Counted from the first letter of the stretch, positions 1 through 43,369 are shown. The stretch is DNA of 43,369 bases from an uncultured virus (IMG/VR IMGVR_UViG_3300032134_000001) (IMGVR_UViG_3300032134_000001); one strand, 5' to 3'. A program made the numbers and translations. Notes: generated by a model from the letters alone, not told the origin.

Positions 1-67
1 GCTGACCTCCGCCGTCACTCTACCGGCGCAGTCCTTGCCGGGCACTCATCTCGGCGCAGACGCGGTG

Positions 68-355
68 CTACGGCTTGAACGGGAGGGCAGCCGGGCCGTC
101 AGGTGCCCGGTTGAGCTTCACTGTGCCGTCGCGGAAGATGGCCTGGGTCTCCTCGGCAGTCAACATCACCTCCCAAGACATGGGCGGAGCGCCGGGAACA
201 CCTATCTGGATGGTGGTCGTCGTCTGGTCCTGTCCCCTGTCCTCCGTGAGGGCAGTAGGAATCGAGCCACACGGCAGGTGGAGCAAGCGGTCCTGTGACA
301 TCGGGAACACCATGAAGGGGTGGTCCCAGATGATCATCGAGCCGAAGCCCGCCAT
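68..355 (-). CDS. hypothetical protein, 95 aa
   Basis: ATG coupled to upstream stop (TGATG at 355); GC3-rich codons. Confidence 0.75.
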   Translation of the reverse strand: MAGFGSMIIWDHPFMVFPMSQDRLLHLPCGSIPTALTEDRGQDQTTTTIQIGVPGAPPMSWEVMLTAEETQAIFRDGTVKLNRAPDGPAALPFKP

Positions 356-840
356 CAGCTTGCCGTTCCGGTCTTCTTCGCGCTCTCGGGTTCGGCAGAA
401 GAATCGCCTTCCGGGGTCTCTTCGTCGTCCTCGCCCTCGTCATCATCGTCGATGAGGGGTTCGAGGCCGAGCATCTTGCGGGCCTGGTTGTAGGCTTCTG
501 CGACGTCTTCGTTCAGCTCCTTGGGGGCCAGGTAGACCGTCTCGATCTCGGTGAGGTAGATCGGCGTGTCCGACTCCATCATGTAGAACTGGGCGTCCAC
601 CTGGAGACGAACAGCGATCTCCTGCCCAGCCTGAGCAGCTTCGGGGAACTGGGCCATCAGGCCATCCACCATCGCCCTCTTCACCTGCTGGATCAGGACC
701 CACTTCGGGTTGAAGACCCGGCGGCTGAGCTTGACTTCGGACCACCCGGCCGGGAGGTCATCGAGGTTGTCGTCATCGAACTGGGGCCCACCCTGGGCGA
801 CCAGCCCGGAGAGGGCACATTCGTACTCGTAGCGGCTCAT
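355..840 (-). CDS. hypothetical protein with acidic C-terminal tail
   Basis: Start moved to ATG 840 (MSRYEY), ATGA overlap with upstream stop at 837. Confidence 0.8.
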   Translation of the reverse strand: MSRYEYECALSGLVAQGGPQFDDDNLDDLPAGWSEVKLSRRVFNPKWVLIQQVKRAMVDGLMAQFPEAAQAGQEIAVRLQVDAQFYMMESDTPIYLTEIETVYLAPKELNEDVAEAYNQARKMLGLEPLIDDDDEGEDDEETPEGDSSAEPESAKKTGTAS

Positions 841-1577
841 GATGCAGACTCCTGGAGCTTGCGCTTCCATCGGGTCGAATAGTCGTGGAGACCCACGAGG
901 TCAGGGAAGGCGGCATGTGCCACCTGGGCGATGTTGGCTGAGATGCGGTCGACACGGTCGAGGTCGTCCAGGCCCAGCAGGTGGGCGATGCCCCCCTGCA
1001 GTGAGCCGAACTCGCTGAGCCAGCGAAGGATCGGCAGCGGCCACTGGCCTGAGCCGATGTCCTTGAGCAGGGTGAGCCGATCGGGCTGCTCGACCACAGG
1101 CGTGTCATCCTCCCCCACTTCGCACTCGAAGCCGACGAGCCAGGCGTTCAGGAAGGTGGTGAAGACCTTTCCTGCCTCGGGGTCGAGCCGGACCTGAGCG
1201 AGGTCCACACTTGCGAGGGGCTCTTCGTGCCCGGAGCCGGTCGGGTAGTGCGTGGGAGCTGGGTTGGAGGAGCCGTCCGTCTGGTCGTAGACCGGGTCGG
1301 TGTGGAGCGGCTCCATCGTCGGAGCTGAGAGCACCTCTCCGCTTGCCCGAACTTCAGAGGGGGCAGCCTGGGCCGCCCACTGCTTGACGCGCTGAGCTTC
1401 GTGGGCCTCAGACCCCGGAGCGGGCTGAGATGGAACCTGCTGCTCCGAGACATGCCTCGGCACGATGGAGGGAGGCGGAGCCGCCCCCACCCCCGGCGAG
1501 ATGGCCGGAGAGAGACCCCGAAGCATCTGCATCAGGACTGCGGGGTCGCCCTCGAAGGAGAACTTGATGTCGTTCAC
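837..1577 (-). CDS. hypothetical protein, Pro-rich N-half, helical C-domain
   Basis: GTG start overlapping upstream TGA, GGAGG SD upstream. Confidence 0.8.
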   Translation of the reverse strand: MNDIKFSFEGDPAVLMQMLRGLSPAISPGVGAAPPPSIVPRHVSEQQVPSQPAPGSEAHEAQRVKQWAAQAAPSEVRASGEVLSAPTMEPLHTDPVYDQTDGSSNPAPTHYPTGSGHEEPLASVDLAQVRLDPEAGKVFTTFLNAWLVGFECEVGEDDTPVVEQPDRLTLLKDIGSGQWPLPILRWLSEFGSLQGGIAHLLGLDDLDRVDRISANIAQVAHAAFPDLVGLHDYSTRWKRKLQESAS

Positions 1578-4345
1578 TCTGCCTCCTGCGCCAGGGCCTT
1601 GAGCCGGGCGTAGTCTTCTTCGGTGTAGGGCACGTCGTCGGGGATGAGTCCGCTGTCTCGCATCGCTTCAACCACGGCTGCCTGGAGGTCCGGGTTGTCG
1701 CTGGCCTCGGCCAGGGCAGCGTCCACCGTGACAGCCTTGATGTAGTAGTAGATGCCGACCTCTTCCGTGATGGCCTGGGTGATCAGCCCCAGCCACTCGT
1801 CCTGGGCAGCTCCTGCCAGCTTCCCGCCCAGAGCCCGGATGGCCTTGCGCGCCTTCTTCTGGTCCATCAGGCTGAGCCCGGCCTCCTTGGCCCGTGCCAG
1901 GGTGTTGATCGGCTCTGTGGGGGCTGCCCGAGGAGCAGCAGTCTCGGTGCCTTCGGTGTCGGTACCGGAGTTGTCGTCAGAGTCGTCTTCGTCTTCGTAC
2001 TCGTTGAACTCGGGCGGGAGGAAGGGACGAGGCTGAGCCTGAGGCGCCGTTCTGGGGTCGACCGCGGTCGGAATCCCCTGCGCCGAGCGTGGCATGACCA
2101 CCATCGGACCCTGCGGCGTCTGCACGACCTGGCCCTGCGCGGGGGTCGCTGCGATGCGCCTCCGACCCTTGGCCGTGATCTGCTGCTGCTGCTCGGCCTT
2201 CGCCGTGATCGCTGCCTTGCCCAGCTCTGCGATGGAGCCAAGCACCTTGGGGATCGCGTCGGCCCAACCGCCCTCTTCGCCTTCCTTCGCGCCGAAGATC
2301 TTCGCGAGGATCTCGGGGCCCTCCATGCCGAGAGCTTCTCCGATGCCACCCAGGCCGCCAAGGAGACCTCCACCTTCTCCGCCACCCTGAGCCAGGGCCA
2401 GGCGTTCCTGGTGCTCGCGGGCGCTCTCGCGCTCCAGCTCCATCTGACGGAGCATGAACTCGTGCTGCCGAGTCCGATCTCGGTCGGCAGCTTCGCGAGC
2501 CTCCCGCTCCAGGCTGTCGCGTCGGGTCTGGGCTTCCATCCGAGCCTCACGGTCCAGGCGAGTCTGCTCAGACATCCGCTCCTGGTGCTCACGGGCACGA
2601 CTTGCATCGACTTCCATCTGCTTGAGCTTCAGCTCCATCTCAGCCTTGCGGGCCTCTTCAGCACGGCGAGCCTCTTCCTTGCGGCGCTCTTCGTCCCGGG
2701 TGGACTGAGCAGCACGGCGCTGGGCCGCGTCTTCCCGCTCCTGCCGCTCGCGCTCCATGCGGAGGGCGAAGTCCTGCCTCTCGCGCTCGACGCGCTCCCG
2801 GTCAGTGCGCTCTCGGCGCTCAGCATCTTCGCGCTGCTGCGCGGTCTTGCGCTCCCAGTCCTCCTTCTCGGCACGTCGCTTCTCGTCCAGCTCGACCCGC
2901 CAGCGCTCACGCTCCTCGCGGGCGGCTTCACGAGCACGCTCCATCTCCATCTTCTCGCGCTCCAGGCGCACGACGATCTCGGACTTCTCCGACTCCCGAC
3001 GGCGCTCCAGCTCGCCTTCGCGGCGCTGGGACTCTGCTCGCACTCCTTCTTCCCGCCGACGGATCTCGTCACGCTCCGACTCCCGACGACGCTCCGCGTC
3101 CTTCTCGCGACGGTCTGCATCGAGGCGAGCCTGCTCCAGCTCGAACTTGCGCTGCTCTTCGATGCGCTTCTGCTCCAGCCCGAGCCGCTCACGCTCGATG
3201 AGGATGCGGTGCTCGCCGTCGTCCTTCTCCTTCAAGCGGAGGCGCTCGGCCTCTTCCCGCTCGCGGTTCCGGCGCATCTCGAACTCAGCCTGGTCGGACT
3301 TGCGCTTGGCCTCGACTTCTGACCGCTGACGGTCGAAGAACTCGCGGTCCTGGCGCATCCGAACTTCGTCGGAGGCCCGGTTCCGCTCGGCCTGGGACGC
3401 GGCAGAAGCCTGCTGCTGGGAGAACACGGTGGTCAGCGTCTGCACAAGAAGTCCACTCTGATTCTCCTGAGCCTGCAGCTGTTCCTTCGCCCGAGCCTGG
3501 TCGGACTCCATGAGCCTCTCGGTCATCTTCTGGACGACATCAGCAGACCGGTCTGCGACCGCGATGCGCTCGGCAAAGCGGGCCTTCTCCTCCTCGCGGA
3601 GGCGGTCTCGCTCTTCTTCGAGAGTGACCTGAAGAAGCTCGGTGCGGCGCTCGGCAGACTCGACGGCCTGCTCGAACATGCGGCCCATCTCCTCTGCGTA
3701 GGCACCGTCGTTGCCGCCGCCCTGGTTGATCAAGATGGGGTCTTGCACGCCTCGCTCCTCCCGTTCCCGTTCCTTCTGGCGACGGATGCGAGCCACCATG
3801 TCGTGGTGCTCGCTGATGTTCTTGGTGAACTCCTTGCCCAACTCCCGCCCGTTCATGTCGACCGGTCGGAACTTGAACTGGAAGCGCCCATCGCCCTGGC
3901 CGGGCATGGCGCCGTAGAACTTCCGCACGAAGTCGTCCTCGGACGCCTCGGCGTCGATGGCGCCGAGAGCCACCGGGATGCCGTTCTCCCAGCGCCACAC
4001 GCGGAACTGGACTGCGGTGGGGAAGTTGGCTGCCTGGGCGTAGAGCTTGGGCGACGTGGCCCGACCCACCGTGTCCGCAGCCCCGCCGAAGAGGTCTGAG
4101 GCCTGCGTCCGGGTTCCCAAGAGCGGGGACTCCCCGAAGGTCTGGACGTTGGGGTTGTTCAGGTCCGCGATGTCAGGGTCGTCGTCTTCATCGTGCTGCC
4201 CGTAGGGCGGCGGCTCGGGGAGGTACTCCTCGGAGTCGTCGTCGTCCTCATCCTCATCCTCGTCGAGGAGGTCCAGGGGCTCGTTCGTGTCGATCTGGGC
4301 CAGGCGCAGGGCCTCGGCCAGCTCCGTCTCAGTCTGTCGAGGCAT
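1574..4345 (-). CDS. 923-aa protein with long Glu/Arg-rich coiled-coil or single alpha-helix region
   Basis: Long ORF, GGAGG SD; acidic N-terminus, about 450 aa of E/R-rich helix, Gly-rich segment, helical C-domain. Confidence 0.9.
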   Translation of the reverse strand: MPRQTETELAEALRLAQIDTNEPLDLLDEDEDEDDDDSEEYLPEPPPYGQHDEDDDPDIADLNNPNVQTFGESPLLGTRTQASDLFGGAADTVGRATSPKLYAQAANFPTAVQFRVWRWENGIPVALGAIDAEASEDDFVRKFYGAMPGQGDGRFQFKFRPVDMNGRELGKEFTKNISEHHDMVARIRRQKEREREERGVQDPILINQGGGNDGAYAEEMGRMFEQAVESAERRTELLQVTLEEERDRLREEEKARFAERIAVADRSADVVQKMTERLMESDQARAKEQLQAQENQSGLLVQTLTTVFSQQQASAASQAERNRASDEVRMRQDREFFDRQRSEVEAKRKSDQAEFEMRRNREREEAERLRLKEKDDGEHRILIERERLGLEQKRIEEQRKFELEQARLDADRREKDAERRRESERDEIRRREEGVRAESQRREGELERRRESEKSEIVVRLEREKMEMERAREAAREERERWRVELDEKRRAEKEDWERKTAQQREDAERRERTDRERVERERQDFALRMERERQEREDAAQRRAAQSTRDEERRKEEARRAEEARKAEMELKLKQMEVDASRAREHQERMSEQTRLDREARMEAQTRRDSLEREAREAADRDRTRQHEFMLRQMELERESAREHQERLALAQGGGEGGGLLGGLGGIGEALGMEGPEILAKIFGAKEGEEGGWADAIPKVLGSIAELGKAAITAKAEQQQQITAKGRRRIAATPAQGQVVQTPQGPMVVMPRSAQGIPTAVDPRTAPQAQPRPFLPPEFNEYEDEDDSDDNSGTDTEGTETAAPRAAPTEPINTLARAKEAGLSLMDQKKARKAIRALGGKLAGAAQDEWLGLITQAITEEVGIYYYIKAVTVDAALAEASDNPDLQAAVVEAMRDSGLIPDDVPYTEEDYARLKALAQEAE

Positions 4346-4409
4346 CCAGCTATCCCTCCGGCGGATTCTTCTCCTCCAGAGCTATTGGCTCGCCCCGCGC
4401 CCGGCCAGC

Positions 4410-4490
4410 CACGCGATTGATAGATGGGATAAGATATTTAGTAATCTGCTGTACTACACGGCATATGATACACCCAAGTGCATGAAAACA
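4410..4490. promoter_or_regulatory. AT-rich divergent promoter region
   Basis: Most AT-rich stretch in the window, between divergent genes 4345(-) and 4502(+); GATA repeats, TATGAT and TTGATA hexamers. Confidence 0.6.
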
Positions 4491-4501
4491 CAGGAGTTCC
4501 C

Positions 4502-4942
4502 ATGAGTAGGACGGACATGGCCAAGCTGATGCGAGCCCGAGGGGTCCGGCCTCGACGCCGAGAACGGAAGAAGTCTGAGCCGGCCGCACCCCCCTCACCC
4601 CGTCTGGCTGACACCTTCCGCGAGCCTCCTCCCGCGGAAGTGAAGAAGACAGGCAGCGTCTTCCAAGTCCCGGACGCTTGGGAGGCCCCGAAGTCAGTGC
4701 AGAAGAAGTCGCTTCTCCGGCACAAGGGAGTGCCAGAAGAGGAGGCGCAGCCCAAGCTCAAGCCCGGCCCCAAGAAGAAGGCGCCGCACAAGCGGAGGAA
4801 GACAGCGATCAGCATCTCAGTGAGCGAGGAGGAGGAGTTCTACCTCCGCAAGCACGCGCACGAGTTGGGGCTGGGAATCAGCGAGTGGATGAGAGCCCTC
4901 GCGTTCAAGGCGATGGGGATGCCCATCCCCCCACGCTCGTGA
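4502..4942 (+). CDS. ribbon-helix-helix (MobC/CopG-like) DNA-binding protein
   Basis: AGGAG SD before ATG 4502; C-terminal KTAISISVSEEEEFYLRKHAHELGLGISEWMRALA fits the beta-helix-helix RHH pattern; basic disordered N-terminus. Confidence 0.75.
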   Translation: MSRTDMAKLMRARGVRPRRRERKKSEPAAPPSPRLADTFREPPPAEVKKTGSVFQVPDAWEAPKSVQKKSLLRHKGVPEEEAQPKLKPGPKKKAPHKRRKTAISISVSEEEEFYLRKHAHELGLGISEWMRALAFKAMGMPIPPRS

Positions 4943-4957
4943 CCCGGCCTGGGCTCA

Positions 4958-4986
4958 TTGACACGGTCGGGGAGCAGGTGTATAGG
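4958..4986 (+). promoter_or_regulatory. sigma70-like promoter TTGACA-N17-TATAGG
   Basis: Perfect -35 (4958-4963), 17-nt spacer, 4/6 -10 (4981-4986). Confidence 0.5.
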
Positions 4987-5020
4987 TAGTGGGACGGCTC
5001 CCTCGGCCGTCCTCTACTCC

Positions 5021-5263
5021 TCATCCTCTTGGAGCCCCGCTTGGCCTCGCGCCGGGCGGGGTTTCCTCGTTCTGAGGGATGGGACCCAGATGCTCGCGAC
5101 GGCTGATCTTCACCATCAAGGTGTACGAGGCGTTCCCCGCACAGCGTTCGCAGAGCGGGGCACAGCCATTTCCCCACCACATGCGCGTGGGGCGATGACA
5201 GAGCACGCAGCGCTCCATGCCCCCCTCCTGATCGGGAGGCTCTTGCGTCACCTTGACGGGCAT
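5021..5263 (-). CDS. small zinc-finger protein (CxxC...CxxC)
   Basis: CVLC...CERC; start at MPVKV chosen. Confidence 0.6.
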   Translation of the reverse strand: MPVKVTQEPPDQEGGMERCVLCHRPTRMWWGNGCAPLCERCAGNASYTLMVKISRREHLGPIPQNEETPPGARPSGAPRG

Positions 5264-5268
5264 CGACT

Positions 5269-5751
5269 CTACGGAGCCCAGCGGTGGCCGCAGTCGCGAC
5301 AGCCGGCCTGCGGGGTGTTCCCGAGGATAGCGACGATCAGTCCGCGGCTGCTCCCACACGATGGGCAGGTGTGGGTGTAGGTCTCAGGCACCGGTTCCGG
5401 CGCCGGTGCGGGCTCGGGCTCGGAAGGAGCTTCTTCCACAGCCTCGTCCACAACTTCTTCCACAGCCTCAGGCCCGTCGTCATCAGCATCGACGTCGTCA
5501 GGACCGGAGTTGTCCACAGCAGCCTCAGCCTCGCCTCCCTCGATCACCGCGGCCTCGGGCGCCTCGGTCTCTTCGACCACAGCCTCGACCTCCGTGGCAT
5601 CAGGCACCGCGTCCACCGGGCCAGCTACGGCCTCGACCTGGACGCGATGGCTGGCCACGCGACAGTAGTGTCGTCCGTTCGCCTCGCCCACCGAGCGGTT
5701 CTTGCAGGGATTGCCGGAGCCGGTCTTGGCGTCGCAGAGGGGATCGGACAT
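5269..5751 (-). CDS. protein with two Zn-binding modules joined by an acidic linker
   Basis: N-terminal C..KT.SG.PC...C...H; C-terminal CPSC...CRDC ribbon; GGGAG SD. Confidence 0.8.
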   Translation of the reverse strand: MSDPLCDAKTGSGNPCKNRSVGEANGRHYCRVASHRVQVEAVAGPVDAVPDATEVEAVVEETEAPEAAVIEGGEAEAAVDNSGPDDVDADDDGPEAVEEVVDEAVEEAPSEPEPAPAPEPVPETYTHTCPSCGSSRGLIVAILGNTPQAGCRDCGHRWAP

Positions 5752-5767
5752 GAGGGAATCTCCCGAA

Positions 5768-5808
5768 GTGTGACGGCCAGCCTAACACTGGCTTGCCAAC
5801 CGTCACAC
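5768..5808 (-). promoter_or_regulatory. inverted repeat containing a possible extended -10 promoter
   Basis: GTGTGACGG (5768-5776) / CCGTCACAC (5800-5808); minus strand TGtTAGGCT with -10 at 5779-5784. Confidence 0.35.
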
Positions 5809-6657
5809 ATTGAGAGTGCTACGCGGCGGGAACAGCAGGGGCGGCTGATCTGCCCGGCGGCGTACCGCAGCGCCGACAGGACCGTGAAGGGGAAGGAAGA
5901 AGGAAGGGCGGCGCGAGCCTTTGGCCAGTCCGCTGCACCCTCCGCATTGGTTGCAAGTGAGGCCGAACGACTCGGCATGACACAACTTCCGGCCTGCGGC
6001 AAGATGAGCCCTGTCATCGCGTGGCGAGTCGCTGGACGAGAAGGTCCTCCAGCCCAGCGCCTCAGCTTGGGCAGCCTCCTCGGGGGAGGAGCAGGAGGCC
6101 ATGAACAGGCGCTCCCACGCTGCGTCGAGCTGTCGCCAGTGAGCTGTGTAGCCAGCCCAGCCTCCCGCTGTTCGAGCCAGCTCCTCCCAGACGTAGAGCG
6201 GCACAGCGGAAGGGTCGCCTTCCATGCCGAATCGGAGCCTGGCTCCCTTTGCCCACGAGGCCAGGCGCTCACGCGGGACGACTTTCCGCTGCACCGCCGC
6301 ACCCCAGGCTGACCGGAGCCGCCCTTTGTTGACGTAGCAGGAGTTCTGCCCGCCACGAGCCGAGCTGCGGTGGACGCAGCTTGCAGGACACACAGCCCCG
6401 TCTTGGCCCTGTCGCCAGGCAGCCGCCGGGGGCAGGTCCGCCCGGAAGATGGCCACCTGGATCATGTCGCCGGTCTTGCTGTTGCGCGAGGGTGCAACCT
6501 GCGTTGCGCAAGCAGCCGCCAGCACTTCAGTCACCCCGTCCAGCCTGGACAGGCCACGCCACAAGACCACCGGGGTGGGTAGGTCTCGTGTCCTCGTCAA
6601 CCCGTGCCACTTCTTCGTCTGCGCAATCCAGAGCTTTCGCCACGGGATCTTCTTCAT
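5803..6657 (-). CDS. conserved phage Cys-cluster protein (degenerate radical-SAM-like family)
   Basis: N.KTGDM.Q, CPASC...CYV, LRFG.EGDP, GYT.HW, MAS motifs and C-terminal CNQCGGC. Confidence 0.6.
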   Translation of the reverse strand: MKKIPWRKLWIAQTKKWHGLTRTRDLPTPVVLWRGLSRLDGVTEVLAAACATQVAPSRNSKTGDMIQVAIFRADLPPAAAWRQGQDGAVCPASCVHRSSARGGQNSCYVNKGRLRSAWGAAVQRKVVPRERLASWAKGARLRFGMEGDPSAVPLYVWEELARTAGGWAGYTAHWRQLDAAWERLFMASCSSPEEAAQAEALGWRTFSSSDSPRDDRAHLAAGRKLCHAESFGLTCNQCGGCSGLAKGSRRPSFFLPLHGPVGAAVRRRADQPPLLFPPRSTLNV

Positions 6658-6718
6658 CGCTGTCTCGTCCTCCTCAGAACAAGTGGGGGCCGCCAGATCA
6701 CCCGGCGACCCTCTTCTC

Positions 6719-7375
6719 TCAGTCCTCGTCCGCCACCAGGCGGAGCTTGGGCGGCCCCACCGCTTCTGGGTTCATCATCGCCTCGGACCCGGCAGACACC
6801 TTGGCGCCTCCCTTCTGCACGTAGAGGTCCTCCTGACCCAGCTTGATGAGGCCCATCCGCTCGTACTCCTCGACGAGCATCATCTGGGCCTCGGCCGCGT
6901 CCGGGTTCATCCCGACAGACTCAGCCCACTCCCTCATCGCCGGACCCGTGACCGGAACGATGGCTGGAAGGTCGTACCCCATGCGGGGCGTGCGAGCTGT
7001 CTGGACTCGATAGTGCAGCAGGTACCGTCGAGCGACGGTCTTGGGCGTCTCGTCATTCGCCCTCATCACAGCCGTGTTGATGACCTGGAGACCTTCGTCC
7101 CACCGGTCTTCTGGCACGGCCGTCCAGAGGTTGACGACAGCTCCAGTCAAGGCAGAGTCCCCGTACCCGGAGAAGGCGATCTGCATGTCCTCCCAGGCCC
7201 ACGCGATGGCCTGTTCCTGGTCTGTGTCTGGGTGCCAGCTCTGGAAGTCGACCCAGGCGGTCGCCAGCACCATGAACTTGAGCTTGCGGAGCGCCCGAGT
7301 TGCCTCGGGGCGCCCCACGGATTCAATGAAGGCATCCAGACCCTCCTCGAACCGCTTGTACGCGAACATCCTCAT
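6719..7375 (-). CDS. hypothetical protein, 218 aa
   Basis: GGAG SD, GC3-rich coding frame. Confidence 0.8.
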   Translation of the reverse strand: MRMFAYKRFEEGLDAFIESVGRPEATRALRKLKFMVLATAWVDFQSWHPDTDQEQAIAWAWEDMQIAFSGYGDSALTGAVVNLWTAVPEDRWDEGLQVINTAVMRANDETPKTVARRYLLHYRVQTARTPRMGYDLPAIVPVTGPAMREWAESVGMNPDAAEAQMMLVEEYERMGLIKLGQEDLYVQKGGAKVSAGSEAMMNPEAVGPPKLRLVADED

Positions 7376-7379
7376 TCTG

Positions 7380-7949
7380 CTACTCCCACTCGATGTGGCC
7401 GCTCTTGATGGCGACCTCGTTGTTGTTGACTACGATCTTGCCTACGTCCGAGCGCTCCTCGCCCTGCCACGTCACCTCCCCGTCCAGGCGGTAGCCCCAG
7501 GGCTCCAGGAAGTTCTCCAGGAGGTACGCCAGCCACTCCTGGTAGTTGTAGAACTTCTCGCCGCCATCCCACCCGAAGTGGGTGTAGACGGCTCCTTCCT
7601 CCGGTCCTTCATCCTCGGACCACCCAGAGAGGCACAAGCTCTCTCCGCTCTCGGTCTGCGGAACCCACTGGCACCACAGGCCAGGCTGCCGCGTCGGCGG
7701 CCCGTTGTGACTCACCACGCTCTCGTCTCCGCCCTGGCCAGCCGCGCCCGCCCCGCCAGTGAAGAAGGCCCCGTGTGCGCCCACGGGGAGACCCACCGCT
7801 TCCCGGTACGGGTCTGGGAGCCCCTTGGCCTTGCCTTCGTCCCGGCTCATTCGCCGCGTTCCCGAGAAGCGAGCCAGGTAGCAGGCGTGCTCCACAGTCA
7901 GCGGCGGCGTGACTGTGAAGCGACCCTCGAAGTCGGTCGTGTAGCCCAT
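7380..7949 (-). CDS. conserved phage hypothetical protein
   Basis: MGYTTDFEG...PGLWCQW...WDGGEKFYNY.EWL...WQGE motifs recurrent in phage proteins. Confidence 0.8.
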   Translation of the reverse strand: MGYTTDFEGRFTVTPPLTVEHACYLARFSGTRRMSRDEGKAKGLPDPYREAVGLPVGAHGAFFTGGAGAAGQGGDESVVSHNGPPTRQPGLWCQWVPQTESGESLCLSGWSEDEGPEEGAVYTHFGWDGGEKFYNYQEWLAYLLENFLEPWGYRLDGEVTWQGEERSDVGKIVVNNNEVAIKSGHIEWE

Positions 7950-7950
7950 G

Positions 7951-9165
7951 TCAGACCCCCACCACGATCTTGCAGTCGTGGGTCCGTGCGTGGTCCAGGC
8001 CGCGCTTCAGGACCTGGGCTGCGAGGCGCTCCACCTCGTACTGCTGGAAGATGTCCTTCTCCTCCAGCGCTGCGAGGGTCAGGGAGTCCACAGCCGCCGA
8101 GAGCGTACCTGCCCGACCCACGGGAGTCGCTGCATCCAGCTTCCCCTTCGCCGTCGCGATGAGCCGGTCGGAGGACTTCATCCGACGCAGCTCGCTGACC
8201 AGCCATGCGAAGACGTCGTCGATGTCGACGTTCATGGACTCCTTGTAGGCGTTGACCACGGCCTGAGCGGCCAAGAGCAAGTCCTTGAAGGCCGCCTGCA
8301 CGCTCTTCTGGATGCGCTCCGGGTCGCCCCGGTGAATCCAAGACCACTCGCGCCGCGGGTCCCAGTGCGGGATGCAGCCACCGGAGTCGAGCTTGAACAG
8401 CCCGCCTCGCAGGCCCACCTTGCGGCGGCCGACCTCGCTGTTCCAGCACTCCACCATCGGGATGGGCTCGTCGGCCAGCGCCCCGGCATCCCAGTGGCGC
8501 AACACTTCCAGCGCGTCGTCGATGCCAGCGAAGCGAAGGCGCATCGCAGCGTCGGTGACGTGCCAGCCGAGCACGGGGAGGTTCGAGTAGATACCCGCGT
8601 GCTCGATGAGGTCCGTAGTGAACGCCAGGTTGCTGTAGGGAGCGTAGCCAGTGCTGTGGCAGGACCGGACGACCCGGTACACCGTGTCTCCCACCTTCAT
8701 GCGCACGGTGCGGACCATGCGCTCCTTGTCCTTGGCGCTGGCGAACTTGGCCCACACGTCCGTCGCCAGGCGCTCACCCTGCTCGTCCATCAAGGCCAGC
8801 TCGCGCAGCCCAGAGAAGAAGCGGCTGGGCAGCACCATCCGAGCCATCTGGCTCGCACCGTTGGCCGAGAAGAGCATGGGCCGACCGAAGCCGTTGTGCT
8901 TCAGCAGCTTCGCGGTCATGTGGCGTCCAGCGAAGGACACCCGCACCCGGTCGAGACTCTCGATGGGGTCCTTCGGGTCCTGCAACGTGAGCAGGCGAGC
9001 CAGGTAGTCCCGGACATCCGGGAGCTTGAAGGGGGCGGTGTCCACCGTCGAGACCCGCTTGGCCACGAGGGTTCGGTCCTTCAGCACGAAGGGGAGAGGC
9101 TCCACCGTCGCGCTGCGGACACCATTGGTCGGCGCTTCCGCCGGGGGATTTGCTTGCATGTTCAT
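7951..9165 (-). CDS. DUF932-like phage/plasmid protein
   Basis: VR...S..Y..Y.N, NSEVG and H.G motifs; AGGAG SD. Confidence 0.6.
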   Translation of the reverse strand: MNMQANPPAEAPTNGVRSATVEPLPFVLKDRTLVAKRVSTVDTAPFKLPDVRDYLARLLTLQDPKDPIESLDRVRVSFAGRHMTAKLLKHNGFGRPMLFSANGASQMARMVLPSRFFSGLRELALMDEQGERLATDVWAKFASAKDKERMVRTVRMKVGDTVYRVVRSCHSTGYAPYSNLAFTTDLIEHAGIYSNLPVLGWHVTDAAMRLRFAGIDDALEVLRHWDAGALADEPIPMVECWNSEVGRRKVGLRGGLFKLDSGGCIPHWDPRREWSWIHRGDPERIQKSVQAAFKDLLLAAQAVVNAYKESMNVDIDDVFAWLVSELRRMKSSDRLIATAKGKLDAATPVGRAGTLSAAVDSLTLAALEEKDIFQQYEVERLAAQVLKRGLDHARTHDCKIVVGV

Positions 9166-9175
9166 CTCTACTCCT

Positions 9176-9189
9176 GGGCTCCTCAGCCC
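9176..9189 (-). repeat. GGGCT-GAGG-AGCCC hairpin, copy 1, abutting RBS
   Basis: 14-nt exact repeat, 5-bp stem. Confidence 0.8.
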
Positions 9190-9265
9190 TGCCCCTGTGA
9201 AAGACCGAAGGGACGGGGCGTCCCCTCCAGTCGTAGCTAACTCTCAGACGAGCGAGTGTCATCTG

Positions 9266-9805
9266 TCACTCACCCTCATCGTCACCTTCTTCCATCGCCC
9301 ACAGCCCAGCCTCCTCTGCCCAAGCATGGTGCCTGTCCAGGTCGCCAGCCATCGAGGCAGCCACGAAGCCGCCCTGAACCAGGCCCATCGGGGCCCCTGG
9401 GAGGCGGTACTGCTCACGTCGGTCGTTGCCCACTGCCAGCCGAGCCATCGCCCAGGTCATGGACGTGCTCCGGTGTGGACCCACTCGTTCCGCCTCACAG
9501 TGCTCCGTGAAGGGCACCGGCTGGAAGAAGGTGTTGGCAGCCTCTACGAACTGCTCGAACCCGCGGGGAGGCGGCTCCTCGTTGAGGTACTGGTGCAGCG
9601 TGTCGGCCGACTGACAGTCCTGGCAGCAAGGGCCCGTCCCGTCGCGAGCAAGCGCAGGGGCGAGGTTGGTGATGGGCTGCACCATCTCCGCCAGCCCCCA
9701 CTGGGACCGCTGGTTGTCTGCCCACCACACCAGACACCTGGGGCACGGCTTCGGGTTGCCTTCGTACAAGTCAGGACGTCGCTGACGGACCTGAGCCCGA
9801 CTCAT
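9266..9805 (-). CDS. hypothetical protein with CxxC motifs
   Basis: CPRC, CCQDC; ATGA overlap. Confidence 0.75.
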   Translation of the reverse strand: MSRAQVRQRRPDLYEGNPKPCPRCLVWWADNQRSQWGLAEMVQPITNLAPALARDGTGPCCQDCQSADTLHQYLNEEPPPRGFEQFVEAANTFFQPVPFTEHCEAERVGPHRSTSMTWAMARLAVGNDRREQYRLPGAPMGLVQGGFVAASMAGDLDRHHAWAEEAGLWAMEEGDDEGE

Positions 9806-10080
9806 GCCCGCTTCTTCAGGCAGGCCGTGGCCGTCACCTCGACGGGGTAGACCACCTCGCTCTTGGGCTTGAAGGTCAGCGACCCCGACCGGAGAGTGAC
9901 CACCGGCACCATGCCCGCAGGTACCCGGAAGTCATCGCTCGGCTTCTTGCAGACCAACCAGATGGACCGGTGGTCGCCCCCCGGCCGGTCTGCCATCCGC
10001 TGGGTGGTGTAGGTCTCGCCCGGATGAAGCTGCTTCAGCCGCACCGACCCCAGCGGGTCCTCATTCCACTTCACATCCAT
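9802..10080 (-). CDS. hypothetical protein, 92 aa
   Basis: AAGGAG SD, ATG. Confidence 0.75.
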   Translation of the reverse strand: MDVKWNEDPLGSVRLKQLHPGETYTTQRMADRPGGDHRSIWLVCKKPSDDFRVPAGMVPVVTLRSGSLTFKPKSEVVYPVEVTATACLKKRA

Positions 10081-10082
10081 GT

Positions 10083-10349
10083 CTACTCCTTGGGCTCCTC
10101 AGCCCGTTCCCCGTGAATGATCAACTCGACATCGAGCTGAGTCTCGATCCACACCCGGGCGCCGCAAGAAAGCGGGTTGTCGGGCCTGTAGACCACGCGG
10201 GCGACCTCGTTGCCGTCCGCGTCCCGGATGATCGCCTCGTGGGCGTAGTCGTTGGACCTGTAGGTCTTCACGGTCAGGACCGGCTCCCGATCTCCGCTCT
10301 TCTGGTTGCTCTTGATGCGGTGCTGGTTGACATGCACGATGGTCTTCAC
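10083..10349 (-). CDS. conserved small phage protein
   Basis: GTG start at 10349 (GTGA overlap); HVNQH.I..N, PV.TVK, PLSCGARVWIET motifs. Confidence 0.8.
   Translation of the reverse strand: MKTIVHVNQHRIKSNQKSGDREPVLTVKTYRSNDYAHEAIIRDADGNEVARVVYRPDNPLSCGARVWIETQLDVELIIHGERAEEPKE
10092..10105 (-). repeat. GGGCT-GAGG-AGCCC hairpin, copy 2
   Basis: Exact repeat immediately 5' of AAGGAG. Confidence 0.8.
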
Positions 10350-10741
10350 AGGACACCTCCCCGGAGCGCGGCACCAGCTGCCTCCGGCGCAATGATGTTG
10401 ATCGTAGGGAACCGCACGTCGGCTGTTGGGGCCCCGTAGGAGACCCAAAGGCAACGATTCAGCAGTGCGCTCTCTACGAAGTCACGAACCTCGGAGGGAT
10501 CAGCCTGCACCCAGTCCTTCAGCGCCTGCACTGCCGGGTCCGAAAGGAGGGACAGGACCTGATCCAGATAGGCTCGACCCTTGACCGGATCAACAGTCAG
10601 GAGGATGGACTTGGTCATGTCCACCTCCCCGGAGACGCAGCAGAGAGGAGCCAGCGTCAGCCGCAGGTAGTGACTCCCCGGCCGGTTCCTGCGGTCGTGC
10701 AGTGTGACACCCTTGCAGACGACGAAGACGATGGCCGTCAT
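10346..10741 (-). CDS. hypothetical protein
   Basis: ATGA overlap with upstream gene. Confidence 0.7.
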   Translation of the reverse strand: MTAIVFVVCKGVTLHDRRNRPGSHYLRLTLAPLCCVSGEVDMTKSILLTVDPVKGRAYLDQVLSLLSDPAVQALKDWVQADPSEVRDFVESALLNRCLWVSYGAPTADVRFPTINIIAPEAAGAALRGGVL

Positions 10742-11157
10742 GGCATCTCCGTAGGGGCCAGGAACCCCTCCACGAGCTGCTCCATCGGGCTGAGCGTCTC
10801 GTCGACGACGTAGGTGCGCCCGTAGATCCAGGCGTGCTCGATGTTGGCCTTCCGAGGATGGTCGATCACCTCCACGTCCCAGTAGGGGTCCAGGTGCTCG
10901 TCGTTCCAGTGCTGGATGTCGTTGACCCGATGGGAGGTGCGAACCCGCACAAGCGCTTCTCCTTGGATCTCGCAGTAGTCATGGACATCCAGCAGGTAGC
11001 CGGTCATCTCGACCACCAGAAGGAAGCGCCCCTCGTAGAGTTCAGCCTCCGCCACCGCTCGACTCTCTGCCTCCGCCTCCGTCCTCACTGTGATGTCGCG
11101 AGGGTTCCAGACCTCGGCCTCTGCTCTGGCCTGCACCAGCAGTGCGCGAGCTGTCAC
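10738..11157 (-). CDS. hypothetical protein, C-terminal SPMEQLV tag
   Basis: GTGA overlap, GGAGG SD. Confidence 0.8.
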   Translation of the reverse strand: MTARALLVQARAEAEVWNPRDITVRTEAEAESRAVAEAELYEGRFLLVVEMTGYLLDVHDYCEIQGEALVRVRTSHRVNDIQHWNDEHLDPYWDVEVIDHPRKANIEHAWIYGRTYVVDETLSPMEQLVEGFLAPTEMP

Positions 11158-11639
11158 TCCTCCTCCTTCTCGTGTGCCCGTGCCAGCTTCTCCATGTCGG
11201 TCTCAGCGCGGGCCGTGTTGGCCCGGTGCCGCATCCCCCCGAAGTCGATGTGGCAGATGTTCACCTCGTGCCGGACACACCAGACCTGGAAGCCCATTCT
11301 TGTGTAGCTGACCTGCTGCCGGGCGTACTGCTTGGGCGAGGTGCCCTGCGGCATCTTCCCCGCCTTCCACTCCTCCAAGCACAGGCCGCAGTGGATGTAG
11401 GCGCTGCCCTCATCCCCGTTGCTGATCGCGTCCCACTCCGGCGCGTCGTACTCGGCCCACTGGCCGTCTTCACCGTAGATCGCGTGGCCCTGGTAGCCCT
11501 CCGGGTCATCGACCCTGTCATCCATGAACACCGCAGCAACGTCCAACTCTTCGGGGTCCTCGTCCGCCACAGCCAGGACCACATGGTAGCGCCCCAGCAG
11601 CGCACGCAGCTCCGCCATGAAGCGGTTTCGCTTCTCCAT
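11154..11639 (-). CDS. hypothetical phage protein
   Basis: HCGLC...G.QVWC.RH..N..HIDF; AAGGAG SD. Confidence 0.8.
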   Translation of the reverse strand: MEKRNRFMAELRALLGRYHVVLAVADEDPEELDVAAVFMDDRVDDPEGYQGHAIYGEDGQWAEYDAPEWDAISNGDEGSAYIHCGLCLEEWKAGKMPQGTSPKQYARQQVSYTRMGFQVWCVRHEVNICHIDFGGMRHRANTARAETDMEKLARAHEKEEE

Positions 11640-11652
11640 TCCTCTACTCCTT

Positions 11653-11668
11653 GGGGCTCCTCAGCCCC
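11653..11668 (-). repeat. GGGGCT-GAGG-AGCCCC hairpin, copy 3
   Basis: Repeat with stem extended to 6 bp, abutting AAGGAG. Confidence 0.8.
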
Positions 11669-11673
11669 GGTTG

Positions 11674-12054
11674 TCAGACGACCACGTCCCCTTCATCGAG
11701 GCCGAAGTCGTCCAGGTTCCAGTCGAGGTCACTCGCTTCCGTCGCGGCGACCATCATCGGATTCTCGTACTGAGCCTTGTTCAGCTCCCACCAGACGTAC
11801 CCCACGCCCAGTGCCATCGCCGTCAGGCCCCGCCCCGCGATCACCTGCATCGGACTTTCGATGGGCTCTTTCGAGAGCTTGGTGTAGAGCCGTGCCAAGG
11901 CCAAGGACGACAGCACCCCGCCCACGATGGCCACCGTGCCCAGAAGCTGGTTCGACGGGTCCATCAGCTTGGTGCCGATCCTCTTCTGCGACTCCACGAA
12001 GGCGTCCCAGCCCGGATTCGGGAGTGCAGTGCGGGATGTAGGGCGCTTTGCCAT
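11674..12054 (-). CDS. putative two-TM membrane protein
   Basis: Two hydrophobic segments (LLGTVAIVGGVLSSLALA; GLTAMALGVGYVWW), acidic tail. Confidence 0.65.
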   Translation of the reverse strand: MAKRPTSRTALPNPGWDAFVESQKRIGTKLMDPSNQLLGTVAIVGGVLSSLALARLYTKLSKEPIESPMQVIAGRGLTAMALGVGYVWWELNKAQYENPMMVAATEASDLDWNLDDFGLDEGDVVV

Positions 12055-12457
12055 AGGACGAGCTTATCGGGAAGTTCACCAACGCGGGCTTGCTGGTCGA
12101 CAAGCGGCCCGAGACCGTGTGCTGCATGTTCCATCGCTGCGGCGAGGTGCTGTAGAGAGACGCAAAGCGCAGGGTCTTCGCAAGCCGCCGCATCTCCTTC
12201 ATGGTCTCGTGGAGCTTCGACCACTCGCAGAACTGCTCGCTCTCGATGTCGAAGGGGACCTTCGCGTCCGGGTCCCCCACATCACGAACCAGAGCATCTA
12301 TGTCCACGTCAGCGGCCAGGGTCTCCATCGGGTACTCGCGGGCGACCCGTGCGAGCGCCTCCTCGACGAGCATCTGATCGGTCTGCCCCTCATGTCGCAT
12401 GGCGCGCTGGAAGAACGCGAGCAGCAGGGTCGCCTTGTGGACTTCAGAGGGCTTCAT
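11729..12457 (-). CDS. hypothetical protein with PolA-like TVSGRLSTSKPALVNFP motif; 3' part overlaps next gene
   Basis: ATG 12457 in ATGA overlap; protein-like sequence to about 12068, then runs out of frame through 11674-12054. Confidence 0.5.
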   Translation of the reverse strand: MKPSEVHKATLLLAFFQRAMRHEGQTDQMLVEEALARVAREYPMETLAADVDIDALVRDVGDPDAKVPFDIESEQFCEWSKLHETMKEMRRLAKTLRFASLYSTSPQRWNMQHTVSGRLSTSKPALVNFPISSSYGKAPYIPHCTPESGLGRLRGVAEEDRHQADGPVEPASGHGGHRGRGAVVLGLGTALHQALERAHRKSDAGDRGAGPDGDGTGRGVRLVGAEQGSVRESDDGRRDGSE

Positions 12458-12882
12458 CGCTTCTTGACCCCACCCATGAGACTGCGCATGAAGCTCTCCT
12501 TCGTGCTTTCCGGCGGCGGCGGCTTGGCCGCCATGCCTGCCATCGCAGCCATCCCGATGCTTGCAGCGGCAAGACCCACCCCCAACTGCGCTGCAACCAT
12601 CGGATTCCTCGGTGCCTGCAGGGAAAGGAGCGTGCCGTTCCCGTCCCGACGCCGGGGCTTGTAGGTGTAGCGGTCCAGGTCTACCTGAACCTCCTTGATC
12701 AAGTCGGCCCACGCGGAGTAGGACTTCGCCGTCAGCCCCATCGCTTCAAGCTGGCAGGTGTCTCCCACCAGCGCGATGGCCTTGTCGATGGCCACGTTCT
12801 CGTCCAGAGCTGGGTCAATGCTCTGGAGCGTGCGCACCAGCATGGCCACCTTCTCCGGGAGGGTCATGTCGTCCAGTTTCAT
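12454..12882 (-). CDS. hypothetical protein with C-terminal hydrophobic helix
   Basis: ATGA overlap; LGVGLAAASIGMAAMAGMAA. Confidence 0.7.
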   Translation of the reverse strand: MKLDDMTLPEKVAMLVRTLQSIDPALDENVAIDKAIALVGDTCQLEAMGLTAKSYSAWADLIKEVQVDLDRYTYKPRRRDGNGTLLSLQAPRNPMVAAQLGVGLAAASIGMAAMAGMAAKPPPPESTKESFMRSLMGGVKKR

Positions 12883-13676
12883 GCCACGTCCTTGGGCTGG
12901 ATGGTGTTGCTGTTGCCTCGACCAAAGAAGCTGCTTCCGCCTGCAGAAGAGCAGGATGACACGGCGTCCTCCAGCCCCTTCGCCAGGCCAACCTCGATCG
13001 CCCGCGGATGGAAACGCTCACCCGCCTCCCGCCAGTCGGAAGCGGCCAGGTCGGCAGCCATCTTCTCCCCGCGAGCTGCGATCAGCTCCTCCGTCCTCTC
13101 AGTCAGCTCGCGGCGCAAGGCTGCAAGCCGAGCAGTGAAGCCCGTGTCCTCCCTGGCCTTCTCGCAGATGAGCTTGGAGGCCCAAGGTCGAATCGCGTTG
13201 GCCTGGCGAGCCCGTTCCTCCAGCTCGTTCTCGTCGTTCCAGGCTTTGTGGGCTCGGGTCACAGCGAGCTGCACCTTCCGCGCGGCAGACGCGAAGGTGA
13301 GGCCCAAGCTGGCCCACGCTTCCTTCTCGCTCAGGATGAGGGAAGGCTTGTCGGCCTGCACCGTCGGAAGACGGACAGTGATGTAGGCGCGACGGACCTC
13401 TGAGTCCTTGGTGTTCCCAGCACAGCCAGCATCCACCTTCACCCGGACAGGCCTGAAGACCCGGAGCAGGTAGTCACCCAGGCCCCTGAAGACCCAGTCA
13501 TCTCCTTCCCAAGACACCGTGCCCGAGATGCCCCCCTCGCGGCCGTAGGTCTTGCTGGCCCGCTTGTCCACGCGCTCGGGGTCCCGCCCCGCCAGCTCCA
13601 AGGTGAAGTCATCCCACTCCAGCTTGACAGGCTCCCACCCACTCTTGGTGGGCTCCTTCCACTTCTTCGCAGCCAT
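12879..13676 (-). CDS. hypothetical protein, 265 aa
   Basis: TGATG coupling. Confidence 0.8.
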   Translation of the reverse strand: MAAKKWKEPTKSGWEPVKLEWDDFTLELAGRDPERVDKRASKTYGREGGISGTVSWEGDDWVFRGLGDYLLRVFRPVRVKVDAGCAGNTKDSEVRRAYITVRLPTVQADKPSLILSEKEAWASLGLTFASAARKVQLAVTRAHKAWNDENELEERARQANAIRPWASKLICEKAREDTGFTARLAALRRELTERTEELIAARGEKMAADLAASDWREAGERFHPRAIEVGLAKGLEDAVSSCSSAGGSSFFGRGNSNTIQPKDVA

Positions 13677-15307
13677 CAGTAGTCCTGGATCTTGACCTCG
13701 CCCTTGTCGCAGTCGACACGGACGAGTGTTCGGATGGGGTAGAGCGCCAACGCGTCGGGAACATGCACCAGCTTGATCGGCGTCGGCTCACCCCGCCCTA
13801 CGACAGCGAGGTGAGAGAGCTGTCCGCCGCGCTCCGTGATGGTCGCTGCGCTGGAAGCTGCCGGGATGTAGTACTCGGGCCCGGCGTGAGGGATGACTGC
13901 GATGGTCCGCTTGTCCAACTCTTGGTCAGGCTCGGGGTGGACAACGCGGAGGTACTCCGTGCGCCCAGAGCCACTCAGAACTCCTGCCGTGAAGCCGCAG
14001 ATCTCCGCCTGGAAGGCGAACCGCACCCGGTACGCGGCGGAGCTGAGAGACTCCTCCCGGTAGTCCGTATCCAAGTCCATGGAAGGCACCGAGCCGAGCA
14101 TCCAGTCCGTGTGGTCCGTGTCATCGCAGTACATCTTCATGCCCGACGGAGCCACCGTCTCCCACTTCGGAGCCAGGTGAGTGGCCGTAGACCGGCGGAG
14201 AGACCAACGGATGAAGGGTGCTCGCGGGACCCGATAGGTGCGGGGAACTGGAGGCTCTGCGGGCTTCGGCTCGTGCTTCATGGCACCCTGGCAGTCCTCA
14301 TCCGTGACCTCGATGGTCACCCAGCCGGAACAGTCCTCAGAGCCGTCATCCGGCCCCGCCTGATCCTGGATGCGAGTCCGGTACATGCCCAACAAGACCT
14401 GGTGCGTCCGCTCTCGCCTCTCCTCTTCTTCCTCCGTCGAGCCAGGCCAGAACCCCTTGTCTTGCTCCTCTTCCGCGTACCGCTCTACGTCCTCACGCAG
14501 CTCGTCCAGCTGACCCCGCGCCTGAAGCAGGCTGATGGCAGCATCTCGCTCTCCATTCCCAGGCCCCCGGTACGAGGAGTAGGGAGTCTGGTTCGGGTCG
14601 AGCAGCCGGTCAACCTCGACATCAATGTCTTCCTGCGCCCCGTCGATGTCTTCGGGGTACCAGAGCTGGTGGCTCCGTTCGTCCAAGCGCTTCTGCAGAA
14701 GGAAGTGCTCAGCCAGCGCTGTCTGGGGATCATCGTGAGGGGCACGGGGCTTCCACCAGACCGGAAGCTGCACCTCCTTGAACAGCACGTTGATGCGCTG
14801 GAGGTTCCCCTGAGCATCGGGGACGGTCAAGATGATGGCGCGGTCCCGACCCGGACTGTCAGCGTAGTGGTCGGTACGCTCCTGGGCCAGCCGTGCGCGG
14901 CCTGGCCCCCCGCTCGGCACGGCCCGCCGACGGTCTGCTGTGGTCCCATAGAAGTCCTTGGGCCCGAAGCCTGTGACCATGGCGTAGGGCTGCCACGCCT
15001 TCCCACCCGAGTAGAAGCAGCCACCGAACAGCCACAGGAGGCGCTTCTTGTACTCTCTGTCGTCATCGTCCACCATCCCCAGCGTGTTCTCGCCATCCGG
15101 CGTCCGAGGGCTATGTCCGACCAGCTTGGCGTTGCCCTGGAGGATCTTGTAGACGTCATCCCAGGCGATCCCCACGAGAGATGCTTGGGCCATCCGGGCA
15201 GCCCGCTCGTGCCCACGGAAGTCCTCAGTGGCAATGTCACGGAGCAAGCCCGTGAACCAGTCCCCGTCGATGCTGAAGCAGACTTGTTCTGTCCGTTCTT
15301 CGCTCAT
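13676..15307 (-). CDS. large protein with C-terminal PEP-utilising enzyme mobile (phospho-His) domain
   Basis: Start ATG 15307 (ATGA overlap); ITERGGQLSHLAVVGR matches the TxxGGxxSHxAxxxR signature. Confidence 0.75.
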   Translation of the reverse strand: MSEERTEQVCFSIDGDWFTGLLRDIATEDFRGHERAARMAQASLVGIAWDDVYKILQGNAKLVGHSPRTPDGENTLGMVDDDDREYKKRLLWLFGGCFYSGGKAWQPYAMVTGFGPKDFYGTTADRRRAVPSGGPGRARLAQERTDHYADSPGRDRAIILTVPDAQGNLQRINVLFKEVQLPVWWKPRAPHDDPQTALAEHFLLQKRLDERSHQLWYPEDIDGAQEDIDVEVDRLLDPNQTPYSSYRGPGNGERDAAISLLQARGQLDELREDVERYAEEEQDKGFWPGSTEEEEERRERTHQVLLGMYRTRIQDQAGPDDGSEDCSGWVTIEVTDEDCQGAMKHEPKPAEPPVPRTYRVPRAPFIRWSLRRSTATHLAPKWETVAPSGMKMYCDDTDHTDWMLGSVPSMDLDTDYREESLSSAAYRVRFAFQAEICGFTAGVLSGSGRTEYLRVVHPEPDQELDKRTIAVIPHAGPEYYIPAASSAATITERGGQLSHLAVVGRGEPTPIKLVHVPDALALYPIRTLVRVDCDKGEVKIQDY

Positions 15308-16032
15308 GCGCTCTTCCCCTTGGGTTGGGACCACACGAAGCGGTCGATGGGCTTCAAGCCGCCTCCCTGCGACCCGGCCAGCAACTCCAGGACGCTCGGC
15401 ATGTCCCGAGCGGGAGTGTCGTCCGTGACACACAGGGCCCGGTCGCTCTCGTGATCCCCGAAGTAGGCGAAGAGCTTCAAGCGCCGAGGGAAGTTGACGA
15501 TGTCCGGTGCCAGCACCCACATGCCCTCCCTGTCCTCGAAGGCATCACCGGACAGAGGACGAGTCAACGGGTCTCGACCCTTGGGCATCGAGTCCTTGCG
15601 CCGCGAGGTCACCAGGTTGGGGACCATGCCCCCGTCCTTGAAGATGAACTTGCCGTCCTTCCAGTAGAACCAGGTGTACTCACCACCCACCCACCGCTGG
15701 CTCCCGCCGGACGAACGGGTATTCGCCACAATCAGTCCCCGATCACTCCCGATGGACATCGGAGAGAACTGGTTCACCCGTACCTTGGTAGTGACCGTGC
15801 TCCAGCCGTTGAGACTCGCTGCAACCATGTCGTTCGGGTAGTAACGCACGACCTCCGTGCCATGGAACTCGCAGGCGTAGACCGTCTCGTCCGTCCTCCA
15901 CTCTGGAGTCGGGCTCACCCGGCTGACGACCAGCCAAGTGTTCCCGCTCAGCTTCTTGCCCTGCTTCTTGCTCCGAGCCTTCTTGAACTCGTCGCGAGCC
16001 CAGAGCCAGGGCGCTGTCAAGATGAGACTCAT
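15304..16032 (-). CDS. hypothetical phage protein
   Basis: Start ATG 16032 (TGATG); GNT...FHGTEVV...NGW.T.TTK.R.N motif. Confidence 0.75.
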   Translation of the reverse strand: MSLILTAPWLWARDEFKKARSKKQGKKLSGNTWLVVSRVSPTPEWRTDETVYACEFHGTEVVRYYPNDMVAASLNGWSTVTTKVRVNQFSPMSIGSDRGLIVANTRSSGGSQRWVGGEYTWFYWKDGKFIFKDGGMVPNLVTSRRKDSMPKGRDPLTRPLSGDAFEDREGMWVLAPDIVNFPRRLKLFAYFGDHESDRALCVTDDTPARDMPSVLELLAGSQGGGLKPIDRFVWSQPKGKSA

Positions 16033-16571
16033 CAGGCCTCCCACGCCATCAGGCGGTCCAGCTCGTTCCACATCGAATACTCGGAGCCCGTCGGGGCCGA
16101 GGGACGCAGCGCCTTGCGGAAGCCCCCGTACTCCTTGCGGTACATGCCCAGGAGGGACTTGTTGCGCTTGTTGGCATCCTGGTCCTGCACCTCCAGCCAG
16201 CAGCTCCGCGTGTTGGCGATGCGGTCGCAGAGCTTGACCAGCCGAGCCCGCGGACACCCCGCGATCTTAGGGTAGGTGTGCAGGGCCCGGATCTTCCGGT
16301 TCTTCCCAGGCTCGTTGGTCACACGCCAGACCGTCTCCTCCACGTCGCGGCCGAAGCCCTTGCGAATCTCCCCGCGCGTAGCGTCTGTGTCCTCCTCCGT
16401 ATCGTGGAGGGGAAGGGCGATCAGCACCACCTCGTCGGTGATGCCGAACTCGAAGGCGACTGACAAGGCAGCCAGGAGGTGGAACTGGTAGGGGTGTGCG
16501 CCGTAGCGCTGGCCTCCGTGCTTGAGCGCGGCGAAGTCCAGGGAGTGCTTGATGGTGTCAGCCACAGACAT
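16032..16571 (-). CDS. RelA/SpoT-type HD-domain hydrolase (small alarmone hydrolase, Mesh1-like)
   Basis: FA..KH.GQ.Y...PY..H, LHDTEEDT, VT, LVKLCDRIAN motifs; GAGG SD before ATG 16571. Confidence 0.85.
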   Translation of the reverse strand: MSVADTIKHSLDFAALKHGGQRYGAHPYQFHLLAALSVAFEFGITDEVVLIALPLHDTEEDTDATRGEIRKGFGRDVEETVWRVTNEPGKNRKIRALHTYPKIAGCPRARLVKLCDRIANTRSCWLEVQDQDANKRNKSLLGMYRKEYGGFRKALRPSAPTGSEYSMWNELDRLMAWEA

Positions 16572-16611
16572 GGCATCCTCTTGGGTATGGGGTGATGTGA
16601 AAGAAGTTGCT

Positions 16612-16794
16612 GCTCTGGGACGCTTCCAACAGCGTCCGTGACGACGGAACAGCTCACCGGCAAGATTGCTGAGCCCGCACTTGGAGCCCGACCGACACAC
16701 CTGTAAGGAGCAGGGCGTCAGGCCAGGGCGGCCCGCGGGGTACGGCTTTCCTCTTAGGACGGTTCTCATGCAGAACCGTAGGACGCGGGCCGCC
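16612..16794 (-). ncRNA. candidate structured RNA or leader
   Basis: 11-bp, 8-bp and 7-bp perfect stems in a 227-nt intergenic gap. Confidence 0.4.
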
Positions 16795-16798
16795 TACA

Positions 16799-17290
16799 CT
16801 AATCAGGGTCATCCCAGACCAGCGCGCCGGTCTGGTTCGTAAGTCCTTCGCCGTCAAAGACGTAGCGCCAGCAGTCCCGGTCCTCACCGTAGAAGGTGAT
16901 GATCGCCCCCTCGGACACGAAGGGTGCCAGGACTTCCCAGAGCTGCTCGTCGTCGCCCCACTTCTCCCCCTCGAAGTAGTGGACCACCACGTCGCGGTGC
17001 TGATGGCCAAGACCAAGCTGCTCCAGGGGCGTCATCGCAGCTCCCTCTCCACTGCTGTAGCGCCACGAAGTCAGCGCAGCAGAGAGGTTGCTGGCCTCCA
17101 GCGCCTCGATGCACGTTGCCGTGGAAACCCAAGAGAAGCTGCGGGCAGGGTCGATGTCCTTGGTGAAGGTCCCCCCGCTTCCGTGCTCCTGTACCGAGAG
17201 CATGAGTTCCTTCAGAGCTGCGACAGCTCCGGGCACCTTGGCACCCCGAATCACCACACCCTCGACCGTGACTTCGACGTGGTAACCCAC
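16799..17290 (-). CDS. conserved phage hypothetical protein, internal TPLEQLG tag
   Basis: MGY...WR...F.GEK.GDD...LAPFV..G..I...GED...WR..F motifs; GGAG SD. Confidence 0.8.
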   Translation of the reverse strand: MGYHVEVTVEGVVIRGAKVPGAVAALKELMLSVQEHGSGGTFTKDIDPARSFSWVSTATCIEALEASNLSAALTSWRYSSGEGAAMTPLEQLGLGHQHRDVVVHYFEGEKWGDDEQLWEVLAPFVSEGAIITFYGEDRDCWRYVFDGEGLTNQTGALVWDDPD

Positions 17291-17292
17291 GC

Positions 17293-17538
17293 CTACTCCC
17301 CGGTTCCGTGCTTGGCCGCGACCGCGGTGAGAAACTCACCCAGGTTCACGACCTGCGGAAGGGTGAAGCTGGCGAGCCGTCGCGTCCGCACGGTGTCGTC
17401 CTTCTTCTTCGTGAAGGAGCGGGTGAGCACCACCTTCGGCTCGCCACCGTCGTAGGCACGGAGTGCAGCGTCGATGTCTGTGTTGGGCACACGCCCCAGG
17501 TCGTCGATCAGCTTGTCTTTGGTCTCGTCGTAGGCCAT
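17293..17538 (-). CDS. PC4/YdbC-like ssDNA-binding protein (tentative)
   Basis: GAGG SD before ATG 17538; YDGGEPKVVLTR...RLASFT pattern. Confidence 0.45.
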   Translation of the reverse strand: MAYDETKDKLIDDLGRVPNTDIDAALRAYDGGEPKVVLTRSFTKKKDDTVRTRRLASFTLPQVVNLGEFLTAVAAKHGTGE

Positions 17539-17539
17539 G

Positions 17540-18364
17540 TCATTCCTCGTTCTGTGTTGAGTCGTCTTCTGCTTGCACCACACCGGCCAGCAGCTCCATA
17601 GGTCCTTGAGTGAGCTTGTCCCGAAGCACCTGCTTGAGTTCCAGCTCAGCCAGACTCCGCGCAGCCTCGTCTGCCTTCACGCCGTAGCGTGACGCAGCCT
17701 CTTGCGAAGCCTTCAGCTCTGCTGCTGCTGCTTCCAGGTCACCGTGTAGGGTGGGAGCCAAAGTCGTGAGTTCCGTCTGGAAGTCCGTGAGCATCGAGAT
17801 GACAACGCCCAGGTCTTCTGCCATGTGATTGAGGGCCTCTTCACCTGTCTGGAGACCCCCTTCCACATCCCCACCCAGGAAGTCCTCGCTCTCGTACCAC
17901 CAGCGGCGCAAGTAGAGCAGGGCAGTCATCGCCACGGCATAGGCTGCACCGTGGTCGCCTGCCGGTAGGGTGAAGGGAGGAAGGGGGTCGCCCCCCGCCC
18001 ACTCGACGACGTGGTAGTCCTCGGGGTCCATCCGCATCGGCATCCAGGTGACGAAGCCCGGAGGGGCCTTGTCCCCCTCCACCCGGCCTCCGGCCTCGCT
18101 GTCCACCAGCATGTGACGCAAGAACTCGTGGATGTTCGCAGGGGTGACCGGGAACCCCGCCTCCGCTCCGCCTGCGGGGTTGAACCTTGGCAGAGAGGTC
18201 TTGCCCTGCTTGCGCATCATCTTCTTGTTGCTCCTCGCTTTCAGCAGGTTCTTCTTGCTCCTCGCTTGTCGCTTCGTGGCCCTCGCTGCCTGCCGCTGCG
18301 TCACTACTCCCGTTCCCGAGCCGAGCCCCAGCGCGTTCAGCAGGTTCTTCTTGCTGGTCGTCAC
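17540..18364 (-). CDS. hypothetical protein, basic N-terminus, coiled C-terminus, GPMELLA tag
   Basis: GTGA overlap. Confidence 0.75.
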   Translation of the reverse strand: MTTSKKNLLNALGLGSGTGVVTQRQAARATKRQARSKKNLLKARSNKKMMRKQGKTSLPRFNPAGGAEAGFPVTPANIHEFLRHMLVDSEAGGRVEGDKAPPGFVTWMPMRMDPEDYHVVEWAGGDPLPPFTLPAGDHGAAYAVAMTALLYLRRWWYESEDFLGGDVEGGLQTGEEALNHMAEDLGVVISMLTDFQTELTTLAPTLHGDLEAAAAELKASQEAASRYGVKADEAARSLAELELKQVLRDKLTQGPMELLAGVVQAEDDSTQNEE

Positions 18365-19944
18365 GCGCCGCTTCCTGGCATCGAGAGGTCATCCACCCCG
18401 GTCACGACCCGAGCGTGCCGAGGCTGGACTCCCTTGCCCCGCTTGAAGGGTGTGCCGTCAGCCGCGCCCCGCCACCGCTTGACCCGGAACTGGGTGTAGG
18501 TCTCGCTCTTCCCGTTCCGCACCCGTGTCTTCTCTCGGGTGTCGAGAATCTTCTCTCCAGCCTTGAGCGAGTTGACCCAGGGGCGCCAGTAGTGCGGGTC
18601 CACGTCGTGCTCGATGGGAGAGGCGTGGGGCTTGTGCTCGATCTTCACGGTCTGCGGCTCCGTCGGCAGGATGATCCACCGTCGTGTCACCAGCCGGGCC
18701 CCGTCGTAGGAGAGCGTCAGGCGCCGCACCTTGTTGACTGGCCCGGCCTTCTTGCTGCGGTTCTGCCGGGGGGCTTTCCGGCTGCCGAGAATGACGCTCG
18801 GGTCCTCGTGAATCGCAGCCAGCGCGTTGATGCAGACACGGCGCAGTTGGGAGAGGTCGATGCGAGACCCATCCTCTGCGACGGCAAGCCGGTTCTTGGC
18901 GCGAAGGAGCCGGTCGAAGTCGGTGTAGGTGTCCAACATGCCCGGCGTGTCGTCCAGCTCCTTCGGCAACACTGTGCCCCACCGCCCGTGGACGTCCTGG
19001 GACCACATGACGTACCGGATTCCGGCGTCCGCTCCCTCCATCGGCTCCACGTAGACCATGACGCCGCGCTCTGAGAAGCGGAACATCACGCCCCGGCGCC
19101 AGGGGTCCTTGTGTACCAGCGGGAGGCCCGAGAAGCGCTCCTCCCAGACCTCCAGCAGCTCCGTGGACTGCTGGGAGATGTCGATGAGCGAGCGGCGGCT
19201 GCTGTTGAGCCAGCGACCCACACCGGACATCGTCATCATCGCGGGGAGGCGGCGGTTGACATCGGCGTAGCGTGGGTTGTCCGGGACGCCGCCCGTGAGG
19301 TCGATGCCTCGCTTCGTGCAGAAGGCTTCTCCGGCCTCGGCGGCCTTGGGCGGGTCGGCGTGGGACAGGGTGGTGAGGAGCCCGGTGGGCATGTCGGACC
19401 AGGGGTATTGCATAGAGGGACTCCGCACCCAGTTCTCGGTGTAGTGGATAAAGCTGGAGCGGCTCTCGCCAGCCCACTTGGTAGTGACCGGCTTCTTCTC
19501 CGTTCCAGCGGTCTTGAGCTTCCCGAAGGCTTCCGGGATTCCCATCGGATCGAGCGGGGGGAGGTCGTCTGACCGAAGCTCCCACTCGACGATTTGCTTC
19601 GCCTTGATGGCGCCGCGGTGGGCGTACCAGGTGGTGCCGTCCGGCTTGCCGCCAGAGTGGACCATCGCAGCAGCCCAGACCGGGTTGACGTTGTGCTTCA
19701 CCACGATCTGGGCCCAGGTCTGGAGCTTGTCCGCCTCGACCTTCACCGTGAGGCGCACCTCGGTCTTGTCGAGGAAGCTGCCGCTCTTCCAGCCCTGCTT
19801 CGTGAAGGAGGGGTCGTCGGTCAGCCACGGGGCCATGTAGCCCTCCGTGGGTGACACGGGAACGTCGCCGCGAGTGATCCCTTCCCGGAGGAGGCGCGGC
19901 AGCACCCAGCGGGAGGTGAAGTGGTACAGGGTCAGCGTGGTCAT
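18361..19944 (-). CDS. protein with N-terminal ADP-ribosyltransferase-like domain (tentative)
   Basis: LYHFTS....P.LL.EGI...PWLT pattern; 527 aa. Confidence 0.5.
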   Translation of the reverse strand: MTTLTLYHFTSRWVLPRLLREGITRGDVPVSPTEGYMAPWLTDDPSFTKQGWKSGSFLDKTEVRLTVKVEADKLQTWAQIVVKHNVNPVWAAAMVHSGGKPDGTTWYAHRGAIKAKQIVEWELRSDDLPPLDPMGIPEAFGKLKTAGTEKKPVTTKWAGESRSSFIHYTENWVRSPSMQYPWSDMPTGLLTTLSHADPPKAAEAGEAFCTKRGIDLTGGVPDNPRYADVNRRLPAMMTMSGVGRWLNSSRRSLIDISQQSTELLEVWEERFSGLPLVHKDPWRRGVMFRFSERGVMVYVEPMEGADAGIRYVMWSQDVHGRWGTVLPKELDDTPGMLDTYTDFDRLLRAKNRLAVAEDGSRIDLSQLRRVCINALAAIHEDPSVILGSRKAPRQNRSKKAGPVNKVRRLTLSYDGARLVTRRWIILPTEPQTVKIEHKPHASPIEHDVDPHYWRPWVNSLKAGEKILDTREKTRVRNGKSETYTQFRVKRWRGAADGTPFKRGKGVQPRHARVVTGVDDLSMPGSGA

Positions 19945-19953
19945 CCGTATGCC

Positions 19954-20292
19954 TCATCGGTCCTGTTCGAGCTGACGCTTCCGCTCGTCGAGTTCGCAAG
20001 CCAACGCCGCCAGCTCAGTGGACCGCGGGTCCTGCAAGCGTATGGCCCACTGCAGGACGTTGTCGTAGTCACCAGATCGCATCTCCTCCCCCACCTTCAC
20101 CAAGGCGCGGTCGGACCAGCCCTTCTTCTTCAGGGCTCGCTGCACGCGGGCGATGATCGAGTTGGCGTTGCCGTCCTCTCCCACCAGCCCGAACACTCCG
20201 GGTCCGTGCCGCTTGAGCGAGTCCTCGATGATGAAGACCTCCGAAAGCTCTTCCATTGGCGTGAGTGGGTCCTCGTTGCGTTCGCGGCTCAT
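19954..20292 (-). CDS. conserved small phage protein, N-terminal TPMEELS tag
   Basis: Start ATG 20292 (ATGA); LVGEDGNA...V..AL...EM.SGDY motif. Confidence 0.8.
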   Translation of the reverse strand: MSRERNEDPLTPMEELSEVFIIEDSLKRHGPGVFGLVGEDGNANSIIARVQRALKKKGWSDRALVKVGEEMRSGDYDNVLQWAIRLQDPRSTELAALACELDERKRQLEQDR

Positions 20293-21173
20293 CCTTTCTG
20301 CTCCTGTGCAAGCTGCTCCTCGCAGCGTTTGTCGTACTCTTCTGCCAGCTCTCGAAGCATGTCTCCGGGGCTGGTGTGAAGCTGGTCCTCTCCGACCTGT
20401 CCGCCCTTTGCGAGGACTCGCTGCCGCTGTTCCTCGCTCTTCACCCAGAAGTCGTAGTACTCCTCCGCTTTCGCGTTGATCGTCCAACGCTTCCAGCGCA
20501 TCCCGTTGTGAGCACCCCCCGTGAGGTAAGTATCCAGCAGTCGCCGCAGCACCTCTGCCGGAAGGGACTTCTCGCGCTTGGTCTGGACGTTGCGCTCGAT
20601 CCGAACATGCTGAGTCGCGTGCTCGGTGACGTAGACACGGCAGAAGCTCAGGAGCTTCGGCCGCGAGCCCACCATGGTCCGGCGCCGGTTGCAGACCTGA
20701 ACCCCGGCCCGGCAGAGCAAGACGTAGAGCAGCTGGGCCTCGGCAGCGTGCGGCATGAAGCGGGTTCCCGGTGCCGCGGCGGCAAGAGCTTCGAGGGGGG
20801 TCAGCATGTCGTCGAGCCCCTTCGGGCTGAGCACTCGGAGCTTGCCCCGGTCTTCAGCCTCGTAGGCTCGATTCCCCTTTGGCTTGGGCGAGGTGTACCA
20901 GGGCCCCTTCACCTCGATGCGGTAGGGTGCTGTGTTGCGTCCACTCTGCAACTGCCGGTTGTCCATGATGGACGCGTAGGGTGGGGCGCCCCAGTACTCC
21001 AGGTTCACAGGCAGGCGATCCCGGTTGAAGGCGAAGACCAGCTCGTCATCGGCCCAGCTCGGGACGAAGTAGGCGGGCTTCCGGCCCTTCGCGGCCTGGT
21101 AGGCCGCTTCGGCCAGAGTCTCCAGGTCCGGCGTCGAGTAGCGCGTGTAGTTGTCTCCAGTGAATCGCTTCAT
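20289..21173 (-). CDS. NxTxYSTxDL family paralogue 1
   Basis: NYTRYSTPDL; internal TPLEALA. Confidence 0.8.
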   Translation of the reverse strand: MKRFTGDNYTRYSTPDLETLAEAAYQAAKGRKPAYFVPSWADDELVFAFNRDRLPVNLEYWGAPPYASIMDNRQLQSGRNTAPYRIEVKGPWYTSPKPKGNRAYEAEDRGKLRVLSPKGLDDMLTPLEALAAAAPGTRFMPHAAEAQLLYVLLCRAGVQVCNRRRTMVGSRPKLLSFCRVYVTEHATQHVRIERNVQTKREKSLPAEVLRRLLDTYLTGGAHNGMRWKRWTINAKAEEYYDFWVKSEEQRQRVLAKGGQVGEDQLHTSPGDMLRELAEEYDKRCEEQLAQEQKG

Positions 21174-21613
21174 CCAGCTTCCCCTTCGCTCTTGGCGTAC
21201 TTGTCCTTGCCCGTGAAGTTGGGCCAGACCTCGACAGCGAAGCCCTCGTCAGCCCAGCGGGTCCAGTCCGGCACACGGCTGTCCGACTCCTCCGGGAGGC
21301 ACCCCAGCTCGATCACGTCCTGCTGGACGTAGACCTTGCCCCCGCCCTTCCGGGCAGCCTCGACGGCTTCGTAGAGCGACCACTCCGTGTGGTCCCAGGG
21401 GAACTGCATCGACACCGACTCGCAGGCCGGGTTGGTCATCTTGCCCTCGTGCCAGACCTCGGCCATGTGAGTGACGCAGATGTAGGGCGGGGTGTAGGTG
21501 TAGTCCCGGCCCTTCGGGTCCACCATGCTCGGGTTGAAGCAGGTCCCCGCACTCCGCAGCTGGGCCAGAGCCACCATGATGTCTTCCAGGCGAGGAAGTT
21601 CGTTGGCGGTCAC
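21170..21613 (-). CDS. hypothetical protein
   Basis: GTGA overlap. Confidence 0.75.
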   Translation of the reverse strand: MTANELPRLEDIMVALAQLRSAGTCFNPSMVDPKGRDYTYTPPYICVTHMAEVWHEGKMTNPACESVSMQFPWDHTEWSLYEAVEAARKGGGKVYVQQDVIELGCLPEESDSRVPDWTRWADEGFAVEVWPNFTGKDKYAKSEGEAG

Positions 21614-21942
21614 TCGTCACCCCAGGTGCAGGAGTCGCAGCCCCGCCCACCGCAGCCGTAGCAGCCCGTCCCGCCGGGCTCGAAGCCGCCGTACTCGGCC
21701 AGCCCGCGGTTGCCGCCAGTCATCCCGGCCATCATGCGGCCTTCGCCGCCGTCTCCGATGCTGTCGTCATCCTCGACCTCTTCCTCCTCGACCGCCGGGG
21801 CCCGAGCCTTCCTGTAGCGGGCCACCTCCTCGGGCGTGGGGTCCCAGTCCAGGATTCCCAGCCGCTTGTCGATGGCCCACTGCGCTTCCAGGGACAGGCC
21901 GTTGTAGTCGGCAGGCCGCTTCAGGGCCTGCTCCACGCTCAC
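21610..21942 (-). CDS. hypothetical protein, C-terminal CxxCxGxGCxxC
   Basis: GTGA overlap; QW.IDK.LGILDW motif. Confidence 0.75.
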   Translation of the reverse strand: MSVEQALKRPADYNGLSLEAQWAIDKRLGILDWDPTPEEVARYRKARAPAVEEEEVEDDDSIGDGGEGRMMAGMTGGNRGLAEYGGFEPGGTGCYGCGGRGCDSCTWGDE

Positions 21943-22301
21943 GGCGCACCCCCAGCGACCATGTAGGCCCGGACGTAGAAGTAGCCGAAGGAGGCGTTGG
22001 TGTTGCCCTCGACCCGCAGCCCGTCCTTGTCGTACAGCGTCACCTGCTTGTTCTCGCGACCGCTGATCTCCCAGCTGTTCTTCAGGCGGGCGAACTCCTT
22101 CTGACAGGCAGCGAGGACGCCGCCGTTCAGCTGCCCCGCCAGGGCGTTCCGCTCGTCATCTTCTCCCACCATCGACTGACGGTCGGGCAGCAGCCCGAAG
22201 CTCTTGCCGTCGTCGATGGCTCGGGCTCCCCAGGCCACGCTCACGCCTTCCGGGACCGGCAGGCCCCACCAGTGATTGTCGAACATTTCCATGTCACTCA
22301 T
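21939..22301 (-). CDS. conserved phage hypothetical protein
   Basis: AWGARAI...DRQ...T..S.GY.Y motifs; start may be ATG 22292. Confidence 0.75.
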   Translation of the reverse strand: MSDMEMFDNHWWGLPVPEGVSVAWGARAIDDGKSFGLLPDRQSMVGEDDERNALAGQLNGGVLAACQKEFARLKNSWEISGRENKQVTLYDKDGLRVEGNTNASFGYFYVRAYMVAGGAP

Positions 22302-22632
22302 CCTCGTCGTTGTTGGTGTTGTTGGTGTCGTCAGTGAAGTCGTTCATGTGCGATCCGAGGGGGTAGTGGCCCATCCCGAAGACCTGAGCTTCGAGGATGT
22401 GCAGGAGGAGGTTCTCCTCGTCGCCGTACTCCACGTCCTCGTCGCGGAGGCTGCACCAGTAGGTCCCCTGCCCGCAGCGGAGAGTCGCCCCCTTCTGCGC
22501 CAGCAGGGGGTTGACCAGGGCTTCCTGCACGTCGTCTACGAACCGCTGAAGGAGGCTCTCGGCTGCCTCCTCGTAGGCGGCGAGGAGCTTCTTGAAGCGA
22601 GCTGCTTGCTGTTCCACGCTCATGTCACTCAT
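22294..22632 (-). CDS. hypothetical acidic protein
   Basis: In gene chain; start may be ATG 22623. Confidence 0.7.
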   Translation of the reverse strand: MSDMSVEQQAARFKKLLAAYEEAAESLLQRFVDDVQEALVNPLLAQKGATLRCGQGTYWCSLRDEDVEYGDEENLLLHILEAQVFGMGHYPLGSHMNDFTDDTNNTNNDEDE

Positions 22633-23458
22633 CCTCGGCTTTGATGTGTGCCGGACCCTCGTCCGTCTCCACAGTCCAGTTGCACCGGGCTGCCACTGCG
22701 GCAGCCAGGGGCGCGAAGTGCTGTCCCTTGAAGGAGTACCCCCCGCCGTCGACCCCGCAGAGCCGGTACTCGTTGTCCTCTCGCCAGTCGCCCTTCCCGC
22801 CGCAGTAGGTCGCGACGGTGAAGCCAGCGTCCTTCAGCTCCTGGTCCGTGATGAAGTCGTCTGGCAGCCAGCACCACGAGTTGGCCCACGGGAAGCCGTG
22901 CTGCTGCTCCTGCATGGACTCGTGGTCCTTCTCGTTGGCTGCCTGGACCGCAGAATCGCGGTCGTTCTCGTACCAGCCCCACACAGATTCCCCCTCGGGC
23001 TCTGGAAGCTCGATCATGTGCTCGCCTGCCCTCTCGACGTACTCCTCGTTGACGTAGTGGTCGTCCTTCAGGACCAGCCACTTGCGCTCCTCGCGCTCGA
23101 ACAGCTCGGGCTCTTCCTCTACTTCTGCCCCGTCCTGGCGTGCCAGAGCCTCCAGGGGGCAGCACACGGGGACCTCGTCGGGCTCCTTGCCCTCCCAGAA
23201 GGGGTACTCCTCCCCGCAGTCGTGGCAGACGTAGACCACGAGGTCCAGGTCCACGACCTTGTAGCGGTCCTCGGGCTGGACCTGCCAGCGCTCGAAGGCT
23301 TCTGCGCTGGACGTGTCGAGCAGCCCCAGGGGGAAGCTCGGCATGTTCCGGTTCATGAACTCGTTGACCCACTCTGCGAAGGCGTCGTCCTTGAAGTTGC
23401 AGCGGTCAGGGACGAGGTCCGCGAGCGTGACAGTTCGGATGTCTTCCATGATGTTCAC
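22625..23458 (-). CDS. highly acidic phage protein with Zn ribbon, CPLEALA tag
   Basis: CHDC; G.DG.GY.F...H..PL motif; GTGA overlap. Confidence 0.8.
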   Translation of the reverse strand: MNIMEDIRTVTLADLVPDRCNFKDDAFAEWVNEFMNRNMPSFPLGLLDTSSAEAFERWQVQPEDRYKVVDLDLVVYVCHDCGEEYPFWEGKEPDEVPVCCPLEALARQDGAEVEEEPELFEREERKWLVLKDDHYVNEEYVERAGEHMIELPEPEGESVWGWYENDRDSAVQAANEKDHESMQEQQHGFPWANSWCWLPDDFITDQELKDAGFTVATYCGGKGDWREDNEYRLCGVDGGGYSFKGQHFAPLAAAVAARCNWTVETDEGPAHIKAEDE

Positions 23459-23721
23459 GTCTCATCCTCTGGTAGCGGAACGGCAGCGAGCCGCTCCATG
23501 GGTGTTGGTTTGGGGAAGTGTTGTCTTGTCTTGGGCCAGACTTCTCCGTCTGTGCAGGAAGCCAGGTGCTCACACTTGGGCTCCGCGAAGCGGTAGAGGT
23601 TGGCGTCTTTGCCGGACCACGACCTGGCCCACTTCCGCCAGTGGCAGTAGGCATCAACGTCGAAGTCGTGCTCATGCACAGCGATGGAGGACGCCTCGAA
23701 GGCGACGTAGAGGTACTTCAC
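23455..23721 (-). CDS. small protein, C-terminal TPMERLA tag
   Basis: GTG 23721 in GTGA overlap. Confidence 0.7.
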   Translation of the reverse strand: MKYLYVAFEASSIAVHEHDFDVDAYCHWRKWARSWSGKDANLYRFAEPKCEHLASCTDGEVWPKTRQHFPKPTPMERLAAVPLPEDET

Positions 23722-24158
23722 TCCGGCTCGCCACAGTCGGCCAGCAGCTCCAGCGGACCCTTTCTCATCTCCTCGTCGACCATCTTGTCGGTGCGGAGGA
23801 AGTCCCGGACCAGCGACACGTCGCTCTCGTCCGGCTCCCCGTCGGAGTCGAAGCCGATGACGAAGCCTGTCTCCGAGCCGGTGAAGGCTTCGGAGAGGAC
23901 GCCTTTCCAGGTGCAGAAGTTGGACGGGCCGTAGTCGCTGCCGCCTTCCTGCCACCCTGTGCAGGGGAAGCCGGTCTGCGCCCACTCCTCCAGAAAGTCC
24001 ACGCCTCCGTAGTTCATGCCGTCGCCGCTGAACGTCCAGACGGGGCCGTCCTTCTCGCTCGGGGTCTCGAAGTCGTAGTTCCCGAGCACCGCCCGCCCGT
24101 CCTCAGACTGGGCATCCACGGCACGGACGTAGACAGTGAAGTAGCAACGGTCACCCAC
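23718..24158 (-). CDS. hypothetical protein, C-terminal GPLELLA tag
   Basis: Coding frame in chain. Confidence 0.8.
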   Translation of the reverse strand: MGDRCYFTVYVRAVDAQSEDGRAVLGNYDFETPSEKDGPVWTFSGDGMNYGGVDFLEEWAQTGFPCTGWQEGGSDYGPSNFCTWKGVLSEAFTGSETGFVIGFDSDGEPDESDVSLVRDFLRTDKMVDEEMRKGPLELLADCGEPE

Positions 24159-24489
24159 GGGAAGCCCCCTGGTTGCGCTCCCAGAGACCGTGGGTCCTCT
24201 CCCGGCGGGCCTCCAGCGCGTCCAGCCGGGCCAGGGCCGCCTGGGCGAAGCGGATTCCTGGGTCGAACTCTGCGAGGGAGCCTGCGAAGGAGCCCAGCTC
24301 CCAGAGCTGCTTCACGACGCGGAGCGCCTTCAGCTCCCCGGCCAGCGCCTTCCAGACGTACTCACAGCTCACGCAGGGGTACTCCTGCTGGACCTTGCCC
24401 GTCTTCACCGGGCACTCCTCGTGTCTGTACTTGCAGCCGTGATCGAAGCAGCAGTGCGAGGGGCAGCAGATGTAGAGGTCACGCTCCAT
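24151..24489 (-). CDS. Cys/His-rich small protein
   Basis: HCC..HGCKY....CPV......YPC..C; AAGGAG SD. Confidence 0.75.
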   Translation of the reverse strand: MERDLYICCPSHCCFDHGCKYRHEECPVKTGKVQQEYPCVSCEYVWKALAGELKALRVVKQLWELGSFAGSLAEFDPGIRFAQAALARLDALEARRERTHGLWERNQGASRG

Positions 24490-24796
24490 CGTTCAGCTCC
24501 TTGCCCACTTCTGCGAGCTGTTCCAGGGGAGTCAGCGGCGGGTCTGCCTCACCCCGCCAGGCCCCGTTCTCGTCGTACTGCCCGTCGATGCTGATGACGA
24601 TGCGACTCCAGCCCTCGTAGGCCCCGCTCGGGTCGTTCTCGTTGTCGTAGGGCTCGACCAGCTCTCGCGTGTAGGAGAGCTGGAAGCGAAGCGCCTCGAT
24701 GATGGCGTCGATGGGGTCTCCCGACGCTGACACGATGGTCTTCTGCTCGTGGTAGCCACGGGCGCTGGTGGACTCGATGATGAACTCGCGGGGCAT
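24479..24796 (-). CDS. hypothetical protein, C-terminal TPLEQLA tag
   Basis: ATG 24796 in TGATG overlap. Confidence 0.75.
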   Translation of the reverse strand: MPREFIIESTSARGYHEQKTIVSASGDPIDAIIEALRFQLSYTRELVEPYDNENDPSGAYEGWSRIVISIDGQYDENGAWRGEADPPLTPLEQLAEVGKELNDGA

Positions 24797-25716
24797 CAGT
24801 AGCGCCCTCCGTAGTAGGTGCCGTCGTCGTCGGAATCGTCTTCCGGCTCCGGGTCGCACTCGTGAAAGTCGTCGTACTTGGCTGCCCCGCCTGCCCGGAG
24901 ACCGAGCAGATCGAGGGTGAAGACAGCCTTGCGCCAGTTGGTGCTCGGGTAGCTGCCTCCCAGCCTCTCGCACTCGTCGACCATCGCTCGGTAGTCCTCC
25001 ACGGAGGGCTGCCAGAGGAAGGTGACCGTCTGGTTTCGTGCGGCCGTGGCGTTGTAGCCAGGGATGGTCTGGATGAAGCTGTCCCCGTACTTCTCTGGGA
25101 CGAGGACCACGTCGTCCCGCTTCGTCAGCACCTCCACGAGCTTCTTCAGGTCGTAGTGGCCGTTGTCGATGTGGGCGCTGATGTACTCGAAGACCTTGGC
25201 CCAGGGTAGGGGCTCCTTGGTCCGCGTGAAGATCTGGTGGTTGCTCCAGTCGAGAAAGACAACAAGGTCCTCGGACGCCCCTGCTTCCAGTGCCGTGAGC
25301 GGCTTCTCCTCCGCCCCCGGGCGGGGTGGGCCCAGCTCCGAGTGCTCCCTCCAGTACGCCCTCTGGACGGGCTCCGACCAGTCACAGCCCTGCTTCGCGT
25401 GGAAGTCCAGCAGCTCCGGTGTCGCCATGCACAAGATGCCGCCCCTGTACTCCTGCTTCGGGGTGCGGAAGATGGGCTCGACCCCCACGCGGGCTCCCCG
25501 GAGGTGTGCCATGAGCACCCGGTGCCGCGTGATGCCCTCCGTCACGTTGACCTTCGTGTCGACGTGCTCCTTGCTTCCCGGCTTCTTGGTCGTCACCGTC
25601 GTGGTCTGGGTGAGGCGGTAGGCCACCGTCTTCGGCTTCACGTCCGAGATCACGCGGTACTCGGCGGTCCAGGCGGTCTCGCTCCGCTGGAGGCTGCTGG
25701 CAGTCTGGGTCTTCAT
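24796..25716 (-). CDS. hypothetical protein, 306 aa
   Basis: AAGGAG SD, ATGA overlap. Confidence 0.8.
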   Translation of the reverse strand: MKTQTASSLQRSETAWTAEYRVISDVKPKTVAYRLTQTTTVTTKKPGSKEHVDTKVNVTEGITRHRVLMAHLRGARVGVEPIFRTPKQEYRGGILCMATPELLDFHAKQGCDWSEPVQRAYWREHSELGPPRPGAEEKPLTALEAGASEDLVVFLDWSNHQIFTRTKEPLPWAKVFEYISAHIDNGHYDLKKLVEVLTKRDDVVLVPEKYGDSFIQTIPGYNATAARNQTVTFLWQPSVEDYRAMVDECERLGGSYPSTNWRKAVFTLDLLGLRAGGAAKYDDFHECDPEPEDDSDDDGTYYGGRY

Positions 25717-26270
25717 GGGGTCTCCTTGGGCACCAGGGACAGCGCCTCGGTCTCAGTCATCACGGTGGCGTCGAAGATGGGAGGCTGAGCCAGTACGGGC
25801 TTGCCGTCCCGCCAGTAGTAGAGCGGCAGTCCCAGCTCAGTCATGTCCCGCCAGCAGCGGTGGTAGCGGCGAGTCCTGCGGTCAACCAGGACTGTGAAGG
25901 GAACGCCGCTGCCGCCCGCTCTGAGGTTCGGGTAGGGCCGGCACTTCGGGCCTCCTGCACAGGTGTCCTTGCCCTTCGGAGTGGCGTCCCCGACCGGACT
26001 GCGCTCGACGGCCCCAGACTGGCCTGTCGCGTCCCACCAGTTCCAGGTGGCGACCTCTTTGGTGTGCCAGGCCCCCATCACGCCGTGAGGGACTCGGGCC
26101 ACCACGGACAGCAAGAGCATCCCGTGGATGTAGGCTCCGTCCTTGATGATGGTGCCGATGGGCGGGACCACGGGAGCGCCGAAGTCCTCGCACTCCTGGG
26201 CCCCGCCCAGGGTGGTGTACTCGCTGCCGCAGATGTCGCAGCCCCAGTACTCGTAGTAGGTCGGTGCCAT
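25713..26270 (-). CDS. hypothetical protein, N-terminal CxxC...C
   Basis: TGATG overlap. Confidence 0.75.
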   Translation of the reverse strand: MAPTYYEYWGCDICGSEYTTLGGAQECEDFGAPVVPPIGTIIKDGAYIHGMLLLSVVARVPHGVMGAWHTKEVATWNWWDATGQSGAVERSPVGDATPKGKDTCAGGPKCRPYPNLRAGGSGVPFTVLVDRRTRRYHRCWRDMTELGLPLYYWRDGKPVLAQPPIFDATVMTETEALSLVPKETP

Positions 26271-27049
26271 CAGGTCTGCTCCTTGGCCCAGGCCAGCGCC
26301 GCCTCCAGCATCTCCACCGTGGTCGGGTGGGGCTCAGCGAGACCTCCTCGGTCGAGAACCCGCTTGCGTTGGATCTCCGTCTTCGGCCACACCTTGTGGT
26401 AGGCCTTGGTCCACGCGAAGATGGCCCGGCGCCCTTCGGCCAAGTCGGTGGCTGCACCTCCGCGACGGAAGGTCTCTTCAAGCTGGTTGAGGTAGGCCTG
26501 CGGGTCGCCCTTGGGCTTGGGGTCCTGCACCCGGTCAAGGACGTGGATGTTGACAGCTTGGATCATCTGCTGCCCGCCCAGGACGTCTGCCAGTGCCTTG
26601 GTGGTCTCCTGCCCCCGGCGGCTGCCGTACAAGCGGTTCGAGACGCCGTAGCCAAGACGTGTTGCCATGAGCGTGGCGATCTGGAGCTTCGCCTCGTCCG
26701 GGAGGACTGCCTCCGCCTTCCCTGCGAGAGCCAGCGCTTCCAGGTCGCTCATCGCAGCGAGCAGCTGCGGGTAGTTCAGCACGAGGACTCGATCTGTCTT
26801 CGTGAACATCGGGTCGGGCGTGAACCAGGGCCCGTGGGACTTGCTTCGCCGCCCCCCTACCTTGCCCCACTCTCGCGACTCCGCGGGGTTTCCCTTCCAG
26901 TAGCCGACCTCCAGCTCAGCCGTTCCGTGCCGGCGCTGCGTGCGGTAGTTCCGGGACTTGCTCAGCTTGCCCCGGCAGGCGTGGACCGCTTCCAGGAGGT
27001 CTTGGAGATCCTCCGTGCTGTAGCGGGTCCGGTTCTGTGTGATCTCCAT
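26270..27049 (-). CDS. NxTxYSTxDL family paralogue 2
   Basis: NRTRYSTEDL; internal SDLEALA. Confidence 0.8.
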   Translation of the reverse strand: MEITQNRTRYSTEDLQDLLEAVHACRGKLSKSRNYRTQRRHGTAELEVGYWKGNPAESREWGKVGGRRSKSHGPWFTPDPMFTKTDRVLVLNYPQLLAAMSDLEALALAGKAEAVLPDEAKLQIATLMATRLGYGVSNRLYGSRRGQETTKALADVLGGQQMIQAVNIHVLDRVQDPKPKGDPQAYLNQLEETFRRGGAATDLAEGRRAIFAWTKAYHKVWPKTEIQRKRVLDRGGLAEPHPTTVEMLEAALAWAKEQT

Positions 27050-27790
27050 CTACTCCTCCCCCTCGGCCTCCTCGGCCTCCTCAATGTCAGACTCGATCTC
27101 TTCCCAGTCGGACTCCATGCAGCGCACGTGGTCCTCCATCCTGTAGATGCGCTCCAGGTCGGCCTCCACCTGCGCCTCGCCCTTCTTCTCGATGGCGGAG
27201 TCTCCGTAGATCTCCGCGTTCTTGAGGGCGTTGGCCAGCCGCTCAATCTGCTCGCCCGTGTCCTTGGCGACCTGGCTGACCGGGGGATTCCAGGGGCCCG
27301 CTTCGAGGCCCGCTCCCCGCAGCCCGTTGCTGCGCCAGGAGTCGATCTGGCGCTTGGTCCAGCTCGTCCAGCTCTCGTGAGAGACGTTGGTGCCGAGACC
27401 GATGTGAGCCTTCACCTCTTCGAGGGTGACGGAGCGGGGCTCCCAGCTCTCTCCGTCCGCGGTCCTCTTGCTCAGGTAGGGGCCGTTGAGCCGCTCGATC
27501 ATGTTCATGCGGAGCCAGAACTCGCCGTAGCTCTCTTCGGTGATGCGCCCCATGCCGATGCCCATCGTGGCCCAGATGAGGCAGTTGGTGAGCGGGTTGA
27601 GCCGCTGCACCACGTCGCAGTTGGCGAGCTTCTCCGTCTCGCTCTCACCGGGGATGTACCAGGGCGAGCCGTGGTCGTTCACGAGGGTCTCGACAGTGGT
27701 GCCCATCGCCTCGATCTCGGCAGCCGTGAGCCGCTCGTAGCAGGTGGTCTCCATGTTGACGACACGAGTGATGTTCCAGTTCAATGACAC
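27050..27790 (-). CDS. conserved phage hypothetical protein
   Basis: GTG 27790 (SLNWNIT); T..LIW.TM.IG...ITE and HIGL.TNV motifs. Confidence 0.75.
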   Translation of the reverse strand: MSLNWNITRVVNMETTCYERLTAAEIEAMGTTVETLVNDHGSPWYIPGESETEKLANCDVVQRLNPLTNCLIWATMGIGMGRITEESYGEFWLRMNMIERLNGPYLSKRTADGESWEPRSVTLEEVKAHIGLGTNVSHESWTSWTKRQIDSWRSNGLRGAGLEAGPWNPPVSQVAKDTGEQIERLANALKNAEIYGDSAIEKKGEAQVEADLERIYRMEDHVRCMESDWEEIESDIEEAEEAEGEE

Positions 27791-27851
27791 AGCTTCCCTT
27801 CCTTGTGTTGGTTCGGGTCTCAGGCGGGGTTGATCCCCACAAACGCCGATA

Positions 27852-27921
27852 GGGGGCCACCCGAGCCAATGCTCAGGTGACCCCCAGCGGGACCAGTAGG
27901 AGGGGAGGCAGGCCGCCTCCC
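27852..27921 (-). ncRNA. candidate structured RNA, two hairpins
   Basis: 15-bp stem with two G-U pairs (27852-27885) and 7-bp stem (27903-27921) in a 186-nt gap. Confidence 0.4.
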
Positions 27922-27976
27922 ACACGATCACGCCCCGGCAGTCTCCATGGTCAGGTCCACCTCATCGGACTCGTCG

Positions 27977-28579
27977 TCAGGCTCGGGAGGGTCTGACGAT
28001 CTCGGCCCAGTCCTCCGGGATGTCCCGGATGGGCCAGGACCCCACCAGCCGAACCGGCCAGTACTCGCGAGGCTGGTCCTTGCGGTGAGCGGGAGGTGCG
28101 TAGGGCAGGTCCGCGAAGCGACCGTCGCTGTGGGGCTCGTTGATGAAGCCCTTGTACGCCTCGAAGGTCATCGAGTCGAGGTCGATGACGTAGGCGTACT
28201 CGCAGAACAGGGAGTCGCCAGCAAAGCTGGTCGAGTCCACGTTCACCACCGGGTCCTCGGCCAGCATGATGTAGGGCAGCGTGCCCGCCCCGCTGTCCCG
28301 TGAGAGCTGCGGGTTGGCCTCCTTGAAGGCGTCCGAGACGGTCATGTTGACCATGTCCGAGTCGGGGTCTGCCCCCGCCGCGACCCAGAGGGCCTTCAGC
28401 GCAGTCGGTGTGACCATCCGGGTCTTGCGAGCCTGCGCCACGAAGGCGTCCAGGTCCACTTCGCGGAGGAAGGCGACGACGGTGCTGCCCTGACCGGCCG
28501 GGTAGCCGTCCCACTGGCCGTACTGCGCCATCTTCACTTCCCCGTCGACGTAGACGGAGATGAGGTGTCGGGTTCCCAT
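27977..28579 (-). CDS. conserved phage hypothetical protein
   Basis: MGTR...AQYGQWDGYP.GQG...CEYAYVIDLD motifs. Confidence 0.8.
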   Translation of the reverse strand: MGTRHLISVYVDGEVKMAQYGQWDGYPAGQGSTVVAFLREVDLDAFVAQARKTRMVTPTALKALWVAAGADPDSDMVNMTVSDAFKEANPQLSRDSGAGTLPYIMLAEDPVVNVDSTSFAGDSLFCEYAYVIDLDSMTFEAYKGFINEPHSDGRFADLPYAPPAHRKDQPREYWPVRLVGSWPIRDIPEDWAEIVRPSRA

Positions 28580-29244
28580 CAGGTCACCCCATCCTGCACG
28601 AAGCCCGGTCCGGCCTGACCGTTGCCCTCGACCACCTCGACGTGTTCGTGAGCCAGGTCCTCCTCGACCGCCTTGTTGGCGAGGGTGAGGAGCCGGTCCA
28701 CAGCAGCGTCGAGCAGCGTAGCCGAGAGGGTCCGCACCTCATCGGCCCCGACAAGCTGGGCCTCTACGCCCTCCTGGCTGGCGGCAAGCGCCTCCAGGGG
28801 GCTGAGCTTCTTCGCCAGCTCGCCGTAGTCGAGGTGCTGGACGACCTTGTCACTGATGTCGCCCATCGCCTCCGCGACCTCCGCGGGGTCGCAGGTGACC
28901 TCGATGTCGTCGGTGTCGACATGCTCAGCCAGGTCGCTCATGTCGATGTTGCTTGCCAGGTCGCTCATGTCGATGTTGCTTGCCAGGTCGCTCATGTCGA
29001 GTTCACGGGCGACGTCGTCAGCGTCGATGTTCATGTGCTCGACGAGGTCGCTGGCCTCGAAGTGCCGAGCAACCTCGCTGGCGTCCATCGCCCTTGCGAG
29101 GTCCTCGTAGTCGACTTCGACGTGTTCTCCCGCTCCCCGGGAGACTGCGCTGACGAAGCTGTCGTCCGCGCGAGCCTCCCCGACAAGACGGTCAACCGCC
29201 TTGGTGATGATGTGCCGGATCAAAGACCGGATGTTCAGAGTCAT
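28579..29244 (-). CDS. acidic repeat protein with SPLEALA tag
   Basis: About 9-aa repeats (DMSDLASNI etc.); GAGGAG SD. Confidence 0.8.
   Translation of the reverse strand: MTLNIRSLIRHIITKAVDRLVGEARADDSFVSAVSRGAGEHVEVDYEDLARAMDASEVARHFEASDLVEHMNIDADDVARELDMSDLASNIDMSDLASNIDMSDLAEHVDTDDIEVTCDPAEVAEAMGDISDKVVQHLDYGELAKKLSPLEALAASQEGVEAQLVGADEVRTLSATLLDAAVDRLLTLANKAVEEDLAHEHVEVVEGNGQAGPGFVQDGVT
28928..29000. repeat. 27-nt in-frame tandem repeat, 2.7 copies
   Basis: GCCAGGTCGCTCATGTCGATGTTGCTT at 28928 and 28955, partial at 28982. Confidence 0.9.
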
Positions 29245-29330
29245 GGTTCTTCTACTCCTCGTGTGCCTCCCCGTAGGGAGGGCTTGGTTGGTGCCCCGAA
29301 GGGCGGGTGTGGCTCTCCCTCAAGAGCCGG

Positions 29331-30107
29331 TCAGTCGGTGTCTTCGCTTGTGCTCCTGAACCCGTCCAGGCTCTCCCCCACCGCCACGAGGGCCTGGTTG
29401 AGAACCGCCATTCGGCGGTCCAGCTCCAGCTCTTCGGGGGTGGGAGGGGCCTTGGAGCGGGCCAGGATGCCCAGCGCGGTGGTGTGGCTCTTCGTCAGGT
29501 TCCACAGGTACTTCTCGACTCTCTCGAAGGAGTAGTCAGCCTCGTTCCAGGCATCACGCGCCCTGTGTCGAGCTACTCGGTGCTTCTCTGCCTTCCCGAT
29601 CGTCCCCTGCCGCTTGGACAGGATGCGAATCGGAGGGCTGTCCCGGCAAGCAGCAGCCGCGAGATTGGCTGCCACGTTCCTGCCCGAGCGAGGAAACGGC
29701 AAGCCCTGGTAGAGCTGGGCCAAGCGCTCTGCGAGCTGCTGCTTGGCCTCCGCGGGCAAGACCGAAGCGTCCTCTCCCTCAGCCCCGGCACAAGCGGCCA
29801 GCGCTTCCAGTGGGTTCATCCAGAGCCTCTTCGGAGGCACGATGCGAATATCGTTCTCTGCACGCCTCCGATAGCCCTTCTCCGGCTTCACATAGGCGCG
29901 GGAGCCCATGCCATCGTCCATCTTCTTGGTCGTGTAGTCCTTGAAGGACACACTCGTCCCGACTCGCTCTCCCTCCCCGGAGTAGGCCTGGAGGAAGGCT
30001 CGATTCACCGACCCCGAAGAGGCAAGGATCTGCCTCTCCAGGGCCTCCACCAAGGCCGCGAGATCCTCGGTGGAGTAGTAGGTGTAGTTGTCCAGCGTGA
30101 ACAGCAT
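29331..30107 (-). CDS. NxTxYSTxDL family paralogue 3
   Basis: ATG 30107 with GAGG SD; NYTYYSTEDL; internal NPLEALA. Confidence 0.8.
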   Translation of the reverse strand: MLFTLDNYTYYSTEDLAALVEALERQILASSGSVNRAFLQAYSGEGERVGTSVSFKDYTTKKMDDGMGSRAYVKPEKGYRRRAENDIRIVPPKRLWMNPLEALAACAGAEGEDASVLPAEAKQQLAERLAQLYQGLPFPRSGRNVAANLAAAACRDSPPIRILSKRQGTIGKAEKHRVARHRARDAWNEADYSFERVEKYLWNLTKSHTTALGILARSKAPPTPEELELDRRMAVLNQALVAVGESLDGFRSTSEDTD

Positions 30108-30115
30108 CTCGCCTC

Positions 30116-31261
30116 TCAGATGTGGCAGTCGACGAGGGTGATCTGGGTGTCCGGCGGCAGGTCGTCGTACAGGCGGCTCACCTCCTCGTTCCAGTCGCCC
30201 TGGTCCTTCTCGTCGGAGGACATGCCCCACCAGCCCATCTGTCCCTTCTGGTGCCACTTGCCGTCCTTCACGAGGGCGTAGGGGACCAGGGCCTGCTGGC
30301 GCTGCCGCAGGACGTAGGCTGCTCGGTCGAAGCCCGTGTCCGTGACGATGTCTCCGAAGAAGCCCACGACCTTGGCGGCCTTGGCCCGCACGATGGCAGG
30401 CTGGGCGTGGTAGGCCTCGCGGGCCGCAGTGAGACCCTCCTGGTCCTCGTCTCCCGACATGAGGCGCTCCCGGATGACGGCGAAGGCCTCCGGGCGCTCG
30501 CCCTGCCAGCAGGCCTCCCACTTGTCGAAGTAGTCGTTGGCCTCCTGCTCAGCTTCGCTCCGCGCCCTCTCGAAGTCGATGGCACCCTTGTTCATCTGGT
30601 CTGCCGCTCCCGCCTTCGCCTTGTTGTCGAAGACCCCAGAGGTGCCCAGCTTGCCTCCCGTACCTGGCTTGAGCGGGAAGAAGCCCTTCCAGCGACCGCC
30701 GATGGAGTACCAGTCCCACTTGGCGTTGGGGTTGGTGCGCCGGACCACCTTGACCACCTCGTCGTTCTCCCCGAGCAGGACGTAGCCCCACTTGTGCTCG
30801 CTGTCCGTGTCCAGCTCCGTGTCAGCTCGGACCTCGGGCCGCTCCGACCAGTACTGCACGAACTCGCGGAAGGTCATGGCGTCGGGGCCGTTGACCCGAA
30901 CCTCCGTGCCGCCGCCGAGCGTGGTGTCGTGGACACGGGTGCTGTGCCCCTCCCCGTCGCCCCAGTCCATCGACGTCCAGGAGATGCCACCGCCACCGCC
31001 AGTGCCCCCGATAGGGCCGATGATCTTGCGCTCCTCCTCCGTCGGCACACGGTAGAAGCTGGCATCGCTGCCTTCGACCCGCGTCCCGTCGGGCAGGTCG
31101 ACGAAGAGCTTGGTGTGCTCGCCGTAGTCCCCCCGCATCTTCTCGGTCTCGTCGACGTCGACGATGTACTCGTCGTTCCGACCCGTACACTCGAACTCGT
31201 GGTACCCGGCCAACTGACCGTCCACATCCGCTCCAATCACAACCACGGAAAAGTGGCTCAT
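30116..31261 (-). CDS. conserved phage hypothetical protein
   Basis: MSHF.V.V...NPNAKWDWY.IGGRW...G.MGWWG...VDCHI motifs. Confidence 0.85.
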   Translation of the reverse strand: MSHFSVVVIGADVDGQLAGYHEFECTGRNDEYIVDVDETEKMRGDYGEHTKLFVDLPDGTRVEGSDASFYRVPTEEERKIIGPIGGTGGGGGISWTSMDWGDGEGHSTRVHDTTLGGGTEVRVNGPDAMTFREFVQYWSERPEVRADTELDTDSEHKWGYVLLGENDEVVKVVRRTNPNAKWDWYSIGGRWKGFFPLKPGTGGKLGTSGVFDNKAKAGAADQMNKGAIDFERARSEAEQEANDYFDKWEACWQGERPEAFAVIRERLMSGDEDQEGLTAAREAYHAQPAIVRAKAAKVVGFFGDIVTDTGFDRAAYVLRQRQQALVPYALVKDGKWHQKGQMGWWGMSSDEKDQGDWNEEVSRLYDDLPPDTQITLVDCHI

Positions 31262-31274
31262 ACTCGACTCCCTC

Positions 31275-31288
31275 GGGCTCCTCAGCCC
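31275..31288 (-). repeat. GGGCT-GAGG-AGCCC hairpin, copy 4
   Basis: Exact repeat 5' of GAGGGAG RBS. Confidence 0.8.
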
Positions 31289-31298
31289 TTGTGTTGGC

Positions 31299-31958
31299 CT
31301 ATTGGCCGTTTCTCTTCAGCTTCGCGGCGACACGGAGAACAGCCCCCATGCCTTCCTTCTGTGCTCTCAGGGCGGCGAGAAGCTCCTTCTCGTCCGCCCC
31401 CAAGAGGTCCTCAACTGCTTCCAGCAGGGTGATCTTCTTCCCGATGTGCGCGATGGTCGGGCCCATCCTCAGTCCAGTGCTCACGGCCGCTCCGACTGCC
31501 TTGCGGACCTTCTTGGCCTTGACCCTCCGCGCCTGCTCGTCCTTGTCTTCCACCAGGTCCGGCTCTTCCCGGATGCGGATGGAGAAAGCAGAAGCATCGA
31601 ACTCCTCCCCATAGACCCCAAAGAGCCGACCAAGCACCTCCGCCACCTCCGCTACCACCTGGGATGGAAGCCTTGGGTTGGCCTGCATCGCCAGCAGCTC
31701 CAGGGGGGAGGCACTCAGCCTGTCCGGCTTCTTGATGCGGAGGGCCCGAGCCCCACGCTCCGGGTCGACAGCGCAGTCCCGCCGGACGTTGAGATGAGCC
31801 GCCTGCCGCTGTCCCTGCCAGTACACGACGACCATCTCTGTCGGTATCTTGGAGCGACGGCGCCTCCTCGTAGGGATCAACAGAGCAGCCTCGTGGGATG
31901 CGGTGATGATCGCCTGCAGGTCCTCGGTCGAGTAGACCGTGTAGTTGCGAATCTTCAC
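31299..31958 (-). CDS. NxTxYSTxDL family paralogue 4
   Basis: NYTVYSTEDL; internal SPLELLA. Confidence 0.8.
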   Translation of the reverse strand: MKIRNYTVYSTEDLQAIITASHEAALLIPTRRRRRSKIPTEMVVVYWQGQRQAAHLNVRRDCAVDPERGARALRIKKPDRLSASPLELLAMQANPRLPSQVVAEVAEVLGRLFGVYGEEFDASAFSIRIREEPDLVEDKDEQARRVKAKKVRKAVGAAVSTGLRMGPTIAHIGKKITLLEAVEDLLGADEKELLAALRAQKEGMGAVLRVAAKLKRNGQ

Positions 31959-32278
31959 TCTTCTCCTCCAGCAATCGCCAGGGCTTCCAGTGGACTCACC
32001 TGCTCGACATCCATGTCCATGAACGAGGACAGCTCCATGAATCCGCCCAGGGAGTAGCCGAGCATCATGTTGAACTCGGCATAGGCCCGCTGGAGATCAG
32101 CGCTCGGCGGCCCCAGACGGTTGGTCTGGTACGCCACCGCGACAACCTGGAGGTCCAGCACGCCGTGATCTACCAGGAAGCGCACGATGGGGTTCTCGAT
32201 GAAGCGAGTCGTCCCCTGCTCGTCCGTCACTGTCGGGTAGAGCTTGCCGCCCACCCGGACATAGCCAGAGTTGCTCAC
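31955..32278 (-). CDS. conserved small phage protein, C-terminal SPLEALA tag
   Basis: D..G..RF..N.IV..L.D...GYSL.GF.ELS motif. Confidence 0.8.
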   Translation of the reverse strand: MSNSGYVRVGGKLYPTVTDEQGTTRFIENPIVRFLVDHGVLDLQVVAVAYQTNRLGPPSADLQRAYAEFNMMLGYSLGGFMELSSFMDMDVEQVSPLEALAIAGGEE

Positions 32279-33057
32279 TCCTTACCCGCCGGGACCGGGT
32301 CCCACTGCTGGAGGTGCTGGAACAGGGCGTCGTTGTGGATGGTGTGGATGCCCCTCCTGTCCTCCTCCGAGACGAACTCGTTGGTGTCCACGTAGCGGCG
32401 TCGCCCGTAGCGATAGTCGGGGAGGCTTGCAGCGTCCTTGTCGAACCAGACCCGGCGACCCTCCTTCGTCTCCGTCCCGAGGCTCTCGACCGCTTCGATG
32501 CCCTCCGGCAGCAGGCCAAGGTCTTCCTGGGGGTGAACCGTCCCGAAGGGCGGCCCATTGTCCCAGTGGTACTCCTCGAAGATGTAGTACCGACCGAACT
32601 TCTCACGGATGCCATTGAAGCCACCCGTCTGCTCGTTGTAGGCCCCGTAGGCCAGGTTCCGGCTGTTGATCCGGTAGACGTGACGGTGGATGCACTGCTC
32701 CTTGCGGAGGTAGGGGTTGCAGGCCGTGTTGACCTCGCCCCGAAGCTCCATCCAGGCCACACCCTCCTCGCTTCGCCAGGCACCCCGAGACCAAGTAGCC
32801 ATCTCCAGCCACCAGCGGTCGAAGTCGAGGCCCTCAGGCCAAGCCCGCTGCTCCTGGACGCGCCGGACCAAGTCAGCTCTGGCCTCGTCGCCCCCGTAGC
32901 AGAAGTCTCCAGCGAGCTTCTCCAGCAGCCGCTCAGGCTCTTGGAGAGCCATCTCGTAGAGCAGGGCCCACTGCTCCCTGGTCTTGGCCTTCTTGCCGTT
33001 CTCGACGTGAATCGCCTTCTTCTCGGCATCCGTCAGCTTCTTGTCGTCGTTGCTCAT
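32275..33057 (-). CDS. hypothetical phage protein
   Basis: ATG 33057 (ATGA); SRNL..G.Y...F.GIREKFG..Y.F.EYHWD.G.PFGT. Confidence 0.8.
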   Translation of the reverse strand: MSNDDKKLTDAEKKAIHVENGKKAKTREQWALLYEMALQEPERLLEKLAGDFCYGGDEARADLVRRVQEQRAWPEGLDFDRWWLEMATWSRGAWRSEEGVAWMELRGEVNTACNPYLRKEQCIHRHVYRINSRNLAYGAYNEQTGGFNGIREKFGRYYIFEEYHWDNGPPFGTVHPQEDLGLLPEGIEAVESLGTETKEGRRVWFDKDAASLPDYRYGRRRYVDTNEFVSEEDRRGIHTIHNDALFQHLQQWDPVPAGKE

Positions 33058-33416
33058 TGTGCGGCTCCTGCCAGCTGTTCCAGCGGTGTGAGGGGTTCCT
33101 GTCCCAGACATGCCGGGGGGAGGAGGTAGATCTTGCCGTTGTCGGCCTGGACGAGCACCACGTCAGTGTTGAAGCCGATCGCCGTGCCCGTGAACTTGGG
33201 GTTCTGCCAGCGGGTCGGGTCATCCACGTTGACGTTCTGGCCGCTGGGGATGACCAGCTTCTCTCGCCGCCCGTTCACCTTCCTGTAGAAGGTCTCTTGC
33301 CCGGAGTCAGGGCCGAAGCTGCCAAAGGTCATGGGAGCCCACGAGGCCGTGCGCCAGAAGACCCGGACCTGGACAGCACGGGGGAGGCCCTGGTAAGGCG
33401 CCAGAGCCTTGCTCAT
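33054..33416 (-). CDS. hypothetical protein, C-terminal TPLEQLA tag
   Basis: ATGA overlap. Confidence 0.75.
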   Translation of the reverse strand: MSKALAPYQGLPRAVQVRVFWRTASWAPMTFGSFGPDSGQETFYRKVNGRREKLVIPSGQNVNVDDPTRWQNPKFTGTAIGFNTDVVLVQADNGKIYLLPPACLGQEPLTPLEQLAGAAQ

Positions 33417-34213
33417 CGTACAAGCCCCTCAGCCTGCGTGAAGGCGTCCAGCGCCTCCTGGGCCTCTCGCAGCGTCTTCTTGCCCTTGCTCACCGCCGAG
33501 ACCTGACCGTCCCGTCGGCGGGTGGCCTGCTTGCCTCCGATCTCCCCGGACTTGATGTCCCGGCGCGTCTCCTTGAGTGCCTTCTCCCAGCGCGCCAGCT
33601 CACACTTGGCACTCCACTGGACCTGGAGGAGCTGGAGCCGCTCCTTGCGCCGGGCCTCCTTCGCCCGGAGCGCAGCGCCCTCGGGGCCGCCGACCAGGTC
33701 GTAGATGGAGACCGACAGCTCGTCGAACTCGGGGTACTGCCCGTGGAAGTCCATGCCGATGTCACCGACGGAGAAGACCGGACCCAGGAAGTCGTCATCA
33801 CCGGGGGCGTTGACGACGTTGGGGAGCCGCTCCAGATCCAGGTAGCGGCAGTCGAGCGACGACATCCCGCGGCGCTCGCGCTTGGCGACAGCCTGGGCCT
33901 GCTCGTGGAGACCGTGGAGGAAGCCCACGACCTTCACCAGCTCCGTCCTCGACTCGGCCGGGGCGACGCCGTTGTCCAGCACCTCGGGCTCGCCCAGGGC
34001 CGTCAGGGCCTTGATGAACACGCAGCTCTTGCGGTGGTTCTCGGGTCGGCGGAAGGCGTACTTCACCTTGCGGGTGACTCGGCCGCCCGTACCGCCCAGC
34101 AGGAAGCCCCGCTCGCAGTAGGAGCATCGCCAGTTCTCGTCCTGCTGCCCCGGCCACTTGTCGGGCTTGACGGCGTACAGGAAGGTCTTCAGGGTGTCGC
34201 GGAAGCCGCTCAT
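33413..34213 (-). CDS. hypothetical protein with CxxC...H...C Zn motif and coiled C-terminus
   Basis: ATG 34213 in ATGA overlap. Confidence 0.75.
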   Translation of the reverse strand: MSGFRDTLKTFLYAVKPDKWPGQQDENWRCSYCERGFLLGGTGGRVTRKVKYAFRRPENHRKSCVFIKALTALGEPEVLDNGVAPAESRTELVKVVGFLHGLHEQAQAVAKRERRGMSSLDCRYLDLERLPNVVNAPGDDDFLGPVFSVGDIGMDFHGQYPEFDELSVSIYDLVGGPEGAALRAKEARRKERLQLLQVQWSAKCELARWEKALKETRRDIKSGEIGGKQATRRRDGQVSAVSKGKKTLREAQEALDAFTQAEGLVR

Positions 34214-34551
34214 TCGTCGTCCTTGCCCAGCAGGGCGTCCAGCTTGGTGAGGGCCCTCTTCACGTCCCGGCGCGTCCGTGTGAGGCTGTCGTGGTCCTTC
34301 AGGTCCAGCTTCTGCCGCCCCTCCAGCCGGGCGAGGGCCTCGATGGCATCCATCCCGGCGCAGTTGGGGTGGCCTCCTCGGGTGGAGCCCACGTTCTCTG
34401 CACAGCAGAAGACACAGCGATGGCCCAGGGGCCTCCCCGCAGAGCCGTCGCCGGTGCCGATGCCCAAGAGAGCGTCCTCCAGGGCGTCTCGGATCGTTGT
34501 TCCATCTTCGGTCTGGGGCCACGGCACCTCAGGCGCGGGCAGGATGGCCAT
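34210..34551 (-). CDS. hypothetical protein with CxxC...H..C motif
   Basis: AGGAG SD before ATG 34551. Confidence 0.7.
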   Translation of the reverse strand: MAILPAPEVPWPQTEDGTTIRDALEDALLGIGTGDGSAGRPLGHRCVFCCAENVGSTRGGHPNCAGMDAIEALARLEGRQKLDLKDHDSLTRTRRDVKRALTKLDALLGKDDE

Positions 34552-34562
34552 GATCTCTCCTG

Positions 34563-35042
34563 TCAGTGGAAGCACACGCAGCCGGTGTTGGCTGCAAGGT
34601 TGAAGGCCGACGCCAACGCGCCGTAGAGACCAGAGCCACCCTCGGGGTGGTCAGGCTTGAAGTCTCGGGCCAGCACGGCGCACACCTCAGGCCCCAAGAC
34701 CCCCTCGCAGTCGGAGAAGTTGATCAGCTCGTAGAACGGGTACAGCCGACCCTCCGCGAGCTGCTCTGTCGGGGTCCACAGTGTCATGGCCCACTCCTTC
34801 AGCCTCGCCCGCCATCGGCCGTAGCTGCTGTAGCTGCCTGCCCGGAGCCCGATGCCAACGGTGTCCGCCGCCCAGTAGTGTCCCGTCTCGATCCCAGGAG
34901 CCCGCGTCGGGAAGTCGGGGTTGGCATAGACGCGGACCCAGTTGTTGTAGTCGTCAGGCTCTGCGTCCTCGCCGCTACCTGCCGGTGGCGTCCAGCGTCG
35001 AGAGAAGTCCACGGAGCCGTAGGCGGTGATGTCCAGGCCCAT
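34563..35042 (-). CDS. conserved phage hypothetical protein, internal TPTEQLA
   Basis: MGLDITAY...RAGSYS.Y..WR...PF.ELINFSDCEG motifs. Confidence 0.8.
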   Translation of the reverse strand: MGLDITAYGSVDFSRRWTPPAGSGEDAEPDDYNNWVRVYANPDFPTRAPGIETGHYWAADTVGIGLRAGSYSSYGRWRARLKEWAMTLWTPTEQLAEGRLYPFYELINFSDCEGVLGPEVCAVLARDFKPDHPEGGSGLYGALASAFNLAANTGCVCFH

Positions 35043-35624
35043 CTACTCGTCCTCGTCGTCGTCTTCGTCTTCCCAAGCGAAGGCCGCGTGCCACTCAGAC
35101 ATGGCCCAGATCTCATGCTCCGAGCCCTCACAGATGCCGCCGTCGACCTGCTCACCGCCGTGGAAGGTGATGAGCGCCCCCCAGGCCGGCTGCTCCTCGA
35201 TGCCGTACCAGGTGAAGGTGCAGGTCGGGAAGCGCTCCACGAGAGCCTGCAGGACGGGCAGGGGAGGGCTCCACGCCGTCTGGAAGGTGTACTCGATCTC
35301 TCGGGTCGGGCTCTCTGCGTGGGCCTCCGCCAGCGCCTCCAGTGGACTGCCCTGACCCGGCGGTGTGCCGATGTCATAGGCGTTCCACTTCGTGCCCCAG
35401 GTGGCGCAGTTCCAGGAGTACCAATCCGAGTGGCCGTACTTGGCCTTGAGGCGATCAGTCTCTTCGCCTGGCTCTGAAGGGGCACCCCGACCTACCAACT
35501 CCGCAGGCATGGCAATGAGCTTGCTGAAGTCGAAGCAGCTCTCGCCCTGCATCAGCGTGATGAGGTCTGAGATGACCTCTCGGGGCCCGAGGATGACGAG
35601 GCGATGGTGACAATGATTGGGCAT
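35043..35624 (-). CDS. DUF1281/YubB-like ferredoxin-fold protein, internal SPLEALA
   Basis: MPN.C...L, FDF..LI.MP, WY.W....WGTKWN, F.TAWSPP motifs. Confidence 0.75.
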   Translation of the reverse strand: MPNHCHHRLVILGPREVISDLITLMQGESCFDFSKLIAMPAELVGRGAPSEPGEETDRLKAKYGHSDWYSWNCATWGTKWNAYDIGTPPGQGSPLEALAEAHAESPTREIEYTFQTAWSPPLPVLQALVERFPTCTFTWYGIEEQPAWGALITFHGGEQVDGGICEGSEHEIWAMSEWHAAFAWEDEDDDEDE

Positions 35625-36091
35625 CAGGAATCCGGGGTGTGGGCGGTTGCAAGCTGCTCCAGCGGGCTCAGCTCAGGGAAGTAGGGGGTCTCGACTCGAC
35701 CGGAGCAGTGCTTCGGGATGGCGACCCAGAAAACATCGCTGTTCGTGACCTGGAGCTGGTCGCACTCCGTCCGGCCGAGCTTGACCGTCAAGCCATCCAG
35801 CTCGTCCGTCGCTGTGTTGCGGTCGTAGGGAAAGGGCAGCTCCGCCCACTCCCCGTGCTCCAGCGCCTCCTCCAGCCACTCCTCCCACGCCTCGGGAATG
35901 TCGTCGAGGTAGTCAGGAGTCGCGTCCCAGACCGACAAGGTGTAGAAGCCGTCCACAGTGTCCTTGAGGTCCTTCGTGAAGGCCCGCAGAGCAGCGATTC
36001 GAGTCAGCAAGTCCGCCGTCACCTCGACGATGGCGTAGTCGCAACCGTCGTAGTGTTCACTGGCGTGGCTGGTTCGGCAGATGAGGTTCAC
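35624..36091 (-). CDS. acidic hypothetical protein, C-terminal SPLEQLA tag
   Basis: GTGA overlap, GGAGG SD. Confidence 0.8.
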   Translation of the reverse strand: MNLICRTSHASEHYDGCDYAIVEVTADLLTRIAALRAFTKDLKDTVDGFYTLSVWDATPDYLDDIPEAWEEWLEEALEHGEWAELPFPYDRNTATDELDGLTVKLGRTECDQLQVTNSDVFWVAIPKHCSGRVETPYFPELSPLEQLATAHTPDS

Positions 36092-36960
36092 GAGGTCTCC
36101 TCCAAGGGGGGAGAGGCAGCCAGGGCAAGCTGCTCCAGGGGGGTTCGGTTGGGGACGGGGGCAAAGGCACTGATGAGCGCCGCCCCCACGATGGTCGGGT
36201 CGACACCGAAGAGCTTCTCCATGGCCCAGACGGCCACGTTGGAGTCAGCCACCTCGACAGGCGCCTGGACCGTCTTGGTGTCCCAGACGTTCGGCTCATG
36301 CCGGAGGATGAGCAGCATGAGAGGTCGGGTGCTGCCGTGCAGGTGGTCAGCAGTGGCCTTGCCCTCTGCAACAGCCGACTCTGTGCCGTAGTAGCCCCAG
36401 CAGGACTCCAGCTCCTCCCCGTCTGCGTTCTCGACGATGTAGCCCCAGACATCACCGTTGGCCCACTGCTCGTAGGACTCGGTGAGGCTGTCTCGAATCA
36501 GCACTACGTCCCGCTCCGGGTGAGCCAGAGCATCCAGCGGGCTGTCCGGGGCCTTCACGAAGACCCAGCCGTCCGGGTCGCGGCGGCGGGTGTCATCCAG
36601 GTCCATGATGCTGATGGTGAAGCTGCCTGGACCGTGGACATTCCCGCACCAGAAGGGCCAGACGGTGTAGCCCTTGGCGTGTTCTTCCTGCCACGCCTCG
36701 TAGAGGTCGTAGGCTTCACTCTCACCATCCGAGGGCGCCGTGGGGATGTCGCTTCCGTACTCGCCCCACTTACCCTCGCCCCACTCCAGGAACGACTCCG
36801 GGTCAGGGACGTCCTTGATGTCCCGGCCGAAGCGATAGTTCCGCTGGTTGCAAGTGAGGAAGACCTCGTCCTCTCCCCAGTCTGGCTCTTCCGGGCCCTC
36901 GTCTTGGACGATGCGGAGGGTGAAGCCCTTGTACACCTCGCGCTCAGTCTCGTAGCTCAT
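36088..36960 (-). CDS. acidic phage protein with two tags (SPLDALA, TPLEQLA)
   Basis: Y.QW..GDV.GY.VE...ESCWGYYG motif. Confidence 0.8.
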   Translation of the reverse strand: MSYETEREVYKGFTLRIVQDEGPEEPDWGEDEVFLTCNQRNYRFGRDIKDVPDPESFLEWGEGKWGEYGSDIPTAPSDGESEAYDLYEAWQEEHAKGYTVWPFWCGNVHGPGSFTISIMDLDDTRRRDPDGWVFVKAPDSPLDALAHPERDVVLIRDSLTESYEQWANGDVWGYIVENADGEELESCWGYYGTESAVAEGKATADHLHGSTRPLMLLILRHEPNVWDTKTVQAPVEVADSNVAVWAMEKLFGVDPTIVGAALISAFAPVPNRTPLEQLALAASPPLEETS

Positions 36961-36963
36961 CTC

Positions 36964-37200
36964 TCAGCCTCCCAGCTGCGTGAGGGCTTCTTGTAGGGCA
37001 GCCCTTCGTGTCTTCAGCTCGATCTGGATGAGGGCAAGCGGGGCGTTGCTGAAGACCTTGGCCCAAGGCGGCTTGCTTCTCGGGTCAGCGTCGATCTTGG
37101 CGATCTCAGCCTTGAGGTGTTCTCGGGTCCGACGAGCAGCACGGTGCCCATCGCAGGTGCCGCAGCCAGGGCAGCAGCAGTAGCTCTCGAAGTTGGGCAT
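36964..37200 (-). CDS. small Cys-rich protein
   Basis: CCCPGCGTC; N.PLALIQ motif; GGAG SD. Confidence 0.7.
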   Translation of the reverse strand: MPNFESYCCCPGCGTCDGHRAARRTREHLKAEIAKIDADPRSKPPWAKVFSNAPLALIQIELKTRRAALQEALTQLGG

Positions 37201-37203
37201 CGG

Positions 37204-37587
37204 CTACTCCGAGGCCCAGCCGAAGAAGGCGAACTTGCCGTCTCCGAGGTCCACGCAGCCCGCCGGCCCCCACTTGTCGTCGACCTGCTCGTACTGCTCG
37301 AAGGCCACGTTGATCTGAGCGTCGGTCAGGCCATGGCGCTCCTTCAGCTCGGCAGCACGGCTCTCCCGCGTCGACCCGTGGTAGACGCAGGCACCCAGCA
37401 CGATCCGAGGCCAGCTCTGGGGCTGAACCCCCGCGGGGACGGGCAGCAGGTTGAAGCTGTGCTTCTCCGCGATGGTCCCCGTGTAGCCGCCGTGGCCGCT
37501 CTCGTACTGAGCACTCTCCACCGCATCGCGGAAGGCAGCCCCTGCAGACTCACCCCGCGCCCCTGTCACAAATGTCGTAGCTCCCAC
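37204..37587 (-). CDS. conserved phage hypothetical protein
   Basis: GTG 37587; GH.GYTGTIAEK...DKWGPA...FFGWAS motifs. Confidence 0.8.
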   Translation of the reverse strand: MGATTFVTGARGESAGAAFRDAVESAQYESGHGGYTGTIAEKHSFNLLPVPAGVQPQSWPRIVLGACVYHGSTRESRAAELKERHGLTDAQINVAFEQYEQVDDKWGPAGCVDLGDGKFAFFGWASE

Positions 37588-37602
37588 TTTCACTCTCCGC
37601 CC

Positions 37603-37616
37603 GGGCCTCTCAGCCC
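37603..37616 (-). repeat. variant hairpin GGGCT-GAGA-GGCCC, copy 5
   Basis: 12/14 identical to the repeat; U-G closing pair with GNRA loop; upstream of GGAG RBS. Confidence 0.55.
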
Positions 37617-37742
37617 ATGAAGTCCTGCATCGAAGCAGAACGGTTGCCTGCGAAGCCCTGGGCAAGATCCCAGGCTTCTCCCTCGAATCCGTGCCTCTGG
37701 AGCGCCTTGATGACGAACCAAGCCACGGTCGAACTCACAAAG

Positions 37743-38081
37743 TTACGAGCCAGCGTCGCTCCCACGATCTGGAGCACCAGGCTCAGTCGCTCGTCGCCGG
37801 AGTACTCCTGCTCGCTCCTCGTTGAAGAGGGGCGAGCTGCACCCAGAGCCGAAGCCTCCGACCTCTCGGCCTCTGATGAGCCCGTCTTCTGCAAGGCCGC
37901 ACCGGTACTCTCCGGGTCCTGACCCTCGGAGGAAGTCACACGTCTGTCCATTCCCTTTCCTCCCGCTCCCTTCGGAGCCGTGAAACATGCCCATCGCACA
38001 GGTAGCGTTGAGACAGCAGAAACCGCTCCTCACACACGGAGTGCGGCGGGCATAGTCAGCCCAGTACTCGGCGTCTGTCAC
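37743..38081 (-). CDS. CxxCxxCC-like (YkgJ-type) Cys-cluster protein
   Basis: CVRSGFCC....C...CDFL...YRC; GTGA overlap. Confidence 0.6.
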   Translation of the reverse strand: MTDAEYWADYARRTPCVRSGFCCLNATCAMGMFHGSEGSGRKGNGQTCDFLRGSGPGEYRCGLAEDGLIRGREVGGFGSGCSSPLFNEERAGVLRRRATEPGAPDRGSDAGS

Positions 38082-38338
38082 GCCTCGGCCCAGTCGTTCG
38101 CCACGTCAGCAAGCCGCTCCATGGGCGTCTCCTGCTCGATGTAGCCGATCATGTCGTCGAGCACCTGGCTACGGTGAACACCTCGGCGAAGCACAGCCCC
38201 TCCACGAGTGATCAGCTCGTAGCTGTGTCGCCCCGGTGTCCTCAGCCGTCGGATGGTGAAGCGCCCCTCGGTGTAGTGCTGCATCCCATCGAGTGCCTCG
38301 TTGGCCGCCAGCCAGAAGGCGCGGCGGTTCGGCCTCAC
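38078..38338 (-). CDS. small protein, C-terminal TPMERLA tag
   Basis: GTG 38338 in GTGA overlap. Confidence 0.7.
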   Translation of the reverse strand: MRPNRRAFWLAANEALDGMQHYTEGRFTIRRLRTPGRHSYELITRGGAVLRRGVHRSQVLDDMIGYIEQETPMERLADVANDWAEA

Positions 38339-38733
38339 TTCGACCCCCTGTAGCGACTCCCCGGCTGGCCCGGCTCGTTGGAGCCCGTGCAGGCCAAGGT
38401 GTGGCTCGTGGAGCGGGGACAGCGCTTGTGCCCACACTCCGGGCAGACGATGAACAGCCGCTCCGTCGGGTTCTTGAGTCCCAGCTCCGGGCGATCCAGG
38501 CAGTTGAAGCACTGGCAGGGCACGTCCGCCAAGCGCCGGGAGCCCCAAGTCACGCTGGTCCCCATCCGGCCTTCCTCACCGGGAGCTGCATCCCAGAGGA
38601 CGCAGACCCCGCCGCCGCTCTTGCTCAGGTAGACGTCTCCCTGCCGGCCGTAGATGCCCGAGACACCGGTCTCCTGGACTCGCTCGCCCGGCTTGAGACC
38701 CATCAGGTAGGCCCGCACGTCGTCGTCATTCAT
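38335..38733 (-). CDS. Cys-rich phage protein
   Basis: CQCFNC...CPECGHKRCP...H.LACTGSNEPGQPGS. Confidence 0.75.
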   Translation of the reverse strand: MNDDDVRAYLMGLKPGERVQETGVSGIYGRQGDVYLSKSGGGVCVLWDAAPGEEGRMGTSVTWGSRRLADVPCQCFNCLDRPELGLKNPTERLFIVCPECGHKRCPRSTSHTLACTGSNEPGQPGSRYRGSK

Positions 38734-38956
38734 CGCTCTTGCTCCCCGCTCGATACAGCACAAAGCCGCCCAGGTAGGTCAGGTCTGCGCTGTTGTCCCC
38801 GTAGACGACGATGAGCCCCTTCCTCTCCAGAGACCGCCGCTGCCGCGCAGGGGGCCGCTCGAAAGTCCGGCGTCGCCCGGTAGGGCTCAGCGACCTGAGA
38901 ACCTCGATCTCCCGGTCTCCCAGGCTCACGTCGATGTTGATCTGAACACGTCTCAT
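38726..38956 (-). CDS. small putative winged-helix protein
   Basis: ATG 38956 (ATGA); SLERKGLI...LT.LG pattern. Confidence 0.55.
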   Translation of the reverse strand: MRRVQINIDVSLGDREIEVLRSLSPTGRRRTFERPPARQRRSLERKGLIVVYGDNSADLTYLGGFVLYRAGSKSDE

Positions 38957-39252
38957 TGCTGGCGGTCTCCGATCTTCCAGTCGTCCCAAGGTCCACCCCT
39001 CGCGTAGAGGTCGCCGTAGAGGTAGTGGCCTCGCTCGGCATCTTGGAACCGGATGCACGGGAAGGCAGCCTCTCCCGTCTCCTCGATGGTCTGCTTGGCG
39101 CTCACGGCGCTCTCCAGGTCCGGCACTCACCAGAAGTCCCGGACAGAGCGGCCGTTCGTGACGACCAAGCGTCCTCGACCGAAGCTGAGCGGCATGGCTT
39201 CCAGCCACCAGCCCTCCGGGATGCGGACCGGGAACCTGTGCGGGGTGGTCAT
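38953..39252 (-). CDS. 99-codon reading frame interrupted by in-frame TGA at 39127-39129 (readthrough or Sec candidate, or two small genes)
   Basis: ATGA-coupled at both ends; frame stays open for 57 codons after the TGA. Confidence 0.5.
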
Positions 39253-39437
39253 CCGCCGCTCTGCTCGCGTGGGTCGCCGTCGTCTCGGCACGCCGCACAG
39301 GGCTGAGGCTCCCCGGCACTCATCTCCATCCCGCACCCTTCCGGCCAGAAGGCCATCAGGAGCAGTCCACTTGCGTCGGCGTTGTCCCCGTTCAGCAGCT
39401 TCATCAGCGGGGGGAGATTCAGGTGTTCGACGTTCAC
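39249..39437 (-). CDS. small hypothetical protein
   Basis: GTGA overlap upstream, ATGA downstream. Confidence 0.55.
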   Translation of the reverse strand: MNVEHLNLPPLMKLLNGDNADASGLLLMAFWPEGCGMEMSAGEPQPCAACRDDGDPREQSGG

Positions 39438-40741
39438 GGTGCAGGCTCCACAGTGAGGCGAGCGTCGCTGACGCCGCCGAGGTTGTTGATGCTCAGGTAG
39501 ACCTGGGGTGCGGTGGCCCAGTCCTCGTAGGTGCCGAGGTTCGTGGGCTCAAAGTCGTGACTGTCCGCCTCACCCCGGTTGGTGTAGGCCACCACGATCT
39601 CGTACCCAGGGTGCCGCGTGGCCTTCTCCAGCCGAGCCAGCTCGACGGTCGGCCAGGTGGTCTCAGCCCCCGTGCCTGCGTTGTTGCGCGTCCGGTTGTG
39701 CTGCCACTCCTGCGTAGCGTAGTTGCACTTCGTCTCTTCGATGGAGCGGTCGCAGTACTTCGGGACCGTGCGGTAGCAGGTCTTGGAGACGAACCGGGTC
39801 TTCGTGCAAGAGTAGCTCTCGCTGCTGTAGGTGGGGCTGCAGGAGGCGAAGCCGTTGCCGTTGTCCTGGCAGGACTCTCCGCTCTTCACCTGACGGGAGC
39901 AGGTTCCCGAGTAGCTCTCGTTCCCGCCGCACTCGTAGCTCTCCTCCTGCGTGCCGCACTGGTACTCCTCGTAGTGGTGGTGCTCCTCGCGGCAGCCGCC
40001 CAGGTGGTTGAGCCCGGCCCGCTCCCCCGAGCCGTTGCTGGGCTCGATCTCGGCCCGCTGCCGGGTGTCGTCCTCCCACAGGCGCTGGGTGATCTGCTCC
40101 CAGGACCAGACCTTCACGGTGTGCGTCCAGGAGGAGGCCTGGACGGTTCCCGTCTCTTCGTGGGTCTGCGTGGCCCACCAGGTGAACAGGAGGGCACTCA
40201 GGACCAGGAAGGCAGCCCCCACCCCCATCATCGTCTTGTTGCGCCGCTGCTCCTTCGCCCGCCGGGCCCGCCAGTCGTCGACAGGGTCCGACTCGTAGCT
40301 CGGAGCGGGGCGGGGCTTGCGGCGGGGCTTGGCCCTCTCCTGCTCGCCGCCAGGCGCGGGATCGACCCGACCTACACCCGGGGCCGGCTCGTCCGGGAGC
40401 GCCCGATGATGCGCCCTCGGGAAGCTCGGGTGGTTCTCGTCGGCCTCGCCGTAGCGCGGGGCGCCGCAGGAAGAGCAGCGGTTCCCGGTCCCGGTGTTGC
40501 CGTTGTGGCAGTGCGTACAGAACCAGTCCGACCCAGCCGTCGCCTTCCGCAGCAGGGCGGGGTCGGTGACGGTCTCTGCGTCGTTGTAGCCGTCACCGTC
40601 GCGGTCGGTGTTCAGGCCCTTCATCTTCATCTCGCCCTTCTCGCGCGGGCTTCCGCAGCTCGGGCAGCGCTTGTGGCGGCCCAGGATGTTGGCTGTGTCG
40701 CAGTCCGCACAGTCCCACTTCAGCTCAATGATTCGTGCCAT
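39434..40741 (-). CDS. RanBP2-type Zn-finger membrane protein with Cys-rich exported domain
   Basis: Two W.C..C...N......C..CG.PR fingers, one TM (GVGAAFLVLSALLFTWW), Cys-rich C-domain. Confidence 0.75.
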   Translation of the reverse strand: MARIIELKWDCADCDTANILGRHKRCPSCGSPREKGEMKMKGLNTDRDGDGYNDAETVTDPALLRKATAGSDWFCTHCHNGNTGTGNRCSSCGAPRYGEADENHPSFPRAHHRALPDEPAPGVGRVDPAPGGEQERAKPRRKPRPAPSYESDPVDDWRARRAKEQRRNKTMMGVGAAFLVLSALLFTWWATQTHEETGTVQASSWTHTVKVWSWEQITQRLWEDDTRQRAEIEPSNGSGERAGLNHLGGCREEHHHYEEYQCGTQEESYECGGNESYSGTCSRQVKSGESCQDNGNGFASCSPTYSSESYSCTKTRFVSKTCYRTVPKYCDRSIEETKCNYATQEWQHNRTRNNAGTGAETTWPTVELARLEKATRHPGYEIVVAYTNRGEADSHDFEPTNLGTYEDWATAPQVYLSINNLGGVSDARLTVEPAP

Positions 40742-40751
40742 CGCTCATCTC

Positions 40752-41036
40752 CTACGAGTCGTAGAGGTAGTCAGTCGTTTCGGTGGCTTGCGGGTCGAGG
40801 ACCCACCGGATGGCTGCAATCCAGCCCTCCAGGCGAGCCGGATTCTCAGCGTCCCGCTTGATCTCTTCGGGGTAGAGCGTCGCTACCCGCTGAGCGTTGA
40901 GCGCCGCCTTCCTACGGATGTCGGCAGGCACTCCCTCCCAGCTCGCTGTCAGCGTCGTGTGGCGGTAGTACCAGAGGCGCTCGAACAGCTCGTCTGCCTT
41001 GGCCTCGATCTGCTTCCGCGTCTTGGGGCGGGCCAT
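40752..41036 (-). CDS. hypothetical protein
   Basis: TAATG overlap; LWY.RH...G.I.A.RWVL...D motif. Confidence 0.75.
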   Translation of the reverse strand: MARPKTRKQIEAKADELFERLWYYRHTTLTASWEGVPADIRRKAALNAQRVATLYPEEIKRDAENPARLEGWIAAIRWVLDPQATETTDYLYDS

Positions 41037-41677
41037 TAGTTGTCGAACCAGAAGACAGCCCGCACGTCGGCGTGAGACAAGCTGTGGGTCTTGGCCACAT
41101 CGGCCATCGCGTTCCGCAGTGATCGGATGCGCTTCTCGGTGAAAGAGCCGTCCTTGATGTGCTCCTGGAGTTCCCGCAGCGAGTACCAGTGTGGGGTGTG
41201 CCAGTCGGGCCCCCAGTAGTAGACCTGACCTCCCCGCTCAGCTGTCGGGTCGCCTGCCTGGTGCCACCGATCCGAATCTTGCCAGCCCTCCGCGAAGAGC
41301 TGCCAGCTGATGTCGTCGGGGACGTGGCGAGGGGGGATGGGGGGCTCAAAGTCGGAGGCGGCCCGCACGCCAGCCAGCTCTCTGAAGGCAGCGTAGTTCC
41401 GCCCGAAGGCCCACGAGTTGGCCAGGATCGGGATGCCAGGTTCCGCATCGGCACAACGAGCCAGTAGGGCCAAGGCCCGCCCTTCCAGGCGCTCCTCGTC
41501 GCGGGCCTCCGACTCCAGATACAGCCCCCAGTCCTCCCAGTCCATCTCCCTCGCGTGGTTGTAGGTCCCGTTCGCAAGGTATTGCGGCCCGCTCTTGCCG
41601 CTCAGGGGCGGGTCGACCGGAACCCAGTCCCCTGCCGCACGCTTTCGCTCGACGTAGAGGTGAATGTCACAGCTCAT
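41036..41677 (-). CDS. conserved phage hypothetical protein
   Basis: M.CDIH.YVE...RNY..F..LAGVR...H...W..L.EL...R.VFWFDN motifs. Confidence 0.8.
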   Translation of the reverse strand: MSCDIHLYVERKRAAGDWVPVDPPLSGKSGPQYLANGTYNHAREMDWEDWGLYLESEARDEERLEGRALALLARCADAEPGIPILANSWAFGRNYAAFRELAGVRAASDFEPPIPPRHVPDDISWQLFAEGWQDSDRWHQAGDPTAERGGQVYYWGPDWHTPHWYSLRELQEHIKDGSFTEKRIRSLRNAMADVAKTHSLSHADVRAVFWFDN

Positions 41678-41680
41678 TCT

Positions 41681-42169
41681 TCAGCTCCCCATACTCAGGT
41701 GGATGTCCAGGACCAGCCCGCCCTGAGCGGCGGCAAGCTGTTCTGTTGGCGTGGCTGCCACGAGGACGGCCTCCAGGTAGATGTGATGGTGGTCTCCGGT
41801 GCAGCGGATCTGCCGCTCGGCCTCGACCACCAAGTCTTCCCAGGTGGGATTCATGAGGACCTCTCCGACGTACTCCTCGCCGCCCTCCTGAATCCAGACG
41901 CCGCTTCCCTTCGAGACCACGCGGTAGCGACCTTCGAGGACGGGACCGCGCTTCCAGGTGACCGTCCAGGTCTCGCCGTAGGTCTCGCCCATCTGACCGG
42001 GCTCATCCACGGTGTCGTAGAAGCTGGCGCTCACGAAGACCGAAGACTGCTCCCCCATCTCAGCTCCCATCACCCGAACGACGTGCTCATCGAAGTGAGC
42101 ATCCTTCGCGTCGCAGCAGACAACGGCTCCAGCCACACGGCAGAGCCGTCGCTGTTCCTGCATGTTCAC
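41681..42169 (-). CDS. hypothetical protein, TPTEQLA near C-terminus
   Basis: NPTW.DL...I..TGD.HHI.LE...MGS motif. Confidence 0.75.
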   Translation of the reverse strand: MNMQEQRRLCRVAGAVVCCDAKDAHFDEHVVRVMGAEMGEQSSVFVSASFYDTVDEPGQMGETYGETWTVTWKRGPVLEGRYRVVSKGSGVWIQEGGEEYVGEVLMNPTWEDLVVEAERQIRCTGDHHHIYLEAVLVAATPTEQLAAAQGGLVLDIHLSMGS

Positions 42170-42798
42170 GAGATCACCTTCGTGTGGCTGATGCGAGCCT
42201 CATGCCGGTCGCTCAACTCATCGACCTCGCGGCGAGCCTCCAGGTAGTCGGCATCCTCCTTCGTAAGGGTCTGCTGAGCTGGTGCTGGTGCCCCCCGCAT
42301 GACCTTGCCCGTCACCGTGAGGTAGAGGGGGCTGTCGCTGTCGTGCCAGCCCAGCTTGGTGTGCGACCGCTTGCCCCAGCCCCGGATCAAGGGGTGGCTC
42401 TTGTCGCCTTGTCGCTGCATGTGAGAGTGCCGGATGAAGGGCGAGTCGTCGTCCATGAGCGAAGCGCAGATGCCGTCCATCACATCGTCCGGGGAGCCGT
42501 AGAAGGGCCCGAAGTGGTGGTTCTTCTTGAGCTTGGCCGTAGCCTGCCACCCGTTGGCGATCTGGACATGAACCCGCAGCTCCAGCCGGTCGCTGTCATC
42601 GAGCAGGTCGAGGTCCCGCTTGAGCTGCAACAGGGCCTGCTCGGGGTGGGCGAAGAGCTTCACCTCCAGCTCGACCTCACCTGGGGCGGTTGTCGGCCCA
42701 GGAAGCTGCTTCCTGCCCGCGCGAGCTGCAACAGCTCCAGCCACAAGACCGGCGATACCGCAGCCCAACCCGATGGCGATGCTGATGGGGTCGATCAT
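42166..42798 (-). CDS. N-terminally anchored membrane protein
   Basis: ATG 42798 (ATGA); ISIAIGLGCGIAGLVAGAVAA. Confidence 0.75.
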   Translation of the reverse strand: MIDPISIAIGLGCGIAGLVAGAVAARAGRKQLPGPTTAPGEVELEVKLFAHPEQALLQLKRDLDLLDDSDRLELRVHVQIANGWQATAKLKKNHHFGPFYGSPDDVMDGICASLMDDDSPFIRHSHMQRQGDKSHPLIRGWGKRSHTKLGWHDSDSPLYLTVTGKVMRGAPAPAQQTLTKEDADYLEARREVDELSDRHEARISHTKVIS

Positions 42799-43037
42799 TC
42801 TTCCTGCTCCGTAGGTAGGGTCATGCCCAAGCCAGCGAGTCGGATGAAGACCTCCAACTCGGTCGGGCGAGGGCCGTAGCAACTCATCTTGTGGGGCCCC
42901 GTGGTGAGGTTGGGGCAGTGAGAGCACCACGGACCGTCAGGCCACTGCGGGTGGGTCTCCTTGCGCTCCTTGGCATCCCGTTCACTCTCTGCCCGCAGCT
43001 CTGCGAAGAGCTTGCGGCGAGCCTCACGGTCGATCAC
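42795..43037 (-). CDS. small protein with CxxC...H...C motif
   Basis: GTGA overlap. Confidence 0.7.
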   Translation of the reverse strand: MIDREARRKLFAELRAESERDAKERKETHPQWPDGPWCSHCPNLTTGPHKMSCYGPRPTELEVFIRLAGLGMTLPTEQEE

Positions 43038-43339
43038 GACGCGGCCAAAGCCAGGGCTTCCAGCGGTGTCGGGAGGCTGACGTGACGCTCCTTGAGGGCG
43101 TCGATCTCTCGCTCCAGGCGGGCGATCTCCGTCTTCATGTTTGTCGTCAGCTCTGCCTTCGTTGACTTGATGAGGGCGCGGAGGAGGTCTTGGGCGATAA
43201 CCACCAACTCAGGGGCCTGAGGAACAGACTTGCGGATGCCCCCCACGGCCTTGCGGAGCAGAGTGAGCCGGTTGATCCCCAGGTTCGCGGCGTCGTAGTA
43301 GCCCTTCTGCCAGAGCTTCTCTGGCGACAGGTAGCCCAT
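43034..43339 (-). CDS. small coiled-coil protein, C-terminal TPLEALA tag
   Basis: ATG start, GC3-rich frame. Confidence 0.75.
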   Translation of the reverse strand: MGYLSPEKLWQKGYYDAANLGINRLTLLRKAVGGIRKSVPQAPELVVIAQDLLRALIKSTKAELTTNMKTEIARLEREIDALKERHVSLPTPLEALALAAS

Positions 43340-43369
43340 GTAGAGCTGAACCGAGATGTCGCCCCTCTT

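What the first reader, a model, noticed from the sequence alone, without database searches (positions are those of the whole stretch)
10771..43069. A shared 7-aa tag, [ST]P[LM]E[QAL]LA, on about 24 mostly unrelated proteins: candidate undescribed docking, packaging or processing system
Seen directly (lowest plus-strand coordinate of each 21-nt motif): SPMEQLV 10771, YPMETLA 12314, SVLELLA 15376, TPLEQLG 17012, GPMELLA 17585, TPMEELS 20242, TPLEALA 20781, CPLEALA 23141, TPMERLA 23485, GPLELLA 23739, TPLEQLA 24512, SDLEALA 26729, SPLEALA 28783, NPLEALA 29796, SPLELLA 31689, SPLEALA 31976, TPLEQLA 33069, TPTEQLA 34755, SPLEALA 35328, SPLEQLA 35648, TPLEQLA 36124, SPDALA-type SPLDALA 36523, TPMERLA 38108, TPTEQLA 41732, TPLEALA 43049. 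All are in the coding frame. Codons vary synonymously (CCC/CCG/CCA/CCT, GAG/GAA, CTG/CTC/CTT) and many substitutions are conservative (S/T, L/M, E/D), so selection appears to act on the peptide. About 13 copies lie within roughly 30 aa of the C-terminus and one is N-terminal. None was seen left of 10.7 kb. Apart from four paralogues, the carriers share no other visible similarity. Inference: an N-capped amphipathic helix acting as a common address label. It could load proteins into the virion for co-injection (compare the T4 capsid-targeting sequence), be read by a phage protease or adaptor, or recruit proteins to one hub or compartment.
Basis: partly seen in the sequence, partly recalled or inferred. 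Interest (0 to 1): 0.93.

Follow-up and report, generated by a model that had tools for sequence, protein, structure and literature searches.

The report
Shared helix tag on phage proteins
About 25 otherwise unrelated small proteins of a large, uncultured phage-like element carry the same seven-residue helix-starting peptide on their tails, linkers or loops; it looks like an undescribed address label read by one partner that is still unknown.

Summary
All 25 listed sites exist, all on the minus strand and in the coding frame. P[LM]E.LA occurs 17 times against 0.05 in 2000 residue shuffles. A relaxed pattern occurs 22 times against 0.12. There are no hits in plus-strand frames or left of 10.7 kb. 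High-GC control loci give about 1 hit per 43 kb. Third codon positions vary freely and Ser uses both codon families, so selection acts on the peptide. I found one extra copy at 11181-11201.

In four carrier families, close relatives from other metagenomic contigs keep the tag at the same place. Distant phage homologues lack it. AlphaFold models start a short helix exactly at the Pro in 3 of 3 modelled tags.

My reading is a clade-specific, portable docking peptide for one common receptor. No receptor was identified. The most likely specific use, at roughly 30%, is loading accessory proteins into the virion. Cleavage-site, degron, secretion-signal and DNA-level readings are weaker.

Earlier notes of this scan describe comparable shared tags with different motifs in other phage genomes, but none with this motif.

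The parts
10771..10791 (-). tag SPMEQLV, 10 aa before the stop of ORF 10741-11157
12314..12334 (-). tag YPMETLA, internal in ORF 11732-12712 (gene model uncertain here)
15376..15396 (-). tag SVLELLA, 23 aa before the stop of ORF 15307-16257
17012..17032 (-). tag TPLEQLG, internal, just before the phrog_38862-like C-domain of ORF 16802-17290
17585..17605 (-). tag GPMELLA, 14 aa before the stop of ORF 17543-18364
20242..20262 (-). tag TPMEELS, N-terminal (about 10 codons after an ATG) in the phrog_1933-like ORF ending at 19957
20781..20801 (-). tag TPLEALA between the N- and C-domains of paralogue 20292-21173
23141..23161 (-). tag CPLEALA after the zinc-ribbon-like N-domain of ORF 22628-23458
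23485..23505 (-). tag TPMERLA, 9 aa before the stop of the ORF ending at 23458
23739..23759 (-). tag GPLELLA, 6 aa before the stop of ORF 23721-24158
24512..24532 (-). tag TPLEQLA, 10 aa before the stop of the ORF ending at 24482
26729..26749 (-). tag SDLEALA between the domains of paralogue 26273-27049; its homologues carry SPMDALA, SPEELLA and GPMEQLA
28783..28803 (-). tag SPLEALA, internal in ORF 28582-29244
29796..29816 (-). tag NPLEALA between the domains of paralogue 29334-30107
31689..31709 (-). tag SPLELLA between the domains of paralogue 31302-31958
31976..31996 (-). tag SPLEALA, 6 aa before the stop of ORF 31958-32278
33069..33089 (-). tag TPLEQLA, 4 aa before the stop of ORF 33057-33416
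34755..34775 (-). tag TPTEQLA, internal in ORF 34566-35042
35328..35348 (-). tag SPLEALA in the segment just before the ferredoxin-like domain of the DUF1281-like ORF 35046-35624
35648..35668 (-). tag SPLEQLA, 7 aa before the stop of ORF 35627-36091; kept in a recognisable form in all 6 family members
36124..36144 (-). tag TPLEQLA, 11 aa before the stop of ORF 36091-36960; present in the 8 closest of 16 family members; modelled as helix 274-281
36523..36543 (-). internal tag SPLDALA of ORF 36091-36960; kept in recognisable, partly degenerate form in 16 of 16 clade members and absent in 20 of 20 distant phage homologues; modelled as helix 141-146
38108..38128 (-). tag TPMERLA, 9 aa before the stop of ORF 38081-38548
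41732..41752 (-). tag TPTEQLA in a loop before the last conserved strand of ORF 41684-42169; present in the 9 clade members aligned (one degenerate), with the loop shorter and untagged in most distant homologues
43049..43069 (-). tag TPLEALA, 4 aa before the stop of the ORF ending at 43037 (ORF runs off the window)

Best explanation
The tag is a portable short linear motif. It has a helix N-cap residue (S/T, sometimes G/N), then Pro (Asp in some relatives), Leu/Met, Glu, any residue, Leu, Ala. It folds into a helix of one and a half to two turns. The Leu/Met, Leu and Ala fall on one face and the Glu is invariant.

A lineage of large uncultured phage-like elements has grafted this motif onto C-terminal tails (14 copies), linkers between domains, surface loops and one N-terminus. 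The carriers are about 25 unrelated accessory proteins in one 33-kb one-strand gene block.

Inferred mechanism: every copy plugs into the same groove of a single receptor protein, so a changing set of accessory proteins is gathered on one machine.

Which machine is not shown. My preferred specific reading, at about 0.3, is cargo loading. In that reading the receptor is a capsid, scaffold or portal component, and the tagged proteins are packed into the virion and delivered with the DNA. This would be the C-terminal or internal counterpart of the T4 capsid-targeting sequence on polymorphic internal proteins.

Shown: enrichment, selection at the peptide level, helix propensity, clade-specific conservation, and gain by insertion. 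Inferred: binding, the single receptor, and the purpose.
For: Enrichment is 17 against 0.05 and 22 against 0.12 in shuffles, and is confined to the coding strand and to the block right of 10.7 kb. High-GC controls give about 1 hit per 43 kb.

Codons point to peptide selection. Pro uses CCG 8, CCC 9, CCA 5 and CCT 1. Glu uses GAG 15 and GAA 9. Leu at position 6 uses CTG 13, CTT 8 and CTC 4. Ala uses four codons. Ser uses AGC, AGT and TCC.

The carriers are unrelated except for four paralogues.

Conservation in four families:
- A3: the internal tag is recognisable in 16 of 16 members and the C-terminal tag is present in the 8 closest. 20 of 20 distant IMG/VR homologues have no tag at that variable segment.
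- Paralogue family: three homologues on other contigs keep a tag-like peptide at 29-42% identity.
- A5: a recognisable tag in 6 of 6 members, while the tail after it varies.
- A6: all 9 clade members carry a tag-like peptide (one degenerate) in a loop that is about 6 residues shorter and untagged in most distant homologues.

In the AlphaFold models the helix begins at the Pro in 3 of 3 tags.

The four paralogues and the hypervariable block of small ORFs resemble, from recalled knowledge, the polymorphic T4 internal-protein locus, where unrelated ORFs share only the capsid-targeting sequence.
Against: No receptor was found. Nothing in the window is recognisably a capsid, scaffold, portal, protease or unfoldase.

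Only 43 kb of a contig of about 167 kb is visible, so tag distribution over the rest of the proteome is unknown.

The block looks like an early or accessory region. It holds DUF932-like, CbeA-like, DUF1281-like and SpoT-type HD proteins. That fits a cytoplasmic hub as well as packaging.

Known packaging tags are N-terminal and cleaved (recalled). These are mostly C-terminal or internal.

The modelled tags have moderate to good pLDDT (about 66-89) and may pack on their own domains rather than being free.

The Glu/Gly-rich residues after C-terminal tags largely coincide with the Shine-Dalgarno sequence of the next gene, which starts at an ATGA or GTGA overlap. They are therefore not evidence of a functional acidic tail.
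Confidence: 0.6

Rival explanations
1. The tag tethers its carriers to a host or phage AAA+ protease or to an adaptor of one. This could cause timed removal of early proteins. Alternatively the carriers could act as adaptors that deliver bound host targets to the protease, in the manner of the SspB tail.
For: Many copies sit in C-terminal tails, and several tails end in Ala-rich residues. The carriers look like early or accessory proteins. Earlier scan notes on other phages reached similar readings for different tags (untested here).
Against: The tag is 4-23 aa from the end, not at the extreme C-terminus, and about 10 copies are internal or in loops. It does not resemble the recalled ssrA, XB or Lon motifs. 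No protease or unfoldase is in the window.
Confidence: 0.15
2. The tag is a cleavage site for a phage maturation protease that cuts after the invariant Glu, as T4 and phiKZ-type head proteases do.
For: Glu is invariant (24 of 25) and is preceded by Leu or Met. Glu-specific prohead proteases are known (recalled).
Against: Pro occupies P3, where T4 needs Leu/Ile and phiKZ needs Ser/Ala/Gly (recalled consensus). In family A6 a cut would remove the last conserved strand. In A3 the internal tag lies inside a confidently modelled domain. The residues after Glu (x-Leu-Ala) are as conserved as those before it. No protease family was found in the window.
Confidence: 0.05
3. The element is a conjugative plasmid or ICE, the block is its leading region, and the tag is a type IV secretion translocation signal.
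For: There is a NikA-like hit at E 6.7e-6, 26.6 bits against a cut-off of 27. DUF932-like, CbeA-like and DUF1281-like genes are typical of leading regions (the association is recalled). Many copies are C-terminal.
Against: The NikA-like ORF is a lone plus-strand ribbon-helix-helix gene with no relaxase beside it. The nearest Atlas clusters of the 923-aa and 404-aa proteins are mostly viral. No plasmid DNA match was found. Internal and loop copies do not fit a C-terminal secretion signal.
Confidence: 0.05
4. The repeat acts at the DNA or RNA level, for example as a recombination junction for gene shuffling, a standby ribosome site containing GGAG, or a regulatory site. On this view the peptide is incidental.
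For: C-terminal copies lie 33-90 nt upstream of the next start codon. CTGGAG contains a Shine-Dalgarno-like GGAG. All copies are in one orientation.
Against: Third positions vary and Ser uses two codon families. 9 of 25 copies use GAA, which destroys the GGAG. About 10 copies are internal, far from any start. Relatives conserve the peptide. The tags use more rare synonymous codons than the genome: GAA 36% against 12.6% and CTT 32% against 8%. That is the opposite of nucleotide conservation.
Confidence: 0.03
5. There is no common partner. The peptide is a lineage-specific, very stable helix-cap module that marks domain ends. It was spread by gene fusion and overprinting and is kept for folding or solubility.
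For: It is a textbook capping box (N-cap S/T with Glu at N3; recalled rule). Internal copies sit at the end of an N-terminal domain followed by a linker, as expected after stop-codon loss.
Against: Folding needs would not fix Leu-x-x-Leu-Ala in 25 unrelated folds, and Leu at position 6 is 25 of 25. Folding needs would also not drive insertion into an existing loop or into a variable surface segment. Distant homologues fold without it.
Confidence: 0.1

Closest known systems
Capsid-targeting sequence (CTS) of phage T4 internal proteins and Alt, and the polymorphic internal-protein locus of T4-like phages (recalled knowledge; no paper read)
   Same: One short peptide is shared by otherwise unrelated small proteins encoded in a hypervariable block, with only the tag conserved. 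The tag is portable.
   Different: The CTS is N-terminal and is removed by the gp21 protease at Leu/Ile-x-Glu. Here 14 copies are C-terminal, about 10 are internal or in loops and only one is N-terminal. The sequences differ, and neither packaging nor cleavage is shown.
Encapsulin cargo-loading peptides (recalled)
   Same: A peptide of 7-10 residues, usually C-terminal, sits on unrelated cargo proteins and docks into a pocket of an HK97-fold shell protein.
   Different: The recalled consensus is a Gly-Ser-Leu-type extended peptide, not an N-capped helix. No shell protein is visible in the window.
Hub-binding motifs of bacterial and phage replication proteins: the beta-clamp motif QL[SD]LF, the SSB C-terminal tip, and the T4 gp45-binding tails (recalled)
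   Same: Short terminal or internal peptides on unrelated proteins all bind one groove of one hub.
   Different: The sequence has no Gln or aromatic residue. The number of carriers (about 25) and their nature (accessory ORFs, not replication enzymes) also differ.
ssrA tag and SspB XB tail recognised by ClpX (recalled)
   Same: A C-terminal address peptide is read by one machine. Some tails here are Ala-rich.
   Different: The tag is not at the extreme C-terminus, internal copies exist, and the motifs do not resemble each other.
Other shared tags noted by this scan in other phage genomes (notes e1-3505509, e1-5999306, e1-3084959, e1-5347349)
   Same: The same phenomenon: one short peptide at the termini or linkers of a dozen or more unrelated phage proteins, with the partner unknown.
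   Different: The motifs and genomes are different. I did not test those notes.

Membership tests
T4-type capsid-targeting sequence | Tag at the N-terminus of the carrier | tested here: not met
   1 of 26 copies is N-terminal, 14 lie within 23 aa of the stop and the rest are internal
T4-type capsid-targeting sequence | Tag ends in a Leu/Ile-x-Glu cleavage site for a gp21-type protease (recalled consensus) | tested here: not met
   The position two before Glu is Pro in 23 of 25 copies. No protease family was found in the window
T4-type capsid-targeting sequence | Carriers are present in the virion | not testable with these tools
   Needs virion mass spectrometry
Encapsulin cargo-loading peptide | C-terminal peptide after a flexible linker on unrelated cargo | tested here: inconclusive
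   14 of 26 copies are in C-terminal tails, but the others are internal or in loops
Encapsulin cargo-loading peptide | Gly-Ser-Leu-type consensus (recalled) and an HK97-fold shell partner | tested here: not met
   The tag consensus has no Gly-Ser-Leu. No capsid family was found in the window
Beta-clamp-binding motif | QL[SD]LF-like pentapeptide (recalled) | tested here: not met
   The column counts show no conserved Gln-Leu start and no aromatic residue
ssrA-like C-degron | Motif at the extreme C-terminus ending Leu-Ala-Ala (recalled) | tested here: not met
   The tags end 4-23 aa before the stop, and the tails vary in sequence and length
Type IV secretion translocation signal | C-terminal signal on proteins of an element that encodes a relaxase, coupling protein and T4SS | tested here: inconclusive
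   Only a sub-threshold NikA-like hit, with no relaxase or T4SS family in the window. The rest of the contig is unseen
Any catalogued domain or family (Pfam, PHROGs, NCBIfam) | A profile that covers the tag and is shared by the carriers | tested here: not met
   No family is shared by the carriers, and most have no hit
Short linear motif in the general sense | 3-10 residues, sits in tails, linkers or loops, gained and lost independently of the host fold, and conserved within a clade | tested here: met
Short linear motif in the general sense | Binds a defined partner domain | not testable with these tools
   No partner is known; needs pull-down or a full in-silico screen

The most novel reading that the evidence does not exclude
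A lineage of large phages uses a C-terminal or internal helical cargo-loading peptide, in the manner of encapsulins, to pack some 25 interchangeable accessory proteins into the capsid and inject them with the DNA. These proteins are probably anti-defence or host-takeover factors. This would be a modular pre-loaded arsenal with a single address code.
Probability: 0.25. Interest if true: 0.85.

Novelty: new variant of a known kind. Interest (0 to 1): 0.68.

Why it matters
If one receptor reads this tag, a seven-residue peptide defines a functional class for about 25 proteins that no database can currently annotate. That would give an experimental handle on them: tag-peptide pull-down, tag-GFP fusions and tag mutants.

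It would also show that phages use clade-specific short linear motifs grafted onto tails, linkers and loops to organise their accessory proteome. That principle is well known for eukaryotic viruses but barely documented for phages.

If the receptor is a capsid component, the tag would be a portable signal for loading foreign proteins into phage particles.

Tried and rejected
Receptor search:
- A three-chain prediction paired the tag tail of family A5 with the two large untagged proteins 7954-9165 and 18364-19944. It returned no verdict (score 0.00, controls not run). It counts neither for nor against binding.
- PDB sequence searches with three large untagged proteins found nothing useful at E <= 1.
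- A Foldseek search of the A3 model against the PDB gave no match at E <= 0.001.

Sister elements:
- No whole genome is held for this window.
- There was no megablast match in plasmids.
- IMG/VR gave no close relatives.
- The one genome-contig scan gave only distant homologues of an untagged protein.
- The one metagenome scan gave two short fragments, of which L062 is syntenic.
- A back-translated TPLEQLA pattern over IMG/VR found 16 loci, none enriched: 15 carry that one copy and one has a second, loose relaxed hit. Two of them, on contigs of about 180 kb at 65% GC, are unrelated to the window.

Literature:
- A string search for five tag variants found nothing relevant.
- Two topical searches found no description of such a tag. 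I saw only the listings and abstract starts and read no paper.

Other checks:
- There are no tRNAs and no Rfam families.
- The pI of tagged and untagged ORFs did not discriminate, partly because the ORF starts are uncertain.
- Dual coding with the downstream gene was rejected as a general explanation. Downstream genes start at ATGA or GTGA overlaps after the tag, and several alternative frames carry stops near the tag.

Full report
OBSERVATION

The window has 65% GC and nearly all its genes are on the minus strand. Each lies in an open frame. For 23 of 25 sites, the tag's frame has the highest third-position GC in the 150 nt upstream. The two exceptions are 20242, where coding starts about 10 codons upstream at an ATG so the tag is N-terminal, and 17585, which lies in a low-GC3 tail.

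Thirteen listed copies lie 4-23 aa before a stop, one is N-terminal and the others are internal.

A position-specific matrix built from the sites by coordinate recovered them. It added one more copy, TDMEKLA at 11181-11201, 8 aa before the stop of ORF 11157-11639. Its score is 11.2, and 0.47 hits at a score of 10 or more are expected per shuffled proteome. The matrix is circular for the 25 training sites.

STATISTICS

In my 67 minus-strand ORF models (14,536 aa):
- P[LM]E.LA occurs 17 times, against a mean of 0.05 (max 2) in 2000 within-protein shuffles.
- [ST]P[LM]E.LA occurs 12 times against 0.0075.
- A relaxed pattern occurs 22 times against 0.12 (max 3).

All hits are in the three minus frames and none in the plus frames. 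There are no hits in the 2800 aa left of 10741.

Controls in six frames:
- 143 unrelated loci (2.36 Mb) have at most 2 hits per 20 kb.
- The 22 loci with GC >= 0.60 (374 kb, including one sister fragment) hold 9 relaxed and 7 strict hits, about one per 43 kb.
- A DNA pattern coding TPLEQLA matches only 16 loci in the whole IMG/VR collection, and none of them is enriched: 15 carry that one copy and one has a second, loose relaxed hit.

The enrichment is therefore real, roughly 20-fold over high-GC background and more than 100-fold over composition.

PEPTIDE OR DNA?

Codon use at the tag:
- Pro: CCG 8, CCC 9, CCA 5, CCT 1.
- Glu: GAG 15, GAA 9.
- Leu at position 6: CTG 13, CTT 8, CTC 4.
- Ala: four codons.
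- Ser: AGC, AGT and TCC.
- Thr: all four codons.

First and second positions are fixed and third positions are free. The tags use more rare synonymous codons than the genes at large: GAA 36% against 12.6%, and CTT 32% against 8%. One cause is visible. After CAG, Leu is CTG in only 1 of 8 tags, which avoids CAGCTG. The window also lacks several hexamer palindromes entirely. Selection against recombination between 25 direct repeats is a further possible cause, but that is inference.

Downstream genes start at ATGA or GTGA overlaps after the tag, and several alternative frames carry stops near the tag. Dual coding is therefore not a general explanation.

The same call shows that the Glu/Gly-rich last residues of many tails coincide with the Shine-Dalgarno sequence of the next gene. 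The 'acidic tail' should not be read as part of the signal.

CARRIERS

All-against-all BLASTP at E < 0.01 links only the four paralogues: 20292-21173, 26273-27049, 29334-30107 and 31302-31958. There is one further pair, unrelated to the tag.

The paralogues share an N-domain, then the tag, then a helical C-domain.

Pfam, PHROGs and NCBIfam give no family common to the carriers. By my ORF models, some of which are uncertain because starts overlap, 25 of 55 ORFs right of 10741 are tagged.

RELATIVES

The element is rare. There is no close DNA or protein relative in plasmids, IMG/VR or the species genomes. Its own contig is about 167 kb.

Four carrier families could be followed into other metagenomic contigs.

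1. Family of 36091-36960 (16 members, 36-61% identity).
   - The internal tag is recognisable in all 16, though degenerate in the most distant members.
   - The C-terminal tag is present in the 8 closest and absent in the other 8.
   - In 20 of 20 distant IMG/VR homologues (30% identity or less), the internal site is a variable segment with no tag.
2. Paralogue family. Two database homologues and the fragment L062 carry SPMDALA, SPEELLA and GPMEQLA at the same place. L062 keeps the neighbouring gene too.
3. Family of 35627-36091. All 6 members (57-75% identity) keep a recognisable tag, while the residues after it differ in sequence and length.
4. Family of 41684-42169. All 9 clade members aligned carry a tag-like peptide, often with Asp in place of Pro and degenerate in one. 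It lies in a loop before the last conserved strand. In most of the 15 distant homologues aligned, out of 126 representatives found, the loop is about 6 residues shorter and untagged. Two of them show a partial resemblance.

Members of different families share contig lengths (6313, 5916 and 118,281 bp). This suggests they lie on the same sister contigs.

The tag is therefore a clade-specific module. It has been gained on tails, in a variable surface segment and by loop insertion, and it is then kept.

STRUCTURE

AlphaFold2 on the 16-sequence alignment gave mean pLDDT 85.5. Helices 141-146 and 274-281 begin exactly at the Pro that follows the N-cap Ser140 and Thr273.

The paralogue model is weaker (mean pLDDT 66.1). 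It puts helix 126-132 after Thr125.

The residues allowed at position 1 (S, T, G, N, and D in relatives), Pro or Asp next, and Glu at the third helix position form the classical capping box (recalled rule). Leu/Met, Leu and Ala then fall on one face of the helix.

Ser/Thr is not essential, since Gly recurs at that position. This argues against a modification site.

WHAT THE ELEMENT IS

The evidence is indirect:
- The nearest ESM Atlas clusters of the 923-aa protein are Uroviricota hypothetical proteins, score 0.92.
- The 404-aa protein 7954-9165 is DUF932-like by predicted structure, and its clusters are mostly viral.
- PHROG hits are frequent but all of unknown function.
- The 381-aa protein 30119-31261 has homologues at 33-41% identity in Pseudomonas, Bordetella, Burkholderia and Caulobacter phages. 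It also has homologues on large plasmids: about 25% identity on 64 Acinetobacter records and 41% over 75% of the query on one Salmonella record.
- Hexamer palindromes are strongly avoided.

I read it as a large phage. A plasmid or ICE is not excluded. The NikA-like hit is below threshold and has no relaxase beside it.

MECHANISM

The data fit a short helical docking motif read by one receptor. They do not identify the receptor.

- A cleavage site is unlikely. Pro occupies P3, the residues after Glu are equally conserved, and in two families a cut would fall inside the fold.
- A C-degron is unlikely as such, because the tag is never at the extreme end and is often internal. An adaptor-tether version remains possible.
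- A secretion signal does not fit the loop and linker copies.
- Among specific uses I favour virion cargo loading, at about 0.3. The only phage precedent I can recall for many unrelated small ORFs in a hypervariable block sharing nothing but a short tag is the T4 capsid-targeting sequence on polymorphic internal proteins. Encapsulins show that an HK97-fold shell can read a short C-terminal peptide.

Both comparisons rest on recalled knowledge. The membership tests for both families fail on position and consensus. The claim is therefore 'may work like', not 'is a member of'.

NOVELTY

- The literature string search for five tag variants found nothing relevant.
- Two topical searches found no description of such a tag. 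I saw only listings and abstract starts.
- No profile library covers it.
- Earlier notes of this scan report comparable shared tags with other motifs in other phage genomes. None has this motif or this DNA. I did not test those notes.

I class the finding as a new variant of a known kind, namely address or docking peptides. It has an unknown reader.

Noticed in passing
window 1-43369: Extreme avoidance of hexamer palindromes. Observed against expected: GAGCTC 0 vs 31.8, CTCGAG 0 vs 27.1, TCCGGA 0 vs 18.4, AAGCTT 0 vs 11.5, ATCGAT 0 vs 8.4, GCATGC 0 vs 8.3. This looks like restriction-site avoidance by a mobile element. Within the tags, CAG is followed by CTG in only 1 of 8 cases, which avoids CAGCTG.
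   Followed up: partly
window 9177-9188, 10093-10104, 11655-11666, 31276-31287 (minus strand): Four exact copies of GGCTGAGGAGCC, the core of a small GC hairpin. At least three lie in intergenic gaps a few bases upstream of the ribosome-binding site of genes starting at 9165, 11639 and 31261; the fourth lies just upstream of the ORF starting at 10080. With one mismatch allowed there are 5 matches, against 1.26 expected by chance. This may be an RNA processing, stability or regulatory element.
   Followed up: partly
window 16035-16769 (-): A SpoT/RelA-type HD hydrolase domain protein: HD_4 E 5.9e-6, TIGR00691 E 8e-12, phrog_990 E 3.8e-27. It may be a small alarmone hydrolase. It is untagged.
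   Followed up: no
window 13679-15520 (-): A 614-aa protein with a C-terminal PEP-utilising 'swivel' domain (PF00391, E 3.4e-7) and a strong match to phrog_11532, E 1.7e-52. It may be a phage-borne phosphotransfer enzyme of unknown substrate. It is untagged and has no PDB sequence match.
   Followed up: no
window 21942-22301 (-), 35046-35624 (-), 7954-9165 (-): A CbeA-type antitoxin-like protein (E 1.5e-10), a DUF1281/Api92-like protein (tagged just before its ferredoxin-like domain) and a DUF932-like protein (by Atlas structure, TM about 0.7). From recalled knowledge, this gene set is typical of plasmid leading regions and phage early regions.
   Followed up: no
window 39437-40741 (-): A 435-aa protein with two N-terminal zinc ribbons (RanBP-type hit, E 2.6e-4), one apparent transmembrane helix and a Cys-rich C-terminal part. 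It is untagged.
   Followed up: no
window 11729-12745 (-): The ORF carrying the YPMETLA tag overlaps ORF 11677-12054 in another frame. The GC3 trace supports its frame only for about 12049-12289. The gene model here is unclear: it could be a short gene, an overlap or a frame change.
   Followed up: no
window 4346-4477: An AT-rich gap between the start of the 923-aa gene (minus strand) and the lone plus-strand ribbon-helix-helix (NikA-like) gene. It is probably a divergent promoter region separating two minus-strand transcription units.
   Followed up: no
C-terminal tails of tagged ORFs, e.g. 10741-10770, 31958-31975, 36091-36123: The Glu/Gly-rich residues after the tags are encoded by the Shine-Dalgarno sequences of the downstream genes, which start at ATGA or GTGA overlaps with the stop codon.
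   Followed up: yes
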